Shown: positions 1-64,000 of the stretch, piece after piece | How positions within the stretch are numbered: the stretch's first letter is position 1 | Layout of the letters: every line of letters begins with the position of its first letter | Assembly (NCBI GenBank): GCA_965214835.1 | Contig: CBDCCK010000002.1 | Coordinates: forward strand, 480,001-544,000 | Reading direction: 5' to 3' | Source of the DNA: Nitrosopumilaceae archaeon | GTDB lineage: Archaea > Thermoproteota > Nitrososphaeria > Nitrososphaerales > Nitrosopumilaceae | DNA length: 64,000 bases | Program-made: the position numbers and the translations under genes | The notes under the pieces: model-generated | Seen by the model: only the letters and a program-made list of their open reading frames with translations | The model's database searches: none | What the model was told of the DNA's origin: nothing

Positions 1-1138
1 CCGGACTGGGAGAAGGATCTCAAGGATGCCAACTGTCACAAGGAGAAGGGCGCCCCGTTCCTGTATGCAGAAGGCATGATAATGGCCGCAGCCGCCCTCA
101 GGACCGCATTCATGCTAAAGTACAGGCAGCTGTCAGGTATGCTCGGGGAGATGCTAAAGGGTGCGGACTCGCCGTGTTACACCACGATATTCAGAAGGAT
201 ATAGAAGCTTGACGTAGACATTGCAGAGAACATAATCACGGTGCGCGACAAGTCCCGCAACCTGGTCATGATAGCTGACGCCACGGGCCTCAAGCAACAC
301 AACCGGGGCGAGTGGATACGCAAGAAATGGAAGGTAAGGCGAGGATTCGTCAAGATGCACCTGATGGTTGATGTAGACACCAAGCAGGTGCTTGCAGTAT
401 CTGTCACAAGTGATGCAGTCGGCGACAGCACGGAACTGCCGGCACTGCTTGAGGATGCAGTCAAGAACATCAAGAAGGAAGAGGAGGAAGAGGAGCAGAG
501 CCGCACCGACAGCGCGGATGCAGTCAAGAACATCAAGAAGGAAGAGGAGGAAGAGGAGGAAGAGGAGCAGAGCCGCACCGACAGCGCGGATGCAGTCAAG
601 ATCCCCAACATGCTTGCAGACGGGACATCGCCGCTGGCTGTACTCGGCACCGGCGCGAATCCAGATATACCGGGAAAGATCCTGCTTGCAGATGGCGCAT
701 ACGGCTCAAGGAAAAACGTAGCCGAGTGTCACAAACGCGGCATAAAACCGCTCATACGGCTTTTGACAAGTTGCAATGCAAAGGGCAAGGGCACCGGCGA
801 CAAGTGGGGCCGGCTGGTGCGATGGCAGCTCGGGGGCGGCCCCGAGGTGCCGGTGGGTGATCTCTCAAAGGAGGAAAGACAGGAGAACCTGCGGTACTGG
901 AAGAGCACGGTCGGCTTTGGCAGCAGATGGATCGTCGAGATCGTGATATCGGCCATAAAGCGTATGTTCGGCGAGTGCGTAATGGCCCTCAAGTGGTCCA
1001 ATATAGTGCAGGAAGTAAAGCTGAGGATATGACTGTATAACAAGTGGATAACAGAGGCGGTGGCTGCCGTGTAGGAACCGGGCGCCGGTCATGATCCGGG
1101 CGGACTGACTTGGCTCTAGTCGGAGTTATGCAACAAAC
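1..1138 (+). mobile_element. IS5-family element, left end outside the window; transposase pseudogene (1..1074)
   Basis: Frame 1 encodes DATG...KMHL...ADGAY...RWIVE DDE motifs, interrupted by TAG at 202 and TGA at 1030. Right TIR (GAGTTATGCAACAAAC) is followed by TA and matches the copy at 17802. Confidence 0.85.
454..600 (+). repeat. In-frame tandem duplication (63 bp and 72 bp units) with GAAGAGGAG expansion inside the IS5 transposase
   Basis: DAVKNIKKE(6)QSRTDSA is followed by DAVKNIKKE(9)QSRTDSA. The duplication is absent from the 17802 copy. Confidence 0.9.
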
Positions 1139-1398
1139 TAGTGTGCTCAAAAACTTTTAATCGTCACTATAGAAGAACCTGCTCATTAGTTTCGGTTAGG
1201 TACTTCTCATGAACTTTCATTACTATGTCATCTGAGACCAACGGTATTTTCCTTCGATTGTGTTATATGAAAATTATGTCGCACCATCATTACCGGTGTC
1301 CCCCTCAATCTATCTCGAGTCGCTTTTCCTGATCGCACCGGTGTCCTTGTCACAGAACGCCCGCACCGGCGTCTTGTAGCTGTCGATGTCCAGCGACT

Positions 1399-1528
1399 GG
1401 GGTTGTTGCCTAATTCACCAGAATTCATGAAACCCATTGATATGCCATATGAATCAGGCGTGCAAAAGGGCGGAAATTCAGAAAAACATACGGATTGAGT
1501 CAAACAAGTGGAATTAGGCAACAACCCC
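1399..1528. mobile_element. MITE family A (about 130 bp, TIR GGGGTTGTTGCCTAATTC)
   Basis: 18-bp terminal inverted repeats. Homologous copies at 29229 and 30650. Abuts and truncates the integrase. Confidence 0.9.
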
Positions 1529-2652
1529 GGTGGTACGACAACCTTGCGCGCGGGAGCGTGCTTACTGCAAACAACTCGCTGCGATGCATTGACAAGTTCT
1601 GTGAGACGCACAGCATGTCTCCGGTCGAGCTGGCAGATCTCGGAGTCAGGGATCTGAGGGCAGTCACGGATCTCATCGAGGATCACGTCACCATGATGGA
1701 GTCCGAGAACTACTCGTCCGGATACGTGACCCTGACCGTCCAGATCGTAAAGTCCTGGCTGAGGCACTCTGATGTGGTGATCAAGCGCAGGATAAAGGTG
1801 ACCCCCAACAGGAACCAGAAGACAATACAGAGCGAGCGCGTTCCAAACGCGCAGGAGATGTCCGAGATATACGGCCGCGCGGGACTGCGGGAGTCAGTCA
1901 TAATATCCCTGATGGTCAAGTCCGGGCTGAGGCCGGAGACCATAGGCAACCATGACGGCACGGACGGGCTGCGCATGAGCGATCTTCCGGACGTGGTGAT
2001 ACACCAGGGAACGGCAAAGTGCATAAGGACGCCGTGCATGGTGACTGTAAGGAGCACGCTGTCAAAGGCTCGCCACCAGTACTTTACGTTCATGACTGCG
2101 TCTGCAGCTAGTAACCTAACGGCATACCTCAACGACAGGCTCGCCCACAGGGAGCCGCTGCACGGGGGCTCGCCGGTGGTGGCGCCGGATCACATCCACA
2201 AGACGAACCGGGGCCGCAACAGGGACAAGGAATTCCTCATTACATCGCAGGTAAGTCACCTGGTGCGCAGGACGTTCAGGCCGAGGTTCACGTGGAGGCC
2301 CTACATGCTGCGCGTGTACTTTGACACGCAGCTGCTGATTGCCGAGTCCAGGGGAAGGATTGCGCATGACTTTCGCGTCTTCCTTATGGGGCACAGGGGA
2401 AGCATGGAGGTAAGGTACACCACGAACAAGGGCGTGCTGCCAGACGTCCTGCTAGACGAGATGCGGGAAGCATTCGGACGATCCGAGGAGCACCTGGACC
2501 AGGCAGAAGCAGATCCTACACTGGAACAAAAGCAGGAGGCGCTGCGGATGATAGGGGATACCACGCCGGATCAGCTCGGGCGCGTGCTAGAGGGACTGCA
2601 GAGAGTTGATTCGAAATTAGCAAACTCATTATTTGTGAACGAATTTGCATAA
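1529..2652 (+). pseudogene. Tyrosine recombinase/integrase copy 1, 5' truncated by a MITE and with a replaced 3' end
   Basis: SGLRPE, YMLR, LMGH and RY motifs. Near-identical to 47465..48667 from RWYDN onward. The ORF-track start at 1495 lies inside the MITE. Confidence 0.85.
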
Positions 2653-2871
2653 AGCAGCTCAAAACACCAACAAAATACAGATTATCTGTGAAATTACTTG
2701 AAAAATTCGTACGGTCTCTAATTTCGGATCACCTCTCTGCGGGCGAGGCGGTCACAGATGGGCAAACCGGGGAGGAGTATCATGTCAGATGGGGGGGTGA
2801 TCTGCTTTCTTGATCCCACATACGTATACACAACACGTAACACATAATTACCAAAAAACACAACGAAAAAC

Positions 2872-3009
2872 ATGTTAAAGGCAAACCGGATTGACCCCGC
2901 CCCGCTTTCTGCAGAGGAGATCAGCGACGTTGACGAATACTATTCGGGAGACGAGGATCCCATCCATTTTAGCAGTAGCGACGACCTGATCGACTGGCTG
3001 CACAGCTAG
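2872..3009 (+). CDS. Putative small antitoxin (45 aa, not in the ORF track)
   Basis: MLKANRIDPAPLSAEEISDVDEYYSGDEDPIHFSSSDDLIDWLHS*. Acidic, with a RelB/DinJ-like C-terminus, and ends 3 bp before the toxin. Confidence 0.65.
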   Translation: MLKANRIDPAPLSAEEISDVDEYYSGDEDPIHFSSSDDLIDWLHS

Positions 3010-3012
3010 GCC

Positions 3013-3285
3013 ATGGCAGCCATGTGGGAGTTTGACGCCAAGACCAAGTTCAAAAAACAGTACAGGGGCCTTAACCCCCAAACCCAGAAAAAGGTTGACG
3101 GGGCAATCGGTGAGCTGAAGCGCTCTGAAAATCCTGCACACCTGGGAAAATACAAGTCCAACATGAGGGTTTTTGCATTCCACATAGGACGAAGATATCG
3201 GATCATATACAACATCGACTGGAGCAATAACACGGTAGAACTTCTTCGCGTTTGTGACCACAAGTCAGCCTATGGCAAGGATTGA
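3013..3285 (+). CDS. RelE/ParE-superfamily (YafQ-like) toxin
   Basis: 90 aa basic protein: FKKQY..L, YRIIY, LLRVCDH...Y. Confidence 0.8.
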   Translation: MAAMWEFDAKTKFKKQYRGLNPQTQKKVDGAIGELKRSENPAHLGKYKSNMRVFAFHIGRRYRIIYNIDWSNNTVELLRVCDHKSAYGKD

Positions 3286-3412
3286 CGGGTTCTGGCCGGC
3301 TGCGATGATCCCGCGACTCCCTTTTGGATGCTGATCTGTCAGAATCACCTAAGTTAACCCAAGGCCCGACCTGTCTCATATGGTGCGCAGTATGGGGTCA
3401 CGTCTACCACAT

Positions 3413-4828
3413 CAGTACTTCCTAGATGTACTTTTGCAGACCCGACACGGCACCTCCGCTACTTTCCGCGATCGTTTACAAACGAGTCGGCCGCATCGAC
3501 AATGCACGCGACAAACAGCATCATGGTAAACCCCTTCCCTCCTGCAAATCCGTCCCACTTGGATTCCACGTCTATGAACACGGCAGTCCTCCACAGGTTG
3601 TACAGTATGACAGACATATAGAACAGCAGCAGCCTGACGACCGGGGAATTGCTGCACGTCTTGCCCATTATCCCCTTGATCACCCTGAACCCGGTCTCGA
3701 TTCCCCACCGACTGCGGTACTCCTCCGGTATCTGCTCAATGACTGCCTCTGCACTTTTAGCAGACATGTTGGTGGCAAAGACCAGATACCTGTCGGCTAT
3801 GGTCTCTTCTGCCTTGTCCTTCTTTGCTGCTGCCGTGCCGTCCTTTTCTACCTCGTCCTTTTCCACAATGACTAGCCTGAATGTGGCGCTCTTGCCGTCC
3901 TTGTTGGTCATTGTATATTTTGATACCGCACCGCGTTCTCCGCGGTCATGCTCCTCTATTGCCGCCACTATCCTCCTGTTCTTGACGGCAGGCATGATGT
4001 AGCTGCCCGTGCTTGTTTCTGCAGCCCTCATGCAGTCCACGTTAAAGAACCCGCGGTCATACAGGAACGTCTTGATCCTCATCCCTGATCTGGACGCCTT
4101 GCGGATCATTTTAGGCACGAAATCGGCCAGTTTTGCCTCTTTTGGAAGCTGCAGCGAGGAAAGCACGAGGTCAGACCCGTCATCTGATCCTATTCCGTGC
4201 ATGGTAATGTGCGAGAGAAACGTCGACGTGCCGTTCTTGGGCTTTGACTTTCTGGCGATATCCTCCAGGCCCTTGCCATAGTATTCCACGTCGGTAACGT
4301 CCACTGCCACGACGTCCGTGTTGTGCAGCATGCCTGACCTGCGGGCGCACCTTACCGTATGCTGCAGCATGGAGCTGCACCACTTTTGCGCATCATCCAG
4401 GCTGACGCCCCGGATCGCCTTTAGGATCCAGTCCGGACTAGGCGTACGGCAACTATACGCGCCGCCCTTGGAGGCAGCCCCGTCGTCATGCTGCTGCCTG
4501 CTGCATTTTGAGGCCCGCCTGCGAAGGTGCGTCACGGCAGATTCTGCAAACATCCTCCTCTCAGACATGAAATATAGAACGCGCAGTGCGTCGATGTGGT
4601 CATACACTGCGTTGCGACTCTTTGAGACGGCCAGCCCGAGCTTGGGAAACCGCCGTCGCAATGTTTTAAACTGTCTCGATGTTATGTCAAACTGGTGTGC
4701 AAACACGTCGTTTTGTGTTACTGACATGATGATGGTTGGCACACCGCCTGATCTATAGTATGATGGTCAAAAAATCTCGGCAAATTGCGTAATTATCGTG
4801 CCTGCAAAAGTACATCGAGGAACTACTG
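3413..4828 (-). mobile_element. ISH3/IS4-like insertion sequence; transposase at 3459..4742
   Basis: TIR CAGTACTTCCTAGATGTACTTTTGCAG (imperfect at the right end), 4-bp flanking repeat ACAT. Motifs AVDVT, YDRGF, YRSRWGIETGFR. Confidence 0.9.
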
Positions 4829-4832
4829 ACAT

Positions 4833-5211
4833 GGTGCGCAGGACGTTCAGGCCGAGGTTCACGTGGAGGCCCTACATGCTGCGCGTGTACTTTGACACGC
4901 AGCTGCTGATTGCCGAGTCCAGGGGAAGGATTGCGCATGACTTTCGCGTCTTCCTTATGGGGCACAGGGGAAGCATGGAGGTAAGGTACACCACGAACAA
5001 GGGCGTGCTGCCAGACGTCCTGCTAGACGAGATGCGGGAAGCATTCGGACGATCCGAGGAGCACCTGGACCAGGCAGAAGCAGATCCTACACTGGAACAA
5101 AAGCAGGAGGCGCTGCGGATGATAGAGGGGGCCACGCCGGATCAGCTCGGGCGCGTGCTAGAGGGACTGCATATGCCGGCAATACGCGCCAGGGCAGGTC
5201 GTGGCAGATAG
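4833..5211 (+). pseudogene. Integrase copy 2, 3' fragment only
   Basis: Near-identical to 2262..2599. Followed by the same roughly 110-bp tail that follows copy 3. Confidence 0.85.
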
Positions 5212-5311
5212 CGCGGGTGCAGAAAAACTCATTGCCGACGGCTGCACGTTTGTCGGCGTCCTGCCAAACGGCAGGGTGGTTCTTCAAAGAAGGGATATGT
5301 GAGGCCGCAGC

Positions 5312-5325
5312 GGCGCGACATACCC
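5312..5325 (+). repeat. att-like core copy (GGCGCGACATACCC)
   Basis: 14-bp match to the 48768 motif, at the end of the conserved post-integrase tail. Base composition becomes AT-rich immediately after it. Confidence 0.7.
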
Positions 5326-5402
5326 ACGTATATTGAAGAATTTTTGCTCGTCACTATAAATAGGACCTGATGTTGTACAAGTACAACATAGGAAGAAACT
5401 AA

Positions 5403-6227
5403 ATGCAAAAAGTAGTTTTGATAACAGGCTGTTCAAGTGGAATAGGACTAGAAACTGCACTAGAATTAGCAGATCAAGATTACAAAGTTTATGCAACCAT
5501 GAGAGATGTATCAAAAAGTAAATTTGATGATGGAAACATCGAAACACTCTACCTGGATGTAGATTCAGAGCAATCAATTGAAAAAGCAGTTAAAACAATC
5601 CTGAGTAAAGAAAATCAGATTGATGTTTTGGTAAATAATGCAGGTTATGGGTTCATAGGATCTATAGAGGATACATCAATTGATGAGATTAAAATGCAGA
5701 TGGAAACAGACTTCATCGGTCCCATCAGAATGATAAAGAAAATCATCCCAACAATGAAAAAGCAGAAATCTGGAAAAATCATCAACATAAGCTCTGTTGC
5801 AGGACAGATGGGATTTGCATTAAGCTCAGCATATGTTTCATCCAAATTTGCACTAGAAGGGCTAACAGATTCACTACGACAGGAACTAGGATTGTTTGGA
5901 ATTTCGATATCATTAGTTGAGCCAGGAGTAGTTAAAACAAATTTTCATAGCAATATGAAGATGGCAAAGAGATCAAAAACTTCAGAGTATAAAGAGATGA
6001 CAGAAATTATGAGAAAACAAGCTGGATTACTTTTTGAGAAAGGAACAGAACCAACAGTGGTTGCAAAGAAAATATCTGAAATCATCAAATTAGAAAATCC
6101 GGAACCCCGATACGTAGTTGGGGAAGACGCCAAGCTTCTAATGGAAAATAAAAAACGAATGTCTGGAATAGAATTTGAAAAATCAGTTCAGGAAATTTTT
6201 AAGGAATTAATGGAATTCTCTACGTAG
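5403..6227 (+). CDS. Short-chain dehydrogenase/reductase
   Basis: TGCSSGIG, NNAG and YVSSK motifs. Confidence 0.92.
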   Translation: MQKVVLITGCSSGIGLETALELADQDYKVYATMRDVSKSKFDDGNIETLYLDVDSEQSIEKAVKTILSKENQIDVLVNNAGYGFIGSIEDTSIDEIKMQMETDFIGPIRMIKKIIPTMKKQKSGKIINISSVAGQMGFALSSAYVSSKFALEGLTDSLRQELGLFGISISLVEPGVVKTNFHSNMKMAKRSKTSEYKEMTEIMRKQAGLLFEKGTEPTVVAKKISEIIKLENPEPRYVVGEDAKLLMENKKRMSGIEFEKSVQEIFKELMEFST

Positions 6228-9200
6228 ATTGGTAGTATCCACAATCATTATTGGTGCAAGCTACACCGCCATCAAATTTTTCTAATTTTGAGTTACATTT
6301 TGGACAACTATCAACAGTTGAATTAGTTACCAATTTACCAAGGAAAGATCTTTTTTCCAGATTCTTACTTGGGGTTACTTGTTGTTGCATACGTACTTTG
6401 TACATGTCAATAAGATCTTTATCGGAAGAAACAATCTCTAAGAATCCCTCTTTAGAATAATACCATTCAGTGTACGGGATTACGTTTTCATCATAGAAGA
6501 TCTGAATGGCCTTTTCTTTTCCAAATTTCTCAATATTTGATTCAAATTTTACTGCCAAGTTGCCTTTAACTTTATCAGCGGTTTCATAATCCTCATCATC
6601 AAAAGGCTTTCTTACTTCACCGACATCAAGCAGAAACTCATGAAAATTGGATTCATCATATTTTTCGTCAAGTTTGTGCCCAATTTCGGAATACATCTTC
6701 AGCTGTCTGAAATTAGGAACTACCTGCAACAATTCCTTGAGATGGTAGAAATCCATTCTTATTTTGTAGGCAAAATATCTATCTTCAGGATCAAGATCAT
6801 AGATTTTGATGAATTTTCCAAAAGTTCCAAAGTTCTCCAGATAGTATTCCATCCCCAAATAAGACAACTGTCGCATTTCCTCAAAATGGGGAACATGTCC
6901 AAGATCATTTTTGATGCGTTCATAGTCTTGGAACAAATCATCGATTGTAACAGACGGAGAAATGTTTTTTATTTTACTAATTGTGTCTTTTACAATCGAG
7001 TCAAATTTTTCAAATGAGCCAAAGCATTCAATATATTCATCTACTCTGTAATCACCATATTCGTCAAGCATATCAGAGGTTACAGGAATTTTTACAAGGC
7101 TATACAATTCAAAATATTCTTCGTACAAAGTATCTTGTAGTTTGGGATCATTTAAAACAGACTCTCCTTTTGATTTTAGATAGTTATCATATCCGCCATA
7201 AAGACGATGCATGAGTGTTTTTAGCCCTGAGCTTGTGGATTGATCAAATTGAGAATATGTCGGAACGTGTCCGAATGCCAAATCTTTTAATTTGTAAAAA
7301 TGTTCATCGAGTTTTTTTGAAGATTGAATTTCGAGCTCTTTCTGTTTTTGTTCTTTCAGCTTTTGTCTTTCTTCATAGTCATGTAATTTTTCATTACAAA
7401 TCTTTTCAAATCTTTTGGGGTTTAGGATTGTTTCAAAAGTAATATCGCCATCAATTGCATCAATATGTTTAATCAAATTATTTCTATAGTAGACACCAAA
7501 AACACTATGATTTTTATTTATTAAAGATCTGGTCTTGTCAGGATTATACTTCAAAAGGGTGTTACAAGCATCTTCCATGTTTGCTTTTGGTAAAGAACCG
7601 TTTTGGGTTCCCAATGCATACAGTCCTAAGATCATTTGATAGTTGTCCTGAATATTGTTTTGATTTTCCAGATAGCCTACAAAAGGACATTTTTTTGTAG
7701 CTCCGCTTCTTAGTTGTTCATCGCGACATTTTCTACAATGGCTTTGGGGTTTTTGTTTTCCATTGGTAGTTAGATATCCAAAAATTTCCTCAATTTCGTT
7801 AATGCCAGCTTTAGTGTGACATCTTGGACATTCTTTTTCAAAAGATTCAGAATCTGCAGAAATGGGCTTATTTTCAGGCAATTCCGGTGTTGCTTTATCA
7901 TTTTCAGGCTCAATTTCTGAAGAAAATGCAGGCTCCATCTCTAATTTAAGGCAGGATTTACATTTAGAGGGAACATTTGGCCAATCTTTTGATTCAATAG
8001 CATCAATGAACTCATCCACGCCATCAATCTCAAAGAGTTTCTTTATCTCATCCATTCCTTTAGCAACAATTCCACATGAATCGCAGTAATGCTGGTAAAG
8101 ATTTTGTTCGGAAGGAATGTCTTGTTTTAATGATGGCTGTTCAGAGGTCCAAGGTTTCCAGTATTCGCTAAACACTTTCCAGCCTAGTTCAGTCAGACCC
8201 TTATCAAAATTTGAATAACCATAGCTTTCATGTAATTGGAAATTGTCATCAATGTCAACCAGTAACACGTCATCAGTACCTCCACTTTTTGTTCCACGAA
8301 GCCCTCTTCCAATAATTTGTGTATACATCAAAGTACTCCTAACAGGTCGCCCTACAAAGACGCAGTTAATGTTCGGAGCATCAAATCCGGTTGTTAGTAC
8401 ATCATAATTGCATAATACCTCCACATTGCCATTTCTGAATTGTTCAATTGCATCAATTCTCTGATCAATCCCCATTTTGGAATCAACATACCGTGCTTCA
8501 ATATTGTAAAGAATCTTTAATGCATTTGCAATATCCCTTGAGTGTTCAACACTGCACCCAAAAAACAAAATTTTATCTCGCTTATGTTTTGTTTTGATGT
8601 CGTGAATAGTGTCTAAAATCCGTTTATTGCGTATGTCGTCATTTCCAATTTGTCGGATTGTCTCTGGTTTGAATTCCTTAAATTTTTTCAAGTAATTCAG
8701 ATCATCAGTAGACAAATTAATTGAACCCGATTTTAATATCCAGTGATATACCTCACAGAGGACCTTACGCTTGATTAGTTTTTTGTAAAGGGACTTTTGC
8801 TTATCAGTATCATCGATTTCTGTTTCTTTGGTTTTTGGTAAAATCTTTATGTATACAGATGATTCAGACTTTTCACCTTCATTGTCAGTAACTTCTAATG
8901 TGATTTTGTATTCTCCTTCTTCAGGAAAGGGAAAATTGATGTTTCGTTCTTTTTCAAAAGTCCACTCGGTTTTTTCATCAGATACGTTTTTAGAATATAG
9001 GTCAAGGAATTTTTTTATCTTGGAAATTTTCCATCTGAAATCTTCATCTTTGATAAATCCGTCTCGATCATAAGATCGTTCCCCAATGATTCTAACATCA
9101 CTGTCAACTGTAGAATAGGTTTGGCAGTCAATTAGTGCATGAGGCTTGAAGTTTTCTTCGCCTTCATAGTAAGGAATTGTGGGGAAGTACAGTCTACCAT

Positions 9201-10374
9201 ATCGCCTCAACAGTGTCTGAGTCTCAACGTTGTTTCCAGAACCGCGGAATGGGGTTGCAGTTAAGCCGATTAAGATGATGCCCTTGGTAGAAATTTCCTG
9301 TTTTCTACGGTTGATGTTAAACCCCATTTTGCCCAATACTGCATTGTATGAATCAGCAATGGAGTGATGGGCCTCATCGATAACAATGCAGGAAGTCACA
9401 TCAGACAGTTGTTCGATTGTTTGGGGGTTTTTTCTAAATATTGCCATCAGAGACTGAATAGTGGATACAACTACGCTTCTTTCAGAATATTCTTCATCTA
9501 ATTTTTCAACAGATACAGGCATCTCTTTTTTGTCATTTCCCCAGTACCGGTGCAAGTGAAGAACAGTCCCACGTCGGCCTTTAGCTTGGAAAGTTGTTTT
9601 GAATGCGCTAACTGCCTGTTCACATAGTTCACGTGACTGTGCAATCCACAAAATAAATTTCGAATTTCTTTGTCGGTGATTTTTTGAAGGCTTTCCATCA
9701 TTTAGCCATTCAATCAATGTTTCAACAATCATCCTGGTTTTTCCTGAACCGGTAGGTACTGAAATTAGAATCCTTTTGTCATCAATTCTACCTTCTAACA
9801 TTTTTCTGATTTCCATGCCAGTAGAATGCTGATAGTCATACAGAGGATTGAGATCTAGTGTCGGTACAACATGTTCGTGTGGGTGAAATTCTTCACCCTT
9901 GCTATCTTTTTCTGCAACAGACGTAGGGAACCCAAGAGATATTGCTAGTTGTTTTACCCAGCTACCATTAGCAGGTAATTGTGAAATGTGTTTTATTTTG
10001 TCAGAAGATTTGTCGATATTATTAGCTTTAGTTTTGTAAAAAGATTTTGCAAGATCAATAATTTCATTTTCAGTTACCATGTTTTTTGATATGGCAGCAG
10101 TAAGAATATGCTCGAGGAAATCATGACGCTTGTATGTGTTATTTTCAATACTACGAAGGAATCTGGAACCTACACTATCATAAAGAATTTGAGCAAGTTT
10201 GTTATGATTGGAAATTTTCATGTCCTTGATTGAATAAATTTTCAAAATATTTGGGCTCATGTCAGGAATGACATTATTTTTCATTTCATCAATGGACCAT
10301 AATTCTTTGAATCGTTCAACACATTTTTCTTGTGCAGAGGTTGCCACACGAGGCTGAATTTCTTCATCTTCCAT
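6220..10374 (-). CDS. Large SF2 (DEAH) helicase with PKD-like insert, Zn ribbons and C-terminal repeats
   Basis: PTGSGKT, DEAHH, LTATP, TTGFDAP and QIIGRGLR motifs. GEYKITLEVTDNEG is PKD-like. Several CxxC pairs. Confidence 0.85.
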   Translation of the reverse strand: MEDEEIQPRVATSAQEKCVERFKELWSIDEMKNNVIPDMSPNILKIYSIKDMKISNHNKLAQILYDSVGSRFLRSIENNTYKRHDFLEHILTAAISKNMVTENEIIDLAKSFYKTKANNIDKSSDKIKHISQLPANGSWVKQLAISLGFPTSVAEKDSKGEEFHPHEHVVPTLDLNPLYDYQHSTGMEIRKMLEGRIDDKRILISVPTGSGKTRMIVETLIEWLNDGKPSKNHRQRNSKFILWIAQSRELCEQAVSAFKTTFQAKGRRGTVLHLHRYWGNDKKEMPVSVEKLDEEYSERSVVVSTIQSLMAIFRKNPQTIEQLSDVTSCIVIDEAHHSIADSYNAVLGKMGFNINRRKQEISTKGIILIGLTATPFRGSGNNVETQTLLRRYGRLYFPTIPYYEGEENFKPHALIDCQTYSTVDSDVRIIGERSYDRDGFIKDEDFRWKISKIKKFLDLYSKNVSDEKTEWTFEKERNINFPFPEEGEYKITLEVTDNEGEKSESSVYIKILPKTKETEIDDTDKQKSLYKKLIKRKVLCEVYHWILKSGSINLSTDDLNYLKKFKEFKPETIRQIGNDDIRNKRILDTIHDIKTKHKRDKILFFGCSVEHSRDIANALKILYNIEARYVDSKMGIDQRIDAIEQFRNGNVEVLCNYDVLTTGFDAPNINCVFVGRPVRSTLMYTQIIGRGLRGTKSGGTDDVLLVDIDDNFQLHESYGYSNFDKGLTELGWKVFSEYWKPWTSEQPSLKQDIPSEQNLYQHYCDSCGIVAKGMDEIKKLFEIDGVDEFIDAIESKDWPNVPSKCKSCLKLEMEPAFSSEIEPENDKATPELPENKPISADSESFEKECPRCHTKAGINEIEEIFGYLTTNGKQKPQSHCRKCRDEQLRSGATKKCPFVGYLENQNNIQDNYQMILGLYALGTQNGSLPKANMEDACNTLLKYNPDKTRSLINKNHSVFGVYYRNNLIKHIDAIDGDITFETILNPKRFEKICNEKLHDYEERQKLKEQKQKELEIQSSKKLDEHFYKLKDLAFGHVPTYSQFDQSTSSGLKTLMHRLYGGYDNYLKSKGESVLNDPKLQDTLYEEYFELYSLVKIPVTSDMLDEYGDYRVDEYIECFGSFEKFDSIVKDTISKIKNISPSVTIDDLFQDYERIKNDLGHVPHFEEMRQLSYLGMEYYLENFGTFGKFIKIYDLDPEDRYFAYKIRMDFYHLKELLQVVPNFRQLKMYSEIGHKLDEKYDESNFHEFLLDVGEVRKPFDDEDYETADKVKGNLAVKFESNIEKFGKEKAIQIFYDENVIPYTEWYYSKEGFLEIVSSDKDLIDMYKVRMQQQVTPSKNLEKRSFLGKLVTNSTVDSCPKCNSKLEKFDGGVACTNNDCGYYQST

Positions 10375-11120
10375 TAGATTTTCACTAGATACCCATTTTG
10401 AATTAATGATTTAACCAGTTTTTCGGCATTTTTAGCAGAGTTTCCTTTATGACGAATTCCAACTTCCACATTTCTAGAGATTCCCCTTCCAGTCAGATTT
10501 GCAGAAGTTATAAGCAATTCTCTTTCATCAATTATCATGATTTTCGCATGAAGGGAGCTCTTCTTAGAATCTTTAGGCTTATAGGAATACAGGTGGGGTA
10601 AGGTACCCTTGTTTTCCCACATTTTGTCTATTAACGGCACAAATTTTTCAGCACTATCAAATAGCAATTTAATTGAAATTCCTTTTTGAGAAGCATGCTC
10701 TAATGCTGCAAAAATTTCTTTTGTGTCATGTTCAATAGTATATCCAACAATAGTTATTGATTTTTTTGCAGAATCAATCATATCCAAAAGAGTGGTTTTT
10801 GTGTTGTCAGCATCTTCATTGAAAACAAAAGGGCTTGTCCATACGAGTGAATGACTTTTTTCGTTTGTATCTCGAAGTTTAAAGATTTCATTGATCAGAT
10901 CAATTGACAATAGAAGAGCATTAAGATCATCAAAACTCTCCAACGCATTTTTTACAATTGTTGTTTCATCACTCGTAAGATTTAGTTTTGAACGTAGTTC
11001 AAATAAATTTGTAGTTTTGTCGATTTTGTTTTCAGCAATTAGTTTTTTTAATTGTAGAATTTTTTTGCTTGACAATTCTAAAACCAAATTTTCGATGTTG
11101 GTTCTAACTGAGTCAGTCAT
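10374..11120 (-). CDS. drmC: PLD-family nuclease, DISARM DrmC-like
   Basis: HAKIMIID...SANLT...N HKD motif, directly downstream of a drmB-like gene. Confidence 0.8.
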   Translation of the reverse strand: MTDSVRTNIENLVLELSSKKILQLKKLIAENKIDKTTNLFELRSKLNLTSDETTIVKNALESFDDLNALLLSIDLINEIFKLRDTNEKSHSLVWTSPFVFNEDADNTKTTLLDMIDSAKKSITIVGYTIEHDTKEIFAALEHASQKGISIKLLFDSAEKFVPLIDKMWENKGTLPHLYSYKPKDSKKSSLHAKIMIIDERELLITSANLTGRGISRNVEVGIRHKGNSAKNAEKLVKSLIQNGYLVKI

Positions 11121-12940
11121 TTCATTTCAGAAAAAAATCCATAATCTTCATTGAATAAAAGCTGTCTATCCAAAAGACGATTGATGTTTTCACAGCTTGT
11201 TTCGGGCAATAGCGCACAACCATAACATGCAGAGCCATTCAATCGGGTGTGTAACGGCGCTTCAGTTTTTTCAATAGGGTTATCTTCAGCACACAAAGGA
11301 TCCCGTGAACAGAATTTTGACTTGTTAATTGCCGAACGTAAAATTTTTCCAAATTTTCTGGTTTCACCCTGTCTTACAAGCCCACCCAAGCTTCCATCAG
11401 ACGCAGGAGATGCAGTATACAACAGAATTCCGTTATATTTCTTACCCCGGTAAATTCTCTCTCTTATGGAGGATTCATTGTATCCGGACAAATGAGATAA
11501 TTCTCGAATCAATACATGAGAAAGAGTATGCAGTAACAAGTATCTGGGAAGCAATTCTTCATGTTTTTTCCAATTTCTGTTTTCTGCCCACTTGTGATAT
11601 GCCTGAATTATAGGCTTGCACCTGCTAACTATTTCAGGCTTGCTTTCCCATTCTCTAAGTTTTTCTTCATTCAAACTAAACAAAATTCCCTCACCCTTGT
11701 TTTCAATTGCGGGCAACCAATCGACTTTTCGTTTAGATAGTTTGCAAAAATGAATTTCTTTGTCTTCCTCTTGGGAATAAGGATCGGGAGCATTTCCCCG
11801 TGTGAATCCTCGAATTACTCTAATTTCAGTGATTCTTTTAATTTGTTTAAGGCTGCCAACGTAAGGAGTTAGAAATTCATCCAAATCCACATCATTAATG
11901 TCAAGAAGATCACCTCCGTCAAAATCTGCAGTGTCGCTATCCCTAAGATCAAAAAATTCTTTGTTCCTAATTTGTAATTCCGTGGGATTGCGTCCCAACA
12001 GGTTTTCGCCAGAAAATCTTTTTTTGATTTGTCTTGCTATTTCATCATTGGTGTATTTTCCTTCAGGTTGTCTTAGTGTGGAAAACAATGTTGCTTTTTC
12101 TGCAATTTCTTCAGGAGTGTTCATGTCCAGCATTCCTTTTAACTGATCTTTTTCATCTGAAATTTTTTTTTGGATTGGATGTAGCCATTCAGGAATGTAT
12201 AGTGCACTTATAGTAGACGGATAGTACAGGCTTGAAGATCTTATTTGAACTCCATGTACAGGAGTAGGAACGTGTTCGTCATTTTCACATTTTTCAGTTG
12301 TATTGCCTAACCAAGGTCTAGAACCACTACACGCACCTACAACTCCAGTTAGTCCCTGCTTGGATGTTGCGCCACTGCAGCTTCTTTCTAAACCACAGTC
12401 TTCACAACGGACAACATAATCTCCCAGACCCGCACTTATTCCTCTGGCATAAAATTTCAGTTTAGGATTAGGTTTATTGCATTGTTTTCCTTCTCCGCCT
12501 TCGCTATGTGCCCATTCAATCCATGGAAATTCATCAAGATGTCCTTTCTCACAGGTAATTGCAAATCTAGCAGGATACAATTCACCTCCACAGTTATCGC
12601 ATTTGAAGAAGCGTTTTCCATCAGCAGGGACATCCTTGTGCCTTTGAAGGTTATTGCATTTTGAACAAACGCCCCACTTTGGGAAGGATTTACAAGGAAT
12701 TGTTTGCATTTTTTCTACAGACGTTGGCATTAAGAATTTGTCAACTTTTTGTACCAATTCAAGATAGGGATGATGTAATGTTTTAGAGAATTTTTCAAAG
12801 TCACCCCAATAGTTTAATCCCATTACCAGTACAGAATCATGTTCAAGTTGTACAATGGAGCCAGGACCAAAAGTAGCTGTTAACTGACTAGGTCTTAGAC
12901 TACCTGGGCTTTCTCGGAATTTTTTTGGTTGGTCAAACAT
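11117..12940 (-). CDS. drmB: DUF1998-domain protein, DISARM DrmB-like
   Basis: RPSQL..TFGPG, CEKGHLDEFPW, LLHTLSH, GSLGGL, CSRDPLC and ACYGCALLPETSCE motifs. Confidence 0.88.
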   Translation of the reverse strand: MFDQPKKFRESPGSLRPSQLTATFGPGSIVQLEHDSVLVMGLNYWGDFEKFSKTLHHPYLELVQKVDKFLMPTSVEKMQTIPCKSFPKWGVCSKCNNLQRHKDVPADGKRFFKCDNCGGELYPARFAITCEKGHLDEFPWIEWAHSEGGEGKQCNKPNPKLKFYARGISAGLGDYVVRCEDCGLERSCSGATSKQGLTGVVGACSGSRPWLGNTTEKCENDEHVPTPVHGVQIRSSSLYYPSTISALYIPEWLHPIQKKISDEKDQLKGMLDMNTPEEIAEKATLFSTLRQPEGKYTNDEIARQIKKRFSGENLLGRNPTELQIRNKEFFDLRDSDTADFDGGDLLDINDVDLDEFLTPYVGSLKQIKRITEIRVIRGFTRGNAPDPYSQEEDKEIHFCKLSKRKVDWLPAIENKGEGILFSLNEEKLREWESKPEIVSRCKPIIQAYHKWAENRNWKKHEELLPRYLLLHTLSHVLIRELSHLSGYNESSIRERIYRGKKYNGILLYTASPASDGSLGGLVRQGETRKFGKILRSAINKSKFCSRDPLCAEDNPIEKTEAPLHTRLNGSACYGCALLPETSCENINRLLDRQLLFNEDYGFFSEMK

Positions 12941-15900
12941 CTTTTTCTTCTATGGACGAAACATATCTCAATAGTGTGCTTTGCTCAGCATCACGCAATG
13001 AATTTGGAATGGGAACAAGTCCCTCATAGTATGATTCAACAGAGCCTAGAAGAAAATTCATGTTTTCTTCGCGTTTGTAAGGGTTTTTTCTATAGCGTAA
13101 AGGTTTGTATTGAATTGCACTTTCATGCCATTCAGTAATTAACTTATCAAAATCTTCCAGAGTGCTTTCACGTTCTCCATGATCTACAGAATCTACTCGT
13201 TCGGCAAGTTCGTTTCTGATATTTTTCAATAATTTTTCAATATCAAATTTTTTCTTATCAAATGTTCCAGCTTTGTCATCTTTTGACATATTTTTTTCTA
13301 ATAGCCTTACTAAGGCAACTATAATTCCGAACAGAGCTTTATCTCTTGCGCGAGGTGCAAAGGGAGTTAGACTTACAGGCTCAACATTCTTATGAAAAGT
13401 TGTGTGATAATAATGGAAATTTTCATAGTGAGAAAGGTCCCTTGGTTTCAAGTAATTATAGATCGTAAAGATTAATCCTGGTGAGTCTCTTCCAATCCTT
13501 CCAGATGCCTGAATGTATTCAGAATGGTTTTTTGGTTGGCCGTTGATAATCATCACACCAAGTCTTGAAATATCAACACCTACCGATAGCATGTTTGTAG
13601 AAAGCAAAAGATCAACGGGCTTTTGGTTAGAGCCCAACTTTACATCGAGACTCTGAAGGATTTTTGGAATGTTTCCTGAGTCTACCCTGCTTGTCAATTC
13701 CTCCTTGAATGCGGATTGGAACGATTCTTTTTTCGTGTCCTTGTCATAGTTGTTGTAAATTCTTTTGATATAACCCGGCACGGAATCGTCATACATTTTG
13801 TCAGCTCCGCCTAATTCACGAATACTATTGAAATAAGATACCAGAGTGTGGTATGGGTCAATATCGCTATCAGTAAATCCGTTCTCTTCTTGATTTGTTT
13901 TCAAGGAGCGGGTTTTTTGAAGAATTGCTGCAGAGACTCCTCCCAAGATGGTGAGTCCGCTTTTTGCAGTAGAACAAATGCCCACATACAACTTGCCTGG
14001 ATCCTCACTTAACGGCACTTCATTAGCAAAAAAGGAATTTCCGAAATCAAAACCCTGAGGTGGAAAAATGTTGCTTTGCTCTCTGTTAAACAAGTCTTTA
14101 ATTTGCTCGCGGGCTTTTCTAGTTGTTGCAGTGGATGTAATAATTTTTGGCTTAACACCATCTTCGTTTGTACATAAAATATCAATCGCTGTTTCATAAA
14201 GACCAGTAAGAGTGCCTAATGGTCCAGATATCAAATGCAGTTCATCCTGAATGATAAGCTCAGGAGGTTCAAGGAATTCTGCACCATGATCAGAGAATAG
14301 TTTTGTTTTGTAATCTTTATGTTTCCCGCAATGCGGAGTAATACCATCTAAAACAAACCCATGTTTTTCACATTGTTTATTGACACGTCCAAATATTGCA
14401 CCGGTTTGCCATTTCCATGCAATCTGTGCAAACTTGTCTACTGTTCCAATTATCAATGAGGGACATCTTTTGTAAATATCTTCGTCTACAACCAGGACAG
14501 GAATGTTATGATCATTGTTTCCTTTGTCATAAAATGAGCAATTAGAATTAGAACAGAATATTCTGAGTTGTTTTGGCAGTCCACCAATCTTGTAGGTGGA
14601 CTTTAGCAGGTAGGGATTACTTTCATCATATAGTTTATCACCACACCATGGACATGAAATTAGTTGGATTGGGTTGTGTTCCTTTGGTTTGTATCCTTGT
14701 TTTGCTTTTTCAATTGCTTCTTCGGCACTCGACTCACCTTCTAGTGAATTAGGAGTGGTGTTTAATCCAACCCACAAACCAACTGAAAATGGCTCAGCCC
14801 CCCACTTTTTCTCATCTATTCTTCGTATAATTTCACATGCACACATCAGGGTTGCAGCTCTCTGAAACTGTTGAAGAGTCAACAATCTCAAAGTATATCT
14901 CATCAAAACAGCAGTGCCGTATTTTCGAAATTTTGGATTTTCAATACGTAATCTTCTGTGTGCTAGTGTGAATGCAATTATTCCTAAATAGGCTTCAGTT
15001 TTGCCTCCGCCTGTAGGGAACCATAGGAGATCTGCAATTTCGCGTTCTTCATCTTTAGGATCAGTGATGGATTTTATGTTTGCAAGTGCAAAAACAAGTT
15101 GAAATGGCCTCCAATATCCAGAAAGTTGTTTTGGTCCTGTACCGTCAACCTTTCCATTTTTCCTATTTTCCATGGCCCAAAATCCATAGGATCTTTGAAG
15201 AAGCATAGCCCTGTTTGCAAATGAGAATGATTCGCCAGCAATTTTGTCCTTTGAAATAATATCAATGCCATTTTGAATTCGTTGGACAGCATTTTTGCAT
15301 TCTTCAATTTGGTTTAAAGCAGCATCTTTTTGGGAATCAGGAATTTGTTCCAGCTTATCTTCAAGTTCAGTTTTAATCCAATTACGATATTGCTGAACAA
15401 GAGGCTTGATTAATTCAGAATATTCAGATATGTCTTTTACTTTGAATAATTTTTCCATAGAAAGGCATTCAAGATCGGATTTCATCGGTTCAATTTTAGG
15501 GAGAGTTGTTTTTGGAACAAAAGTTGTTTCTAATTTACTAACTTTGTTGTTTTCGATGTCCTTGTCATTCCACATTACCGAGCATCCATGTCCAATGGAA
15601 AAGCTTTGTTTGTTTCTAAACATTAGATCAAATATTTTTTCTTCTAAATCTTTGTTAGAATTGTCAGAATCAGAACTAGTGTTAACAAATATTTTTTCTC
15701 CATCTTGCTTAGAGTGAATTTTAATTTTCGGTTGAAAGATGCAGGCTTCTGCAGGAACTGATTCCTGAGACCTGTGATCAAAGTCATTAATCACAAATAT
15801 GCTAACGATGAATTTTTTTCCGTGTTTTTTTACGGAATATTGAAGTTTAAAATCAGATTTGCTTGCAAAAGGTATTGTTTCTTTTTTTGAGTCAACCATA

Positions 15901-16325
15901 GGAATAGAGAAGAGTTCAGAGTGAGAAGTTCTTTGATAACCGTTCTTAGACTTCTGGCCAACTTTAACTTCCTGAGAAGAATATGAACCATACTCAACAT
16001 CAGCTATAATTTCGGATGCATTACTATCAACAGAAAAAGTCAATCCAAACGAAGAAGGTTTTATGCCTGTATTGATTGTAAGTGGGTCATCAAATGAATT
16101 ATCCCCATCACCACCATCAATGACGGTATAATTTTGTTCATCATCTTCTCTGCTTATGGGAGTCTCTTTAGGAAATAATATTCCAGCAAGATATTCTTGT
16201 GTGGGATGTCCTAAAAGTACTTCATCCATGCCGCCTCTAGGTCCTACAATACTGACTTCAACTGCCTGTAAGACCCTAGAACGAACATCATTTTTTTTAT
16301 CCAATAAAGATGGTGTCAGATTCAT
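12933..16325 (-). CDS. drmA: SF2 helicase, DISARM DrmA-like
   Basis: WRPFQL, WFPTGGGKTEAY, RYTLRLLT, QDELHLI, SVGVDI and QASGRIGR motifs. Confidence 0.88.
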   Translation of the reverse strand: MNLTPSLLDKKNDVRSRVLQAVEVSIVGPRGGMDEVLLGHPTQEYLAGILFPKETPISREDDEQNYTVIDGGDGDNSFDDPLTINTGIKPSSFGLTFSVDSNASEIIADVEYGSYSSQEVKVGQKSKNGYQRTSHSELFSIPMVDSKKETIPFASKSDFKLQYSVKKHGKKFIVSIFVINDFDHRSQESVPAEACIFQPKIKIHSKQDGEKIFVNTSSDSDNSNKDLEEKIFDLMFRNKQSFSIGHGCSVMWNDKDIENNKVSKLETTFVPKTTLPKIEPMKSDLECLSMEKLFKVKDISEYSELIKPLVQQYRNWIKTELEDKLEQIPDSQKDAALNQIEECKNAVQRIQNGIDIISKDKIAGESFSFANRAMLLQRSYGFWAMENRKNGKVDGTGPKQLSGYWRPFQLVFALANIKSITDPKDEEREIADLLWFPTGGGKTEAYLGIIAFTLAHRRLRIENPKFRKYGTAVLMRYTLRLLTLQQFQRAATLMCACEIIRRIDEKKWGAEPFSVGLWVGLNTTPNSLEGESSAEEAIEKAKQGYKPKEHNPIQLISCPWCGDKLYDESNPYLLKSTYKIGGLPKQLRIFCSNSNCSFYDKGNNDHNIPVLVVDEDIYKRCPSLIIGTVDKFAQIAWKWQTGAIFGRVNKQCEKHGFVLDGITPHCGKHKDYKTKLFSDHGAEFLEPPELIIQDELHLISGPLGTLTGLYETAIDILCTNEDGVKPKIITSTATTRKAREQIKDLFNREQSNIFPPQGFDFGNSFFANEVPLSEDPGKLYVGICSTAKSGLTILGGVSAAILQKTRSLKTNQEENGFTDSDIDPYHTLVSYFNSIRELGGADKMYDDSVPGYIKRIYNNYDKDTKKESFQSAFKEELTSRVDSGNIPKILQSLDVKLGSNQKPVDLLLSTNMLSVGVDISRLGVMIINGQPKNHSEYIQASGRIGRDSPGLIFTIYNYLKPRDLSHYENFHYYHTTFHKNVEPVSLTPFAPRARDKALFGIIVALVRLLEKNMSKDDKAGTFDKKKFDIEKLLKNIRNELAERVDSVDHGERESTLEDFDKLITEWHESAIQYKPLRYRKNPYKREENMNFLLGSVESYYEGLVPIPNSLRDAEQSTLLRYVSSIEEKDV

Positions 16326-16348
16326 AAATAAAAATTAGATCATGAGGC

Positions 16349-16470
16349 CAGCCTTCCCAGAAGTACCGCATCAAATCATCCCAAGCTCGAAACAATTCAG
16401 ATGAGGTTTGCCTGCAGATCCGCATGTCGCCTCCTGCACCGCCACGAATCGGTTACTTCTAGGAAGACTG
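16349..16470. mobile_element. MITE family B (about 121 bp, TIR CAGTCTTCCCAGAAGTA)
   Basis: TIRs plus 5-bp target duplication GAGGC. Sits 23 bp upstream of the drmA start. Confidence 0.9.
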
Positions 16471-16510
16471 GAGGCATTCAAAATTTGATCCCGATGAATA
16501 AATGCTAGAT

Positions 16511-17353
16511 TTATTCTTTGATTTCGGAAAATGATTCTTGTTTGGCGTTTTTAATTTCAGATGGATTTGATAAAACTAGATTTCCTACTGAGTTGTAAGC
16601 GTTTGAAAGATCCTTAATTTGCAAAATAAGTTCTTGTTCACGATTATTTTTATCAGTGTACTGGATTAGTAAATGAGGTAATGAAATCGTACTTCGTAAT
16701 CCAATTGTCATTATTTTTTTTCGCTTACAATATTCTTCATAATTGATGATTTGATAGTTTTTTACATTAGATGCAAGAATGGTTTCTAAGTTAGGGAATT
16801 CTTTTGTACCATAAACAATCCTATGGGTGTTATCAAAATTTTGAATAGAAATCTTGCCTTTTACTTTTTCTTTTTTACGAAGCTGTCCTTGTTTATAGAA
16901 TGCTGGATATTCTGTAACATTTACTTTAACATATTGAAAACAATTTTTGCAAAGACTGCCTTGAATTCCCCATGATTTTTCAGGTTTATTTTTTTTAAAT
17001 CCCAATTTGTTTTCACATCGCGTACAAAATTTTCCACCTGCAAGTTTGAATTTAGACGATTCAATTTTGTTTTTAGCCTTAGTTTGATAGTTTTCTTTGG
17101 CAGAAGCAATTTTTCCTTTTACTTCACATATGTTTTCAGAAAAATCAAATTTTGGATTTTTCTCATTAATGTGGGGATTGTTAATAATTTCTTGGTAAAG
17201 ATCGGTAATATAATTACGGTCTCTTGGTTGAAGAGATTTACCTAAATCGGCTATAATTTTATGATAAAAATCGAGTTTTTTTGGATCCCCAATTCCAGCC
17301 TTTTTAATTGACTTGATCATTTCAAGTAAATCCAAGTCATTAACCATAAACAT
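16511..17353 (-). CDS. Hypothetical protein with Zn ribbon
   Basis: 280-aa AT-rich ORF with CTRC...CKNC, co-oriented with drmA. Confidence 0.65.
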   Translation of the reverse strand: MFMVNDLDLLEMIKSIKKAGIGDPKKLDFYHKIIADLGKSLQPRDRNYITDLYQEIINNPHINEKNPKFDFSENICEVKGKIASAKENYQTKAKNKIESSKFKLAGGKFCTRCENKLGFKKNKPEKSWGIQGSLCKNCFQYVKVNVTEYPAFYKQGQLRKKEKVKGKISIQNFDNTHRIVYGTKEFPNLETILASNVKNYQIINYEEYCKRKKIMTIGLRSTISLPHLLIQYTDKNNREQELILQIKDLSNAYNSVGNLVLSNPSEIKNAKQESFSEIKE

Positions 17354-17390
17354 ATTTTGAATAAGGCCCTATTGAAGTTTTTTGTATATG

Positions 17391-17617
17391 CAGCCTTCCC
17401 AGAAGTACGTGACTCATGACTGTGCAGATGGCGGCGGGCGAATCTGTAGGCATCATAATTTAATTTGTATGAGGTCACCTGCCCCTGCCAATCAGGCACG
17501 AATTGACATCTATGACTATGATTTTCACGCCTAGTCAACAGGGGGACGTGACCTCATACTTTAATTTAATTTGTTTCAAATCCGGGGCCGTTTTCTGGGT
17601 TACTTCTGGGAAGACTG
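17391..17617. mobile_element. MITE family B carrying a nested family C MITE (17467..17559, TIR GTATGAGGTCAC)
   Basis: Outer TIRs as at 16349. The related copy at 19324 lacks the insert. Confidence 0.85.
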
Positions 17618-17799
17618 AGGATGCAGACCACGTTATAGGCTACGGTCGCGTATACGGGATAATGAAGGAGCTGGGACTCGTTACTGCATCCAATGCCAAG
17701 TCACGTCAAAAGAAATGGCTTCGGTACGAGCGCATCTATTCTAATGCCATGTAGCATGTGGGCTGGCACGAGATGAAGGATCCCAGGTTCAGGGGGATC
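17618..17799 (+). pseudogene. IS481/integrase-core (rve) transposase fragment
   Basis: RVYGIMKELGL...KKWLRYERIYSNAM*HVGWH with an internal stop. Bounded by a MITE and an IS5 element. Confidence 0.55.
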
Positions 17800-17801
17800 T
17801 A

Positions 17802-19156
17802 GCCTGTTGCATAACTCCGACTAGAGCCCAACCAATCCTTCCGGATCACTACCGGCGCCCGGTTCCTACATCAGTACTTCCTAGGTGTGCTTTTGCAGAC
17901 CAGGCACGGCATAGCCGCTAATTTCGTTTACGCAGAAGGTCTTCTCCAAATTACGTAATTACCGTGCCTGTAAAAGTACATCTAGGAAGTACTGACATGG
18001 CAGCCACCGCCTCTGCGATCCACTTGTTGTACAGCCATATCCTCAACTTTACCTCCTGCACTATGTTGGATCACCTGAGGGCCTTTACGTCCTCGCCGAA
18101 CATGCACTTTATGGCCGATATCACGATCTCGACGATCCATCTACTGCCAAAGCCGACCGTGCTCTTCGGGTACCGCAGGTTCTCCTGCCTCTCCTCCCTT
18201 GACAGGTTGCCCACCGGCACCTTGGATCCGCCCCCGAGCTGCCATCGCACCAGCCGGCCACTTGTCGCCGCTGCCCTTGCCCCTAGCATTACAGCTTGTC
18301 AAGAGCCGTATGAGTGGCCTTACGCCGCGCTTGTGGCACTCGGCTACGTTCTTCCTTGAACCGTATCCGCCGTCTGCAAGCAGAATCTTGTCCGGTGTAT
18401 TCTGGTCCTCGCCGGTGCCGAGTATATCCAGCGGTGATCTTCCGTCTGCAAGCATGCGGGGGATCTTGACCGTATCCGCGCTGCCAGGGCAGTCCTGCTG
18501 CTCTTCATTCTTGATGCTCCTGGCCGCCGCCTCAAGCAGCGTAGGCAGCTCCGTGCTGTCGCCGACTGCCTCGCTTGTAACGGACACTGCCAGCACCTGC
18601 TTGGTGTCTGCGTCTACCATCAGGTGCATCTTGACGAACCCGCGCCCTACCTTCCATTTCTTGCGTATCCACTCGCCTCGGTTGTGCTGCCGGGGCCGTG
18701 GCATCTTGCTATCATGACCAGGTTGTTGGACTTGTCGCGCACGGTAATTATGTGCTCTGCAATGTCGACGTCAAGCTTCTGCATCCTCCTGAATATCGTG
18801 GTGTAGCACAGCGAGTCCATACCCCTTGGCATTTCCCCGAACATGCCTGACAGCCAGCCTGTACGGTATCATAAATGCGGTCCTGAGGGCGGCCGCGGCC
18901 ATTATCATGCCTTCTGCATACAGGAAGTGGGCGCCCCCCTTGTGGCGGTTGGCATCCTTGAGATCCTTCTCCCAGCCGGGGTCGTACCTAACAGCCAGGC
19001 CTGCCCCCCTCTCTACGCACTTTGCATTGTCCGTACGTGTCAACTGATACCATGCAAGACATCCTCATGATCCATTACTTTCTCGGCCAAGTTTCGTTGA
19101 TCATCATAGTGATCTTCGGTCAAATTTCAAATTTCAGACAGGGCTATGCAACAAGC
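17802..19156 (-). mobile_element. IS5-family element, frameshifted transposase pseudogene
   Basis: TIRs GCCTGTTGCATA / TATGCAACAAGC flanked by TA. Homologous to 1..1138 and split across several frames. Confidence 0.88.
17872..17994. mobile_element. 123-bp MITE derived from the ISH3-like element at 3413
   Basis: Same TIR and ACAT duplication. The empty site is visible in IS5 copy 1. Confidence 0.9.
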
Positions 19157-19167
19157 TATGGCGTATA

Positions 19168-19243
19168 GTCTGTTGCACAACCTCGATTTTAGGTACAAAA
19201 GACTGGTTGTTTTTGCGCGTTCAGGCACGGTTGTGCAACAAGC
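19168..19243. mobile_element. 76-bp IS5-type MITE
   Basis: TIRs TGTTGCACAACC / GGTTGTGCAACA, flanked by TA. Confidence 0.8.
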
Positions 19244-19246
19244 TAT

Positions 19247-19265
19247 GGCGCGACATACCATTATA
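19247..19265 (+). repeat. att-like core copy (GGCGCGACATACCATTATA)
   Basis: 18 of 19 bases match the 48768 motif. Confidence 0.7.
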
Positions 19266-19323
19266 CTTACATCCACTGTGGCTCCGCACATAGACGGCGG
19301 AAGGAAATCTGGGTGCCGACAAT

Positions 19324-19570
19324 CAATCTTCCCAGAAGTAACCCAGAAAGCGGCCACGGATTTGAGACAAATCAAATTATGATGCCTGCAGATTCGCCCA
19401 CCACCATCTGCACAGTCATGAATCACGTACTTCGAGGAAGACTGACAGTCAGTCTTCCCAGAAGTAACCGACTCGTGTAGGTGTAGGCGACCATGTGCAG
19501 ATCTGTAGGAGGCTTTGCTTGAACTGCTTCGAGTTTGAAGTCACTTGATGGGTTACTTCTGGGAAGACTG
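19324..19570. mobile_element. Two adjacent family B MITEs (19324..19444 and 19450..19570)
   Basis: Each is bounded by CA(G/A)TCTTCCCAGAAGTA and its inverse. Confidence 0.85.
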
Positions 19571-19711
19571 GACAGTATACCTTCTTTTTTATACAGTTCA
19601 AGATCACATTATCAAACGAGAAATAGCAAGTTGTGCTTTTGTTAGCCGTTTACCAAATGGCAACCTTGGGAGCTTCACTAAGATTAAATTACTTGTAGTT
19701 CTTGTGGATAG

Positions 19712-20263
19712 ATGTTGGGCGCAGACGTGCATGATACGATTTATTCGGTATTAGACGCAAATAATGGTACAATAAGGGGAAGGACTGCGATCCAAAAACT
19801 CGTCTACCTTTCCAGCAAGAAGATTCCAGAACTTGATGTGCCACCGTATGTGGCTCACTATTACGGGCCGTTCAGCCCAGGCTTGGGATGGGCGCTAGAG
19901 AAGATGGTGTCGTATTCTTTTTTGTACGAAGCCAGCACTCCGGGATCCATATATGATGGATACACATACGGTCTTACCAATGATGGGCAAGAGATAGTCA
20001 AAAAGACAAAAGAGAAGTACAAGGACATGTTTGGGAAGGTTGCTGAGATAGTCAAGACATGCAGGGACTTTTGTGAATTAAAAACCGCCCCATTATCGTA
20101 TGCATCCAAAATCCACTACCTGTTTTGCTCAGAGCATAAAGACGACATGTCCTTTTCAGATGCAGTGGAATATGCCAGAAAGCTCGGATGGAATGTGTCC
20201 AAAGACGACGTAGAGCAGGGCGCACAGCTCTTGGAACGATTAAATCTTGCCAGAATATCATAA
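19712..20263 (+). CDS. YwgA/Panacea (DUF4065)-like protein, putative antitoxin
   Basis: GRTAIQKLVY...HYYGPFS motif. Overlaps the downstream HD gene. Confidence 0.7.
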   Translation: MLGADVHDTIYSVLDANNGTIRGRTAIQKLVYLSSKKIPELDVPPYVAHYYGPFSPGLGWALEKMVSYSFLYEASTPGSIYDGYTYGLTNDGQEIVKKTKEKYKDMFGKVAEIVKTCRDFCELKTAPLSYASKIHYLFCSEHKDDMSFSDAVEYARKLGWNVSKDDVEQGAQLLERLNLARIS

Positions 20264-21563
20264 CAGCTATTTTCAATTCAAATCTATCAGAGATCCTCTG
20301 TACGGGTTCATAGACTTGTCCGAGTTGGAGATGAAAATAATCGACACTCCCGTGTTCCGTAGAATGCATGGCATAAAGCAACTCTCCCACGCGTATTTGG
20401 TATATCCTACAGCAATCCACACCAGATTTGAGCATTCCTTAGGAGCTACCTACTTGGCAGACCGGGTATCAAAACAGATCGCACTGGATGACGAAGTAAG
20501 GGAGATCGTACGACTGGCATGTCTTTTACACGATATCGGCCACGGTCCATTCTCCCACCTGTTTGAAGAGGTGATGAAAAATGTCAACGGAAAAAGGATC
20601 GACCACGACAGGATCTCAATGATGCTGATAAGGGAGGATCATGACATCTCCTCAATACTGGGCGACAAGGCAGAAAAAGTAGTCAATCTGCTAGATCATA
20701 GGCCGGTATCCGGATTGGATTCAAAGATAAGCTCCCTAGCAGCCGATATAGTCTCCGGCCCCCTGGATGTAGACAAGATGGATTACTTGAGACGCGATTC
20801 GTATCATATCGGTGTGGCCTATGGACAGTTTGACCTCCATCGCATAATTCACACCCTTACCAGCACCAACGATCAGATCGAACAAAAGATTTGCGTAGAC
20901 TCGAAAGGCAAAGATGCCATTGAAAGTTACAGGCTGGGCAGATATCTGATGCATGCGCAAGTCTACAAGCATCACACCCGTCTGATTGGAGACAGGATGT
21001 TCCTTCAGGCCCTAGACCTGGCAGTGAACGAGGAGAACATCATACCAAAGGACGCACTGTGCACTGACACGGATCTTAGCAAGTCCCACAAGGAGTTTCT
21101 GAGTTTTTACACATGCCTGGACGATCGCGGACTGTACGACCGTATTCTAGGCAGAGAGAAAAGCAGGGCGGCCCAGATCCTAAAGCGGATACAACGCAGG
21201 AGGCTTCTCAAAAAGGCCATAGAATCTCTGCCCGACAAGGAAATACCCAACGCACAAACACGTGACCGCATATCTAGGATGAGTGAAGACGACATGCAGT
21301 CACTAGCTGATAACATTGCAAAGGATGCAGGCATCGAGAGACACAATGTAATTGTCCACTCTTCAGAAATACCGGTAAATCTTTACGAGGGAGAGATCAT
21401 GATCATGTGGAAGGGGACTCCGAGAAAACTGGACGAATTTTCCCCCATTAGCACCAGCAAATCCACCATCAACAAGTTCTATGTCTTCGGTCCTGACGAT
21501 GAGGCATCCCAACAGAAAATCAGGGAATGCGTAAAAGATCGATTTGGTACATACATTGACTGA
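20247..21563 (+). CDS. HD-domain phosphohydrolase, SAMHD1/YwfO-like dNTPase family
   Basis: RDPLYG, HTRFEHSLG, LLHDIGHGPFSH, DVDKMDYLRRD and VYKH motifs. Confidence 0.9.
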   Translation: MPEYHNSYFQFKSIRDPLYGFIDLSELEMKIIDTPVFRRMHGIKQLSHAYLVYPTAIHTRFEHSLGATYLADRVSKQIALDDEVREIVRLACLLHDIGHGPFSHLFEEVMKNVNGKRIDHDRISMMLIREDHDISSILGDKAEKVVNLLDHRPVSGLDSKISSLAADIVSGPLDVDKMDYLRRDSYHIGVAYGQFDLHRIIHTLTSTNDQIEQKICVDSKGKDAIESYRLGRYLMHAQVYKHHTRLIGDRMFLQALDLAVNEENIIPKDALCTDTDLSKSHKEFLSFYTCLDDRGLYDRILGREKSRAAQILKRIQRRRLLKKAIESLPDKEIPNAQTRDRISRMSEDDMQSLADNIAKDAGIERHNVIVHSSEIPVNLYEGEIMIMWKGTPRKLDEFSPISTSKSTINKFYVFGPDDEASQQKIRECVKDRFGTYID

Positions 21564-21580
21564 CAAGATACCCCCCCCCC

Positions 21581-21791
21581 GTATGAATTCACCTGTACGT
21601 GAAAATACCAAAAATTACACACAGATTCCAACTCTTTAATTAAATTCAGGCAGGACAGGCGAATTCATACTACGTGTCGGCCCAGCTAAGTGAAATGCGC
21701 CAAGAAATCGAGTAAAAACAGAAACCGGGTAGAAGGCACGACGCCTCAGTAACAAGGCAAAAACAAACCCCATTCACATTTCACTTAGCTG
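21581..21791. mobile_element. Two small MITEs (21581..21670, TIR GTATGAATTC; 21683..21791, TIR CAGCTAAGTGAAATG)
   Basis: Terminal inverted repeats read directly. The second has a near-duplication CGGCC/CGACC. Confidence 0.75.
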
Positions 21792-21799
21792 CGACCCCG

Positions 21800-21972
21800 C
21801 ATACCCTTATACGCGGTACTACAGCGGCGCTGCATACACCGATAACGACAGGAAGCTGCCGGGGTGTTTTCAAACCCCTTTCCTAATTTTTTAGTTTTTG
21901 ATGTCTTCAATATGGCAAGCTGTGAGAAATTATTACTAGACTTTGCGTAAACGAAATTAGCAATTTTGCCCT
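21800..21972 (+). repeat. Partial att core plus conserved roughly 170-bp element left end (copy 1)
   Basis: Aligns along its length with 30437..30612. Confidence 0.8.
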
Positions 21973-22042
21973 ATATAGGCATAAAAGCCCACAGTTACAC
22001 GCAAATTCACACCTATTTGTTTAAGGGAAGATGACCTCGTAC

Positions 22043-22215
22043 GAGCAGTGCACGACGAACAGTGCAAGGTCTCCCCTTCTCATGTTTTTCATGTGCTTGA
22101 GTGCGAGGTTGTTATGGACTCCGTCCCAGACGGTTTTCCCGTCGGTCCTGAGCTGCTCAAGACTGCATCCACGTGGCCCGCCCGGCTCCTGCTTTGCCAG
22201 CCAGTGGTTTACCAT
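22043..22215 (-). pseudogene. EVE-domain protein, 3' truncated
   Basis: HWLAKQEP...WDGVHNNLA..HMKNMRRGDLALF. The gene ends at a GTACGAGGTCA MITE-like terminus. Confidence 0.7.
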
Positions 22216-22279
22216 GAAACACTGCAGGGTTTTTGGCGTTTAACTGTCTTTCTAAAGGCATCTTGCATAACCGTGCCTG

Positions 22280-22387
22280 AACGCAGTTTGGGCTCTGAAA
22301 TCTCAGACGTGAGTCTTGCCACCTCGGAGGCCCCCTCCCGGGCAGATTCGTGCCTGAAACCAGGAACGGCTTGATTCGAGCTGTTAT
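22280..22387. mobile_element. Degenerate family D MITE
   Basis: Similar to 28970..29080 and ends in CGAGCTGTTA. Confidence 0.6.
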
Positions 22388-22388
22388 T

Positions 22389-24220
22389 TTTCAATCCTTT
22401 CGCCTCACCTCCTTGCAGACTGTGGTTCGACGAACCCCAGAAGCTGCACTCATCCATCGTAAGAGTTTACCCCTCATCCGTATAATTTAGATTGAGCACA
22501 AGGCCAATTTTTGATCACCATCTGGATCCATATGCATCCAGATCACACCTGTATTCATTGCCTGATTCAGAGACCAAGATACTACGCGACGAGTTGGCCC
22601 GCACCATAGCCGAATTGGGCAGGAAGGACAGGATCATCGCAGACAAGGATCAGACGATAGCCATGCTTGTCGAACAGATGGCCGAGTCCTCGGTGACAAT
22701 CGTGATGCAGGCATCACAGATCAGCTGGTACAGGCAAAAGGGATCAGAGGGGGTAGCAGCATCTGAGGCGCAGACTGCCGAACTGAAAGCAGAAAACCAG
22801 CAGCTCAGACAGCACATCAAATATTACGAAAACCCGCACACCCCATCCTCGCAGAACTCGATTCCGACCAGGCAGAAAAAGACTGCTGCTGCAAAGGCAT
22901 CAGGCAACGTACCGGCATCTGCAAAGGCAAAGCCGGGCCGCAGGCAGGGACACGAGGGGATATCACACAAGAGAATGCCGACCGAATTTGTAAAGCACTG
23001 CCCCAAAAAGTGCGGCAAGTGCGGCAGCACCAACATGAAGAAGCCGAAAAAGATCTTCTCCAAGCTTGTGACCGATACCCCCAAGAGGCCCGAGCCGGTC
23101 ACGACACAGCACACCGCATACAGGCGCAAATGCGCCGACTGCGGCAACATGTGTATCGAAGACGACAGGTCATGGAACGTGCCGGGAACCGAGTTTGGAC
23201 CAAACATCACGGGGATGATGGCCGCAATACGCGTGGCACCTGCCTCCATACAGGCCACGGCCACACTGTGCTCAGAAATCCTGGGCATGGATGTCTCAGA
23301 GGCAGGCGTGCTGCAGTGCCTGAGGGCCGGCGCCAATGCGATAAAGCCCGGCGTAGAGAGCATCAGGCAGGCCATCAGGGATTCTGATTATCTGCATATT
23401 GACGAGACTGCCATGCCATACAACGGCAGGACGGCCCGCATATGGGTGGTCGTGGGCAGGAACAGGGACGGCACCGTCACCGGCGTCCACACGCTGGCCG
23501 CACCCAGTAGGGGCAGGGCCGTAGTTGACATGAACTTTCCGTATTATGACAAACCGGTCACAGTCGACGGGTACGGCGTATACGCCGCATTCAAGACCAG
23601 GCAGTGGTGCCGGATCCGCATACTCCGGGAGGCCAGGGAGGCCTGCAAGGCTTCCAGGCAGGCCCACGCGCTGTATGATACACTCAAGAAAAAGTTCATC
23701 CATGCCAAGGGGCTGGGGCCGCCGGAGGAGGAGGGCGCCGCCCGGCACGACATGCTGGTGGCAGAAACGCGCGGGCTGGCCGAGGCATTCGGCAGGGAGG
23801 CCGGATGCGAGAGCTTTGCCACAAAGCTTGGGAACGCCTCTGAATTTCTCTACACGTTCATACTGCATCCGGGTATGGAGCCCACCAACAACCTAGCCGA
23901 GCGCATGCTGAGGCCGTCCGTAATTGCGCGCAAGGTATTCCAAGGACTCCGTACCATGGAAGGCATGGAGATGTTCACCGTATTGATGACGTGCGCGATG
24001 AACTGGCGCGCCCGGGGGTGCGGCGTGAGGGAAATGCTCGTCAAGACCCTGACTGGCAGCGTCGCCTGAGGGGTAAACTCGTACCATCCATCGGTGCGCA
24101 AGGCACATGAACACAGCAGCCCGGATATCCCCATTCGACAGATGGTGCGTAAGGCACTTGTCGCGTAAGGGGCTTGATCCATTATCATGGCTGTGGCTGG
24201 GTGCTTTTATCATGTGTTTA
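22389..24220 (-). ncRNA. Orphan IS110 non-coding end (bridge-RNA-like; 22389..22458 + 24093..24220), split by IS66
   Basis: Colinear with 34453..34649, including the SD, both hairpin loops and the subterminal IR. No transposase is attached. Confidence 0.75.
22459..24084 (+). mobile_element. IS66-family (single-ORF) element; transposase at 22492..24069
   Basis: TIR GTAAGAGTTTACCCCTCA and 8-bp duplication CATCCATC. Coiled coil, Zn finger, HIDET and PTNNLAER motifs. Confidence 0.92.
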
Positions 24221-24239
24221 ACCCCCCTCATACCACATA

Positions 24240-24332
24240 GTATGTGGTCACGTCCCCCCGTTGGTCAGGCGTGAAAATCATAATCATACATGCCAATTCG
24301 TGCCTGATTGGTGGGGGTAGGTGACCTCGTAC
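24240..24332. mobile_element. Family C MITE (93 bp)
   Basis: Inverted homologue of 17467..17559. Confidence 0.8.
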
Positions 24333-24505
24333 CCACAATAGGCTCGAATTCAAGCCAAATAGGCATGTTATGATTATAAATCTAGAAAAAGTATGTTATT
24401 CTAGAATTATACATCTTCTAAAAACTGTATAATCTACATAAAATGGTGTGTAATGATTATAAATGAAGAAAAAGCCTTAAATTCTAGATTTAGGTTCATT
24501 TTACA

Positions 24506-26422
24506 ATGGTTAGAAAGGTGGACATAACTCCAGACAAGTCACTCATTCAAAAATTAGGACTGGTAGGATACAGTACAGAACAGGCCGTTGCAGAATTATT
24601 GGACAATTCCATCGATGCTAGGATTGCAGACAAGGAGGAAGAAATTGTGGTCCAATTAAAACCGGGAGAAAAAAGGATCGAGGTCACGGATAATGGGCAT
24701 GGAATGGATGGAGGGGGTCTTGCCGATGCAATGACAATTGCGGGTGGGGCAAAAACGGCAGGGAAGTTAGGACAGTTTGGCATGGGAATGAAAAGTGCAT
24801 GCTCGGCATTGGCTAAAAATTTCATTATAGTAACATCAAGGGTTGGTTCAGATAAGGAATACCAAGTAGAATACGATGAGGACAAATGGCTGTCAGACAA
24901 GTCGCAAAACTGGCAAAATTTCCAAATGTACGAAAGGGAATTAAACAAAGGGCAAAACTGGCATGGCACGACAATCACACTAAGGAATCTAAAGGTTCCA
25001 ATATATCCAAATCAGGTATCAAAATTCAAAAACAGCTTCGGAATACGCTATGCCCCATACTTGCAATCTAATCAGGTATCAATACGAATCAACAGCGTAC
25101 CTTGCAAGCCAGAAAAACCAGACACTGCAGAAGGCAGCATGACCAGAGTTAGGATCAAGCTGTCAAACAACAATGAGGTTTGGGGCCATGTGGAGCTACT
25201 TAAAAAAAGATCCATAAAGGGACACTATGGAATTCATTTGATCAGGAACGGGAGATTAATCAAAGCACACGAGAAGTTTGGGTTTTCTGCACATCCGGAA
25301 AATGCAAGAATAATTGGAGAATTGAACTTGGATCACGTGCCGGTTAATTTTAACAAGAGTGAATTCATCGAAGAGAGTCCAGAGTACCAAGAAGTGCTAA
25401 AGGCGTTTAAGATGTCTGCGGAATTAAAAGATACTATGCGCCTGTCAAAATCAAAAAAAGTGATATTCGCATCGGTAAAATCGGTGTTTGATTATTTTGA
25501 TGAAAAATCACCACACCAGCATCTAGACAGCAGTGTACAGGCAAAAATTGCAGCAGACATTTTGAGCAAGACCCCCAGATTGGCCATGAAGGCAGGCGGC
25601 AAGCCAATAGAAATACGCCTGGATGCACTAGATGAGGCCCCTCTTTATACAATAGGCAAGAGCAGTTCAGGCATTACAATAACCATAAACAAAAACAACA
25701 ACGCGTTCAAGTTTGTAAAAAACCCATTGTTTTTAATTGGCATGATAGCGTCAGAGGTCAAAGTTCTCACGAGTCGGCCAGAACTAGAGGATGCAATACG
25801 GCAACGAAATCAGATCTTTGGCGAATTCATGCAAGAATGGTCTAAAAAACCAAGCAAAAGAGAGGAGTCCAGGGACAGGCAGGCAGAGCTACCCACCATT
25901 GCAAACTATAATCTGGTTGATGAGTTATTTGAAGCCCATGAGCATCTTAGGGAAAAGATCGGATTTAGGTTTCAGTTTACAGCACTATCAACACTGGCAC
26001 CGTATCTGCACAGTCTGCGTGACAAGATCATATATACGATACATACAGAGCCGGCGAAAGGAGAATACGTGGCAGATACATTAATTGAAAAATTTGGAGA
26101 AAAGTTCACCGTTGTAAACAAGCCGGATCTCAACACATTAAATGCACTGTTAAAAATCCCAGCAACAGGTACGATAATTGCAGTAAGGGAGTATTCGGTG
26201 ATCAGGGGATCAACAATCGCATTGCCGGAAAAGGCATATCTTGATTTGGTAAATGAGATGGTAACACATGACATTCCCCTAGACAAAATGGAGCTTCGAA
26301 GAATATTTGCAGCCATGCAAAGATACAACCTCATAGATTATGGGGAGTTAAGAACATATGCAAATTTTATCAAAAAGGCCGGTACGCTTGAAGTTATACT
26401 GGGTGGTAAGCTACAGTGGTAG
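24506..26422 (+). CDS. GHKL (MORC/MutL-like) ATPase with a putative AbiEi-like C-terminal domain
   Basis: ELLDNSIDA, DNGHGM, GQFGMGMK and HGT motifs. C-terminal ALPEKAYLDL. Confidence 0.8.
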   Translation: MVRKVDITPDKSLIQKLGLVGYSTEQAVAELLDNSIDARIADKEEEIVVQLKPGEKRIEVTDNGHGMDGGGLADAMTIAGGAKTAGKLGQFGMGMKSACSALAKNFIIVTSRVGSDKEYQVEYDEDKWLSDKSQNWQNFQMYERELNKGQNWHGTTITLRNLKVPIYPNQVSKFKNSFGIRYAPYLQSNQVSIRINSVPCKPEKPDTAEGSMTRVRIKLSNNNEVWGHVELLKKRSIKGHYGIHLIRNGRLIKAHEKFGFSAHPENARIIGELNLDHVPVNFNKSEFIEESPEYQEVLKAFKMSAELKDTMRLSKSKKVIFASVKSVFDYFDEKSPHQHLDSSVQAKIAADILSKTPRLAMKAGGKPIEIRLDALDEAPLYTIGKSSSGITITINKNNNAFKFVKNPLFLIGMIASEVKVLTSRPELEDAIRQRNQIFGEFMQEWSKKPSKREESRDRQAELPTIANYNLVDELFEAHEHLREKIGFRFQFTALSTLAPYLHSLRDKIIYTIHTEPAKGEYVADTLIEKFGEKFTVVNKPDLNTLNALLKIPATGTIIAVREYSVIRGSTIALPEKAYLDLVNEMVTHDIPLDKMELRRIFAAMQRYNLIDYGELRTYANFIKKAGTLEVILGGKLQW

Positions 26423-28937
26423 AATTTCACTTCAAGGATCAGCTAGAACGGGCCAACATAGAAAAAATCCAGAAGGAAAATAATTTTCAAAAACCGTATC
26501 CTGTTGAGCAATTCATCATGGACTTTGAGGCACTAGCGCACATCAAAGAAAAGATACCTGATTGTACAGTCAAAGGCGGAATGGCGGTGCCATTTCACGT
26601 CAAAGGCAAGGAACTGCGCAGACTAAGCGTGGATATAGACATGGTAACCAGTCACGCCAGAGAGCAAGTAGTAGCGGCCATGAAGGAGGTCAGAGATAAA
26701 CTCAGTGGCAAAATAACCATTCCGGAAAATCACATGCCGGAAAGAGAAAGAGCGGATAAACAATTACCACTGCTGACATACTATTGCAGCTATAAATCAA
26801 ACTTTCAAGAAAACGCGCAAATAAAAATAGAGATTTTTTATAACAATGCGCTTGAAATAAGGACAAAAGAGATTTCCAACTCGGAAGAAATCATAGGGTT
26901 TACAATAGACTTTCCAATCACAGTTTATGATCATGATCAGTAGTTGAAAATGTACCCCCTTTTTAAGTGTCTGAATGTTTTGAACAAGTTGACATGATTT
27001 TTTCACCAATCGAGCTATAAACAGCGGTGTTCCTGTCTACCTTGATAATGAACCAAACCCAACAGAAACACCACACAAGGTACGGTGAGGCCGGATTTAA
27101 ATTCTTGGTTACCGCAGTAGGCATGCTGAAAATCAAGTTCTCCTCAAGACACAACGCCATGTGGGGCCTGGAAGACGCCTCCCGCCTGATTGCATCCATG
27201 TCGGAGCGTTCCGCATGTGCGCACTATACCGCCCAAAAGCTTGCACTTCTTGCATCAGAAGGCGCCGGGGCCGCGGTGCCCAGCTCGGCCTGGCTTCTTG
27301 CAAAGCTGGGGCACGCAAGACTGTCCACGATGGAGAAAAGGTGCGATGCAATGCTGCATTACACGGCCGCCGAGGCGGTGGGCAGGCAGCTTTGCTCCCT
27401 CCAAAGGAGCCACAAGGCGCCTGTCCTTGCCATAGACGAGACCAAGCTGCCCAGATACGACAAGAAAACCGACATAAAGCACCTGGTAAAGTCAAAGCGC
27501 GACAGGGGCACCATCAACTATGAGCAGTACATGACATGCAAGCTGACATCCAAGGCCGGCGCCGACGTGCATACGGCCTGCCGCATGGTGACCGAGGGCG
27601 ACAAACAGGCCGATCTGGTGCGTAATATGCTCAAAAAATGCGCCGATCTGGGCATTACGCCCAGGCTCGGGTCAAGGCGCAGCATCATCCTGCTTGACAG
27701 GGGGTTCTTTTCGGTCGATGTAATGGATGCCATATCCGAACCCGGGTTTGCATTCATCATGCCCGCAGTCAAGACGCCGGGGATAAAGAGGGCCATAGTG
27801 CAGCGCGCCCGCGGCAAGAGAAAGGCAGTATCAAGGTATACCATGAGGTCGTCAGACGGCAAAGAGTTCACGTTCACGCTGGTCATCAAGAAGATCTCAA
27901 GGTCCAAGGCAAAGAACGTCTTTGACAGATACCACGTGTTTGCGACCACGGTGCGCTGCTGCAGCTATCGGCAGCTGTTCTGCCATGTGACAAGAGAGTA
28001 CCGGAACAGGTGGGGCATAGAGACCGGATACCGCTGTGCCAAGAGCGTCAGGCCGCGGACCACCAGCAGGAATCCTGTCCTGCGTGTGCTTTTGTTTTAC
28101 ATGTCGCTTGCAGTATGCAACATATGGCTGACAATGAGGGACTCGGGAGACCCAAAGACCCGCGTCATGGCGCTGCTGACTCTGATGTATGCCGTGGTTC
28201 TGTATTCGTGCTGCCTCCGTGCGCCGGATGCCGACAGGATCGGGGTGGGGCGACGGCGGCATGATCCCGGCTAGACGGATTTATGGTGTACATTTTCAAC
28301 TACTGATGATGCACTGATAGGAGACAAAATGACTACACTTGCCTTTGGTACCATAGGGATAGATCCACAAAGGGAGTCAGACGTTCCAAAACAAATCTAT
28401 GACATCAGCAATTTGGTTAACTCGACATCAGGGCAAATATCCATGTACGAAATTATCGGTGCGTTTGAAAAAATTGCAAGTGAGGAAATATCTTACTATA
28501 CAAGGGAAGCGCCATCGTTTGAACAGGTATTAGACGATCTTGTCACGTTTCCAGAAAGCCTGCTCGTCAAGGATAAAGGCAGGTTAAAGCTGAATTCATC
28601 GTATCAGGGAAGATTTTCTAAATTCATAACCGAATTGTTAGGAAATACAAAATACAGGGAATATACACATGTGTCAGATATTTTATTTTTGAAGATCATG
28701 AGCGTCCTGATACAAAAATATTTCAAAAAAGAGATGGACATAGAGAACATCAACGGTAAAATTAACGAAATAATAACTGAACGAAGCAGGATATCGAAAT
28801 TGGAAGGATCAGAAGAAACTAGGGAGCTGCATAAAATTGTTGGAAAATATGGGAAAAAATCCGAGCAGGGAAAAATTATTAAAAACATGCTTCCCGTTCA
28901 AGCATATCTATATGATCAAATATTGGAGCTTGGATAA
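26416..28937 (+). pseudogene. AbiEii/AbiGii-like nucleotidyltransferase, interrupted by an IS
   Basis: KGG...RRLSVDID motif. Removing the IS restores in-frame VYDHD-ALIGDKMTTL...KQIYD. Confidence 0.85.
26938..28305 (+). mobile_element. ISH3-family IS; transposase at about 27027..28274
   Basis: Perfect 18-bp TIR CAGTAGTTGAAAATGTAC and 5-bp duplication ATGAT. Motifs AIDET, LDRGF, YRNRWGIETGYR. Confidence 0.92.
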
Positions 28938-28969
28938 TCAAACAGTGTCTGAAATCTCAGGAATTTTTG

Positions 28970-29080
28970 GTAACAGCTCGGGCTCTGGAAGTTCAGGCAC
29001 GAATTTTGCCATCAAAGAAGGCCGATCAAACAGAATTTGTGCCTAAAATTGTAAATCACTTCCGAAGCCCGAGCTGTTAC
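28970..29080. mobile_element. Family D MITE (111 bp, IS66-type ends)
   Basis: TIR GTAACAGCTCGGGCT and 8-bp duplication AATTTTTG. Confidence 0.9.
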
Positions 29081-29094
29081 AATTTTTGACTCTA

Positions 29095-29225
29095 CTGGCG
29101 ACCATTGAAAATTTCGCCTCCCTTACACGTTGCGCTCAAGATACTTGTAGATGTCAACCTCGATGGAACACGTTCTAAAGCATTCCGAGACGGCCCTTTT
29201 GAGGTGATCTGGCGTGTCGTAAAAG
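29095..29225 (-). mobile_element. IS630 terminal fragment
   Basis: Homologous to 30804..30935. Confidence 0.8.
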
Positions 29226-29228
29226 GGG

Positions 29229-29358
29229 GGGGTTGTCGCCTAATTCCACTTGTTTGACCCAATCTGCACGTTTTTCTGAACTTCCGCCCTTTTGCACACC
29301 TGATCCATATGGCATCTCAACGGTTTTCAGGAATTCTGGCGAATTAGGCGATAACCCC
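29229..29358. mobile_element. Family A MITE (inverted)
   Basis: Reverse complement of 1399..1528. Confidence 0.88.
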
Positions 29359-30082
29359 CATATCATCATACACCTCCTTCATAAAAGACAAAGTTGGTAT
29401 TACGGATCAGAACTCACTGGCAACGCTAACAAAATCCCTTGCAGATACAGTATCCCCTCCCGGATTAGGCCAGGTAAACCGAGTCCATTTCCACATCAGG
29501 GCAGTTGCAAGAAAAATGCTCTCCCAAGTAAAACCCACGCTGACTACGACAGAGATTCAGGAGATCGTGGAGATATTAACAGAGCGAACATTTATTCACG
29601 GACATTCCATCGGGAGGCACGAAGCAAAACAGATAGGATTGCTAGTCGACGATATGGATGAAGTGGTGGAAAAATTATGCTGGAATCTGTTCCTGCAATA
29701 CGAGAAGGATTTGAAGCTTAACTCGTTTACAGATCCTCTGGATTATTTTGACCGTGACGATCAGGATGAATATGTGGAGGATGGTGCAATCCTTGCATGT
29801 ATAGAATCGGCAAACAAATGCCACGAATACTCTGGATCCCTACAGCTGAAGAAAGTCAGGCAGCCTCCGCCACAGCTTAATCTCAACGTCAATGTTCCGA
29901 TCCAACTCCCTGCAAACATTCTGAGCCAAAATATCCCGGAAGAAACTCGACGTATGCTGCAAGAGATGCAACAGAACGTAGCTAGCCAAGTAGGCTACAT
30001 GATTACAGATCAGCTAAGAAAAAGCATGCCGGTAGTTGGAGTAAACATCAGCAACATGAAAATGATGTGGAGAGAGGTTTGA
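29359..30082 (+). pseudogene. 5'-truncated SDH/ClpP-fold serine protease-like gene
   Basis: The frame is open back to the MITE. HGHSIGRHEAKQIGL motif. Confidence 0.6.
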
Positions 30083-30307
30083 CAACTCTCGTGTTTGGGC
30101 AAAGGAATACATCTTCTACTAATACATGTTGATCTCTGAAAGCCAAATTCATAATAGGACTCTTTTTCTGCTTCAACATCGGCGATCCTCTCGGTATGTG
30201 TATAGTTCTCAAGATCGAATATCGGAGTGGTTATGGTGATCTTGGTGTTTTTGCCATTCATCCTGTTTACTCTACGTTGTCTCCCCTTTTATAATAGCTA
30301 CCTATGT

Positions 30308-30428
30308 CAGTCTTCCCAGAAGTAACCGACTCGTGGCGGTGCAGGAGGCGACATGCGGATCTGCAGGCAGCCTCATTTGAATTGTTTCGAACCTAGGATA
30401 ATTTGATGCGGTACTTCTGGGAAGACTG
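30308..30428. mobile_element. Family B MITE
   Basis: Perfect TIRs. Inverted homologue of 16349. Confidence 0.9.
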
Positions 30429-30649
30429 TGGCGCGACATACCCTTATATGCGGCACCACGGCGGCGCCGCATACACCGATAACGACAGGAAGCTACCGGG
30501 GTGCTTTCAAAACCCCTTTCCTAATTTTTTTATTTTTGATATCTTCAATATGGCAAGCGGTAAGAAGTCATTACTAGATTTTATGCGTAAACGAAAGTAG
30601 CAATCTTGCCCCTGTCCCCCACAGACAAAGAGAGGGCAGAGGTCACCTC

Positions 30650-30778
30650 GAGGTTGTTTCCTAATTCGTCAGAATTCCTGAAAACCGTTGAGATACCACA
30701 TGGATCAGGCGTGCAAAAGGGCGAAAATTCAGAAAAACATACAGATTGAACAGGCAAGTGGAATTAGGAAACAACCCC
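30650..30778. mobile_element. Family A MITE
   Basis: TIRs plus 9-bp duplication GGTCACCTC. Confidence 0.9.
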
Positions 30779-30803
30779 GGTCACCTCATCTTAAGCAACT
30801 ATA

Positions 30804-31893
30804 CTGATGACCATTGAAAATTTCGCCTCCCTTACAAGCTGCGCTCAAGATACTTGTAGATGTCAACCCTGATGGAACACGTCCTAAAGTATTCCGAGAC
30901 GGCCTTTTTGAGGTGATCCACCGTGTCGTAAAAGGCAGACGTGACCAGCCTGTACTTGGCATCCTTCCAGACTGCCTCTATGGCGCTCAGCTCCGGCCTA
31001 GCTACCGGCAGGTACAGCAAGACAACGTCGGGATTTTTCTTTAGGTATCTGCGGACCTTCTTGGTCTTGTGCTGTGCTGCGTTGTCCATCACCATCAGGA
31101 CCTTTCCCCACTTTTTGTGCGCCTGTTTAAGATAATGCACAAAGTTTGCGCTGTTGAACCTGTCGTACGTGCGCATCAGCCTGGTTCCGTCGTCTGCAAT
31201 CGTCCCGTATACCACGACGCGCTCCCTTCTGCCGGATCGTTCCACCTCGATCCTGTCCCCCACGGGCGACCAGAACTTTTTGCCGTCCCTTCCCGTACTG
31301 ACGAATATCGATTCGTCCTGTACGGTTATCCTAAATCCGCGCCTTTTTGCAAGCTTTATCGCAGTTTTTGCCTCTCTTTGCCACCGTCTTACAGCTTTTG
31401 CGTCGGCAGCATCTGCCAGCTTGGTAGTTGATGTCTTTAGCGAAAACCCCATCGCGCGCAGGATCCTCCTGATGCTTCCCACGCTGTATGTGACATGCAG
31501 CCTGTGGCGCACCCAGTTGCACAGCTTCTTCGGGGTGAGCTTTTCCATCCTGCGCAGCCTCGTGGCGATCTTTTTTATCCTGCCGACCGGAACCTTTGGT
31601 TTTTTGCCCCTGTTGGGGGAGTCACGGAGGCCCTCGATGCCGTCAAGCTCGAACCTTTCAACCCACATCTGTACGGTGCGCTGTGTCACGTCGGCAATCT
31701 CCGCAGTATGTGCGGTGGTGTTGCCAAGCAGTACGGAGCGCACCGCCATGATTCTGGTGTGAGTCTTGAGATCCTTTTCGACATGCATGGCATCCGTGAG
31801 GATTTTCGTCTTGTTCATGCCGGGAGTGACATGGTGGGGAGCTATAAACCTTTACAAGATGTGTGATCAGGCGAAATTTTCAATGACCATCAG
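30804..31893 (-). mobile_element. IS630-family element; transposase at 30832..31818
   Basis: TIR CTGATG.CATTGAAAATTTCGCCT with TA flanks. HTH plus QDES, MDNA..H and PELSAIE motifs. Confidence 0.92.
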
Positions 31894-32100
31894 TATAGGC
31901 ACGAATTTGCAGTAATTTGCATACTGCCGATCACAAGTTCGTGAATAAAATCGATCCCCTTCGGATGAACCTTCTGACATCAAGCTGAGTGCTGGACGTT
32001 CTCAGATATTCTGACAGCGCGCGCCTCATCGCCTCAAGCGCGGAATAGTACTCGGAGACCAAGCATGTCCCTCTTTGACTGGTGCCCGTATTCCTCAATC

Positions 32101-32213
32101 ATAACAGCTCGTGATTCTGAAGCTCAGGCGTGGTTTTGATTCCAAAATACAGGATGTCTTGGATGTAAATCATGCCTAGAATCACAAATCACTTCACAAA
32201 CACGAACTGTCAC
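32101..32213. mobile_element. Degenerate family D MITE
   Basis: TAACAGCTCG...CGAACTGTCAC, similar to 28970. Confidence 0.6.
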
Positions 32214-32289
32214 AAAGATACATGATTCATTAGTGTTTGATGGGTTATGACAGATATCTAAATCTGCTAGAAATCAGTTTCACATCATT

Positions 32290-32916
32290 TTATTTCTTTA
32301 AATCCCAAACACTTTTCTTTTCTAGTAATTCTTGAATAAACTCCACGATTTCTTTTACCTCTTTTGCATATTCGGGATAAATATCAAATGCCAACCATTC
32401 AGAAATTATGGAATAAACATATTTAGTCATTCGACCATATTGTGCTAGATACAATAGTCCAGCTACTGGAAGTTTAACATACCATAATTCTTTAAAATTT
32501 AACATTCTGCTATTTGATTTGGATGAATGTCTTCTAAGCCATTTTGAGATTTCGTTAATTAATTCCTTATTTGATTCGGAATCGTTATCTTGGTTCTTTG
32601 CAATTAAAACAGTAAATCTAACAGAATCCAAAGGAATTATTGTAGAAAATCCATTAATTTCCAAGTAACATATAGCTGCAAGTAAGCCGGTTCTTTTATT
32701 TCCATCATAGAACGGATGCATTCTAATAATTCCTTCCATTAGACTAGCTGCTTGCTTGAAGATATTGTCATATGGCATCAACGAACCGATTTGTTGAGTT
32801 GGTCTATCTGCAATAGATGAAAGTAACCCTTTATCTTTCACACCTCGAAATACATTAAAATGCTCCTCAACAATAGTGTGAAGTTGTAACAAATCTTCTT
32901 GGGATAACTGTTTCAT
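32290..32916 (-). CDS. Fic/Doc-family toxin
   Basis: HPFYDGNKRTG motif. Confidence 0.9.
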   Translation of the reverse strand: MKQLSQEDLLQLHTIVEEHFNVFRGVKDKGLLSSIADRPTQQIGSLMPYDNIFKQAASLMEGIIRMHPFYDGNKRTGLLAAICYLEINGFSTIIPLDSVRFTVLIAKNQDNDSESNKELINEISKWLRRHSSKSNSRMLNFKELWYVKLPVAGLLYLAQYGRMTKYVYSIISEWLAFDIYPEYAKEVKEIVEFIQELLEKKSVWDLKK

Positions 32917-33017
32917 TAAATTTCAGCCAGTCTTTCAAATACTGCCTTGTTCTTGTCTATGGTTCTAATGGCGATTTCTCTTAATTTTTCTTGATGAATC
33001 TTCTCACCTTTTACCAT
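32916..33017 (-). CDS. Putative 33-aa Phd-like antitoxin peptide (not in the ORF track)
   Basis: MVKGEKIHQEKLREIAIRTIDKNKAVFERLAEI*, coupled to doc by a TAATG overlap. Confidence 0.6.
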   Translation of the reverse strand: MVKGEKIHQEKLREIAIRTIDKNKAVFERLAEI

Positions 33018-33105
33018 ACTTACCACACATAAAATTAGTATTTAATTGTAACAGATCGGGTTTATGAATGTGTTATATGGAAATAATGTCCACTATTCAT
33101 TGATG

Positions 33106-33198
33106 GTGCGAGTTTACCCCTCAGGCGACAAGGCTGGCCGGAACCTTCATGATCGTGCCTATTACGCCGTATTCCTCGAGATGGGGTAAACTTATGCA
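33106..33198. mobile_element. IS66-derived miniature remnant
   Basis: GTGCGAGTTTACCCCTCAGGCGAC matches the IS66 right end. Degenerate second TIR GGGGTAAACT. Confidence 0.55.
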
Positions 33199-33379
33199 GC
33201 TGTGATATGGGAGACACTTAAAAATGGGGTGCATTTTCATCCATGATAAAAACCCCGGCCGGTAACACGGCGACGTTCCTTGCTTCTTCTGATCCGTGCC
33301 TAGTAGGTCGGGCCGTGCTTTATAACTAACGCTAGCAACACGCACGGATCATTGGGCAGGTGGCGGGGCAGAGGCGATC

Positions 33380-34459
33380 CTACGCCGTCGTCCCGGCCAG
33401 CTCAGTTACCCTCTTGATCTTCTTGTTGTACAAGGCATTGTTACATGATGAGTACGGAGTCTTTGTCATCAACATGTGCCAGATTATCCTAAGCATCTTG
33501 GTTGCAGCGTGGGTTATCGCTATGACATGGCTGTTGCCGTTCCTTCTGCGAACCCTCTCGTAGAACTCCTTCATCCTGTCGTCGTACTGTACGGCGACGT
33601 TGGCTATCTGGGTCATCACCCAGTTGATCCTGCGGTTTGCATCCTTTTTCATGTGACCGTGATACTCGCGGTCCCCCGACTGGTATACCCTTGGACACAG
33701 GCCGGCCCAGGACACAAGATGGCTCGGTGATGGAAACCTGGCTATGTCGCCGACCTCTGCTAGCAACAGCATTGCTGCAAAGGCCTCTATCCCAGTCATG
33801 CTCATCAGTATCTTGGCATACTCGCTGAGTCCTGCCTGTCTTCCTATGTCCTTCTCTGCCTGATCTATCTCCTTTGTGACAGATGCAATCCTCCTAGTGC
33901 AACTTGCCAGTATTCTGTTGTCGTTTGGCATGTCCAGCTCTGTCTCGGAAAGCTTTTGTATGGCCTTCCTAGAGTACATTGTGGATGCGTCTATGATTAT
34001 ATCGTACTTGTCAAGCAGGCTGTGTAGCCCGTTTATGACTGCGGTTCTGTCCTGTACAAGACGTATCCTGTACCTCATCAGCTCCCTGACATCCCTCAGG
34101 TCTGCAGGAGCTACGTAGCAGCGCGGTATCATTCCCGCCCTGAGTGTGTTGGCTATCTTCCTTGCATCTATGGGATCAGTCTTTGCGCTGGTCTCCGATA
34201 TTATCTTCATCTTGAGTGTGTTTGCCAGCAGTATGGGTATGTGATGATCCTCAAACGCCCTGAATGTCTTTAGCCACATGTTGCCCGTTGACTCGCATGC
34301 GGCCTGGCATTTCTTGTACTTTTTTTTCAGCCGGACAGCAAGCTTTGCTGCCTCCTTGTACGTGTTGTCATACGAGCCCTCCTTAAGCACGTGTCCCTTG
34401 GCGTCTACAACGCACACTGCACATCTTCTTTTTCCAATGTCTATTCCTATGCTTTTCAA
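33380..34459 (-). CDS. IS110 recombinase (DEDD RuvC-like + Tnp20)
   Basis: GIDIG, CESTG, KTDPIDA and GLCP...QSG motifs. Likely TTG start at 34459 after GGAGGTGA. Confidence 0.92.
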   Translation of the reverse strand: MKSIGIDIGKRRCAVCVVDAKGHVLKEGSYDNTYKEAAKLAVRLKKKYKKCQAACESTGNMWLKTFRAFEDHHIPILLANTLKMKIISETSAKTDPIDARKIANTLRAGMIPRCYVAPADLRDVRELMRYRIRLVQDRTAVINGLHSLLDKYDIIIDASTMYSRKAIQKLSETELDMPNDNRILASCTRRIASVTKEIDQAEKDIGRQAGLSEYAKILMSMTGIEAFAAMLLLAEVGDIARFPSPSHLVSWAGLCPRVYQSGDREYHGHMKKDANRRINWVMTQIANVAVQYDDRMKEFYERVRRRNGNSHVIAITHAATKMLRIIWHMLMTKTPYSSCNNALYNKKIKRVTELAGTTA

Positions 34460-34499
34460 TCCTTTTGTTTCACCTCCTTTCAGATTATGGTTTGATAGA

Positions 34500-34640
34500 T
34501 CAGAAGCTGCATTCATCCATCAGTGCGCGAAGCACAGGAACACAGCAGCTCGGATATCCCCATTCAACTACGAGTGCGCGAAGCACATGAAAATGAAGGG
34601 GTTGATCCATCACCCTGACTACGGCGGGGGTGTTTTTATC
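34500..34640 (-). ncRNA. Putative bridge RNA with target-binding and donor-binding loops
   Basis: Two stems, each with an internal loop and a GTGC-N5-GCAC cap. The four loop strands match the element's target and donor. Transcript ends are unknown. Confidence 0.85.
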
Positions 34641-34703
34641 ATGTGTTCAACTACTGATTCACTATCAATCCTTAAAACACACCCTAATGTATTTTGGGTA
34701 TCA

Positions 34704-36860
34704 ATGTCGAATTCCAAGGAATCCAATCATGGCAATGAATTTCTTTTTGCGAAAGTTAAGGAAGAGGTTTCTACACGAGAAAAAAGCAAGCCTTCTCCAC
34801 ATAAACCTAAATCGTTTGAAGTCGACTTTGATCCAAGCTTAACTGATATTGAGAGTATAGGTGTCGAACAGCAAGTTAGAGAAACTGCAGCGTTTCTAGA
34901 AAAGAAAACAATTAGAGATGATGACGAAGTTTTTTACAACATTTATCCAAAATATGAAATTTCCCAGCCAAATGTAAAATATCTATTAGAAAGGTTAGGC
35001 GCACAAATCGTTGCTTATACTGATAGAAAAAATAATGGATTTTTACTTGCGGCTTCAAGACAAAGATTACAAAAATTAAGTGAAAAACCAACTAAATACT
35101 TGACCAATACTCTGAGAATAATAAAACCACTTAAACCTGGTGAACAAATCAGCAACACTCTAAGAAAAAACAAAGAAACACAAATGGCAGTATTGTCAAT
35201 AATTCCTAATCTGGAATCAGATAAAAATTTTAATTATATGGGCAAAATGATAACGTTTCTAGCAAATAACAACTGTAAATTATATGGGTTAGATTTACAA
35301 AAATACGGATTTGTTTTTGCTGATGTGACTCTTTACATAGTAAATAAATTAGTGGACGAATCTACATTCATTTTTCATATTAGTGAAGTTCCAGACGCCA
35401 TAGCACATGAGATCCGAAATTCAGAACATAAAAAAACAAAATTAGAAAAAACCAACTCTAATAATCTTAAAAATAAATTTCTTCCAACTGTTGTCTTAAT
35501 GGATAGTGGCGTTAATCCAATTTCTTCATTAGGAAAAGTGTTGATATCTCGTGATGCTTATTTATTCCAAAACTTTGATGATGAACATAGGAATCTTGGT
35601 CATGGAACTCCTATTGCTCATCTGATGGCGTATGGAGAAAATGACAAGGAACCCACTGTGAATATCATTTCTTACAAAATTTGGTCTGATGAACAGAAAA
35701 AATGGGCTTTTACAGGAATGATCAATGGAATTGAAAAATATCATAAAGAAACTCGATTTTTTGTAAGCTCCATCGGCATTCCTTTTTTACCTTTACATCA
35801 AATTGTTGTCTTGGAAAAATTAGTTCAGGAAAAAAACATTTGCCTAGTTGTTAGTGGAGGGAATATTCAACTGTCTGACATCAAAGCATGCCTTGAAAGT
35901 GGTGCTCAGTATCCCGATTATCTGAAATCTTTCCCTGTAATTCCTCCTGCTAATGGTGTGAACATCGTCTCCATAGGTTCACTGGCAAAAAAAGTAAGTA
36001 CCAAATACACGTCCCTAGCTGACTCAAATTCAATATCTCCTCACTCTAGGTGCGGCTCGGGTGCTGTCGAACTACACGATTGTAAAAAACCTGAATTAGT
36101 TGAACATGGAGGAAACATAAATGTCGATAATTCGTTTAACCTAAACTCTGAAGATGTCGGTGTGTCTTCTTTTGACAAGGATGATAATTTTGTTACTTCT
36201 CTTTCTGGGAGTAGTTTTTCATCGCCTTTGTTTGCTAGAAGATTGGCACAGATAGAACAGCGATATAGATCAAGGATCACTAACATTGAAACATTTCTTG
36301 CAATTAGCTATCTTACAAGTACCAAAAATAATGATTCTTGTTGGGGTTATGGGGAGCCAACGACCATTGTCGGATGTGATAAAAACTCTGCAATTTATTT
36401 AGCTGAGGGAAAGCTGGGTTTTACAAACACTGATGAGCAATCTATTAGAACCCCTCACAACGACATTGTGTTTTACGTTCCTCCTAGAGTAGATGAAATC
36501 CAACTTTGTATAGTACATTCTGATGATTTTAAGAAAGCAACAATTCCAACTTTGGAAACTTTTTTGGACGTTAAAACATACAAGCTTGGAAACAACAAAC
36601 TAATTCGCCCTCAAAATCGCAGCAATCTTGACTCAAAAACGAATGTTAAGATTCTTACCTACAAATTTGATTCAAAGAGCATGGAATCGATCTGGACTTT
36701 TAAAATAAGACCACGATTGGTAAACGATGTCTTAACAGAAGATAAAAGAAAAATCAACGTTAGGTACGGATGTGCAATTCTATTGAAAGGAAAGTTAGCC
36801 AGGCAGTCAAAAAAATCCCTCACCCAAGAGGTGATTGAGAATAGGGAGAAATATATGTGA
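34704..36860 (+). CDS. S8 (subtilisin-like) serine protease
   Basis: MDSG, HGT, SGGN, KKPEL and GSSFSSP motifs. The true start is probably MSNSKES at 34704. Confidence 0.85.
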   Translation: MSNSKESNHGNEFLFAKVKEEVSTREKSKPSPHKPKSFEVDFDPSLTDIESIGVEQQVRETAAFLEKKTIRDDDEVFYNIYPKYEISQPNVKYLLERLGAQIVAYTDRKNNGFLLAASRQRLQKLSEKPTKYLTNTLRIIKPLKPGEQISNTLRKNKETQMAVLSIIPNLESDKNFNYMGKMITFLANNNCKLYGLDLQKYGFVFADVTLYIVNKLVDESTFIFHISEVPDAIAHEIRNSEHKKTKLEKTNSNNLKNKFLPTVVLMDSGVNPISSLGKVLISRDAYLFQNFDDEHRNLGHGTPIAHLMAYGENDKEPTVNIISYKIWSDEQKKWAFTGMINGIEKYHKETRFFVSSIGIPFLPLHQIVVLEKLVQEKNICLVVSGGNIQLSDIKACLESGAQYPDYLKSFPVIPPANGVNIVSIGSLAKKVSTKYTSLADSNSISPHSRCGSGAVELHDCKKPELVEHGGNINVDNSFNLNSEDVGVSSFDKDDNFVTSLSGSSFSSPLFARRLAQIEQRYRSRITNIETFLAISYLTSTKNNDSCWGYGEPTTIVGCDKNSAIYLAEGKLGFTNTDEQSIRTPHNDIVFYVPPRVDEIQLCIVHSDDFKKATIPTLETFLDVKTYKLGNNKLIRPQNRSNLDSKTNVKILTYKFDSKSMESIWTFKIRPRLVNDVLTEDKRKINVRYGCAILLKGKLARQSKKSLTQEVIENREKYM

Positions 36861-37519
36861 TGACTGGTGGATTAAACATTCTTCGTTCAAGTAAGCGCAA
36901 AGGAAAACATGAAGTAAAGATAATAATAAAATTGATCCCGTTCTTTGAAAATAAAGGATATCGGGTTATACCTCACGCTCGATTTAACATCGCCTGGGGT
37001 AATATTTTATCAGATATTGATTTGTTATTAATCAAAGACCAGCATATCGGTGTTGTTGAGGTAAAATCTTCCAAAGATAATCTGTCAAGAGCAACTAGGC
37101 AAATTGACAACATTAAAGATTATGTTGACTTCATGTATATTGCAACTGATTACACTCCAAGGAAGTTTTTGTTTAAAGATGTTGGACTGATAATTGTCAA
37201 TCAACATGTCCAGATAATTAAAACATCAGAAGCGTTTGCTGAAAAACCTAGGTTGTTTTCAATAAATTCAATTCCGAAAAAATGTCTGTGCAGAATCTTT
37301 GATGTTAAAAAAATAAAATACTCAAAAAACTCAAGCAAGTCCAAGCTTGCTAGGCAAATACTAAACAATTCTCAAAACAACCTTAAAAAAGAATTACAGC
37401 AAATCGTTACGTGTGGTTTAGAATGTGACACGCAATGTCCGATTTGGACATTTAAACACAAACAACTATCACTAGTGACAATACCCAGCAGTTCCGATTG
37501 TAGTCTGAAAATACAGTAA
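36857..37519 (+). CDS. PD-(D/E)xK nuclease-like protein (sce7726/MmcB-like)
   Basis: DIDLL...VEVKSSKDNLSRA..Q motif, a C-terminal Cys cluster, and overlap with the S8 stop codon. Confidence 0.7.
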   Translation: MMTGGLNILRSSKRKGKHEVKIIIKLIPFFENKGYRVIPHARFNIAWGNILSDIDLLLIKDQHIGVVEVKSSKDNLSRATRQIDNIKDYVDFMYIATDYTPRKFLFKDVGLIIVNQHVQIIKTSEAFAEKPRLFSINSIPKKCLCRIFDVKKIKYSKNSSKSKLARQILNNSQNNLKKELQQIVTCGLECDTQCPIWTFKHKQLSLVTIPSSSDCSLKIQ

Positions 37520-37525
37520 AGCGGT

Positions 37526-37637
37526 GTAACAATTCGGGCTCTGGAAGTTCAGGCGTGAGTTTTGTCGCCCCGAAAACCCCGATCGAGCACAATCCATGCC
37601 TAAAATCGGGAACGGCTTCCAGAACGCGAACTGCTAC
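37526..37637. mobile_element. Family D MITE
   Basis: Homologous to 28970..29080. Confidence 0.7.
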
Positions 37638-37653
37638 GATTGTAAGCATGATC

Positions 37654-37962
37654 CTATGTTGTAACCTGCTCGATTCCATTTAGATGTTTTATCACGTTGT
37701 ATCCCTTTTTGCTTACCTTGTAACCTGTCCTAATTGGCCGATCCTGAGTTATCGTTCTTTCAAGCAGTCCCAAGTCTGTAAGCCTTGCCATCGTGGTGTT
37801 CACAGATGCTCTGCTCTTGACAATCTTATTGCTCATTACATATTGCGACACTGAATTATAGCCGATATTCTCGTTGTCTCGGATGTGTAAAAGCGTCTCA
37901 TAGGTGCCTTTGGTCGCAAGTACACGCAATACCTGGCCAATATCACGTTTGTCTGTTTTCAC
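37654..37962 (-). CDS. Winged-HTH transcriptional regulator (HxlR/ArsR-like)
   Basis: RLTDLGLLER...RTGYKVSKKG motif. Start is uncertain. Divergent from the DUF499 operon. Confidence 0.75.
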   Translation of the reverse strand: MKTDKRDIGQVLRVLATKGTYETLLHIRDNENIGYNSVSQYVMSNKIVKSRASVNTTMARLTDLGLLERTITQDRPIRTGYKVSKKGYNVIKHLNGIEQVTT

Positions 37963-38095
37963 AGTAAAAACTAATGTCAACCATTTCAAAAATTCTAAAC
38001 TTGGATAATCTATGCTGACCTCAATATTTATGATCCTATTTATAAGAGCCCAGTCATCACAGTGGACTATTGATTGGTTTTGGTGAGATGGCCAT

Positions 38096-40741
38096 ATGAG
38101 CAACATATGGGAGGCCTGCAAGTTCAGCGACGAGATTGTCTCAGGGCATCTGGAACTGCACAAGTTTGCCGTAGAACTCCATGACGTAATATCAGGCAAG
38201 GCAGACCCAGTATACCAAGATCCAGCCATATTTTTTGATAACACATACCTGACGACTCAGATGCAGAGTGTACTTAGGGACGTATTAATGAGAACAGAGC
38301 GATCCATAGGAAAACCAGTAACCGTGATCGATACAGGCTTCGGCGGAGGTAAGACACACACATTGACTCTACTTTACCACATATTCTCCAATCCAGATCT
38401 GGGCTTTAGGTATATCAAAAAATATGGCATAGATGATGAGCTTGGAATCGAGTCGATCTCAGATGTCAGAGTTGTTGCAATTGATGGAAGGGATGTCAAG
38501 AAAAACACTCTGTGGGGGGAGATAGCTGACAAGCTTGGAAAATATGAATCAGTGCAGGAATATGACAAATCCCCAAAACCCATACATGATCTTGACATAA
38601 TCAAGGCATTCTTTGACAGGCCTACGCTGCTCATGATTGACGAGCTTCCCCACTATCTTAGCACCACACTTGCAGAAAGGATAGGAGACACTACAAAATC
38701 CAAGCTTACAGAGGACTTTCTCTATGCACTGATCAGTTCCGTGTCATCTAGTAAGAACAGCGTGTTCATAATGACACTGACAGCGAAACAGGAGCTATAC
38801 CGCAAGACCACGGATCGTATAATCGGAACAATAGCGGAGACAGATGCTGTCATAGAGGGATTAAAACAGACGATCTCACGTCAGGCCAACATAATCAACC
38901 CGGTGACAAAAGATGAAATTTATGACGTAATACGACAGCGGTTGATAAGAGAAATAAACGAGGATGAAAAAAAGAACACAGTACAAGAATATCTTGACTA
39001 TTACACGGATCAGGGATTGGTAACTGATCCAAGGTTTCAAGACAGGCTGGAAAAATCCTACCCGTTACACCCGGAATTAATTGACATGTTGTACGAGAGG
39101 GTCTCAACCATATCAAAATTCAACCAGACAAGAGGAACCCTGAGACTTCTTGCACTAGTGCTAAATGACATATACGCGAACAGGAGAAATTGCCAGCTGG
39201 TCTCTGTGGGAGACATCAACTTTGAGTCAGTGCCTATTGTAGACGAGATTACCGCAAAGATAGACAGAAACGAGTTTAGAAAGATCATAGACACAGACTG
39301 TATAGAGCACGCAAGGGAGCTGGATCGTACAAAAAACATCAAGATAGTAGAGCAGGTGGGCAAGACGATATACCTTCATTCACTGCACGAGACACCCAAC
39401 AAAAAATCCGGCATTACCTCCAATCAGATAAAACTGGTCGTTGGAAGGCCTGGCCTTGATTCGTCTCTCGTGGAAAAGGCCCTTTTGGACGACGTTAGAA
39501 AGTACTTCTGGTACATAAAGGAGAGCAACGGGCAGTTTTACTTTGTTGATGCGGTAAATGAGAACGCAATAATTGCCGAATATGCAAAAAACATAACGTC
39601 GCAAGAGATCGACGAGCAGGTTCGGGCAGAGCTTGTCACCCTTTCAAGGGGGATCTTCAAGCCCATAGTCTGGACAGATGACATCGAAGACGACCAAAAG
39701 CTGAAACTGTACCTGTTTCACTATAGGGCAGGTAATGACATCAAGACAAAGATTGTACACATGCTAGGATATGCAAGTGGCAATTCTGCGCGCAGGTATC
39801 AAAACACCATAGTGTTCGTTTATGCCGATGCTGGAAGAGTGCACCTGATAGAGAAGTATGCCAGAGAGTTGGTGGCAATAAAAAAGAGCAAAAAAGACGA
39901 GCGGATAAAAGCAGACAAGACATTTCTTCAAAACATCACGCAAAAAGAAGAGCAATCAAAGGGAAACCTGAGCAATGCGTGTCTTACATCCTACAACCAC
40001 ATCGGATATCCGAACGGCCCGGAACCAAGGCTGGACGTTATGTCGCACGCAGATATGACCAGCAATACAATCGGGGAGATGGCAAGCGAGTTTTTGAGTA
40101 AAAAGGGCAAGATGATACCTGAGATTGGGCATGATGCCATAACAGTAGAATCATCCAAAAAAGTAGAAGACATTTACAACGAGTTTCTTTATGACAAGCG
40201 GAAGAAATTCCTACAAGACATGACATCAGTAAAACAGGCGGTGTCTGATGGGGTAGTAAAAGGACTGTTTGGATATGCAAGCGAGCTTGAAAAATCAGAT
40301 GGTGGATACGCTGGCGAAATATCGAAAAAAGTCGACGTAGAGTTTTCAGGCTATGTAATACACAAGGATCATGTAAGGCCAGACTCCAAACCAGAACCCA
40401 CGAATGGATTCGATACGGACGGAGGCGGGGATTTTGGAAATGTAGAAGATCAGCACCAATACAAAATCCCACTAAATACGATTGATAGCACTCTTGGCAT
40501 CCTAGACATCCTAATCATAGGCGATTTTGCAAACATACAAAAAAACATGGACGTGAAAATACAGCTGGTAGGAAGCACCGAAATATCACTATCCAGCAAG
40601 TTGGGGGATGTCAATGCAGTAAAAAACATGATCAAGTGTTTCAAGTCATATTGTGAAGGCACCTTTGATGGCCATCTGGAGCTGCGATCTGCTGACGACA
40701 TATCTGAGAAGCTAAAGAAGCATGATCTGGTGTTTGAATGA
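38096..40741 (+). CDS. DUF499-family AAA+ ATPase
   Basis: TGFGGGKTH, IDE, SYPLHPEL and FNQTRGTLR motifs. Confidence 0.88.
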   Translation: MSNIWEACKFSDEIVSGHLELHKFAVELHDVISGKADPVYQDPAIFFDNTYLTTQMQSVLRDVLMRTERSIGKPVTVIDTGFGGGKTHTLTLLYHIFSNPDLGFRYIKKYGIDDELGIESISDVRVVAIDGRDVKKNTLWGEIADKLGKYESVQEYDKSPKPIHDLDIIKAFFDRPTLLMIDELPHYLSTTLAERIGDTTKSKLTEDFLYALISSVSSSKNSVFIMTLTAKQELYRKTTDRIIGTIAETDAVIEGLKQTISRQANIINPVTKDEIYDVIRQRLIREINEDEKKNTVQEYLDYYTDQGLVTDPRFQDRLEKSYPLHPELIDMLYERVSTISKFNQTRGTLRLLALVLNDIYANRRNCQLVSVGDINFESVPIVDEITAKIDRNEFRKIIDTDCIEHARELDRTKNIKIVEQVGKTIYLHSLHETPNKKSGITSNQIKLVVGRPGLDSSLVEKALLDDVRKYFWYIKESNGQFYFVDAVNENAIIAEYAKNITSQEIDEQVRAELVTLSRGIFKPIVWTDDIEDDQKLKLYLFHYRAGNDIKTKIVHMLGYASGNSARRYQNTIVFVYADAGRVHLIEKYARELVAIKKSKKDERIKADKTFLQNITQKEEQSKGNLSNACLTSYNHIGYPNGPEPRLDVMSHADMTSNTIGEMASEFLSKKGKMIPEIGHDAITVESSKKVEDIYNEFLYDKRKKFLQDMTSVKQAVSDGVVKGLFGYASELEKSDGGYAGEISKKVDVEFSGYVIHKDHVRPDSKPEPTNGFDTDGGGDFGNVEDQHQYKIPLNTIDSTLGILDILIIGDFANIQKNMDVKIQLVGSTEISLSSKLGDVNAVKNMIKCFKSYCEGTFDGHLELRSADDISEKLKKHDLVFE

Positions 40742-41094
40742 GAATATACCACCACACACTGGAGAGAAGCAAGAGTCGAAAGTCAATCATCTTTAAGGTA
40801 CACGTGGATGACAGGTTTGGCAAACAGAGGATAAACCAGGCCTTGCTGTCCGGTTGGCGCGCCAAACTTGCAGAAAAGCGTCTGTTTTTTGACAAAGATG
40901 ACTGGGACGACGACATTGCTCGAAAGTTTGTTGGAATTATGGTTCTAAAGATTGCCCGTGATGAGTATCAAGGGACACATTTTCTCAATAACGTAGATGC
41001 TAAAAGCAACATGGAGATTCATTTCTGGGCATACCAGTTTCTGTCAAACAAAAAGGCATCACACGCGTGGAAGATCCTAAACGGTGACGTCTAG
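40738..41094 (+). CDS. Small protein in the DUF3780 position of the restriction-like operon
   Basis: Translationally coupled on both sides. EIHFW motif. Confidence 0.7.
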   Translation: MRIYHHTLERSKSRKSIIFKVHVDDRFGKQRINQALLSGWRAKLAEKRLFFDKDDWDDDIARKFVGIMVLKIARDEYQGTHFLNNVDAKSNMEIHFWAYQFLSNKKASHAWKILNGDV

Positions 41095-43715
41095 TGAAAC
41101 ATGCAGTAATAGAAGATTCCAACGTTGAGGTTATGGAGTTTTTTAACCGGGTTGGTAGGGCGTCAAAAAACGAGAAGCAGGCCACAATAAGCCTCAACCA
41201 GATGATGTGCTGGTGGACCCGCAAACCACTTGTGGTAGGAAAGGCTATGGTACTAGCAAGCCTGTTTGATAAGGTATCTGATGCGGAACAGTTTTTGGGG
41301 CTTGACTCACCAAAGCCATACGATCACATTCCCGATACTACCATGTTTACAAAAAAACTTGGAGTTGACCCAAAAACAATTAGCATATTAGATCCGTTTG
41401 CAGGTTCAGGCAATCTAATGTTTCCCGCCGTACAACTTGGCCTTGATGTCACTGCATCTGACTACAACCCGTTGGCATGGCTGATAGAAAAATGCGCGCT
41501 TGAACATCCTGCAAAACACGGTCGTAATTTACATGAGGATTTTGTCAAATATGCCAACAAAGCATTGGAAGAGACTAAAAAAACAGTGGGAAGGTATTTT
41601 CAAGATTCCTACCTCACATACCTGTGGTGTTGGTGCATAAGATGTCCATACTGTTCACAGAGGTTTCCTCTTACAAACCACATGTATGTTGTGAAAACTG
41701 AAAAAAGAAAGATAGGCATACGGATAATTCCAAAAGACAAGGATTTTAGCACAGAGATAGTTGATAACATATCTAAAGAAGATGGTGACAAATATACGCA
41801 GAAAAGAGGCAAGGCTGTTTGCATATCATGTACCAACACAATACAATACGATGTGATTACAAAGGACATTACGGAACATAAGGATCGCGAGATAATTGTG
41901 ATACAGGTTCAAAAGAAAAAAGGCAGGGATTATGTTATTCCAACAGAAAAAGACAAAAAGACATATCGCGATGCCATACAACACTTTAAGACAAAATATG
42001 ATGAATTTGAAAAGGAAAATCTAATACCTCATGAAAATATACATCATGATCCAAGGAATCCTCTAAAAAATTATGGTATAACTTGTTGGGATCAGTACTT
42101 TGATGAACGTCAGATGCTTGTGTTATGTACCTTTATGAAGAACATCAAAAAAACATGTGATGGGATTCCAGATGAGGTATACCGTAAAGTAATTGCCACG
42201 TATCTTTCATTTATTCTTGCAAAACGTATAGATCATGCGGGGTTTGGTGTTATTTGGGATGCCACAAGAGAAAATCCGTCACCTGCATTGTCCATGCGCC
42301 AACCTCGCTTATCATATAACTTTGCCGAGTCAAACCCATTTGAAAAAATTAGGGGAAGTATTAGTAATACAATCAAATCCGTATCTAAGGCACTAAAGTT
42401 TACTGTACGACTACAAACACCCGCCGTATGCGAAAACAGATCAGTCACGGTAGCGTGTGACAAACAGTATGATCTCATAATCACGGATCCGCCCTATGGT
42501 GATGATGTACAATATGGCGAGCTGTCCGAATTCTTCTATGTCTGGGCATATCGCATACTGTCTGAATACTATGATCTGCCGACGCGCATTCCACTAGATG
42601 AGGATTATTGTGAGAGCCGAGGACGTTTTAGCAGCAAGCAGAAGGCAAAAGAATTCTTTGGTGCCGGACTCAAAAAATCATTTAGGGCAATAAATGAAAA
42701 ACTCAAAGACGATGGGTTGGCAGTAATCCTTTTTGCCCATTCAAGCACGGAGGCCTGGAACCAATTTCTCGCGGCAATACAGGAGGCAAGACTGCGGATA
42801 GTATCAAGCTATGCAATACATACAGAAATGTCAACAAACGTAATTGCACAGAACAAGGCATCATTTCTGTCCTCCATCATGGTAACATGCAGAAAGATAA
42901 CCGGAGAATCCGTACAGTACTTTGAGGATCTGATACCTGAGATAGACGATGGCGTGAAAAAGATACTGGACGGCATTTCAGAGCAAAGACTTTTGACATT
43001 GTCCATAACCGACCTGCTGGTCATGGTGTATGGAAAAGTACTAGAGGTATCAACCCAGCACACGGTTCTGAAGAGCTATGCAAGAGACTTTACACCAGAC
43101 TTTGAGATGCTCATAAAGGATGCACGTAGTACGATCATTAAGCAGCTTGTAGTCAAGCTATTAAAAAAACAGCCGGATATCGTGGGATCCCGAATGGCGT
43201 TTTACATAATCAACAAGGTGTTTAACAGCGGTAAAGTTTCAGCAGACGATGCGCTGAAGATAGCACAGGCATACAACACAAGCCTTGTCGAGCTAAGTAG
43301 AGAAGGAGTGATAACACAAAACAAGGGAGTAGCACGCCTTCAAAGCCTAAAGCAAGACATGTACTATGAGCCAGAAGCAATTGATCCGCAGAACCTGCAC
43401 CAGCAGTTGTGCTATCTTGCATCACACGAATCAGACATGGCCGAGTTGCTGCATCACGACAACATACTGGAAAACGATCTAAAGCCCATTGTGAGTCTCC
43501 TGCTCAAAAACTACAACATGAAGAGAAATCAGGGATACAACCCAACTCCTGATGACAATGAGGAGATCCGGATACTGACCACCATGGCAGATCATATGGG
43601 GATAGCAGTAGAGCAGGATTCCCACTACAGAGCAAAGGGGGCCAGAACCAAAAAGGCTAGAACCAGAAAGAGCAGGGGGGACGAGCGCCAGTCTCGTTTG
43701 GAGAAATGGAAGTAG
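41094..43715 (+). CDS. DUF1156-family adenine DNA methyltransferase
   Basis: WWTRKPL, DPFAGSG, CxxC ribbons, TDPPYGD and FAH motifs. Confidence 0.9.
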   Translation: MKHAVIEDSNVEVMEFFNRVGRASKNEKQATISLNQMMCWWTRKPLVVGKAMVLASLFDKVSDAEQFLGLDSPKPYDHIPDTTMFTKKLGVDPKTISILDPFAGSGNLMFPAVQLGLDVTASDYNPLAWLIEKCALEHPAKHGRNLHEDFVKYANKALEETKKTVGRYFQDSYLTYLWCWCIRCPYCSQRFPLTNHMYVVKTEKRKIGIRIIPKDKDFSTEIVDNISKEDGDKYTQKRGKAVCISCTNTIQYDVITKDITEHKDREIIVIQVQKKKGRDYVIPTEKDKKTYRDAIQHFKTKYDEFEKENLIPHENIHHDPRNPLKNYGITCWDQYFDERQMLVLCTFMKNIKKTCDGIPDEVYRKVIATYLSFILAKRIDHAGFGVIWDATRENPSPALSMRQPRLSYNFAESNPFEKIRGSISNTIKSVSKALKFTVRLQTPAVCENRSVTVACDKQYDLIITDPPYGDDVQYGELSEFFYVWAYRILSEYYDLPTRIPLDEDYCESRGRFSSKQKAKEFFGAGLKKSFRAINEKLKDDGLAVILFAHSSTEAWNQFLAAIQEARLRIVSSYAIHTEMSTNVIAQNKASFLSSIMVTCRKITGESVQYFEDLIPEIDDGVKKILDGISEQRLLTLSITDLLVMVYGKVLEVSTQHTVLKSYARDFTPDFEMLIKDARSTIIKQLVVKLLKKQPDIVGSRMAFYIINKVFNSGKVSADDALKIAQAYNTSLVELSREGVITQNKGVARLQSLKQDMYYEPEAIDPQNLHQQLCYLASHESDMAELLHHDNILENDLKPIVSLLLKNYNMKRNQGYNPTPDDNEEIRILTTMADHMGIAVEQDSHYRAKGARTKKARTRKSRGDERQSRLEKWK

Positions 43716-46700
43716 GCAGCAGTGTGAGAACCCCGGACGGCACGGGTACAATCACCAGCATGGATACCCGATCGGCCAAGGTTCAGATTGATTCAGGTTC
43801 CAAGTGGTATGAGCTTGATACCCTGGACATGATATATGACCCGATTGCAAAGATGTGCAAAAAGCAGATCGATGACTGCCTCCAGTTTGCTACGGGGATT
43901 GATGCGCACCGCCTCTACACAGAATACCGGTTCAACCCGTATGTCCTTGCAGCATCAACCAAGATCAAGATATTCCCCCACCAGATAAACGAGGTGATGT
44001 GGGGGCTTGAGAACCCCAGAATAATGATTGCCGACGAGGTAGGGCTTGGAAAAACGATAATTGCAGCGTTGATCGTGTCGGAGCTCCGCGCACGTGGCAC
44101 TGCAAAGCGCCTTCTTTTTGTGGTTCCAAAGTCCCTGCAGATAAAATGGAAGATTGAGCTTGAGCAAAGATTTGACATTCCAACCAAGATACTAGATTCA
44201 GAATATGTGAAGAACAATCCCGAACCGTTTGAAGGCGAGTTTTCATTTGTGGCATCCATGGACTATCTAAAACAGGAACACATCATATCCAAGCTCAGCG
44301 AGGAGCTTGATGTGGTGGTAGTAGACGAGGCTCACAAAATGAAAAAGGGCACGTCCAGGCTGAAGCTGGGAGAGCATCTTGCGTCAAAAACAGACACCAT
44401 GATACTTCTTACTGCAACCCCGCACGACGGCCGCGACGAGGACTTTATGGCCCGCATGAACATGCTGGACAGCTTTGTATCCGACATACGAACCGCCTCG
44501 TACCTGTGGACGCGTACCACAAAGGAGGACGTGGTGGACATCGAAGGAAAGAAGGTGTTTCCTGACAGGACAAGCAAGACAGTAGACATTGCACTACTAA
44601 ACAAGGAGCGTGACGTGATCAAGCTGCTGGAGGGGTACTTTGATCACATACAGTCAAACGTAAAGACGCCACGTGAGGAGAGCATGATCAGATTCCTCAG
44701 GCACATATACCGAAAAAGGGCCAGCTCGTCACTGCACTCACTGGAAATATCCCTAAGACGCAGAATTGACAAGCTTGGCACAGCAGATACCGACATAGAA
44801 AGCGCACTGACCAGGCTGGACTATGACTATAGCGAGGACATAGAATTTGAAGACATTGAAGGGTATGAGGGATTCACCATATCCGACGTGGATCGGGAAA
44901 AGGAGATGTTGACAGAAATCACAAAGCATCTGGAACAGCTTGACTGTGATTCCAAGCTGGATCATTTGAAGCGGTTCATCAAGACGCTAAAGGAGGACAG
45001 GCCGGATGCAAAACTGGTACTCTTTACAGAATACCGCGACACGCTGGACTATCTTGCGGCATCTCTTGATTATGAGATTGGAAAGATAGACGGCACCATG
45101 TCGATAACAGAGCGCCAAGACGAGCTTGAGAAATTCAAAAAATCAGACGGATACGAAGTCATGCTGTGCACAGATGCGGCGGGGGAGGGAATAGACATGC
45201 AGTTTTGCAACGTGGAGATAAACTATGATCTCCCGTGGAACCCGAACAGGCTTGAGCAAAGGATGGGCAGAATACACAGGATAGGACAGGATCAGAATGT
45301 CTTTTATTACAATTTTGTGGTCGATTCCAAATCAAGCATTGACGGATACATAATGCAAAAACTGCTTGAAAAAATAGAGCAGATAAAGGCGGCGATGGGC
45401 GACAAGGTGTACGATGTGGTGGGCTCGCTCATAGGATCAGAGGAATTTGGGCGGTACTATGACGAGCTGCGCAATATACCAAGGGACCAATGGGAACCGA
45501 AAATCGCTGTCCTGATGTCCGCAATAGAGGCCATGCGGTACGATGTTTTGGAGAAGAGGAAGATGCTGCTAGAGGGAAACAGGCTTGACTCTACAAAGCT
45601 TGAAGACATACAAAAGATACGCGATACTGCCATAGTAATAGACGAGGTAAAGCGGTTTTTGCAGGTGTTTGTAGAGACAAACGGGGGGAGGATGGATCGT
45701 ATTGATTCCGACAAGCAGCTATACAGCATACGCCTTTCTGAGAGGCATTCAAAGGAGCTTGGATTAGGTGAGATCGTTGGGACCTTTGACGGCACAACTG
45801 CAGAAAAAGAATCATACGAGTACCTTGCGCTTGGAAACCACAGCATAGAAAAGATACTAAGAAAGGCAGCATCAGATCATGTTGCATCACTTGGGCACGA
45901 GAGCCAGGAAGGAGTATTGTGCATATACAAGATAACCATAACCGACGGCCAGGCAAAACAAAGGGATTCCAAGATAATTGCGATATTTGAGCAATCCGAC
46001 GGCGTCATATATCAGGTTGATGAGAGAAGCGTGTGGACATACAAACAGTCAGATAGAGAGGTCAACATAGATTTTGCCACAAGTGCAAGCAAGCGAATAG
46101 AGACGATTGCATCCAACATGGCACAGAAACAAAAAGAGTCCATAGATCGCAAATTAAGAGAGATCAAAAAGAAGACCAAAACTGCGCGTAATGGATACTA
46201 CGCAAAAAAGATAAGTGATATAAAAGTGAGAATGGGTGAGCTGCAACAAAACGACGACGGGCCTCATGTTGAAAGAATAATAGACGAGCGCAAAAGAAAA
46301 ATAAAGACGCTAGAAAAGCAGGCGGATATCGAGTACCAGAAACTGGACAGGCAATTTAATACCGCCACTAGGATAGACCTGATTGGAATTGCACAGGTGA
46401 CTGCAGATGATGGCGCAGACATTCACATACGCATAGACGAAGCTGGAATGAAGGCAGTCCTCGAATCGGAAAGAAAAAGGGCACCAGACGAGCATGCCGT
46501 AAAACAGCTTGAGGACTGCTCCAAGAAAAACTGCGGGTATGACGTAGTATCATTTGACAGAAAAATAGAGGTAAAATCGCACAAAAAGTCCGGCAGTATA
46601 ATGCTGACCGACCACGAATGGAAAACGGCAGAAAGGCTGCAGGATGAATACTGGCTTTACGTGGTAGAACACGTATTTGAAAATCCGCGCATAACGGCGA

Positions 46701-46798
46701 TACAAAACCCGGCATCAAAATTCCATGGTCACATAGAAAAAATTCCATCCAAGCAGTTCAGATGGGTGATCCATGACTGGAAAGAGAGATCCATCTAG
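43706..46798 (+). CDS. SNF2-family helicase with a C-terminal DUF3883/NOV nuclease domain
   Basis: PHQ, ADEVGLGKT, DEAH, PWNPNRLEQRMGR, GYDV...IEVKS...LTDHEW motifs. Confidence 0.92.
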   Translation: MEVGSSVRTPDGTGTITSMDTRSAKVQIDSGSKWYELDTLDMIYDPIAKMCKKQIDDCLQFATGIDAHRLYTEYRFNPYVLAASTKIKIFPHQINEVMWGLENPRIMIADEVGLGKTIIAALIVSELRARGTAKRLLFVVPKSLQIKWKIELEQRFDIPTKILDSEYVKNNPEPFEGEFSFVASMDYLKQEHIISKLSEELDVVVVDEAHKMKKGTSRLKLGEHLASKTDTMILLTATPHDGRDEDFMARMNMLDSFVSDIRTASYLWTRTTKEDVVDIEGKKVFPDRTSKTVDIALLNKERDVIKLLEGYFDHIQSNVKTPREESMIRFLRHIYRKRASSSLHSLEISLRRRIDKLGTADTDIESALTRLDYDYSEDIEFEDIEGYEGFTISDVDREKEMLTEITKHLEQLDCDSKLDHLKRFIKTLKEDRPDAKLVLFTEYRDTLDYLAASLDYEIGKIDGTMSITERQDELEKFKKSDGYEVMLCTDAAGEGIDMQFCNVEINYDLPWNPNRLEQRMGRIHRIGQDQNVFYYNFVVDSKSSIDGYIMQKLLEKIEQIKAAMGDKVYDVVGSLIGSEEFGRYYDELRNIPRDQWEPKIAVLMSAIEAMRYDVLEKRKMLLEGNRLDSTKLEDIQKIRDTAIVIDEVKRFLQVFVETNGGRMDRIDSDKQLYSIRLSERHSKELGLGEIVGTFDGTTAEKESYEYLALGNHSIEKILRKAASDHVASLGHESQEGVLCIYKITITDGQAKQRDSKIIAIFEQSDGVIYQVDERSVWTYKQSDREVNIDFATSASKRIETIASNMAQKQKESIDRKLREIKKKTKTARNGYYAKKISDIKVRMGELQQNDDGPHVERIIDERKRKIKTLEKQADIEYQKLDRQFNTATRIDLIGIAQVTADDGADIHIRIDEAGMKAVLESERKRAPDEHAVKQLEDCSKKNCGYDVVSFDRKIEVKSHKKSGSIMLTDHEWKTAERLQDEYWLYVVEHVFENPRITAIQNPASKFHGHIEKIPSKQFRWVIHDWKERSI

Positions 46799-47029
46799 AG
46801 TCAGGTTTTGATCCGGTAACAAAATGTGCTACTGTTATCCAACTCTGCGGATCATCTGGATTATTTTTAAAGTACTTTTCAAACGATAAAAAGATTCGAT
46901 CATCCGTTTATTTTTTGGATTTTCTGCTGTATAGAAATAGCAAAAGACGACATGGATCCTCGTAGGAAAGACTCGGGTTAATTACAGATCACTTCTCTGC
47001 ACATGAGAGTGTTTTTCACATTGGTTAGG

Positions 47030-47320
47030 TCACTTGATTCTGCTACCAAACACTCTCAGCATCGCATCAAGGCCGGCAATCCTGCCTTCCAGATACTTTA
47101 TCCTTTCATCCGACGGCAGGTATCTTGCATGCTCTTGCACGCCCTTGAGATACCTGGCAAACGACCTGTCAAACGTCTTGTCCGCCATTTTGATCCCCTT
47201 GCACAGGTTCTGCAGGTTCAGGCCATCAAGCCCGGACTTTTTTCCCAGGAACAGCTGGGACTTGCCTGCCAGAAAATACAGATACTCCGTCCCGTGGTTT
47301 GTCCTGACTACGATCCCCAT
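47030..47320 (-). CDS. Small integrase-partner protein, divergent from the integrase
   Basis: G.EYLYF.AGK...F/Y.G motif shared with 63579..63863. Confidence 0.7.
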   Translation of the reverse strand: MGIVVRTNHGTEYLYFLAGKSQLFLGKKSGLDGLNLQNLCKGIKMADKTFDRSFARYLKGVQEHARYLPSDERIKYLEGRIAGLDAMLRVFGSRIK

Positions 47321-47360
47321 GCCTGTGTATTGTTAGCGTACAAACCATTAAATAAGCGTA

Positions 47361-47381
47361 TGTGTATTCTAAGAATACACA
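47361..47381. promoter_or_regulatory. Palindromic operator-like site
   Basis: TGTGTATTCT-A-AGAATACACA, a perfect 10-bp inverted repeat between divergent genes. Confidence 0.55.
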
Positions 47382-47464
47382 AAATGACACGCTTAAAACG
47401 CCCCAAAGGACAAATAGCTCCCAAACCATATCAAGGCAATGAAGTCGCCGAGAGGCTGACCGAT

Positions 47465-48667
47465 ATGGGAAAAAACAAACTTGCTACAAGAAAAGACACT
47501 GTCAAAAAACAGGCAAAGGCAACGCGACTGCTGGCACATCCTGACGTGCGGAGGTGGTACGACAACCTTGCGCGCGGGAGCGTGCTTACGGCAAACAACT
47601 CGCTGCGATGCATCGACAAGTTCTGCGAGACACACGGCATGTCTCCTACCGAGCTGGCAGATCTCGGAGTCAGGGATCTGAGGGCAGTCACGGACCTCAT
47701 CGAGGATCACGTCACCATGATGGAGTCCGAGAACTACTCCTCCGGATACGTGACCCTGACCGTCCAGATCATAAAGTCCTGGCTGAGGCACTCTGACGTG
47801 GTGATCAAGCGCAGGATAAAGGTGACCCCCAACAGGAACTAGAAGACAATCCAGGGCGAGCGCGTTCCAAACGCGCAGGAGATGTCCGAGATATACGGCC
47901 GTGCGGGACTGCGGGAGTCAGTCATAATATCTCTGATGGGCAAGTCCGGGCTGAGGCCGGAGACCATAGGCAACCACGACGGCACGGACGGATTGTGCAT
48001 GAGCGATCTTCCGGACGTGGTAATACACCAGGGAACGGCAAAGTGCATAAGGACGCCGTGCATGGTGACTGTAAGGGGCACGCTGTCAAAGGCACGCCAC
48101 CAGTACTTTACGTTCATGACTGCGTCTGCAACCAGGAACCTCACGGCATACCTCAACGACAGGCTCGCCCACGGGGAGCCGCTGCACGGGAGCTCGCCGG
48201 TGGTGGCGCCGGATCACATCCACAAGACGAATCGGGGCCGCAACAGGGACAAGGAATTCCTCATTACATCGCAGGTAAGCCACCTGGTGCGCAGGACGTT
48301 CAGGCCGAGGTTCACGTGGAGGCCCTACGTGCTGCGCGCGTACTTTGACACGCAGCTGCTGATCGCCGAGTCCAGGGGAAGGATTGCGCATGACTTTCGC
48401 GTCTTCCTTATGGGGCACAAGGGAAGCATGGAGGCGCGATACACCACGAACAAGGGCGTGCTGCCCGACGTCCTGCTAGACGAGATGCGGGAAGCATTCG
48501 GACGATCCGAGGAGCACCTGGACCAGGCAGAAGCCGATCCAATCCTGGAACAAAAGCAGGAGGCGCTGCGGATGATAGAGGGGGCCACGCCGGATCAGCT
48601 CGGGCGCGTGCTAGAGGCACTGCAGACGGTGCCGGCAATACGCGCCAGGGCAGATCGTGGCAGATAG
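47465..48667 (+). pseudogene. Full-length tyrosine integrase copy 3 with a single nonsense mutation
   Basis: TAG at 47840 where copy 1 has CAG. Otherwise continuous in frame. Confidence 0.9.
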
Positions 48668-48811
48668 CGAAGACGCGGAGAGGCTCATTGCCGACGACGG
48701 ATGCACGTTTGTCGGCGTCCTGCCAAACGGCAGGGTGGTTCTTCAAAGGCATATGTGAGGCCGCAGCGGCGCGACATACCCTTATATTTTGGACTCGGAG
48801 GTCGTTAGTAA

Positions 48812-49423
48812 TTGGCACGCAGAAAGACCAGGGTAAAGGACAAGTGGAGGGAAAAAAAGTGGGTCAACGTATATGCCCCAGAATCGTTTAACAACGTCCC
48901 GGTGGCCTATGTTCCGATTACAGACGACGACAATGCCAGAGGCAGGGTCGTCGAGGTTACGCTGTTTGATATCCTAAAGGGGGATCCCTCGCAGCACCAG
49001 TACAAGATGTACTTTCAGATTGACAGCGTCAAGGAAGACAGGGCAACCTCGATCTTCAAGCGATACGAGTACTCAAAGGAGTTTTTGAGAAGCCTGGTCA
49101 GGCGCGGTTCCTCCAAGGTTAACTTTATCATCGATGCAAAAACCAAGGATGGAAACATCTTCAGAATAAAGGTCATTGTCCTGACACACCGGCAGCTTAA
49201 CACGTCAAGAAAGCACGCACTCAGGCTGATTGCAAAGAACGTCATTGAAAAGTCGGTTCCGGAGATGACAATTGATCAGTTCGTACAGGCAACATGCTAC
49301 GGAAAGATCAACTCAGACATCATGGCAGTGGCCAAGAAGCTGATCAGGATCAGGCATGTGGGCTTGGAAAAAGTCAAGCTGGTCAGAACTGCTGCGGCAG
49401 AGACGGTACTGCTGGAAGCATAA
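48812..49423 (+). CDS. rps3ae: 30S ribosomal protein S3Ae (eS1)
   Basis: KDKWREKKW..VYAP...GRVVEVTL...LRSLVRR...EKVK. Confidence 0.95.
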   Translation: MARRKTRVKDKWREKKWVNVYAPESFNNVPVAYVPITDDDNARGRVVEVTLFDILKGDPSQHQYKMYFQIDSVKEDRATSIFKRYEYSKEFLRSLVRRGSSKVNFIIDAKTKDGNIFRIKVIVLTHRQLNTSRKHALRLIAKNVIEKSVPEMTIDQFVQATCYGKINSDIMAVAKKLIRIRHVGLEKVKLVRTAAAETVLLEA

Positions 49424-49445
49424 TAGTCCTTTTCCGGGGTATTCC

Positions 49446-49868
49446 ATGAGCGACAAGGTGGTGGTAGCCATGGACGTAATCGTCCACGCAACTGAGGATG
49501 TCAGCAGGTTCTACGACTCCTTTGAGGAGCTGTTCGGAGTAGGACAAGAACAGCTCAAAATACAGGAGTTAGAAGGCCATTTTGACAATCCAATCTTGGT
49601 GCTCAGCGTCAGGATTGCAGGAGGGAGTGCAGTCAGGGTTCTGGAGAGAGTCTCGTCTGCCCTGTCCGATCGAGAAAAGGAGGAGGTTCTAGAGACGCTA
49701 GATGGAAGGGTGGATGGCTCTAGCCTTTATCTTAGGATAGGCAAGCAGGAGTTTGTACAAAACAGGGTTGTCTTGGCGGAAAAAAACGCGATCAGGGTTA
49801 GAATCCACAGGCCCGTATACAGGAAAAAGAAGATCATGCAAGAGTACAGAGACCTGCTAGGCTTCTGA
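49446..49868 (+). CDS. Archaeal RNA-binding protein (DUF54-like)
   Basis: VHATED, GHFDNPI and LYLRIGKQ motifs. Confidence 0.85.
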   Translation: MSDKVVVAMDVIVHATEDVSRFYDSFEELFGVGQEQLKIQELEGHFDNPILVLSVRIAGGSAVRVLERVSSALSDREKEEVLETLDGRVDGSSLYLRIGKQEFVQNRVVLAEKNAIRVRIHRPVYRKKKIMQEYRDLLGF

Positions 49869-50276
49869 GCCGGACTGGGTTGTGGGAAAAATGTACCGCG
49901 GCTGCAGGATGCAGCCACATCTTGCCATTGAATGATACGCACATCAAAAAACGGATCATGGTTTTGGCACATCGTGCCTGTCTTGATAAAAAAGAGCGTA
50001 CGAGGTCGCCTCCCCCTAGCAGTCAGGCACGAATTGCATGCAACCGCAGCAGTTGAAAATGTGCATTCCGTGTACCGTCTGTGTGGCAGTGCTTTTCCCC
50101 ATCTGCGGCTCTGCACGCATAAAATTCTGCATGCCGGGGCCCCATGAGACGGCGACCATAAGAAACAGTACGTTTTCAACCCAAAATGGACGGAGAGGGA
50201 CATCAGCGACTAGCGGGCCTAGTTTTCACATAACACAAGCGTGTCAGGGCCTGCCAGGCCGGCCTGCAGGCCAGCA

Positions 50277-51434
50277 TCAGAAGCCGTACTTTTGTTTCAG
50301 CGGTGAGAACCGTCTCAGCTCGGAGACTGCCTTTTTGATGATTTCGATGGCCCGGTCAACCTCCTCCTCGGTGTTATAGATTCCCAGCGTAAGGCGCAGC
50401 GAGCCGGATATCTGCTCGTGTGAGAATCCCATGGCCTGCAGCACATGGGATGCCTTTTGGGTATTGACAGAGCATGCAGAGCCAGTAGATGCCGCAATGC
50501 CGTACTCGTCAAGCTTGATTATCAGGTCCTCCCCGTTGACTCCAAGAAACGTAAGATGGATGTTGTTTGGAATCCTAGACGAGGGATGTCCGTTAAACGA
50601 CGAGTGGGGGACATCAGACAGCATTGCAGAGACCAGCCTTTCCTGCAGTTTTTTAAACAGCCTGACATTATAACTGAGGTTTTCCCTTGAAATGGCGCAT
50701 GCCTTGCCGAATCCGACAGCGCCTGCGACATTTTCGGTTCCAGAGCGCATTCCACGCTCCTGGCCGCCTCCAAGGACCAGCGGATCAAGCCTTACGCCTC
50801 GGCGGACAAACAGCGCCCCGACCCCCTTGGGCCCGTTGATCTTGTGGGAGGAGATTGATAGCAGGTCAATGCCCAGATCCCTGACATCGATGGGGTGCTT
50901 GCCTGCTGCCTGCACGGCATCGGTGTGAAACAGGACGCCCCTCTGATGGCAGATATCGGAGATTTCCCGGATTGGCTGGATAGTGCCTACCTCGTTGTTT
51001 GCATACATGATGCTGACAAGGCAGGTCTCATCGCAGACAGAGGAGCGCAGCTCGTCCAAATCGACAACCCCGTATTCGTCTACGGACAGATAGGTTACAC
51101 GGACCCCCCTTTCCTCCAGCCTCCTGCAGGGTTCCAGCACCGCATCATGTTCAACAGATGACGTGATGACGTGCCTTCCCTTCGCACCGTCCACTACTCC
51201 GTAAAGGGCGGTATTGTTGGACTCGGTGCCTCCAGATGTCAGCAGGATCTCAGAGGGCTCGGCGTTGATCAGGCCGGCGATGTTCTTGCGGGCCTTTTGT
51301 ACGGCCCGGGAGGCTGCGCGTCCATAGCGATGAATTGACGAGGGGTTGCCATACTGCTCGCCGAGAAACGGAATCATTTCCTCTACGACTTGGCTGTCAA
51401 CTGCAGTGGATGCGGCGTTATCCAGGTAGATCAA
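50277..51434 (-). CDS. iscS: Cysteine desulfurase (IscS/NifS)
   Basis: YLDNAAST, NPSS.H, HTDAVQ, SSHK and STGSAC motifs. Confidence 0.95.
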   Translation of the reverse strand: MIYLDNAASTAVDSQVVEEMIPFLGEQYGNPSSIHRYGRAASRAVQKARKNIAGLINAEPSEILLTSGGTESNNTALYGVVDGAKGRHVITSSVEHDAVLEPCRRLEERGVRVTYLSVDEYGVVDLDELRSSVCDETCLVSIMYANNEVGTIQPIREISDICHQRGVLFHTDAVQAAGKHPIDVRDLGIDLLSISSHKINGPKGVGALFVRRGVRLDPLVLGGGQERGMRSGTENVAGAVGFGKACAISRENLSYNVRLFKKLQERLVSAMLSDVPHSSFNGHPSSRIPNNIHLTFLGVNGEDLIIKLDEYGIAASTGSACSVNTQKASHVLQAMGFSHEQISGSLRLTLGIYNTEEEVDRAIEIIKKAVSELRRFSPLKQKYGF

Positions 51435-52228
51435 TCCGCGATCACGTTTAGTTTTCCAGGGGAGTATCCTTCAGGATCAATTCTTACGTCGGAGAATCCA
51501 ATCATTTTAAGGTACGACGAGAGATCCGCGCTGTGGTTTTGGACCAGATCAATGTCATGCGGCAGAACCTCGATTTTTGCAGTGCCGTCCAAATCCCGCA
51601 CGCGGACTTGCCTGATGCCGAGCGTCTGCCTTACGCGCCTCTCGGCAAGATCAACCCGGACCAGCCCCTCAGACGTTATGCTCCGTCCCCAAGGAATCCT
51701 AGATGCAAGACAGGAGTTAGAAGGCCTGTCAAAAACCGACAGTCCGGCCCGCCTGGCAAACGAGCGAACCTCGCCTTTGCGCATGTCCACATCGACGAGT
51801 GGGCTTTGGACTCCATTGCCCCGCAGGGCGGCGATTCCGGGGCGATAGTCGCCCAGGTCATCGACGTTTGTGCCATCAACGATACACCGTATCTGACGCG
51901 ATTTGGCCAGGGACATCAGGTGCTGTGCCAGCTCAGAACGGCAGTAAAAGCACCTGTTTTTGTCATTTTTTACAAAGTCCGGATTCTCCAGCTCGCTATA
52001 TGTGATGATCTGATGCTCAATGCCGATCTCCCGGGCCACGGTGGATGCCGAGTCCAGCTCGTCAGAGGACAGCGTCTGATAGTCTGCCGTGGCCGCCACC
52101 GCCGAGCCCCCCAGCGCCCTAAAGGCCGCATATGCGACCAGCGCGCTGTCGACTCCCCCCGACAGCGCAACGACTGCGCCGTGCTTGTCGCCAAACCATG
52201 ACTCTAGCTGCTCTAGTTTGTCCGTCAT
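51431..52228 (-). CDS. larE: ATP-dependent sulfur transferase LarE
   Basis: SGGVDS, RCFYC, DYRPG and CLASRI motifs. Confidence 0.92.
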   Translation of the reverse strand: MTDKLEQLESWFGDKHGAVVALSGGVDSALVAYAAFRALGGSAVAATADYQTLSSDELDSASTVAREIGIEHQIITYSELENPDFVKNDKNRCFYCRSELAQHLMSLAKSRQIRCIVDGTNVDDLGDYRPGIAALRGNGVQSPLVDVDMRKGEVRSFARRAGLSVFDRPSNSCLASRIPWGRSITSEGLVRVDLAERRVRQTLGIRQVRVRDLDGTAKIEVLPHDIDLVQNHSADLSSYLKMIGFSDVRIDPEGYSPGKLNVIAD

Positions 52229-53439
52229 GCCTGCAAGTCCCCTATCGCACTCTTGGCTAGATCCTCGGCATCACGCAGGGACAGTCCCAGCGCCTCTGAG
52301 ATCGTCTTGATATCATCAAACTCAACCTTGAAGAGCCTTTGCGTGGGGGGGCTGACCTTGAATCTGACATCAAACTCGGTCCCACGGATCGTGATCTTTT
52401 CAGATTTCGTCTGGCGTGGCTGGACAAAGCGCTCAGAGTGCCGTATGCGAATCCCCAGCGTCCCAGTCTCATCTGTCAGTATTCTGACAATATCATCTGT
52501 CACATCGTCGGTACAAATGACGGTAACCAGGCTTGCAGGGCGGTTCTTTTTTGTGACTGCGTGGGATATGGTGACGTCCTTTGCGCCATGGCCGATAACC
52601 CTATCAATCAGGCTGCCCAGTATCTCGCCGGATACGTCGTCAATGTTTGTCTCCAGGACTACGACAGAGTCTGTTTTTAGTGATTTTTTCCCCTTGACGA
52701 TTTTCAGCACGTTTGCAAGGGACTCGAAATTTTTCGCCCCGCCGCCATACCCTACAGAGTCAACCTCCATCGGCGGGTAGAATTCCCGGTGAGATGCTGC
52801 GAGATTGACTAGCATGCACGCTCCAGTTGGCGTGGTAAGCTCGTCGGCTACGAGGCCACCATGAATTGGTATTCGCGAGTTCTTGAAAATCTCAAGGATT
52901 GCAGGCGCAGGGTTTGAGTGCTCGCCATGTGAAAAGTTGACGGCTCCCCCGCCCACGGCGACGGTGGTACTTACTATGTCATCGCTGAAAACCCCGAGAT
53001 CGTCTAGGGCAATGGCGCAGCCAAGAATGTCAACGACGGTATCGATGCTAGATGCCTCGTGAAAATGGACCGAGTCGGCGGGGACGCCATGTATTTTGGA
53101 TTCGGCGCCTATCAGGGTGTCGATGCAGGCAGTTGCGAACCTCCTTGCCTTTTCTGATATGTCCAGCTCTAAAGTTGATTGTTCAAGGCAGCTTTTAATC
53201 TCTGCGCCGTGGCGCTCGCGGACGTCCTCCTCAACCTCAAGGACAAGGCAGGTAGCACTTATTCCATGCCTCATTTCTTTTGTAAAATCAAATTTACGAA
53301 TGCTGCTTCCCGGCAAATGTCTTTTTGCGGTCTCAACGCCTGAAAGTATCTTGGACTTGTCGGCGCCAAGATCAACTAGGGCGCAAAGCAGCATGTCGCC
53401 AGAAATCCCAGCTATCTGAGAATCTATTACAACAACCAT
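52225..53439 (-). CDS. larC: Nickel insertion protein LarC
   Basis: GISGDM, VHFHE, ELTTPTGA, ETNIDD and ETGTLGIR motifs. Confidence 0.93.
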   Translation of the reverse strand: MVVVIDSQIAGISGDMLLCALVDLGADKSKILSGVETAKRHLPGSSIRKFDFTKEMRHGISATCLVLEVEEDVRERHGAEIKSCLEQSTLELDISEKARRFATACIDTLIGAESKIHGVPADSVHFHEASSIDTVVDILGCAIALDDLGVFSDDIVSTTVAVGGGAVNFSHGEHSNPAPAILEIFKNSRIPIHGGLVADELTTPTGACMLVNLAASHREFYPPMEVDSVGYGGGAKNFESLANVLKIVKGKKSLKTDSVVVLETNIDDVSGEILGSLIDRVIGHGAKDVTISHAVTKKNRPASLVTVICTDDVTDDIVRILTDETGTLGIRIRHSERFVQPRQTKSEKITIRGTEFDVRFKVSPPTQRLFKVEFDDIKTISEALGLSLRDAEDLAKSAIGDLQA

Positions 53440-53528
53440 GAAACCAGAATGTCAAAAATGCATATAAATTCTGTCCATAATCTGATTTGCTTCATTAGGT
53501 TTAATTATTCAGCGGCCACAGCCCACAC

Positions 53529-54443
53529 ATGATTACGATAGTCGGCTCCGGCAAGGTTGGCGGGGATGCGGCCCTGTTTACCGCACTAAAAAAACTGGAC
53601 GACCAGGTCTTGCTTTTAGACATTGCAGAGGGGCTGCCCCAGGGGGAGGCCATGGACATCAACCATGCATTGTCGGAGATGGGAATCGATGTGGAGGTCA
53701 GGGGCTCAAACGATTACTCGGAGATGAGGGGCTCAGACATCGTCGTAGTCGTGGCAGGCTCCGGAAGAAAGCCGGGCATGACTAGGATGGATCTGCTGAA
53801 GATCAACGCCGGAATCGTAAAAAGCGTGGTTGAAAATGTCAGGACTCATGCAGGCGACTCTATGATAATTCCCGTGACCAATCCCCTGGATCCTATGGCA
53901 CACATAGCATACAAGGTCTCGGGCTTTGGGAGAGGCAGGGTATTCGGGATGGGGGGAATGCTGGACCTTTCAAGGTTCAGGCAGTTTATCCACGAGGCGA
54001 CCGGATACTCGAGGGACTCAATCAGGGCGCTAGTTGTCGGAGAGCATGGGGAAAACATGATTCCGTTGCCAAGATTCTCCTCGGTTTCAGGCATTCCGCT
54101 CACATCAATGCTGTCAAAAGAAAGGCTGGACGAGATAGTCCAGAGTACGAGGGGGGTTGCAGCCAGGGTAATCGAGCTAAAGGGCGCCACCGTTCACGCG
54201 CCAGGAAACGCAGTCTCGGCGATGATCGAGTCGGTTGTCAGGGATCAAAGGCAGGTGATTCCCGTTGCGACATGCCTTGACGGGGAGTACGGGCATTCGG
54301 ATGTCACGATAGGGGTTCCGGCAGTAATCGGCAGAAACGGCGTTGAAAGGATTGTCGAGCTGGACTTTGATGATGAGGAAAGGCAGATGTTTGGCAGGGC
54401 AGTAGACAACGTCAAAAGCGCGCTCTCCCAGGTGGAAATCTAA
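53529..54443 (+). CDS. mdh: Malate dehydrogenase (LDH-like)
   Basis: [20 protein letters not shown] and GEHG motifs. Confidence 0.93.
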
Positions 54444-54477
54444 TAGATTTTTATAAAAAAAATCAGGCTACAGATCT

Positions 54478-55266
54478 GTGGAGCTAGACGAGATACTATC
54501 ATCACTGGGCTCGGGAAGGATCTCGGCCGGCGAGGCCAAAAAGCTGCTTTCGCTATACTCGATAGAGAGGGTGGAGGATTTTGCAAAAATAGACACTAAC
54601 AGGAGAAAAAGAAGGGGCATTCCCGAGGTGATTCTTGCCGAAACCAAGCGGAGCCAGGAGGTAAAAAAGATCATAGAGAGGGTGATGGAAAAGGCAAATT
54701 CCGTCGTGGTGTCAAGAATGAAGGAGGAGGATCAGAGGACGATTCTGAGCTTTGCAAGAAAGTCAGGCTACAAGGTCAGGCAGGGAAGGAACTGCTCCAC
54801 AGTGACAGTTTACAAAAAGGCGATAAGGAAGAACGGCGGAAGGGTAGGCATCCTGGCGGCAGGAACGTCAGACATCGGAGTTGCAGAGGAGGCAAGGCTG
54901 ATGGCAGAGTCGATGAACTGTGAATGCATCACAAGCTATGACGTGGGGGTGGCGGGGATTCACAGGGTCATGCCAGTGCTAAAAGAGTTTGTAAAAGGCG
55001 ACGCTGATGCCATAATAGTGGTGGCGGGGATGGAGGGGGCCCTTGCAACGGTAGTTGCATCGCTAGTAGACATACCGGTCATCGGCGTGCCCACATCGGT
55101 CGGCTATGGATACGGCGAGGGGGGGATTGCCGCCCTGGCATCCATGCTGCAAAGCTGTTCCCTCGGACTGTCGGTTGTAAACATCGACAACGGAATATCT
55201 GCGGGGGCAATTGCGGCAAACATTGCAAACAGGGCAAGGAGAAATTCCGCACGCAGGACGTTTTGA
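54478..55266 (+). CDS. larB: NPN biosynthesis carboxylase/hydrolase LarB
   Basis: AGTSD, DVGVAG, AGMEGAL, PTSVGYG and VVNIDNG motifs. Confidence 0.93.
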   Translation: MELDEILSSLGSGRISAGEAKKLLSLYSIERVEDFAKIDTNRRKRRGIPEVILAETKRSQEVKKIIERVMEKANSVVVSRMKEEDQRTILSFARKSGYKVRQGRNCSTVTVYKKAIRKNGGRVGILAAGTSDIGVAEEARLMAESMNCECITSYDVGVAGIHRVMPVLKEFVKGDADAIIVVAGMEGALATVVASLVDIPVIGVPTSVGYGYGEGGIAALASMLQSCSLGLSVVNIDNGISAGAIAANIANRARRNSARRTF

Positions 55267-55320
55267 CTTGGCAAAAATTACCCAGCGGGTCTCGTAAACG
55301 ATATATAGCATGCGGCAAGC

Positions 55321-56910
55321 ATGAGATTGAGCTTGTCAGGCAAAAGGATAGTGCTTACTGCAGATAGAAGCCTCATGACAAACTATAGGGGAAATTTCCT
55401 TTATGGATTCATTGCATGTGGGCCGTACGAGGTTCTTCCGGAATGGGTATTTGACAAGGTCTTCTGTCCTGCAGTTGAGACCGATCCGAATACGGGGGAG
55501 GTCAAGGTGGCACAGGTGGGCCTGAGGCGTGTGGAAAGCGCACTTTTGCAGGGATACGGAAGGGACGAGGTCTTTATGGCAAATCCCGACATGCTGGAAA
55601 AATCAATCGGTCCGGACACAAAGGTCGTCGGAATCAACGTGATGGATCCGCTCGGCATGGCCCCGGTGACTACCACAATGTCACCTGAAAAGCTGTCGTA
55701 TGTGGCGATGAAATTCAAAAGAATGTGTGCCAAAATCATCCAGCTGAAGAAAAGGCACGACTTTCACGTCGTAGTCGGAGGCAACGGGGCCTGGGAGCTG
55801 GCAAAATCGGACAGGATGAGGATCCACGGAATAGACACGGTCGTAGTGGGGGAGGCAGACGAGCTAGCGCTTGACTTGTTCAACGATTTGGAGAGGGGCG
55901 ATGCGCCGGAGATGATGCACTGCTTTGTCAAGAACATACAGAACATCCCGGAGATTGAGGGCCCCACGGTCAACTCATTGATTGAGGCGATGAGGGGCTG
56001 CGGAAGGGGATGCGACTTTTGCGATGTCAACAAGAGATCAAAGAAGGATCTTCCCGTCGAGAGGCTGCAAAAGGAGGCAAAAATCAACCTGGACTATGGG
56101 TTTGACTCCATCTGGCTGCACTCAGACGAGATGCTGCTCTACGGGTGTGACAACAGGGACTTTGTTCCAAACAGGGACGCGATCACGGATCTGTGGAGGA
56201 ATCTGAAGGGACTGGGCGCAAACTTTGTTGGAACCACGCACATGACGTTTTCTGCCGTTGCCGCAGATCCGGATCTGATGCGCGATATCTCGACAATCAA
56301 CAGGCAGCACGAGACCGGAAGGTGGCTGGCGACAAACCTGGGAATCGAGACGGTGGCGCCAAAGATGGTCAAAAAGCACCTGGGAGTAAAGGCGAGGCCG
56401 TTCCAGCCAGAAGAGTGGGGGGGCGTCGTAAGGGAGGGGGCAAAGATTCTAAACGAGAACCACTGGTTCCCGGCTGCCACCATCATCATCGGGTGGCCCG
56501 ACGAGACGCCTGAGGACATCCAGCATACGATCGACATGATGGCCGACTTTAGGGCGATGGACTTTAGGGGCCTGGTGGCGCCGCTGCTGTACCAGGACTT
56601 TAGTGAAAAGAACTCGATGCACTTTGGAAACCTAAACGAGGCCCAGTTTACGCTGTTTTGGAAGTGCTGGGAGAACAACCTGCGGGTGATCAACGACATA
56701 ATTCCGATAATCCTAAGAAACAAGACCTACGGGCCCCCGATGAAGATATTCATGTACGGGATAATCAAGGCCGGAACCTGGGCGATAATGAGGTATCTCA
56801 GGGGCCTCTGCAAGGATCTCTTCAACGGAAGAACGCCCGATGAGATCATTGAAAAGTATGCAAGGGGTAGATCGGTGTCTGCCCCAAGGATTGAGACAAA
56901 AAAACTATAG
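55321..56910 (+). CDS. Radical SAM protein with a B12-binding-like N-terminus
   Basis: RGCGRGCDFC motif and VVVGEA. Confidence 0.9.
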   Translation: MRLSLSGKRIVLTADRSLMTNYRGNFLYGFIACGPYEVLPEWVFDKVFCPAVETDPNTGEVKVAQVGLRRVESALLQGYGRDEVFMANPDMLEKSIGPDTKVVGINVMDPLGMAPVTTTMSPEKLSYVAMKFKRMCAKIIQLKKRHDFHVVVGGNGAWELAKSDRMRIHGIDTVVVGEADELALDLFNDLERGDAPEMMHCFVKNIQNIPEIEGPTVNSLIEAMRGCGRGCDFCDVNKRSKKDLPVERLQKEAKINLDYGFDSIWLHSDEMLLYGCDNRDFVPNRDAITDLWRNLKGLGANFVGTTHMTFSAVAADPDLMRDISTINRQHETGRWLATNLGIETVAPKMVKKHLGVKARPFQPEEWGGVVREGAKILNENHWFPAATIIIGWPDETPEDIQHTIDMMADFRAMDFRGLVAPLLYQDFSEKNSMHFGNLNEAQFTLFWKCWENNLRVINDIIPIILRNKTYGPPMKIFMYGIIKAGTWAIMRYLRGLCKDLFNGRTPDEIIEKYARGRSVSAPRIETKKL

Positions 56911-57225
56911 GCGCTCTAGTGCGGCGTCTGCAATGGTGTTTCTTTTGGGGGTCAGGGACACAAAGTAGTTTTTATCGGCCCGCTCTATGGACTCGACCCG
57001 CTTGTACGACCTTGAGGCCACGTCAAACTCGTAAATCCCAGGCTCCAGGGTCCCCTTTGCAAAAATCATCAGATAGTTCTCGCCGGACGGACTGAGCGGG
57101 ATAAAGGACATCACGTGATCCCTGTAGGAGTTGACCGGCATGGTGTTTTTCATCGGGGGTGCGGCAGATGAAAGGTACAGGAAAAGATCCCCCACGGTAT
57201 CGAACTCCTCATACTCTACATTCAT
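56905..57225 (-). CDS. Conserved hypothetical protein
   Basis: Host-like composition. Likely start MNVEYEE (approximate). Confidence 0.65.
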   Translation of the reverse strand: MNVEYEEFDTVGDLFLYLSSAAPPMKNTMPVNSYRDHVMSFIPLSPSGENYLMIFAKGTLEPGIYEFDVASRSYKRVESIERADKNYFVSLTPKRNTIADAALERL

Positions 57226-57657
57226 TACAGTACGGACAGGCTTACCGTATAATAACCTAAAGAGTTTGATGGGCTGCTGCATGGCCGTGCCTGAGCGCGT
57301 ACAGCCACAGGTCGTTTGTGCCTAAAACCAGGCTGCATCTGGACAAATGACGGAGTTTGGAGGTTGTAGAACTCGCAGCGGGTACGGGTCTGCTTAGCGC
57401 AACGACGGCAGAAGGCGATCGGGACGCCTACAGTATCCCTACAACTATTTTTTATTATATCACATCTGAACAAAATCTAGTGATTTGCTATTCAGGATTA
57501 TTCCGGATTATGCTCTTGCGCCATGGCGGCAGTTTTTCATACTCTTTTAGAGCTTCCTCTATGCCCTTCTTCAACCAGCCTTTTTCTAATTCCACCACAA
57601 GTTATCTACACCGGTTTGGGTATAAATATCAACAGTCAGTTTTTACAACTCGACTAC

Positions 57658-59154
57658 TTACAATCTTTTGATCGAGAGCCCGTTTTGCTTCATGGTCTTC
57701 ACAAGGCCGTTGATTGCGTCCGCTTCCTCCTCAAAGAAATCCTTGGATTCCCAGAATCTGGGCTCTGATTTGGCAGGATCCCACGTGATCATCTTGCCTG
57801 TTACGTTATCTTTGCGTTTGCCCATCATGAACATGTCCGTGTAGCGCCTAGGCGATATGCCAAAGTACGGTTTGAAGTAAACCCTGCCGTTGCCGGGATC
57901 CCCGACGCTGATCGAGTCAGAGAACAGATCTCCTGCGTGGCTCTTGGGATACGGCTCGATGAACACCAGTCTCTTTATCCCAGAGGCCACGATGTGCTTG
58001 GCACAGATGTGGCATGGAAACGTGGTGCAGTACATTATGCAGTCCCTGACAGAAGACCCGCCACGTCTGGCAGAGCCTACCAGCGCGTCCATCTCTGCAT
58101 GCACCTCCCTACCGTATTCCGTAAGGCCCATAAACGCAGATCCCCTTATCCTGTCGTCCTTTAACGCGGTTTCTGCCATCTCTGCATCATCTCCTAGGCG
58201 GCTTTCAGAAAGCCACCCAGATAGTCCGAGTCTGGACAGGATGTCTTTTAGCATATTGATTTTCTTCTGCTGGTTCCGGTCATAGCCCATCCTGAACTCT
58301 CTTTTATCAGACTCGTCTCCTTCCATGTATGTCCCGCCTCCTGCCTTTGGAACCTCGTTTGTTCCGGTGGAGATCAGATCGCCATTCCTGTCCAGTATGG
58401 CCGCTCCAACCTGCCTTGAAAGTGAGGACGATCTGAGTGAGCTTGCAAACGCGTAAAACATTCCAGATTCTTCTGCATACGGCGTGTGGAACGTATTTCC
58501 AAACACCAGCTCGACAAATCGGTCTATCTGCTCTCTTACACGGTCAGGGCTTGAAGCGTCCACAAAGACATCTCCTTGTGGAAACGTCTCCCTTACAGCC
58601 TGTCCACGCTCTGCGGCATCATCGTGATAGTCCCTGTCAACAAGCTTTTCTGCATTGTCTCCCATTGTTTTCCTGAGTGTCTCCAGCCTGTTTTCCTTGG
58701 ACACATAAGCCGATATCAACCAAAAACTTCTGCCGTAGATCTTCCGCATGATCCTTATTTCGTCTGTGTGTTTTAGCGACTTGAGAACGTAGGCGTGGCT
58801 GGAATGCGGCATCTTTGCAGATTGCGTGTGACTTTTGCGGGATTTTTGTATCTGTATTGTGGTCAGAATAGCCGCCGCGCCTCCTCCTACACGACTTCGT
58901 AGTTCGTCTCCAACATCCATGTGTGAAATGACCCGCTCGTATTCTGGCTCATGCCTGACCGTTTTTTCCAGTCCAAGTACTTCTGAAAGCGCCTTACTGA
59001 TCACGATCTTCTCCGAGCTGTATCCTACGGCATTCAGGGATGTGCTCAAGCTTTTGTAGATCTGATCCAGATCCACTCCTAGCGGCCCCACCAGTCCAAA
59101 GACCAGCTCCGGTCGTGATTTGCCCTCCATGATGTATGTAGCCATTACAAACAC
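57658..59154 (-). CDS. P-loop kinase-like + deoxycytidylate deaminase fusion (anti-phage dCTP deaminase/AvcD-like)
   Basis: GLVGPLG, SLKH..E, RQVGA, HAEMDA and FPCHIC motifs. Confidence 0.88.
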   Translation of the reverse strand: MFVMATYIMEGKSRPELVFGLVGPLGVDLDQIYKSLSTSLNAVGYSSEKIVISKALSEVLGLEKTVRHEPEYERVISHMDVGDELRSRVGGGAAAILTTIQIQKSRKSHTQSAKMPHSSHAYVLKSLKHTDEIRIMRKIYGRSFWLISAYVSKENRLETLRKTMGDNAEKLVDRDYHDDAAERGQAVRETFPQGDVFVDASSPDRVREQIDRFVELVFGNTFHTPYAEESGMFYAFASSLRSSSLSRQVGAAILDRNGDLISTGTNEVPKAGGGTYMEGDESDKREFRMGYDRNQQKKINMLKDILSRLGLSGWLSESRLGDDAEMAETALKDDRIRGSAFMGLTEYGREVHAEMDALVGSARRGGSSVRDCIMYCTTFPCHICAKHIVASGIKRLVFIEPYPKSHAGDLFSDSISVGDPGNGRVYFKPYFGISPRRYTDMFMMGKRKDNVTGKMITWDPAKSEPRFWESKDFFEEEADAINGLVKTMKQNGLSIKRL

Positions 59155-59270
59155 CTTGTTGATATGCCTTCTGACATGTCAGACAAGGTACAATAAAGTG
59201 GGTGGGAATGAATAAAATGCGCTACACGTGTGAGTTATCTAAACATATGACTAAAGCCTTGTGTGCTATG

Positions 59271-61466
59271 TTAGCCTGAAATTAATTCCCCAAATGATTT
59301 CCAATCCGTCAGATCGTTTGGATCATATTCATAGATATCATTATCGTTGTACTTCCACCCGTATTCTGACGGTATCACTATTCCTCCCACAAACCGCCTT
59401 GTACTAGTGCTGTTTTTTGCAATGTATCGAGACAGCGCCTCTGCCTTGTACTTTGCTTTTTCTGCAGTAACCCCGCTCTTTGTATCAAAGATGCCAACCG
59501 TCCCGTCCTTAAACATGATGATAAAGTCCGCATAAAACGACCACTCCAAGCCAAACTCGTCAACGTACGGAATCGCAAAATACTTTATCTCACTCTGGCC
59601 GTTCTTGTACCACCATACTATCCTGTCCGATCTGTCAATTGTTTTTGTAAATTCCCTTTCAGTATTGCTTGCAATTTGAACATACTGCGGCTCCATTATG
59701 GATTTTTTGTACTGGTTGCCTTCGGCAGAGCTTATGGACTGCTCGCGCGGGACTTCCCAGCTTTCTGTGACTACTGATTCGCGAATATTTGAAATGTTTT
59801 TGACTACTGTATCCTTGTATTTCTCTTTTGCAAGCTGGATTGTGGAATTGAACACCTCTCTGTTTTTTTCTGATATGACCGTAACCTGGGCATCGGTGCT
59901 TAGCTTTTCGATGTTGAATTTGTCATAAAGCCAATTGTACACTGCGGTCTTTAGCCTGTCACTTGAATCAAACGGTGCAAAAGGTCTGCAGGCATTAATT
60001 ATGAACAGATCAAAATCCCGCTGTATCTCAACTTCTGAAATTGAAGCTCCAAAGTCACCTGCCTCAATTGAAATGGTTTTATCTATGTCTACGATCTCTT
60101 CGTCCACAATCATCGGCTTATCAATTCGCGCGGTTTTCAACTTGATTTTTTCTCCAAGCCTTCTTTCCTCTGCTGCCTTTCTGAACAGCTCGGAGAACTT
60201 GCCGGATAGCCTTGTCCGCTCCCTCTGCCTTTTGAGGTATACAGAAGGCAGCCTCAGTGGAACGTATCTCTTGTCGTCCCGTTCTAGGTGGTACTTGCTT
60301 GCATAGTCCTTTACGTACTCTTCTACCAGCTCAACCTTTTCCAAGTTGGTAAAGATGTAGCCGTAGTTGAGTTCCGGATTCTTGGTATAGTGCCTTTGTT
60401 GAGGCATCCTCATTATCCTCCCGATGACCTGGATCGTAAAGTCCAGTTTTTTTGTCTCTCGAAATATTACCAGAATGGCAGCTCGTGGGCAGTCCCACCC
60501 TACTGCAATGGCCTGCTTGAATAAAAGCACGTCCACACCACTGTTCTCATTGACAATCTCGTCCAGATTCGGGGACTTTGTCTCTGACATCCAGATGGCC
60601 AAGTTTCCCTTCTCGACTGTCTTGCCGTACTTTTCATACTCTGAGACTATCTCCTCTGTCTTGTCGGTTATGCCCGCACGCCTGTCGGGCAGCTGAACCA
60701 GGATCAGAGGGTTGATATCGACCCCCTCTTCCAGATACATCTTCTGCAGCTGCTCGTGTTTTCTGATTGAGTGCTTTATCACCAGCTCCGTTGCGCTCTC
60801 GCCATCAACATAACCATGATCAATCTTCGGGTTGATCAGGACCTGGTTTTTTATCATCTCCTCGTCCTTGACGTCATCGATTCTGGTCCTGACCAGCTCC
60901 GTTGCATTTGCCTTTTGTGCGGGGGTGGCAGAGACCTCCAGCGTGATCTTGGGATCTATCATGCTTATCAGCTCAGAGGATCTCTCGGACGTGGCAGTAT
61001 GGTGGCTCTCGTCTATGACCAGGACTATGTAGCGGCCCTGATCCTTGGTGTTCTGTATGATCTTTTCAAGGTATTTTTCACTTTCATTCTCCCTGATGAT
61101 TATACTCTCGTTGACCTTGTTGATTGACTCCCAATTGACAAACCATATCTCGTTTTCCTGTATCTGGTTGTCCTGCAGGTCGTCAAACTCGGAGCATTCA
61201 AGAACCTGGCTGCCCAGGTATATTTTTTCCAGCTTGTCCTTTGACTGTACGTGCAGCTTTCTTACCGAGACCCAGATAAACGACAGGGGCCTCGGGGAGA
61301 TTTTTTCTCGGACTATGGTTTTCAGCAGGTGAGCACACGTGATCGTTTTGCCGGATCCGGTGGGGGCTTGGAACACGCATATGTCTTTGGCATCCGAATT
61401 AAGGCAGCTCTCAAAGGCGCATTTTAGCTTGCAGACGGCCTCTTCCTGGTAGTTTTTGAGGATCAA
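59271..61466 (-). CDS. res: Type III R-M restriction subunit-like helicase-nuclease
   Basis: YQ, PTGSGKT, DESHH, GWDCPRA, QVIGRIMR and FYADF...DTKS motifs. Confidence 0.88.
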   Translation of the reverse strand: MILKNYQEEAVCKLKCAFESCLNSDAKDICVFQAPTGSGKTITCAHLLKTIVREKISPRPLSFIWVSVRKLHVQSKDKLEKIYLGSQVLECSEFDDLQDNQIQENEIWFVNWESINKVNESIIIRENESEKYLEKIIQNTKDQGRYIVLVIDESHHTATSERSSELISMIDPKITLEVSATPAQKANATELVRTRIDDVKDEEMIKNQVLINPKIDHGYVDGESATELVIKHSIRKHEQLQKMYLEEGVDINPLILVQLPDRRAGITDKTEEIVSEYEKYGKTVEKGNLAIWMSETKSPNLDEIVNENSGVDVLLFKQAIAVGWDCPRAAILVIFRETKKLDFTIQVIGRIMRMPQQRHYTKNPELNYGYIFTNLEKVELVEEYVKDYASKYHLERDDKRYVPLRLPSVYLKRQRERTRLSGKFSELFRKAAEERRLGEKIKLKTARIDKPMIVDEEIVDIDKTISIEAGDFGASISEVEIQRDFDLFIINACRPFAPFDSSDRLKTAVYNWLYDKFNIEKLSTDAQVTVISEKNREVFNSTIQLAKEKYKDTVVKNISNIRESVVTESWEVPREQSISSAEGNQYKKSIMEPQYVQIASNTEREFTKTIDRSDRIVWWYKNGQSEIKYFAIPYVDEFGLEWSFYADFIIMFKDGTVGIFDTKSGVTAEKAKYKAEALSRYIAKNSTSTRRFVGGIVIPSEYGWKYNDNDIYEYDPNDLTDWKSFGELISG

Positions 61467-63193
61467 CTGAAGATCCTCCCATATGCGCTGATTAACTCAG
61501 ACGGGACAGGCTTTAGCCTCACAAACTCTGCGACGTCTTCAAACTCCTCCCTCTTGTCGTACTCGTCCAGCGAGAAGGTATAGACGGTTGTGAATATGCG
61601 TCGTTTTCTTATCTCCTTTTTGAACGGATCTATTGCCGCATCGTCGTAAAGAACCGCCATATGCCTTGAACTGTTTTTGAATATCTTGTAGTGTGTGGCC
61701 GCTTTTACCTGCTCAAAGCAGTCTTCCTTGATGCAGAGAATCTCTGTTGCCTTGCCCATCAACTTTTTCTTGTTTTTGTCGGTGTTTGCGCTTGGCACGA
61801 AATCTGTCTTGAAATACTTGAGATTTCCTCCCAACCCGTCGATTTTTTGTCCTTTGAGATTTTTGTATCCCTTGATTACTTTTTTTATTCTAGGATAACA
61901 CACCTCTGTACATATGTCATTCTCATTGTTTGTGCAGAGTATGAATTTCCTATTCCCATTATCCGCTTTGTTTAGTTCTAGAACTGCATGGCCTGTCGTA
62001 CCAGAACCTGCAAAAAAATCCAATATTACAGAATCTCTTTTTGATAAAAGTTTTAAAATGTCATATGTAGTCCACAGTGATTTGGGATATGGAAATGTGT
62101 CTCTCTTTCTTAGAATGTTTCGTAACAACATAATTCCATGGCTAGAAGCATCATAACGAGGATCATACCATACAGATCTTGGTTTCTTACTGCTTATATT
62201 GAGCAATCTACGTTTCTTAAAAATTTTATATTTGTCTTTAGTTTTTCTTACTACTAACTCGGTATCTTTCTTTTCAAGAAAAGTTTCTTTTCCCCACTTC
62301 CAAACTTTTTCCTCTCCCAAATTATTTATTGGAAGTAGTTTTATCGCATCGTTGGCTTTCGCAGTATCAAGTTTATCTGTTTTTAGATCATAATAAATTG
62401 CATAGAACATTTTTGGCCTTGTATGGCGATCCGAATTATTTCCTCCACGCATAAATGATACAAGCAAATAATTTGAAATTTCATCTTTCATACGATATTT
62501 GTTAATGTCCTCATCTGTCAGATCAAAATAACCGACGTCTGCTTTCTCGGGATTCATTGAATAAATTAACATATATTCGTGCATTGTAGCAAAATGTTTA
62601 TCATCATTTCTTCCTCTCGGATTATGAATTACGGTAATTGTACTAAGACGATTTTTTTCAAGAAAAATTTCGTCCATCAGTAATCGTAATGTGTGCATTT
62701 CATAATCGTCAATAGCAACAATAATTTTTCCTGATTTCGTTAGAAGTCTCTTTGCTAACTTTAACCTCTTTTTCATAAAAGAAAGCCATTTACTATGGCG
62801 AAAATTGTCCTCTTTATCTACAAAGTTATTATTGTATTTCCATGTGCTGTTTCCTGTATTGTAAGGCGGATCAATATATATCACATCAATAGAGTTTGGA
62901 TGTGTATAATTCAAAACAGAAAGTGCATGATAGTTATCCCCCTCGATCAGAATATTGTTTGGTTTTGATTTGTCATCAATTCTATTTTTTGTAATATCTT
63001 TTAGAACTGGTAATTTTTTTTGTACATCATTTTCAAAAATCTCTTTGGTTTTTTCCTCGTCCCATACCAGACCATACTTTTTTTTCCTAGCTAGCTTCTC
63101 AATCATTCTGTCCTTCTCTTTGACTCTTTCAACAAGCTGAGATTGCGATAAACTACTGTAATCGAATTTTTGCAATTCTTTGTTAGATGTCAT
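61463..63193 (-). CDS. mod: Type III R-M adenine methyltransferase
   Basis: KYGLVW, IEGDN, IDPPYNTG and DFFAGSGTTG motifs. Confidence 0.9.
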   Translation of the reverse strand: MTSNKELQKFDYSSLSQSQLVERVKEKDRMIEKLARKKKYGLVWDEEKTKEIFENDVQKKLPVLKDITKNRIDDKSKPNNILIEGDNYHALSVLNYTHPNSIDVIYIDPPYNTGNSTWKYNNNFVDKEDNFRHSKWLSFMKKRLKLAKRLLTKSGKIIVAIDDYEMHTLRLLMDEIFLEKNRLSTITVIHNPRGRNDDKHFATMHEYMLIYSMNPEKADVGYFDLTDEDINKYRMKDEISNYLLVSFMRGGNNSDRHTRPKMFYAIYYDLKTDKLDTAKANDAIKLLPINNLGEEKVWKWGKETFLEKKDTELVVRKTKDKYKIFKKRRLLNISSKKPRSVWYDPRYDASSHGIMLLRNILRKRDTFPYPKSLWTTYDILKLLSKRDSVILDFFAGSGTTGHAVLELNKADNGNRKFILCTNNENDICTEVCYPRIKKVIKGYKNLKGQKIDGLGGNLKYFKTDFVPSANTDKNKKKLMGKATEILCIKEDCFEQVKAATHYKIFKNSSRHMAVLYDDAAIDPFKKEIRKRRIFTTVYTFSLDEYDKREEFEDVAEFVRLKPVPSELISAYGRIFS

Positions 63194-63420
63194 AAAACTA
63201 CCTCGATTTTCTGACCATCATTAATGTCTGAAATCCATGCCGTCGTTACGGTCATCATGGTGCAAACCATCCTGTTGTGTTTGTGGTTGGTAACATAATA
63301 GAATACTTATCATTACTTTAGATCACCTAATCCTACTCCCGTTTAAGTATTACTTTGGATTACTTAGGACGACTTGGGATTTTTATCAACTGACAGATCC
63401 GATGGCGCAGGGGTGTGGTA

Positions 63421-63552
63421 ATGAAGTCAAAGTTCAGCATTTCCGTGGACAGCGATCTGTGCAAGTGGTTGGATTCAGAGATAAAGACCAGAAGATTTGC
63501 AAGCAGATCCCACGGGATTGAGTACGCACTTGAGATGCTAAGAAAGACCTAG
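63421..63552 (+). CDS. Ribbon-helix-helix protein (43 aa, not in the ORF track)
   Basis: MKSKFSISVDSDLCKWLD...FASRSHGIEYAL. Confidence 0.75.
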   Translation: MKSKFSISVDSDLCKWLDSEIKTRRFASRSHGIEYALEMLRKT

Positions 63553-63578
63553 TCTTGGATCCCAGCGTGGATGTATGA

Positions 63579-63863
63579 CTATTCCTTTGATGCCTTAGAC
63601 GTGTATTTTTTTATTCGTCCATTGAGTCGTGAAACATTCCTTAAGAGAAAACGCTCGCGTTCTTGCCGTGGAAGAAACGGGAGAAGCTCCTCAAGCGAGT
63701 CCATATAATGCTCCGTTCGTTCTTGGGCGTACTTGAGTGATCGAAGCACGTTGTCCAGCTTGGCCCTTGCAGGGTCGGCCCGCGGTCCGATGTATATGGA
63801 CTCCTTTCCTGCCTGAAAATACAGGTATTCTATCCCCTTTGAGATTTTGACATTGAGCGTCAT
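63579..63863 (-). CDS. Small integrase-partner homologue
   Basis: KGIEYLYFQAGKESIYIGP, similar to 47030..47320. Confidence 0.7.
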   Translation of the reverse strand: MTLNVKISKGIEYLYFQAGKESIYIGPRADPARAKLDNVLRSLKYAQERTEHYMDSLEELLPFLPRQERERFLLRNVSRLNGRIKKYTSKASKE

Positions 63864-63907
63864 GCCCTATTGTCGTATAACACGTTATCCATTTTAAGCA
63901 TTCGGAG

Positions 63908-63934
63908 ATAGTTATCTTATAACAAGATAACTAT
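63908..63934. promoter_or_regulatory. Palindromic operator-like site
   Basis: ATAGTTATCTT-N5-AAGATAACTAT, with a further half-site near 63957. Confidence 0.55.
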
Positions 63935-64000
63935 AAATAGCAAGTTCACGTACTACAAGATAACTTGACTGCACAAAAAAGTTCCAAAAACCTCCCCGAT

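Follow-up and report, generated by a model that had tools for sequence, protein, structure and literature searches.

How did a single chromosomal spacer come to hold several sets of defence genes separated by copies of one short motif? This question is raised by the DNA upstream of the ribosomal-protein gene rps3ae in an ammonia-oxidising archaeon, whose genome (G000) carries archaeal amoA. Coordinates below are positions in the 64-kb stretch of DNA analysed (the window), and negative values lie to its left.

The att core and its native site before rps3ae

A first-pass annotation had placed two perfect and three partial copies of an att motif in the window, and sequence search recovered all five, each on the + strand. 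The 20-mer GGCGCGACATACCCTTATAT occurred perfectly at 30430..30449 and 48768..48787, with 2 mismatches at 19247..19266 and with 3 at 5312..5331; the copy at 21800 had 5 mismatches to the 20-mer, although 12 of its right 14 bases matched (GCATACCCTTATAC, 21799..21812). At ≤3 mismatches, the 20-mer was present in the whole 3.22-Mb genome at 5312, 19247, 30430 and 48768 only; 100 shuffles gave an expected count of 0.00 at this threshold. The 12-mer CATACCCTTATA was present genome-wide only at 21800, 30437 and 48775. The 20-mer is thus restricted to the island rather than scattered over the genome. Its right 14 nt, ACATACCCTTATAT, occurred 10 times at ≤2 mismatches on both strands of the whole genome; five of these matches lay inside the island. 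Of the five, the four on the + strand marked borders of modules, and the fifth, at 47363 on the − strand, looks like a chance match.

The flanks sorted the copies into two right ends and two left ends, as had been claimed. Left of the cores at 5312 and 48768 we found a common integrase 3′ end followed by a tail of ~100 nt (4829-5325 versus 48282-48781, 92.8% identity over 503 nt), and right of those at 21800 and 30430 a common block (21800-21971 versus 30437-30611, 88.6% over 175 nt), to which the right flank of the 19247 core also aligned, but more weakly. The post-integrase tail (48668..48767, + strand), an arm of the element with short hairpins (GCCGAC/GTCGGC and CCTGCC/GGCAGG), was conserved in the copies at 5212-5311 and −1453..−1353. 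The left arm (30450..30620, + strand) starts with the inverted repeat TATGCGGCACC / GGCGCCGCATA and, besides its counterpart behind the 21799 core (21813-21971), was 99% identical to a sequence at 2.384 Mb in G387, a genome of another genus. At 5312, the core connects the tail of an integrase with the DISARM module's left end; the 30430 core acts as attL of module D and the 48768 core as attR; at 19247, an IS-derived end abuts the core at TGGCG.

Only part of the 20-mer proved to be host sequence, namely its right 14 nt; GGCGCG is part of the arm of the element. Between the putative half-sites, the bases vary by copy (CCCTTA, CCATTA and CCCACG, with CCTTTA in G387). Fresh conservative recombination would not be expected to produce such variation, and any exact crossover position is conjectural. 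A TATA-like box was kept in every core copy.

The core at 48768 ends 24 nt before the TTG start of the host gene rps3ae (48812..49423, + strand; Pfam Ribosomal_S3Ae, E 4e-59), and positions 48774-48787 constitute the native promoter region of this gene. The 64-kb window contained no recognised tRNA gene, in agreement with the proposal of a non-tRNA att site overlapping that region. Among the family genomes searched, rps3ae was found in 137 of 141, and the serS-rps3ae gap was ≤100 nt in 104 of the 134 in which both genes were found. CTTATAT stood at about the same distance 5′ of the TTG start in 17 of the 19 relatives listed, CATACCCTTATAT was present upstream of rps3ae in 10 of the 19, and the relatives' alignments to the window started at 48768-48782. 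Thus, relatives free of the island do possess the core, and ACATACCCTTATAT is native host sequence before rps3ae, conserved across the host family; the core presumably also contributes to the promoter of this gene. In G000, the serS-rps3ae gap measured about 55.5 kb, which puts the start of the island, at the serS stop, ~6.7 kb left of the window. The stack therefore lies upstream of rps3ae as annotated, but is larger than had been claimed. After the serS stop, no att core was found in G000, G387 or a further relative, G004, and the leftmost border has no recognisable attL.

Integrase remnants, insertion sequences and module cargo

The integrase gene next to rps3ae (47465..48667, + strand, 400 codons) is interrupted by an in-frame TAG at 47840-47842 (codon 126). 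Its translation gave no match in Pfam, but a profile of 42 homologs matched archaeal XerA structures (4a8e, E 3e-9; 5hxy, E 4e-6), and 14 of the 42 homologs matched Pfam Phage_integrase. R163, K208 and Y325 were invariant in the homologs, and R290 and H317 were conserved in at least 90%. With a predicted model (pLDDT 88.7), the Foldseek matches listed, including 16 with E up to 0.001, were tyrosine recombinases, among them XerA, IntI4, the phage Brujita and Tn1549 integrases, Cre, XerH and lambda Int. Together, the profile matches, the predicted fold and the active-site residues showed that the enzyme is a divergent XerA-like tyrosine recombinase.

The annotated copy with its TAG is present, yet the island holds four integrase remnants rather than one, all of them broken: two C-terminal fragments, one truncated copy and the one with the in-frame TAG. 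Codon 126 encodes Gln both in the G387 ortholog (96% amino acid identity, no stop) and in the truncated paralog at 1495..2652 (+ strand). The latter shares 95% nucleotide identity with 47553-48626 and 92% amino acid identity over residues 1-252 of 261; it is missing ~30 residues at the N terminus, where an IS630-type MITE (1399-1531) cuts into it, and is altered at the C terminus. One C-terminal fragment reaches to 5211 (4829..5311 with its tail, + strand; 91% amino acid identity over residues 133-261), and the other lies in a duplicate of this fragment and block 2862-3409 at −2381..−1353. A homology search of modules A, B and C found no integrase remnant, and an intact paralog (74% amino acid identity) is encoded 16 kb away. 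The integrase was presumably active in the past, and with all four island copies broken the array is probably frozen unless the paralog acts in trans.

Mobile sequences have invaded the island extensively, with at least seven transposase ORFs and two MITE families. A DDE_Tnp_1 transposase at 241..1032 (+ strand; Pfam E 3.4e-18) belongs to an IS body at ~224-1256, an insertion relative to G387, where −814..223 and 1257..3410 have colinear counterparts and this IS does not occur. A second (3459..4742, − strand; Pfam DDE_Tnp_1, E 2e-11) belongs to an IS at 3410-4828 that sits between block 2862-3409 and the integrase fragment; neither the corresponding junction of G387 nor the duplicate at −2381..−1353 contains this IS. 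MITEs abut three cores, and several IS or MITE insertions lie at TGGCG directly beside the core.

The defence cargo was reported to differ from interval to interval, and Pfam and PADLOC supported this for all assignments (DISARM, HD, GHKL-AbiE, Doc, S8-nuclease and DUF499) except one. Module A (5332..19246, 13.9 kb), between the 5312 and 19247 cores, carries an SDR (5403-6227), a helicase with HNH repeats (6220-10374), DrmC (10374-11120; PADLOC E 3e-34), DrmB (11117-12940; E 9e-74), DrmA (12933-16325; E 3e-265), an ORF without assigned function (16511-17353), MITEs and a degenerate IS (17995-19158). Module B (19267..21798, + strand, 2.5 kb) includes two MITE1 copies, MITE2, an HD-domain protein (20247-21563; Pfam HD and HD_assoc_2) and an ORF without assigned function (19712-20263), whose label "YwgA" found no confirmation, the Pfam search having returned only noise at E up to 0.1. 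Module C (21813..30429, + strand, 8.6 kb) contains an IS66 transposase (22492-24069), a GHKL ATPase (24506-26422; Pfam), an AbiEii gene split by an IS (27027-28274) into an N-terminal part (26416-26943; PADLOC profile positions 3-149) and a C-terminal part (28329-28937; positions 171-323), further unassigned ORFs, and MITE1 (30308-30429) abutting the 30430 core. The cargo of module D (30621..47464), identified with Pfam and PADLOC, comprises IS630 (30832-31818), Fic/Doc (32290-32916), IS110 (33380-34516), an IetS-like S8 protease (34278-36860; PADLOC IetS, E 4e-28), a nuclease-like ORF (36857-37519), HmaC with DUF499 (38096-40741; PADLOC E 5e-70), a small ORF (40738-41094), the DUF1156 methylase HmaB (41094-43715; E 1e-57) and the helicase HmaA (43706-46798; E 5e-87).

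Breakpoints in related genomes

A related island occupies the same site in G387. Island blocks of the two genomes were 92-99.6% identical, versus 72-76% for host genes (serS region 72%, rps3ae 75%), and identity dropped from 93-100% to about 76% at the 48768-48787 core. This contrast between island (92.6-99.6%) and host (72-75%) identity, with its drop at the core, supports the view that island blocks may have moved between hosts. The segment −814..5324 and module B were 98.5-99.6% identical to G387, module B reaching 98.8% against G387:1528946-1531475 with homology ending at 21812, and 37639-49423 was colinear at 92.6%. At the G387 junction at 1528798, the left flank of the 5312 copy, a core and the right flank of the 19247 copy follow one another; the 13.9-kb DISARM module A is wholly absent and is exactly the part missing between cores. 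The left arm and Doc of module D were found at a distant G387 locus next to different sequence, which indicates that IS- or MITE-mediated rearrangement also shuffled blocks and that not all borders were made by an integrase.

Other relatives show the site in different states. In G087, of a third genus, a 7.7-kb element lies between serS and rps3ae, flanked by the 13-nt direct repeat AACTTATATTTTG; it encodes a DNA methylase and its own tyrosine integrase (Pfam E 3e-14), related to the G000 family at an hhalign probability of 99.2 and 23% identity. G002 has the order tail remnant, TGGCG, MITE1, TGGCG, core, rps3ae, which, together with MITE1 abutting the 30430 core in G000, fits an integration of module D into such an attR. 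The site in G004 holds 18.7 kb with type III restriction-modification genes and IS elements, and contains neither a second core nor an integrase of the G000 family. The assembled contigs showed no excised circles and no junctions of an empty site.

The ~55.5-kb island most probably arose by tandem site-specific accretion of integrative elements, whose integrases were later lost and which IS and MITEs colonised. The tandem stack proposed from the window agrees with its module borders being breakpoints relative to G387 and with the independent G087 element at the same promoter. We regard it as possible, though not probable, that the composite was built elsewhere and acquired largely en bloc, its internal cores being relics of accretion in a donor lineage. 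G000 and G387, although of different genera, have long colinear stretches in common, internal cores included, and whole tandem composites are described as transferred in bacteria (PMC5704250). However, the shared blocks diverge to two different degrees (the Hma-integrase block is 92.6% identical, −814..5324 and module B 98.5-99.6%), which, with the differing content between them, argues for more than one transfer, and the DISARM module differs exactly at a core; moreover, an en bloc origin would alter the place of accretion, not its mechanism.

Accretion, integron-like readings and known systems

Integrons are defined by IntI, attI and attC cassettes. The array had been called integron-like, with the suggestion that each regenerated att might also act as a promoter, and an active platform of this kind would have integrase-less cassettes moved in trans and a promoter for the cargo supplied by each core. 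In favour of it, modules A, B and C have cores at their borders but no integrase, the presence and absence of module A switch precisely at a core, an intact paralog is encoded nearby, and each core keeps its TATA-like box; like integrons, the locus has a tyrosine recombinase (IntI4, 2a3v, was among the fold matches) and ordered units separated by recombination sites. We nevertheless consider this reading doubtful. All rps3ae-type integrase copies in G000 are broken and the internal cores are degenerate. The modules span 2.5-18 kb, comprise several genes each and have upstream regions of their own, and the ORFs that follow the internal cores do not begin at any fixed spacing from them, the next gene after the 30430 core being an IS on the opposite strand. 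In a repeat comparison, the att core was the only repeat common to the borders, and no folded attC-type site was seen in it. Unlike an integron, the locus shows neither promoterless cassettes of one gene nor a shared promoter next to the integrase gene, and its units appear to be whole decayed mobile elements. Derivation of cores and flanks from one original element by segmental duplication and IS/MITE rearrangement, suggested by the abundant transposase ORFs and MITEs, the three cores that MITEs abut and the duplicate at −2381..−1353, is highly improbable, as the 5312 and 19247 copies have the core alone in common (13 identical nt) with different flanks, the cargo of the four modules is unrelated, and the unrelated G087 element uses the same promoter with clean 13-nt direct repeats.

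Bacterial defence islands cluster at integration hotspots. Similarly, DISARM-like, Hma, AbiE and restriction-modification genes occur at one site here, with content varying among G000, G387, G004 and G087, but what sets this hotspot apart is its link with a defined 14-nt att core and with one particular clade of archaeal integrases.

Accretion has precedents in intergenic att sites and tandem arrays of Thaumarchaeota (PMC6563490, PMC8371274). Among the integrated elements described by Krupovic et al. 2019 (PMC6563490), 15 of 68 occupy intergenic positions, and several elements can be integrated in tandem at a single site. Those elements share with ours the host phylum, a tyrosine integrase, a size between a few kb and tens of kb, att repeats of short length and cargo for restriction-modification or defence; here, in contrast, the target is the core promoter of a ribosomal-protein gene, and the stack comprises further remnants besides its modules, which number at least four and have mostly lost their integrase. 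Four supplement files of that paper contain neither serS/rps3ae-type target names nor the core strings, but its table omits the neighbours of intergenic sites, and this site may have been observed before. In streptococcal ICE/IME-CIME accretion, as described in PMC5704250, an element first integrates, then decays to a form that retains attL and attR but no integrase, and a newcomer finally enters the att beside the target gene; these three steps, the same as proposed here, yield a tandem of att-bounded modules, but our host is archaeal, no conjugation genes were seen here, and the target is a promoter, not a gene 3′ end or tRNA. The pTN3-like integrases of Thermococcales, according to PMC8371274, target the 5′ half of a tRNA gene; they resemble the present case in 5′-side integration, with the element supplying sequence upstream of the restored host gene. 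These "suicidal" integrases differ in their tRNA target and in an att inside the integrase ORF, whereas the present target is the promoter of a protein-coding gene, and 100 nt separate the integrase stop codon from the core.

For accretion at this locus, we infer the following order of events. Elements encoding the divergent XerA-like tyrosine integrase would have targeted the short serS-rps3ae spacer, and the core that they exchanged, ACATACCCTTATAT, overlaps the TATA-like box together with the adjoining upstream bases and stands 24 nt from the start of rps3ae. Since the element would carry the same 14 nt, integration would restore the core before rps3ae and leave a second copy at the element's other end. 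Later elements may have entered a resident core copy, giving the order module, core, module, core; most modules would then have lost their integrase genes, and IS and MITEs would have invaded. Left today are integrase-less blocks bounded by att cores, with DISARM-like, HD, GHKL-AbiE, Doc, IetS-like and Hma genes. Every module resembles the decayed remains of a complete element; A, B and C were presumably complete once, and capture in other ways could also apply. Such stacking of integrase-borne defence elements, here at the promoter of a ribosomal-protein gene, is a known route of genomic island building.

The att core and the spacer upstream of rps3ae

The island between serS and rps3ae is divided into modules by direct repeats of one att core, which lie at 5312, 19247, 21799, 30430 and 48768, all on the + strand. 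The motif search bore out the copies reported in the first-pass annotation, perfect at 30430 and 48768 and partial at 5312, 19247 and 21800. The 20-mer GGCGCGACATACCCTTATAT has two mismatches at 19247 and three at 5312 (none expected by chance at up to three mismatches, from 100 shuffles), and the copy at about 21800, with five mismatches over 20 nt as counted by eye, keeps GCATACCCTTATAC, that is, 12 of the 14 right-hand bases. No genome-wide scatter of the motif was found: at up to three mismatches the 20-mer is confined to four island places in the whole 3.22-Mb genome (5312, 19247, 30430 and 48768), and the 12-mer CATACCCTTATA occurs in the whole genome only at 21800, 30437 and 48775. A search for the right-hand 14-mer on both strands of the genome, at up to two mismatches, gave 10 occurrences, 5 of them within the island; four of these are on the + strand at module borders, and the one on the − strand at 47363 is probably a chance match.

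The flanks of the repeats also agreed with what had been claimed, two copies following an integrase tail and two preceding a shared block. The same integrase 3′ end plus tail (~100 nt between the integrase stop and the core) precedes the cores at 5312 and 48768, with 4829-5325 aligning to 48282-48781 at 92.8%, and a block of ~175 nt, the left arm, is common to the right sides of the cores at 21800 and 30430 (88.6%). Between the end of the core and the TTG start of rps3ae lie 24 nt, the spacing originally noted, and the window contains no tRNA genes. Tyrosine-recombinase core sites usually consist of inverted repeats around a short centre, and the junction, read by eye as GGC GCGACATA CCCTTA TATGCGGC ACC, shows two 8-nt stretches forming imperfect inverted repeats (6/8) around a 6-nt centre. 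The centre varies among the decayed core copies (CCCTTA, CCATTA and CCCACG, with CCTTTA in G387, a relative labeled as another genus), so that any assignment of the crossover position would be tentative. No recognisable attL was found beside serS in the genome under study (G000), in G387 or in G004, a member of the same genus.

At three places a transposable element ends right against the core, each time at the 5-nt sequence TGGCG (19243-19251 and 30425-30434 in the window; L016:2600-2735 in the congeneric genome G002). In G000 the element is either MITE1, from a ~122-nt MITE family, or an IS-derived mini-element, and in G002 it is MITE1; duplicate copies of TGGCG stand on either side in G002 and at 19247. 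The shared TGGCG suggests a transposon target beside the att or recombination site.

The host is an ammonia-oxidising archaeon, since its genome encodes archaeal AmoA. When the segment 48700-49900 was searched in 40 relatives, matches were obtained in 25, and the best alignments listed mostly start at query positions 69-83 (window 48768-48782), i.e., at the core. In the 160 nt upstream of rps3ae taken from 19 relatives, with motifs counted by eye, CTTATAT lies at about the same distance from the conserved TTG start in 17, CATACCCTTATAT precedes rps3ae in 10, and the serS stop is a few bases upstream of the motif in most; relatives without an island thus keep the motif at rps3ae, in short spacers carrying the core sequence. 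Only the right 14 nt of the 20-mer are native there; the remaining GGCGCG varies among relatives and belongs to the element's arm.

The serS-rps3ae gap was measured in 134 genomes containing both genes, G000 and the unpublished G094, G108 and G109 among them. It is at most 100 nt in 104 genomes, 101 to 500 nt in 9 and 501 to 5,000 nt in 7, and it exceeds 5 kb in five (G000, 55.5 kb; G004, 18.7 kb; G087, 7.7 kb; G003, 115 kb; G070, 1.8 Mb); in the others the genes are on different contigs (5), on opposite strands (3) or in reversed order (1). Therefore, the ancestral state is serS followed by a spacer of ~45 nt before rps3ae, and this spacer must contain the entire rps3ae promoter. From its position and conservation, the TATA-like box, 25 to 30 nt upstream of the start codon, is probably that promoter, and the distance would fit a leaderless or near-leaderless transcript. 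No Rfam family matched 48500-49000 at E up to 1, the RNA fold of tail, core and leader was not distinctive (z-score −0.99), and a literature search for published transcription starts of Nitrosopumilus (TATA, leaderless) returned none. TTG is the rps3ae start in G000 (48812) and in all 19 relatives inspected (L016-L034), about 25 nt after the TATA-like box; a conserved non-AUG start would be unusual if the transcript is leaderless.

A divergent tyrosine integrase and its decayed copies

Beside the 14-nt core common to host and element lies a tyrosine recombinase gene. Using an intact 403-aa paralog as the query, 1470 representative clusters were recovered at E up to 0.001, and among 42 aligned homologs R163, K208 and Y325 are invariant and R285, R290 and H317 are conserved in at least 90%, giving the catalytic order R, K, (H/Y)xxR, H/W, Y of tyrosine recombinases. 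The window's copy carries the motifs GLRPE, LSKARH, RPYVLRAYF, MGHKG and ARYTT. A profile of the homologs matches archaeal XerA structures (4a8e, E 3e-9; 5hxy, E 4e-6), and the predicted structure of the neighbouring intact paralog (pLDDT 88.7) matches the two-domain fold of solved tyrosine recombinases; the Foldseek matches listed, including 16 with E up to 0.001, are all tyrosine recombinases, among them XerA (5hxy, 1e-6; 4a8e), IntI4, the phage Brujita and Tn1549 integrases, Cre, XerH and lambda Int. Single-sequence searches of Pfam, PHROGs and PDB gave nothing usable, the window's copies did not match Pfam Phage_integrase (PF00589) even at E up to 10, and NCBIfam XerA was matched only weakly (E 2.4e-4; 20.8 bits versus a cut-off of 220). 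PF00589 is matched by 14 of the 42 homologs, and thus the Pfam miss reflects divergence. The enzyme is a divergent XerA-like tyrosine integrase, and its clade escapes Pfam, so that such islands would be missed by integrase-based island finders.

The island holds four copies of the integrase gene, none of them intact (negative positions lie left of the window): at -1839..-1353 lies a C-terminal fragment together with its tail; the gene at 1495-2652 has lost its start to an IS630-type MITE and has an altered end; at 4829-5331 a C-terminal fragment, its tail and a core are cut off by an IS from the upstream block; and the full-length gene, 47465-48667, is interrupted at codon 126 by an in-frame TAG. 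This codon is Gln in the G387 ortholog and in the paralog at 1495-2652, and reading the TAG as pyrrolysine was set aside on account of this Gln and of the host being an ammonia oxidiser (amoA); we know of no pyrrolysine use among ammonia-oxidising archaea. The self-splitting "suicidal" SSV/pTN3 type, with att inside the ORF, was likewise rejected, as the core begins 100 nt after the stop (48768 versus 48667), and splitting of the SSV type does not account for the fragments at 4829 and -1839, which end at an IS or another block and not at cores. Of 401 family genomes (unpublished ones included), 112 have integrase homologs at E up to 1e-20; tail-plus-core DNA of the rps3ae-specific type was restricted to G000 and G387, apart from a remnant in G002, with any match at all in 10 of the 401.

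An intact integrase paralog (64094-65287; 74% aa identity, similar tail) is located in a second defence island 8.5 kb downstream, which occupies 57300-64000 of the window and continues to ~65990 (L036:1-1990). This island carries a dCTP-deaminase-type defence gene (57658-59154; PADLOC E 3.5e-148) and a type III restriction-modification pair (59271-63193). No convincing direct repeat (att) was found for it over 57.3-65.4 kb, the best exact repeat being 9 nt, and conserved host flank does not resume until ~700 nt past the integrase, where a gene on the opposite strand has its 3′ end. The host genes right of rps3ae (50277-56910) encode a LarE-like ATP pyrophosphatase, LarC (Ni_insertion) and a LarB-like AIR carboxylase, with an adjoining malate/lactate dehydrogenase; the lar-type genes look like a nickel-pincer cofactor set.

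Core-bounded modules in G000 and its relatives

In G000, in which the window is C2:480001-544000, serS ends at C2:473270 (window -6730), so the island begins left of the window and measures ~55.5 kb, more than the 5312..48787 first assigned to it. Module A (5332-19246) encodes DrmA, DrmB, DrmC, a large helicase and an SDR. The drm genes are adjacent at 10374-16325 (PADLOC, 3e-265, 9e-74 and 3e-34, respectively), the 1384-aa helicase beside them matches only generic helicase and restriction-enzyme models, and neither Pfam nor PADLOC matched a DISARM methyltransferase (DrmMI/DrmMII), DrmD or DrmE in the module. Hence "DISARM-like" is an apt label for it. Module B (19267-21798) contains an HD-domain protein and an unknown ORF, for which the earlier label "YwgA" was not confirmed, and module C (21813-30429) contains a GHKL ATPase and AbiEii. 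Module D (30450-48767) carries Fic/Doc, an IetS-like S8 protease, a nuclease-like ORF, the integrase and the Hma trio at 38096-46798, in which PADLOC identified HmaC (ATPase, DUF499; 5e-70), HmaB (DUF1156 methylase; 1e-57) and HmaA (helicase; 5e-87). No integrase match was found between 5332 and 47464, modules A to C being devoid of integrase remnants; the array thus contains integrase-less modules that retain both att sites. The leftmost part of the island (L035:3591-4592, window -6409..-5408) has an HNH endonuclease ORF and glycosyltransferase-like ORFs, a second Fic/Doc fragment lies at -631..-275, and no att core was found between these ORFs and serS.

At least seven transposase ORFs and two MITE families reside in the window's part of the island. 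MITE1, with terminal inverted repeats CAGTCTTCCCAGAAGTA, is at 16349-16470, 17391-17620, 19324-19570, 30308-30429 and -2800..-2680, and the second family, with ends CAGCTAAGTGAAA, is at 21683-21791 and -2916..-2806 and is present too in G387, G002 and G004. The AbiEii toxin gene (26416-28937) is in two halves with an IS between them (transposase, 27027-28274). An IS110 copy overlaps the start of the S8 protease ORF; contigs of sequencing run X7 join 33303 to 34498 (TA..TA), and therefore some strains are without that copy.

The host DNA of G387 is 72% identical to that of G000 in the serS region and 75% in rps3ae, and its serS-rps3ae distance is ~35 kb. The island blocks are far closer: -814..223 is 98.5% identical, 1257-3410 99.6%, 4829-5324 96.6%, 19279-21812 98.8% and 37639 onward 92.6%, and two IS elements of G000 are missing from the shared blocks in G387. 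That the blocks fall into two divergence classes (~99% and ~93%) argues against a single transfer. In the last block, identity stays at 93 to 100% through integrase and tail and then falls within 100 nt to ~76%, at the core, which marks the right end of mobile DNA.

Differences between the two genomes were directly observed at the level of modules and at cores. At junction 1528798 of G387, the integrase tail is followed by GGCGCGACATACCTTTATAC and then by TTACATCCACTGTGGCTCC, that is, the left flank of the G000 core at 5312, one core and the right flank of 19247; exactly the 13.9-kb DISARM module between these cores is missing. This is one comparison (G000 versus G387), which does not tell gain from loss. 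Colinearity in module B ends at 21812, the end of the next core. Such breakpoints are the marks that gains or losses of individual modules by site-specific recombination leave behind. The left arm and Fic/Doc block of module D occur in G387 830 kb from the rps3ae island (L045/L046, G387:C1:2382504-2384047), 99% identical, without IS630 and joined to ...GGCAAATAT and not to a core. The locus may represent either a second place of integration or the product of a rearrangement, and the position of the block, far away and next to other sequence, indicates that IS/MITE-driven rearrangement has also moved blocks.

A clean, independent single-element case at the rps3ae promoter is G087, from a third genus, in which a 7.7-kb insertion lies between serS and rps3ae. 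The 13-nt direct repeat AACTTATATTTTG flanks it, one copy immediately behind the serS stop and the other 24 nt ahead of the rps3ae start, the crossover segment lying a few bases further right; the unoccupied sequence is found in relatives of G087 (L033 and L034). The element carries a DNA methylase and its own tyrosine integrase, on the rps3ae side and the opposite strand (Pfam Phage_integrase, E 3e-14), which is 23% identical and related (hhalign probability 99.2) to the rps3ae-type family of G000.

In G002, a 36-nt tail remnant is followed by TGGCG, MITE1, TGGCG, the core and rps3ae, and MITE1 abuts the core at 30430 in G000 in the same way. This fits entry of module D into an attR of the G002 type, which would make the newest element the one nearest rps3ae. 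The 18.7 kb between serS and rps3ae in G004 (L041/L042, G004:C1:871444-890156) encode a P-domain protein and type III restriction-modification enzymes and hold many IS elements, with IS66/IS110/rve transposases; neither an integrase of the rps3ae-type family nor a second core was found in them, and therefore not every occupant of the site can be tied to this integrase mechanism.

Probable accretion of integrated elements

The data directly reveal core-bounded modules and integrase decay, and, as first read, integrase-borne defence elements are indeed stacked in tandem at a site other than a tRNA gene, namely the rps3ae promoter. We infer that the element's tail-core-left-arm site would recombine with the serS-rps3ae spacer, that integration would restore the promoter sequence before rps3ae and duplicate the same sequence at the element's far end, and that later elements could integrate into the resident core, yielding a tandem stack. 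In contigs of four runs over 29400-49300, neither a circle nor an empty-site joint was found, these being assembled contigs only, which are silent on excision and expression; the joints present are IS/MITE variants or a paralogous integrase copy (30778 joined to 47553).

Integrons consist of attC-bounded promoterless cassettes served by a common promoter beside intI. The island, once called integron-like, differs in that its units are multi-gene blocks of 2.5 to 18 kb on both strands, with the att core as the only border sequence that the repeat comparisons showed to be shared; no promoterless single-gene cassettes were seen. The idea that internal cores drive the cargo found no support. The island resembles instead a CIME-type array, having modules between direct repeats of one att core, some without integration genes, and differing between G000 and G387, in this single comparison, by one module at att. 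According to PMC5704250, bacterial accretion starts with the integration of an element, which then decays, losing its integrase but keeping its flanking att sites, after which a newcomer integrates. The history of the island matches this model, and it is best filed under site-specific accretion of cryptic integrated elements, not under integrons.

Archaeal tandem arrays, integrase loss after integration and intergenic att sites are on record (PMC6563490 and PMC8371274). As far as we found, what is new to print is that two or more divergent integrases target a ribosomal-protein core promoter, together with the depth of the stack and the evidence of inter-genus exchange; the strings seryl, S3Ae, S3a, ribosomal and the core are absent from four supplement files of PMC6563490, whose tables omit the neighbours of intergenic sites, and earlier sightings are possible. 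A more far-reaching account would have a clade of archaeal tyrosine integrases, two or more divergent ones among them, attach at the BRE/TATA core in front of rps3ae, with the 45-nt spacer acting as a cross-genus assembly line for defence islands, core-bounded modules without integrases still moving in trans in the manner of large cassettes, and each core copy firing as a promoter into the module behind it; we regard it as rather improbable.

Near-identical modules in hosts with 72 to 76% gene identity point to recent inter-genus transfer of defence modules among ammonia-oxidising archaea. The promoter of an essential ribosomal-protein gene offers a target sequence that cannot drift, the role of tRNA genes elsewhere, and integration there may change rps3ae expression. 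The case shows by comparison how an archaeal defence island is assembled: elements land one after another at a single short promoter under strong conservation, their integrases are lost, and IS elements and MITEs then reshape the stack.

Follow-up and report, generated by a model that had tools for sequence, protein, structure and literature searches.

The window analysed here is a 64,000-nt stretch of the genome of a Nitrosopumilaceae archaeon; the SSU rRNA of the host scores 1452.6 bits on RF01959 compared with 1089.2 bits on RF00177, indicating an archaeal host. At the locus, the non-coding left end of an IS110-family element is split by an IS66-family insertion sequence and adjoined at one side by a complete MITE of 109 nt. 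An intact IS110-family element in the same window serves as reference. The features are itemized in Table 1.

Table 1. Features of the orphan left end, its neighbours and the intact reference element (window positions; TBL, target-binding loop; DBL, donor-binding loop)
Feature	Position	Strand	Sequence or remark	Basis
Complete 109-nt MITE	22279–22387	.	inverted ends like GTAACAGCTCGGGCTCTGGAAG	BLAST, 26-copy alignment
IS110 left non-coding end, orphan	22392–22458 and 24093–24218	−
TTG start codon	22392–22394	−
Transposase 5′ UTR remnant	22392–22442	−		sequence, alignment
RBS	22405–22412	−	GGAGGTGA
DBL 3′ remainder	22443–22458	−	rest of 3′ guide (GAUGGAUGAGU) and closing GCAGC
8-bp direct repeat	22451–22458 and 24085–24092		CATCCATC
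IS66-family insertion sequence, 1626 bp	22459–24084	+	single ORF, 22492–24069
DBL, 5′ part	24093–24120	−	GCUGC, guide, stem-loop, first base of 3′ guide
DBL stem	22443–22447 / 24116–24120		GCTGC / GCAGC (plus strand)
DBL 5′ guide	24107–24115	−	UGUGUUCAU
DBL stem-loop		−	GUGC-CUUGC-GCAC
TBL, intact	24129–24172	−	CCCC ... GGGG in RNA sense
TBL stem	24129–24132 / 24169–24172		CCCC / GGGG (plus strand)
TBL 3′ guide	24133–24144	−	CAUCUGUCGAAU, RNA sense
TBL stem-loop	24145–24157	−	GUGC-CUUAC-GCAC, RNA sense
TBL 5′ guide	24158–24168	−	UUACGCGACAA, RNA sense
Left-end terminus with subterminal inverted repeat, then 5′ stem-loop region	24173–24218	−	terminus AACACATGATAAAAG	alignment
Core dinucleotide position	24219–24220	−	reads TA	left-junction alignment
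Left flank	24221–24227	−	GGGGGGT in RNA sense	sequence
Intact reference IS110-family element	33240–34647	−	core TG at 34648–34649 / 33238–33239
Intact copy transposase	33380–34459	−	359 aa from TTG
Intact copy bridge-RNA region	34501–34647	−

Starting at the left flank and reading in RNA sense, the strand passes through the core position (TA in the orphan, and TG in all other tabulated left-end copies) and the terminus into the region of the 5′ stem-loop, the helix of which is seen in family members. It then continues through the TBL and the DBL into the remnant of the transposase 5′ UTR. Homology to the transposase stops 4–5 nt past the TTG start, at TTGAAAA, and only the RBS, the start codon and these 4–5 nt are kept, confirming the initial annotation that the gene was lost right at its start codon. 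The 109-nt MITE adjoins this truncation point; 33–39 BLAST hits cover its positions 22284–22372, both of its ends are visible in the alignment of 26 copies, and beyond it there is no transposase sequence. The orphan is without the DEDD (RuvC-like) and Tnp (Ser) recombinase gene and is not an autonomous IS110-family element. The right end and right flank are also gone, leaving no right junction.

The IS66 element interrupts the 3′ guide of the DBL, and its 8-bp target duplication consists of the letters GAUGGAUG of this guide. It has 18-nt inverted ends (GTAAGAGTTTACCCCTCA and GTACGAGTTTACCCCTCA), and its ORF matches the Pfam family DDE_Tnp_IS66 (PF03050; E = 2.9e-24) and scores 163.6 bits against NCBIfam NF033517, under the 180-bit cut-off. 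The transposase, inverted ends and 8-bp duplication of the IS66 family are thus all present, with one ORF only. The genome holds 11 full-length IS66 copies, the nearest to this one being 99.3% identical. A preference of IS66 for IS110 donor loops was rejected, as the remaining 10 full-length copies all occupy unrelated sites, seven of them with 9-bp direct repeats. Contigs from X1, X3, X7 and X8 were compared with 21500–24800, where cover is fragmented by repeats. A 159-nt contig in X1 and X3, possibly the source sample, spans the junction of MITE, left end and IS66 (22330–22488) with 0 differences; no uninterrupted allele (22458 joined to 24093) was found among the repeat-fragmented contigs of these four.

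Comparison with the intact element

The transposase of the intact copy matches the Pfam families DEDD_Tnp_IS110 and Transposase_20 (PF01548 and PF02371) and scores 234.2 bits against NCBIfam NF033542 (cut-off 140 bits); in the PDB it matches ISCro4 (E = 8e-9) and IS621 (E = 1.6e-8). With its left end as BLAST query the orphan is recovered in two pieces, of 139 nt (77%, E = 3.8e-22) and 71 nt (80%, E = 9.6e-11). A covariance model built without the orphan gives it 81.3 bits (E = 1.1e-16). Once the IS66 is removed, the region and the non-coding end of the intact element are colinear, as had been proposed. The stems described by the initial annotation (GCTGC/GCAGC, CCCC/GGGG and GTGC-N5-GCAC with changed loop bases) are all present. 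The last of these occurs twice in the orphan, with loop bases gtaag and gcaag, compared with gcgaa in the intact copy.

Orphan and intact copy do not differ at any of the 32 stem positions, and they agree at 18 of 21 positions in the donor loop and at 89 of 115 other positions. The variable target-guide columns agree at only 4 of 14 positions, compared with 139/168 elsewhere (Fisher p = 3.8e-5, target-guide columns against all non-TBL positions). The target guides are replaced by TTCGACAGA (24134–24142) and TGTCGCGT (24159–24166), exactly as annotated. The donor guides had been described as retained; this holds for TCATCCAT, which is identical, but TGAACACA reads GGAACACA in the intact copy. 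Similarly, the proposed concentration of divergence in the guides is borne out by these counts, but divergence is not restricted to them, the linkers and UTR being 23% diverged from the intact copy. The invariance of the stems against 89/115 at other positions argues that the divergence arose under selection on the RNA rather than by a resident copy decaying. In a tree of the scaffold the orphan is placed on a separate branch outside both resident full-length groups, and segment by segment it is 80–88% identical to resident elements.

The structure itemized in Table 1 is 93.9% paired across 22 sequences, compared with at most 55.8% when the partners are slid; the figure is 96.6% for helix 3 and 95.5% for helix 4, both in the TBL, and helices 5 and 6 are those of the DBL. 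Five pairs change on both sides, the stem covariation coming from one divergent subfamily (3 rows). An excess of G:U over A:C cells (69 compared with 20) speaks for the transposase strand. The orphan has both hairpins of a bridge-RNA fold in paired form, with the DBL split. Minimum free energy (MFE) folding was uninformative, with weak z-scores of −1.8 to +0.3; the two-loop architecture was recovered for the intact copy and a mini-element and was not recovered for the de-interrupted orphan. An Rfam scan of 20000–36000 at E ≤ 1 matched no family and no bridge-RNA model.

Guides, flank and the MITE-B terminus

Based on the sequence and the IS621 literature, the transposase strand of the left end would encode an RNA in which a 5′ stem-loop precedes two hairpins with internal loops. 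The 5′ side of the TBL would be antisense to the last base of the right end, the TG and the right flank, and the 3′ side would be identical to the left flank followed by TG-AA. The DBL would read the ends of the element itself in like manner (AACACA at the left end, ATGGA-TG at the right), and the recombinase would join donor and target at the TG core. In the intact copies GAUGGA-UG of the DBL matches CATGGA-TG, and the 5′ guide of the orphan DBL, UGUGUU-CA, pairs with TG-AACACA of its own left end, where the core reads TA.

This scheme is reflected in the flanks of other elements. In the host genome the left guide matches the left flank at a mean of 4.14/6 positions for cognate pairs (n = 22) compared with 2.52 for non-cognate pairs (n = 402), and the right guide matches the right flank at 5.00/8 (n = 13) compared with 2.46 (n = 82). 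In the family as a whole the left-guide 7-mer is found upstream with at most one mismatch in 22 of 29 elements, compared with 53 of 802 non-cognate pairings; the remaining 7/29 have at least two mismatches. In relatives the right guide gave 0/20 exact matches to the right flank, no better than non-cognate pairs, a comparison of low power, as the loci stop close to the right end and the 8-mer was searched in 635 nt. There are at least four resident target specificities, each for a different genomic repeat, and the lineage was found in 26 of the 150 further genomes from the family of the host.

For the orphan, one target guide (reverse complement T-TG-TCGCGTAA) and the flank GGGGGGT both indicate the terminus of MITE-B. 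This MITE is ∼131 nt in length with the terminus GGGGT-TG-TCGCCTAATTC, and the flank of the orphan corresponds to its left half. The genome contains 125 termini matching TGYYGCSTAATT. The octamer at the right-target position is TCGCCTAA in 104 of them (7/8 to the guide) and TCGCGTAA in four (8/8). The termini are preceded by GGGGT in 81/125 and by GGGGGT in 38/125, against a background of GGGGT ahead of TG or TA at 621 of 703,923 positions. An inverted partner lies 117–122 nt away in 43 of 63 plus-strand termini, marking the repeat as a MITE. A member of the IS110/IS1111 family reportedly inserts at a fixed position within the terminal repeat of another mobile element; unlike that case, the target here is an archaeal MITE.

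The left guide does not agree with this site. AUCUGU-CG matches the flank GGGGGT-TA at 2/6 plus 0/2 positions, and its best upstream match has two mismatches, as is usual for non-cognate pairs. The initial annotation had noted as a caveat that the present flank does not match the new guide. This is accounted for in part, since the flank is the left half of the repeat that is read by the other guide, but the misfit of AUCUGU-CG stands. The loss of the right end and right flank means that the assignment to the MITE depends on one guide and the 7-nt flank.

The genome was searched with up to three mismatches for the full target implied by both guides, ATCTGT-TG/CG-TCGCGTAA, and no repeat-borne match was found. 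The best match (G000:C2:479524, one mismatch) and its paralogue at 1466966 (two mismatches) lie in paralogous Fic/Doc-like coding sequence with no repeat, and were set aside as probably due to chance; by our own arithmetic about 0.07 matches with at most one mismatch are expected by chance. An empty hybrid site, with an A-type left half and the MITE right half, was likewise not found in the genome.

By the initial annotation, failure to find an intact element carrying these guides at the target they imply would count against the proposal, and in the strict sense that is the outcome: no full-length element with the guides of the orphan was found in the genome, in relatives, in GTDB species genomes or in JGI metagenome contigs. 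In the GTDB species genomes the exact 5′ guide in its stem context gave three hits, none with IS110 features, and in the JGI contigs there were no matches to the exact 5′ guide pattern or to the conserved-scaffold pattern; such exact-pattern scans overlook diverged copies. When 60 relatives were searched by BLAST with the orphan, the best non-self matches were 79% (a mini-element of its own genome) and 77% (in G002). A transposase-less mini-element (G000:C2:2955616–2955990) has nearly the same right guide, with 10/11 bases of the 5′ side of the TBL shared and the same right-target octamer, and sits between GGGGGT-TG and TG-CTGCGTAATTC, a matching site.

Origin and present state of the orphan

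The locus is very probably an inactivated left-end fragment of an archaeal IS110-family insertion sequence guided by a bridge RNA, of a lineage distinct from the resident intact copies. We infer the following order of events. The right-target guide in the TBL of the ancestor would have read TG-TCGCGTAA, the terminus of the ∼131-nt MITE, and the ancestor probably inserted 7 nt inside such a terminus, leaving the flank GGGGGGT. A deletion ending at another MITE would then have removed everything beyond the start codon, and the IS66 would later have split the orphan inside the DBL 3′ guide. The orphan would now be immobile, and as it stands could no longer give a complete bridge RNA. The description of the locus as an orphan second bridge RNA therefore needs qualification. 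Within the same IS110 lineage it is a second copy of the gene, having kept the scaffold and nearly all of the donor loop but with a new target loop; however, it is not intact, given the IS66 in the 3′ donor guide, the missing right end and the TA core.

The left guide is unfit for the flank, so that the insertion is not fully explained by the TBL of the orphan itself. Insertion by a foreign TBL acting in trans, or by half-match recombination at the MITE terminus, is unlikely but carries an appreciable chance. The mini-element at 2955990 carries both guides of the MITE type, TBL and DBL are described as acting from separate RNAs (PMC11208158), half-match insertion is reported for IS621 (bioRxiv 10.64898/2026.08.31.748434), and similar left-guide mismatch is seen in the seven family elements noted above; against a foreign TBL, the right guide of the orphan fits the site, making one unneeded. 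The discordance could also lie in the TBL, if recombination or gene conversion in its stem-loop had joined a right guide of the MITE type to a left guide of the hairpin-repeat type. The left guide, AUCUGU, is shared in full (6/6) by two other copies, at C2:655676 and 2139575, and agrees at 5/6 positions with group 2, whose eight copies read ACCUGU, while the octamer of the 5′ guide is that of the mini-element and the flank agrees with the right guide only. Yet no mosaic is seen in segment identity (identity of the 5′ segment is 0.74 with the MITE-targeting mini-element and 0.80 with group 2, and in the 3′ segments all are equally similar), and the crossover would need to lie within 13 nt; such a chimera is improbable. 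More generally, left and right half-guides may, though this is very unlikely, be shuffled between elements as modules, which, if true, would explain a TBL with halves from different target families.

The 5′ stem-loop and TBL (24129–24218) are whole and lie upstream of the IS66 break, with the P1 helix and every one of the 16 TBL stem positions intact, and in all segments the scaffold resembles that of resident elements. For IS621, recombination in vitro worked with TBL and DBL on separate RNAs, and the loops of one synaptic complex are described as coming from different RNA molecules (PMC11208158). Given this separability the orphan could be a guide cassette, the TBL transcript being loaded onto a resident recombinase together with resident DBL RNAs, and so retargeting resident recombinases and mini-elements to MITE termini in the manner of an orphan CRISPR array. 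We regard both a surviving guide-only function and such a stand-alone cassette as very unlikely. The IS621 promoter is described as forming at the circle junction (PMC11208160), which is impossible for this fragment; the two TBL guides indicate different kinds of site, with no empty site among the repeats fitting both; the core position of the left guide reads CG; and left-end debris is common in the genome (∼9 more short fragments by BLAST), which argues against selection. It is extremely improbable that the hairpins are protein-binding or UTR structures with no RNA guide, the guide–flank matches being leftovers of target duplication. The weak MFE z-scores would be consistent with this, but four resident subfamilies and ∼25 lineages elsewhere change the loop letters in step with the flanks, the matching letters lie 70–110 nt inside the element and hence not at a duplication, and the transposase falls within the NCBIfam model ‘IS110 family RNA-guided transposase’. 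Inactivation of a once RNA-guided element remains the preferred reading.

Relation to known RNA-guided elements

The family resembles IS621 and IS110 elements, as these are described by Durrant et al. 2024 (PMC11208160) and Hiraizumi et al. 2024 (PMC11208158), in several respects. In the left end, the RNA gene has the same orientation as the DEDD/Ser recombinase downstream of it, and the RNA runs from a 5′ stem-loop to the target loop and then the donor loop. Each loop has two guides, for opposite strands and overlapping at the core dinucleotide, 1–2 ‘handshake’-like bases follow the core complement, and repeats serve as targets. Unlike those accounts, the guide order within each loop is reversed, with the right flank read in antisense by the 5′ side here and the left flank in sense by the 3′ side; the core is TG where theirs is CT, and the subterminal inverted repeat is 12–15 bp compared with 2–3 bp in the IS110 group. 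The locus differs from IS621 also in its archaeal host and in the orphan state, without recombinase or right end and with a split donor loop. The reversed order is found in all resident groups and, by the left-guide test, in 22/29 family elements, and a 12-nt repeat CATGATAAAAAC lies near both element ends; both features place the elements outside the narrow, IS621-like IS110 group.

Long subterminal inverted repeats are described for the IS1111-type seekRNA elements such as ISEc11 (Siddiquee et al. 2024, PMC11187229), in which the strand-matching segments also run in the opposite order to the IS110 type. The natural retargeting seen between ISEc11 and ISXne4 is a counterpart there, with the stem conserved and the guide letters replaced. 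Transposase-less derivatives of the IS110-family element ISPpu9 (MITEPpu9, or orphan ssr9 copies) are described as scattered, with an element-derived small-RNA gene and both ends (PMC12288879). The RNA that they carry is the regulatory sRNA Ssr9 from downstream of tnp, and not a bridge RNA. With a retained RBS and start codon but no right end, the orphan is not a mini-element of that kind. True mini-elements exist elsewhere in the same genome; these transposase-less elements keep their own bridge RNA gene.

The initial annotation took the pattern of conserved scaffold and variable guides as independent support for programmability. The pattern is real, but guide programmability and natural retargeting have been published (PMC11208160, PMC11187229), so the orphan is one more example of a known principle. 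Taken singly the locus is of little consequence, since decayed IS110 left ends are numerous in this repeat-rich archaeal genome. It is useful for drawing attention to the surrounding archaeal IS110 lineage, which from its sequences looks IS1111-like in guide order and subterminal repeats, yet has the RNA upstream as in IS110. These features could inform the relation of the IS110 and IS1111 subgroups and the evolution of guide halves, and the lineage would provide a natural test set for tolerance of mismatches in the left guide.

The reference element and the guide logic of its family

The host genome (G000) measures 3.2 Mb, with the window at G000:C2:480001-544000. The host is an archaeon, its SSU rRNA reaching 1452.6 bits with the archaeal Rfam model and 1089.2 bits with the bacterial one. 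The transposase of the intact IS110-family copy matches Pfam DEDD_Tnp_IS110 and Transposase_20, reaches 234.2 bits on the NCBIfam model 'IS110 family RNA-guided transposase' (cut-off 140 bits), and matches the transposases of ISCro4 (E 8e-9) and IS621 (E 1.6e-8), whose structures are solved. The 190-nt left end of this copy is presumed to carry the bridge-RNA gene. Close to each end is a subterminal inverted repeat of 12 nt (CATGATAAAAAC), both in this copy (bridge-RNA region at window 34501-34647, minus strand) and in all family copies. About 45 bp off the right end, a 92-bp element (33106-33197) has both inverted ends of the IS66 family member (GTGCGAGTTTACCCCTCAGG ... GGGGTAAACTTATGC) and looks like a MITE derivative.

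Alignment of the junctions yields a consistent guide model in which TG is the core. In the target-binding loop, the 3′ side reads U, then 6 nt equal to the left flank, then UG-AAU, and the 5′ side runs antisense to [A]-TG followed by 6-8 nt of right flank. The 3′ side of the donor-binding loop, U-GAUGGA-UG-AAU, corresponds to the right end CATGGA-TG; the left end AACACA is the antisense match of the 5′ side of that loop, UGUGUU-CC-U. This model holds for the intact copy of the window, whose guides CGUAGU-UG and TG-AAAAUGAA match its flanks AGTAGT-TG and TG-AAAATGCA at 5/6 and 7/8 positions.

The covariance model finds 26 matches in the host genome, comprising 11 full-length copies (two guide groups), one diverged fourth group, some transposase-less mini-elements and, for the remainder, fragments. 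Targets vary by group; group 2 (8 full-length copies tabulated) lies in TAGCCTGT-TG-CATAACC hairpin repeats, and group 4 targets TTACTTC-TG-GGAAGACTG repeats, which are abundant within the window. A palindromic repeat holding the fourth-group target as GGTTACTTC-TG-GGAAGACTG is present in many copies (window 16348-16470, 17391-17620, 19323-19573 and 30305-30431). Within the genome, left guides match cognate flanks at a mean of 4.14/6 (n=22) vs 2.52 for non-cognate flanks (n=402), and right guides at 5.00/8 (n=13) vs 2.46 (n=82), after exclusion of 2 rows in which a guide carries an indel. The RNA model has matches in 27/151 genomes of the host's family (counting its own and one flagged unpublished, G102, which enters this tally alone), in 11/27 genera. 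With one element taken per genome or guide group, and 3 rows with an unparsable guide dropped, the left-guide 7-mer occurs with ≤1 mismatch within 50 nt upstream of 22/29 elements, vs 53/802 non-cognate comparisons.

The named fold is 93.9% paired, vs ≤55.8% for slid partners. Five pairs are changed on both sides, all from group-4 rows. G:U cells exceed A:C cells (69 vs 20), as expected if the RNA lies on the transposase strand. In architecture the element-encoded RNA conforms to the bridge RNAs set out in PMC11208160 and PMC11208158. Unlike IS621, the present lineage has a reversed guide order within both loops (5′ side antisense to the right half, 3′ side sense to the left half + TG + AA), a 12-15-bp subterminal repeat and the core TG. 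In a comparison of features, reversed order and subterminal repeat are those described as IS1111-type, whereas the position of the RNA upstream of the transposase is IS110-type.

Anatomy and ancestry of the orphan

The orphan is a left-end piece of an IS110-family element, most likely inactivated, and is interrupted by an IS66-family element.

Features of the reference element, the orphan (parts in RNA sense, minus strand) and the mini-elements
Feature	Position	Strand	Remark
Intact IS110 element	33240-34647	-	reference copy
Its transposase, 359 aa	33380-34459	-	TTG start preceded by GGAGGTGA
Orphan, left flank	24227-24221	-	GGGGGGT; from sequence
Core position	24220-24219	-	TA; from sequence
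Left-end terminus, then 5′ stem-loop region	upstream of target loop	-	terminus AACACATGATAAAAG
Target loop, complete	24172-24129	-	
Donor loop, first part	24120-24093	-	
IS66-family element, 1626 bp	22459-24084		bordered by 8-bp repeat CATCCATC
Donor loop, remainder	22458-22443	-	
UTR with RBS, TTG start	22394-22392 (TTG)	-	
MITE, complete, 109 nt	22387-22279		directly after TTGAAAA
Minis, complete	G000:C2:639987-640363, 2139575-2139947, 2955616-2955990, 3124154-3124524		
Minis, truncated	G000:C2:10106-10410, 655395-655671		
Minis in genome G002	loci L038/L099 and L032		

Beyond TTGAAAA the transposase is absent and a MITE with inverted ends stands in its place, marking the truncation. This repeat and that at 21683-21791 belong to two different families, each with ~35-39 BLAST matches. 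An unoccupied group-2-type target site (ATCT-TG-CATAACCGTGCCTGAACGC, window 22262-22290) adjoins the MITE. The 8 bp duplicated by IS66 are GAUGGAUG of the donor-loop 3′ guide. The IS66 insertion is recent, given 99.3% identity to the nearest copy, and contigs from two sequencing runs (which may be the source sample) confirm its left junction only. Its landing in the donor guide is a coincidence; the other 10 full-length copies occupy unrelated sites. A 94-nt palindromic repeat (GTATGNGGTCAC...GTGACCTCGTAC; window 24239-24332, 17467-17560 and 49998-50036) is located 20 nt beyond the flank of the orphan, and elsewhere one IS66 copy is inserted in such a repeat. The neighbouring genes (20247-21563, 24506-26943, 30832-31818 and 32290-32916) resemble an island of defence and mobile-element genes; among their products are an HD-domain protein, a MORC-like GHKL ATPase, an AbiEii-like nucleotidyltransferase, an IS630-like DDE_3 transposase with inverted ends and a Fic protein.

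BLAST of the two pieces gives E 3.8e-22 and 9.6e-11, and a covariance model from 22 other copies scores 81.3 bits (E 1.1e-16) despite the 3′ end running into IS66; judged from these alignments, the resemblance to an IS110 left end exceeds chance. Identity to the intact window copy is 32/32 in the stems, 18/21 in the donor loop and 89/115 at other positions, vs 4/14 in the variable target-guide columns, so that the target guides diverge far more than the remaining positions (Fisher p=3.8e-5). The even spread of divergence that would have counted against the initial annotation's view of a second bridge RNA with the same donor loop and different target guides is not seen: across copies the target-guide columns vary and the donor loop is nearly fixed. 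With 0 changes in 32 stem positions at 23% unpaired-scaffold divergence, the sequences diverged while the fold was under selection, and the orphan is therefore derived from a separate lineage that was once active, rather than from decay of a resident copy. The scaffold tree (a short alignment, branch support not assessed) agrees, the orphan forming a branch of its own that falls outside the resident groups.

Targets of the two guides

The reverse complement of the orphan's 5′ guide reads T-TG-TCGCGTAA. Termini of the form TGYYGCSTAATT number 125 in the genome; TG is followed by the octamer TCGCCTAA in 104 of them and by TCGCGTAA in 4. GGGGT precedes 81/125 termini and GGGGGT 38/125 (background 621/703,923). 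An inverted partner stands at a distance of 117-122 nt from 43 of the 63 plus-strand termini, so this terminus is the inverted end of a MITE of ~131 nt (ends GGGGTTGTCGCCTAATTC; window 1404-1523 and 29234). That MITE appears to be what the orphan's lineage targets, with the insertion point 7 nt within its terminus. GGGGGGT, the flank of the orphan, is the left half of the MITE terminus; flank and right guide thus agree. The mini at C2:2955616-2955990 has a near-identical right guide (10/11 bases of the 5′ side) and the same right-target octamer, and is placed between GGGGGT-TG and TG-CTGCGTAATTC; its left guide, CGAGGU, is itself a MITE-terminus variant.

The mismatch of guide and flank noted in the initial annotation is thereby half answered, the right guide and flank belonging to the same MITE terminus but the left guide, AUCUGU-CG, matching its own flank at only 2/6. 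This left guide resembles those found in the hairpin-repeat group, agreeing at 6/6 positions with two copies and at 5/6 with group 2. Simple decay is an unlikely cause, because the stems are unchanged. The target loop may be a chimera, but a mosaic signal was not seen. The orphan may instead have inserted by means of a guide from another element, or on a match to one half only; for IS621, TBL and DBL supplied as separate RNAs function in vitro (PMC11208158), and half-match insertion is reported in the abstract of bioRxiv 10.64898/2026.08.31.748434. Or the need for the left guide may be relaxed, at least 2 mismatches occurring in 7/29 family elements as well.

The intact element with the orphan's guides that the initial annotation envisaged was not found in the host genome (BLAST, covariance model), 60 relatives (BLAST), 29 family loci, GTDB representatives (exact pattern, 3 chance matches) or JGI metagenome contigs (0 matches). 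The best match to the implied whole target, ATCCGT-TG-TCGCGTAA with 1 mismatch at G000:C2:479524 (477 nt upstream of the window), is the only near-perfect two-guide match. It lies inside a Fic/Doc-like coding sequence with a paralogue at 1466966, and is probably due to chance.

Known derivatives and the mini-elements

Natural retargeting with the stem conserved has been described in ISEc11 and ISXne4 (PMC11187229), and MITEPpu9 comprises orphan small-RNA-bearing derivatives of an IS110 element (PMC12288879). As bridge-RNA architecture, retargeting and orphan derivatives are already published, the orphan locus in itself is ordinary debris of a known type.

The minis (371-377 bp) keep the whole bridge-RNA gene and the right end, and have no transposase. 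In those at 639987-640363 and 3124154-3124524, the left flank is of hairpin-repeat type (TAGTTTGT-TG) and the right flank of MITE-terminus type (TCGCCTAATTC); to the latter their own right guides do not fit (1/8). Donor guide and right end have changed together, being GAUAGA-UG/CATAGA-TG in the minis and GAUGGA-UG/CATGGA-TG in full-length copies, and this joint change suggests that the minis are moved in trans and bring guides of their own.

Follow-up and report, generated by a model that had tools for sequence, protein, structure and literature searches.

An IS110/IS1111-family element on the minus strand

The window analyzed here is a 64,000-nt stretch of a Nitrosopumilaceae assembly (GCA_965214835.1, contig CBDCCK010000002.1, positions 480,001 to 544,000). 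On its minus strand it carries an IS110/IS1111-family element of 1,410 bp, in which a predicted two-loop bridge RNA is encoded in the 190-nt left end, upstream of a recombinase gene (Table 1). The genome contains amoA, which identifies the host as an ammonia-oxidizing archaeon of the Nitrosopumilaceae, in line with the thaumarchaeal host named in the original prediction for this locus.

Table 1. Positions of the element, its predicted RNA and guides, and its target sequences in the window.
Feature	Position	Strand	Remarks
IS110/IS1111-family insertion sequence	33240..34649	-	Paralog homology over 33238-34651; junctions set by paralogs with other flanks
Right-end subterminal inverted repeat, 12 bp	33242..33253	-	2 nt from core; perfect inverse of 34632-34643
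Left-end subterminal inverted repeat, 12 bp	34632..34643	-	4 nt from core
Conserved right-end blocks	33286..33336	-	TATA-like TTATAAAG (33318-33325) after GCTAGCGTTAG; TAGGCACGGATCAGAAG (33286-33302)
Recombinase gene, 359 aa	33380..34459	-	TTG start, 10 nt after GGAGGTGA
Bridge RNA, structured core	34494..34611	-	Predicted fold; RNAalifold gives the same helices
Target loop 5' guide TTCATTTTCA	34588..34597	-	Complementary to the sense strand of core and 3' flank
Target loop 3' guide GTAGTTGAA	34563..34571	-	Equals 5 nt of 5' flank, core TG and AA
Donor loop 5' guide TGTGTTCC	34537..34544	-	Complementary to the left-end start; mismatches the second core base
Donor loop 3' guide ATGGATGAA	34512..34520	-	Equals last 5 nt of right end, core TG and first 2 nt of left end (circle junction)
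Orphan ISH3-like left terminal repeat, inner 28 nt (3' flank in sense)	33212..33239	.	92.9% match to 9 ISH3-like ends elsewhere
ISH3-like terminal repeat, outer 7-nt tip (5' flank in sense)	34650..34656	.	Sequence match
Intact ISH3-like IS, 1,368 bp	26938..28305	+	Transposase 27027-28274; 21-bp terminal repeats with unoccupied 13-nt target
Second, truncated bridge-RNA copy	24053..24192	-	Model match at G000 504075-504172; other target guides

The length of the element includes one copy of the core (34648-34649), which is the dinucleotide TG in sense and CA on the plus strand. The original prediction had placed two junction strings (33231-33245 and 34641-34656) and four guide strings (34563-34571, 34588-34595, 34512-34520 and 34538-34544) here, and all six are found at these positions. 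Its reading of the core as the 4-nt TTCA had to be abandoned, being a coincidence of this target: paralogs inserted in other targets keep TG alone, and TG provides the sole bases common to both junctions in lineages B, C and D. Across the tabulated elements, TG is present at both junctions in 22 of 24, the 3'-junction exception being mini_639k (TA), with no exceptions at the 5' junction. Insertion is site-specific and without target duplication, with the dinucleotide core at both junctions. The terminal extensions beyond the 12-bp subterminal repeats measure 6 and 2 nt, or 7 and 3 nt if the repeat is taken as 11 bp.

The right end carries sequence blocks that are kept in all 11 aligned right ends (lineages A, B and C, mini elements, and elements of genomes G010 and G004, the G004 row being diverged in the second block). 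These blocks are possibly an outward promoter reading across the circle junction. Bases 34498-34506 of the bridge RNA are complementary to the last 10 nt of the block at 33286-33302. The right end was also examined for a structured RNA of the kind found in IS1111, and its 148 nt fold no better than shuffles (z -0.08).

The recombinase gene is an uninterrupted 359-aa frame with all catalytic motifs, as the original prediction of an apparently intact IS110 recombinase had it. The protein comprises a RuvC-like DEDD domain (PF01548, E 9e-30) and a C-terminal Tnp domain (PF02371, E 3e-24), and it scores 234 bits against the NCBIfam model NF033542 'IS110 family RNA-guided transposase', above the cut-off of 140. 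Its catalytic motifs are GIDIG (D7), CESTG (E56), KTDPIDA (D95, D98) and YQSG (S261), and residues 253-262 (GLCPRVYQSG) conform to the GL-P----S(t)G motif of the IS1111 group. Among PDB structures its relatives are ISCro4 and IS621; the catalytic motifs align with those of ISCro4 and, judged by motif position, the residues are probably equivalent to D11, E60, D102, D105 and S241 of IS621. Furthermore, the protein aligns over its full length with intact homologues from G010, G004, G030 and G003, with the catalytic motifs conserved across six homologues. Within this genome it is the sole uninterrupted recombinase of the family, and a +1 frameshift at codon 148 is common to all eight other aligned full-length copies.

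A predicted two-loop bridge RNA in the left end

In the predicted fold, an outer helix P1 (34603-34611 with 34494-34502) encloses a target-binding loop, with a stem at 34598-34601/34558-34561 and a hairpin at 34574-34586, and a donor-binding loop, with a stem at 34545-34550/34505-34510 and a hairpin at 34523-34535. An identical 4-bp hairpin is present in each of the two loops. The folding and covariance checks that had been proposed for this region both bear the structure out. The guides lie in the two near-identical internal loops of a fold of -55.8 kcal/mol (z -2.69), which was equalled by 2 of 200 shuffles. Across 18 sequences from four genomes, the 27 pairs are 96.9% paired, compared to 26-53% when the pairing is slid, and six pairs show compensatory (double) changes. 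G-U wobbles are possible on the minus (recombinase) strand only. A search of the region against Rfam release 15, with E values up to 10, returned three chance matches, all far below gathering scores. A look-up of sequencing runs that contain the locus turned up no RNA run.

The order of target loop, donor loop and coding sequence on the transposase strand is thus as originally described, with a two-loop RNA upstream of the gene. The accompanying likeness to IS621 stands for the order of the loops and fails for the strand order of the guides inside them and for the 12-bp subterminal repeat.

The second, truncated bridge-RNA copy in the window has its donor loop interrupted by a MITE. The possibility that MITEs in the donor loops of two copies represent RNA-guided insertions was considered and rejected, as members of this MITE family end in ordinary terminal repeats and are flanked by target duplications of ~7 bp.

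Guides match the flanks and the element ends

In this copy the target-loop guides match the flanks at 9/9 and 8/8 positions and the donor-loop guides match the element's own ends at 9/9 and 7/7, exactly as first noted from the sequence. The AA that closes the target loop 3' guide corresponds to the first two element bases after the core, in a handshake-like arrangement, and it is kept in 24 of the 24 tabulated elements while the flank part of the guide varies. It also pairs with the cognate target in this lineage, donor and target carrying the same two bases; in IS621, pairing of the guides only with their own cognate DNA blocks exchange.

We counted exact, core-spanning matches to the rejoined target and donor in dinucleotide shuffles of 34465-34640 and in random genome windows. 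A single shuffle out of 5,000, and none of 5,000 windows, attained both members of the target guide pair (9 and 8 nt). For the donor pair, which under the same strict rule comprises 9 and 5 nt, 33 shuffles and 21 windows out of 5,000 each did so; this control is weaker because the 7-nt match to the donor left end stops one base before the full core.

Guides and flanks change together across lineages and genomes

The original prediction had suggested examining whether guides vary with their flanks in other copies. Guides and flanks do change together across lineages A, B, C and D of this genome and the elements of two other genomes, G004 and G010. In a 10 x 10 guide/flank matrix, built from sequences that are related to each other and partly hand-chosen, cognate pairs match at 86 of 110 positions, against ~36% for non-cognate pairs (means of 1.7/5 and 1.9/6), and none of 100,000 permutations reached the cognate match. 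Furthermore, the donor 3' guide tracks the right end through three states (ATGGA, ATAGA and ATAGG). Chance is excluded for the guide matches by the shuffles and, more importantly, by covariation. This copy is the sole lineage-A copy in which both flanks match, the 3' side of A_1519k and A_1302k matching at 2/7 and 3/7. The 3'-side flank matches its own guide at 0/7 positions in C_2665k, mini_639k and G010_L012, and mini_3124k shows a poor guide match on both flanks.

The sister lineages in this genome have a donor loop in common and differ in their target guides, with each lineage directed at the end of a distinct repeat family; their target sites number 61 for lineage C, 13 for lineage B and 21 for lineage D, and all are repeat termini. 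One 3.2-Mb genome thereby holds a natural series in which scaffold and donor loop are constant and the target guides occur in four to six forms, with intact target sites still present for each form. The recombinases of lineages A and B are ~80-88% identical, yet their elements are inserted in unrelated targets. In the mini elements, which are ~370 bp long and recombinase-less, the two-loop bridge RNA is complete and has target guides of its own, which are diverse.

A contig search for wider relatives yielded one locus, L001. This copy is truncated and has the same sequence as L008 of G002; its 5' flank differs from the guide by one base, adjoining the core.

The target is the terminal repeat of an ISH3-like element

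When rejoined, the flanks are identical at 33 of 35 positions to the inverted left end of the ISH3-like element (26938-26972), the core (33238-33239) forming the last two bases of the 28-nt flank. The flanks had originally been read as an inverted ISH3 left end, and this identification holds for an ISH3-like left end; the occupied end, though, is an orphan 35-bp remnant instead of a live copy, and the ISH3-like body is absent left of 33212. We also considered the orphan end as part of an ISH3-derived MITE and rejected this candidate, as no partner end was found and the surrounding DNA is pieced together from fragments of repeats.

The target 13-mer has 23 other occurrences in the genome, all of them unoccupied and all in terminal repeats of the 1,368-bp ISH3-like IS, which agrees with the original assignment of the target to a terminal repeat of this element. 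The two terminal repeats of the copy at 26938 are unoccupied perfect targets, also as proposed, with the 13-mer intact at 26940 and 28291. The ISH3-like IS is present in seven copies of 1,368 bp at 99% identity or above, six of which are flanked by 5-bp target duplications. Members of the ISH3 family are ~1.2-1.5 kb long, with terminal inverted repeats and target duplications of 4-5 bp, and the length, 21-bp terminal repeats and 5-bp duplication of this IS fit these values. Its transposase matches PF01609, and its best NCBIfam match, NF033541, reaches 111 bits, under the cut-off of 225.

Proposed mechanism and alternative explanations

We consider it highly probable that 33240-34649 is an autonomous DEDD/Ser-recombinase IS with its own predicted bridge RNA, programmed for the tip of the ISH3-like repeat and acting by a mechanism like that of IS621 and ISEc11. 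By analogy with these two elements, the IS would excise as a circle in which the right end is joined to the left via one TG, and the RNA, once transcribed, would be bound by the recombinase. An RNA-loaded recombinase tetramer would then bring together the circle junction and the 13-nt site, and strands would be exchanged at the TG core without any duplication. In the target loop, the 5' guide would pair with the sense strand of the core and 3' flank and the 3' guide with the antisense strand of the 5' flank and core, the latter ending in two handshake-like bases shared with the left end of the element itself. The donor loop guides would pair likewise with the joined right and left ends. The target loop of this copy would thus specify the outermost 13 nt of the terminal repeat of the 1,368-bp ISH3-like IS, and insertion would split that repeat 7 nt from its tip. 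If this copy is active at present, it may be regarded as the 'hyperparasite' of ISH3-like ends that was originally proposed.

Two explanations would dispense with RNA reading, and we regard both as very improbable. In one, the structure in the left end is nothing more than a 5'-UTR or a binding element for the recombinase, the protein itself picks the ISH3-like repeat and the guide matches are incidental. The single-sequence fold, only moderately better than shuffles, is compatible with this scenario, but the guides change with the flanks in at least six distinct specificities while the protein-binding scaffold is constant, the similarity of the lineage A and B recombinases contrasts with their unrelated targets, and the family mechanism has been demonstrated by experiment in bacteria. 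Slightly less probable still is that the left end copied flanking DNA, so that the identities between flank and loop are a target-derived duplication. This would account for a target 3' guide identical to the 5' flank plus the first element bases; however, the second guide reads as the reverse complement of the flank on the opposite side, the two guides lie at fixed places in a conserved internal loop, 60-85 nt into the element, the donor repeats the same layout, and the unoccupied targets indicate that the ends of the ISH3-like IS contain this sequence before any insertion.

A more serious alternative, though one that we deem rather unlikely, is that the element is a fossil, with a decodable RNA and gene in an immobile copy of a family decaying in this genome. 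The 23 unoccupied perfect targets, the codon-148 frameshift in every other aligned full-length copy, and the many fragments and chimeric flanks are consistent with decay. In the covered parts of the contigs of four runs both junctions were bridged, and neither an empty site nor a right-end/left-end joint was found; a search for the circle junction in the assembly gave none, its one match being an unrelated coding-like sequence. Against a fossil stand the uninterrupted frame and complete catalytic motifs of this copy, its perfect guides, perfect subterminal repeat pair and intact helices, and the 98% identity of lineage-B copies to each other, which points to recent spread.

Beyond the RNA-guided IS itself, we tentatively raise a joint reading, which we think doubtful, in which the sole intact recombinase would serve ~24 bridge-RNA partners, all aimed at the termini of other TEs, in a three-tier network driven by an outward archaeal promoter reading across the circle junction. 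The candidate partners include at least eight frameshifted full-length copies and at least six minis of ~370 bp, with at least five target specificities and a common donor loop and ends. If true, transposon ends, RNA-guided IS and guide-carrying satellites would form successive tiers in a mesophilic archaeon.

Bridge and seek RNA recombination was worked out in bacterial elements, and this locus provides a fully decodable archaeal member. The natural reprogramming series is material for testing IS1111-type guide rules with an upstream RNA, and the locus makes it possible to ask in what way an archaeal promoter takes over from the junction promoter of bacterial elements. The element might furthermore provide a compact RNA-guided recombinase for ammonia-oxidizing archaea, which are without genetic tools.

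Comparison with known systems

At the level of sequence and covariation, the element has the hallmarks of the IS110/IS1111 superfamily: DEDD and Tnp domains, catalytic residues and a two-loop non-coding RNA. Like IS621 of E. coli (IS110 group), it combines a DEDD and Ser recombinase with an RNA upstream of the gene in the left end, places the target-binding loop before the donor-binding loop, reads both DNA strands in each loop with an overlap at a dinucleotide core, has two extra handshake bases after the 3' guide and leaves no target duplication. It departs from the IS110 group in the sense of IS621 in its reversed guide order, the 5' guide pairing here with the top (sense) strand (by the wording of the papers, the order in IS621 is the reverse), and in its 12-bp subterminal inverted repeats, as opposed to 2-3 bp. 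The core is TG instead of CT, both loops carry identical hairpins, unlike those of IS621 as described in the papers, and the proteins are only distant relatives, with a match confined to the C-terminal part (E 9e-9).

Elements of the IS1111 group have subterminal inverted repeats of 11-13 bp and extensions of 7/3 or 6/3 (Siddiquee et al. 2024). The present element resembles the seekRNA elements of this group (ISEc11, ISPa11, ISKpn4) in its 12-bp repeat and asymmetric 6/2 extensions, in the GL-P----SG motif of the recombinase C-terminal domain, and in its guide order, with the top-strand match 5' of the bottom-strand match in each loop; as in those elements, an apparent 4-bp duplication is element sequence. 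It differs in having its RNA region upstream of the gene, with 140 nt downstream and the RNA in the 190 nt upstream, in place of the long downstream non-coding region of IS1111; a few IS1111 exceptions with an upstream non-coding region exist, e.g. ISMtsp17 (Siddiquee et al. 2024). Its recombinase is 359 aa long, compared to 330-350 aa, and its host is an archaeon.

IS110/IS1111 members that target transposon ends are already known in bacteria, and the locus reveals no new mechanism; the archaeal member described here is new and well documented. Literature searches turned up no Nitrosopumilaceae or thaumarchaeal bridge RNA; Durrant et al. and Siddiquee et al. list, in supplementary tables, the RNAs and targets predicted for ISfinder elements, archaeal ones among them, and relatives may be covered there. 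Reported targets are Tn21-family terminal repeats for IS4321/IS5075, IS1384 inverted repeats for IS1383 and IS3-family transposase genes for ISEc21. Like these elements, the present one is aimed at part of another mobile element, and such aiming at the ends of other mobile elements, as a safe-harbor or hyperparasitic strategy, appears to be used in archaea too. Those elements are bacterial and have other targets, whereas here at least four sister lineages in one genome each have the end of a separate repeat family as their target. The minis, finally, recall MITEPpu9, the miniature derivative of ISPpu9 in Pseudomonas putida, which has the IS ends and a small-RNA gene and for which mobilization in trans by the recombinase has been proposed. 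Both are recombinase-less miniatures with IS ends and a small-RNA gene; unlike MITEPpu9, the ~370-bp minis each carry a complete two-loop bridge RNA with diverse target guides of their own.

Results

Read on the minus strand, a 190-nt stretch separates the end of the element from its gene. It is predicted to form two stem-closed internal loops, each capped by an identical hairpin (GTGC-TTCGC-GCAC), inside an outer helix of 9 bp; the fold energy of -55.8 kcal/mol (z -2.69) was equalled by 2 of 200 shuffles. The first loop contains TTCATTTTCA and GTAGTTGAA and the second TGTGTTCC and ATGGATGAA, and every string quoted in the original prediction was located at its assigned position. Both target matches occurred together in 1 of 5,000 shuffles of 34465-34640, and no window among 5,000 drawn at random from the genome had both. 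Statistically, the donor match pair is weaker (33 of 5,000 shuffles and 21 of 5,000 windows), because one donor guide ends inside the core.

A covariance model based on 18 RNAs matches 25 places in the source genome (G000). Of 151 genomes sampled from the order, 12 have matches, counting G000 itself. Pairing in the helices reaches 96.9% of 486 cells, versus 26-53% with slid partners, and six helix pairs show changes on both sides; the sequences compared are kin, and these figures overstate their independence. The U-G/G-U alternations are compatible with a minus-strand transcript only, and the same helices were recovered by RNAalifold. Folding and covariance modelling, proposed earlier as a check, recovered the predicted two-loop RNA.

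G000 harbors eight full-length relatives at ~85% identity and one nearly full copy. Two or three further copies are ~65% identical, one copy is in fragments, and at least six gene-less elements of ~370 bp (minis) retain the RNA along with both ends. Across these relatives the scaffold and donor loop are constant, and the target loop is lineage-specific and tracks the flanks, as illustrated in the table for lineages B and C. Target guides likewise follow flanks in lineage D (a mini) and in elements of two other genomes, G004 (recombinase identity 49%) and G010 (61%); in G004, an internal switch (GTCG versus TTTG) is seen in guide and flank alike. Matching was assessed on 10 representatives of distinct guide sets from 24 tabulated elements, the 14 excluded rows being mostly lineage B and G004 duplicates, plus the poorly matching mini_3124k, and the retained set including two members with a wholly unmatched 3' flank. 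Cognate guide/flank pairs match at 86 of 110 positions, compared to averages of 1.7/5 and 1.9/6 for non-cognate pairs, and at least 86 matches were obtained in 0 of 100,000 permutations. The donor 3' guide follows the right end through three states (ATGGA, ATAGA and ATAGG). Loop guides and flanks therefore co-vary across genomic copies, as the check proposed with the original prediction asked, and the guide/flank observation is correct and unusually clean.

The 13-nt target site of the window copy (lineage A) has 23 further occurrences, in 12 left-end-type and 11 right-end-type contexts of one IS. Seven copies of this IS measure exactly 1,368 bp and are at least 99% identical, with 21-bp terminal repeats and, in six of the seven, 5-bp duplications. 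The DDE transposase of this IS matches PF01609 and has ISH3 as its best NCBIfam match (111 bits, below the cut-off of 225). Both ends of the copy at 26938-28305 are free targets, as had been proposed. The rejoined flanks of the element, described as the left end of this IS, are indeed identical to it at 33 of 35 positions. To the left of 33212 the IS body is missing; a different MITE and further repeat fragments occupy that side. This MITE, located between the orphan ISH3-like end and the other fragments, has 49 BLAST matches, 30 of them near full length. The remaining lineages also target repeat ends: lineage C the terminal repeat of a ~100-bp MITE (61 free sites), lineage B several repeat families, at their outer ends (13 free sites), and lineage D another repeat end (21 pattern matches, 4 occupied). 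By likeness to IS4321/IS5075, insertion 7 nt from the terminal-repeat tip should disable that end.

The proposed junction overlap, TTCA, did not hold: the core is TG (sense), the sole sequence common to both junctions across lineages, and TTCA (TGAA in sense) was seen because the target of the window copy continues with AA. In each of the 24 tabulated elements these two bases close the 3' target guide, and in 20 they are the first two element bases past the core.

The recombinase matches NCBIfam NF033542 ('IS110 family RNA-guided transposase') at 234 bits (cut-off 140), and its only related solved structures are the ISCro4 and IS621 recombinases. Its length was taken as 359 residues because a TTG at 34459, preceded by GGAGGTGA, corresponds to the start of homologues from other genomes. 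GIDIG, CESTG, KTDPIDA and YQSG are present and conserved in a full-length alignment (six homologues). Residues 1-359 are matched without interruption in the window copy alone, in agreement with the predicted intact recombinase. In every one of the eight other full-length copies that were aligned, the gene is split by a common extra G (element position 633, codon 148, outside a homopolymer). Lineage B copies are mutually ~98% identical despite the frameshift. The most numerous lineage is the frameshifted one (self-identity ~98%). The host was rightly called a thaumarchaeon, since its genome carries archaeal amoA. A long plus-strand ORF listed from 34278 just passes through the element, whose neighbours are a Fic/DOC-family gene (32290-32916, minus) and a subtilase Peptidase_S8 gene (~34707-36860, plus).

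Features of the element and its relatives (window, the stretch analyzed, G000:C2 480001-544000; G000:C2, its source contig)
Feature	Location	Strand	Remarks
IS110/IS1111-family element	window 33240-34649	minus	1,410 bp
Recombinase ORF as mechanically listed	window 33380-34516	minus	matches PF01548 and PF02371
Second, truncated bridge-RNA copy	window 24053-24192	minus	lineage-D-like guides
MITE	window 33106-33196		terminal repeats GTRMGAGTTTACCCC...; target duplications ~7 bp
Lineage B			guides ...GTTATGCA and CCTGTTGAA; flanks ...CCTGT / element / TGCATAAC
Lineage C			ACTTCTGAA and guide with complement TGGGAAGACA; flanks ACTTC / element / TGGGAAGAC
Frameshifted full-length copies	G000:C2 677614, 1098259, 1519221, 1835891, 1942412, 2128807, 2178170, 2580234		outside window
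Minis	G000:C2 639989-640361, 2139577-2139945, 2955618-2955988, 3124156-3124522		~370 bp; both IS ends and complete two-loop RNA, gene absent
Further minis (5' ends)	G000:C2 10108, 655669		
Copies with one fitting flank	G000:C2 1517779, 2665849 copy (3' end), 640361, 2950242; L012 (G010 element)		

The target guides of the minis differ among themselves, and mini 2955k fits its own flanks; no full-length copy with such guides was found in G000. The truncated RNA copy in the window is interrupted by a MITE exactly after ATGGATG of the donor 3' guide; in a lineage C copy (G000 685686) the interruption falls at this very point. In several elements one flank fits their own guides and the other is unrelated or of another lineage, as in a lineage B copy whose flank is of B type on the 5' side and of ISH3 type on the 3' side. 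Such one-sided fits could reflect inter-copy recombination, or the 'half-match' events described for IS621 in two 2026 bioRxiv preprints. Considered together, the one-sided flanks and the guide-carrying minis fit a possible mobilisation in trans by the sole intact recombinase. G000 (3.2 Mb) is roughly double the size of most family members sampled, which span 1.1-1.8 Mb; one congener reaches 4.3 Mb. Several families of IS and MITE crowd the genome, among them other IS110-family genes (~30% identity).

No excision product was detected in contigs from four runs, which bridge both junctions without differences. The right end presents a TATA-like box and a block, both conserved and facing outward (window 33286-33336, minus); in a circle, a putative promoter there would, hypothetically, read into the bridge RNA. 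The invariant block contains GGATCAGAAG, which is complementary to CUUCUGAUC in the 3' strand of the outer helix (34498-34506); G004 differs on both sides, with one compensating change, and G010 has one mismatch. The outward-facing TTTTTATC in both subterminal repeats could be a TATA box directed toward the Fic/DOC and subtilase neighbours.

Discussion

RNA-guided IS110/IS1111 elements, natural reprogramming, mobile-element targeting, archaeal presence and satellite minis are all already published, and one survey counts 662 archaeal recombinases. A literature search, with supplementary tables outside its reach, returned no report of a thaumarchaeal bridge RNA. These comparisons draw on PMC11208160, PMC11208158, PMC13626964, PMC12288879, PMC13604230, PMC11187229 and bioRxiv 2024.06.21.599552.

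The AA of the element behaves as described for the handshake guides of IS621, and its minis recall the MITE-like satellite described for an IS110 member in Pseudomonas putida. The guide order is the one reported for IS1111-family seekRNAs: in both loops the sense (top) strand is the complement of the 5' guide, and the bottom strand that of the 3' guide. The element also displays the IS1111 hallmarks of a subterminal inverted repeat (12 bp, perfect), asymmetric terminal extensions and the motif GL-P----SG. As in the IS110 group, its gene is preceded by the RNA region, an arrangement that is mentioned for just a few IS1111 members by Siddiquee et al. Because it combines IS1111 guide order and hallmarks with an upstream RNA as in the IS110 group, the element is filed as IS1111-type with an upstream bridge RNA.
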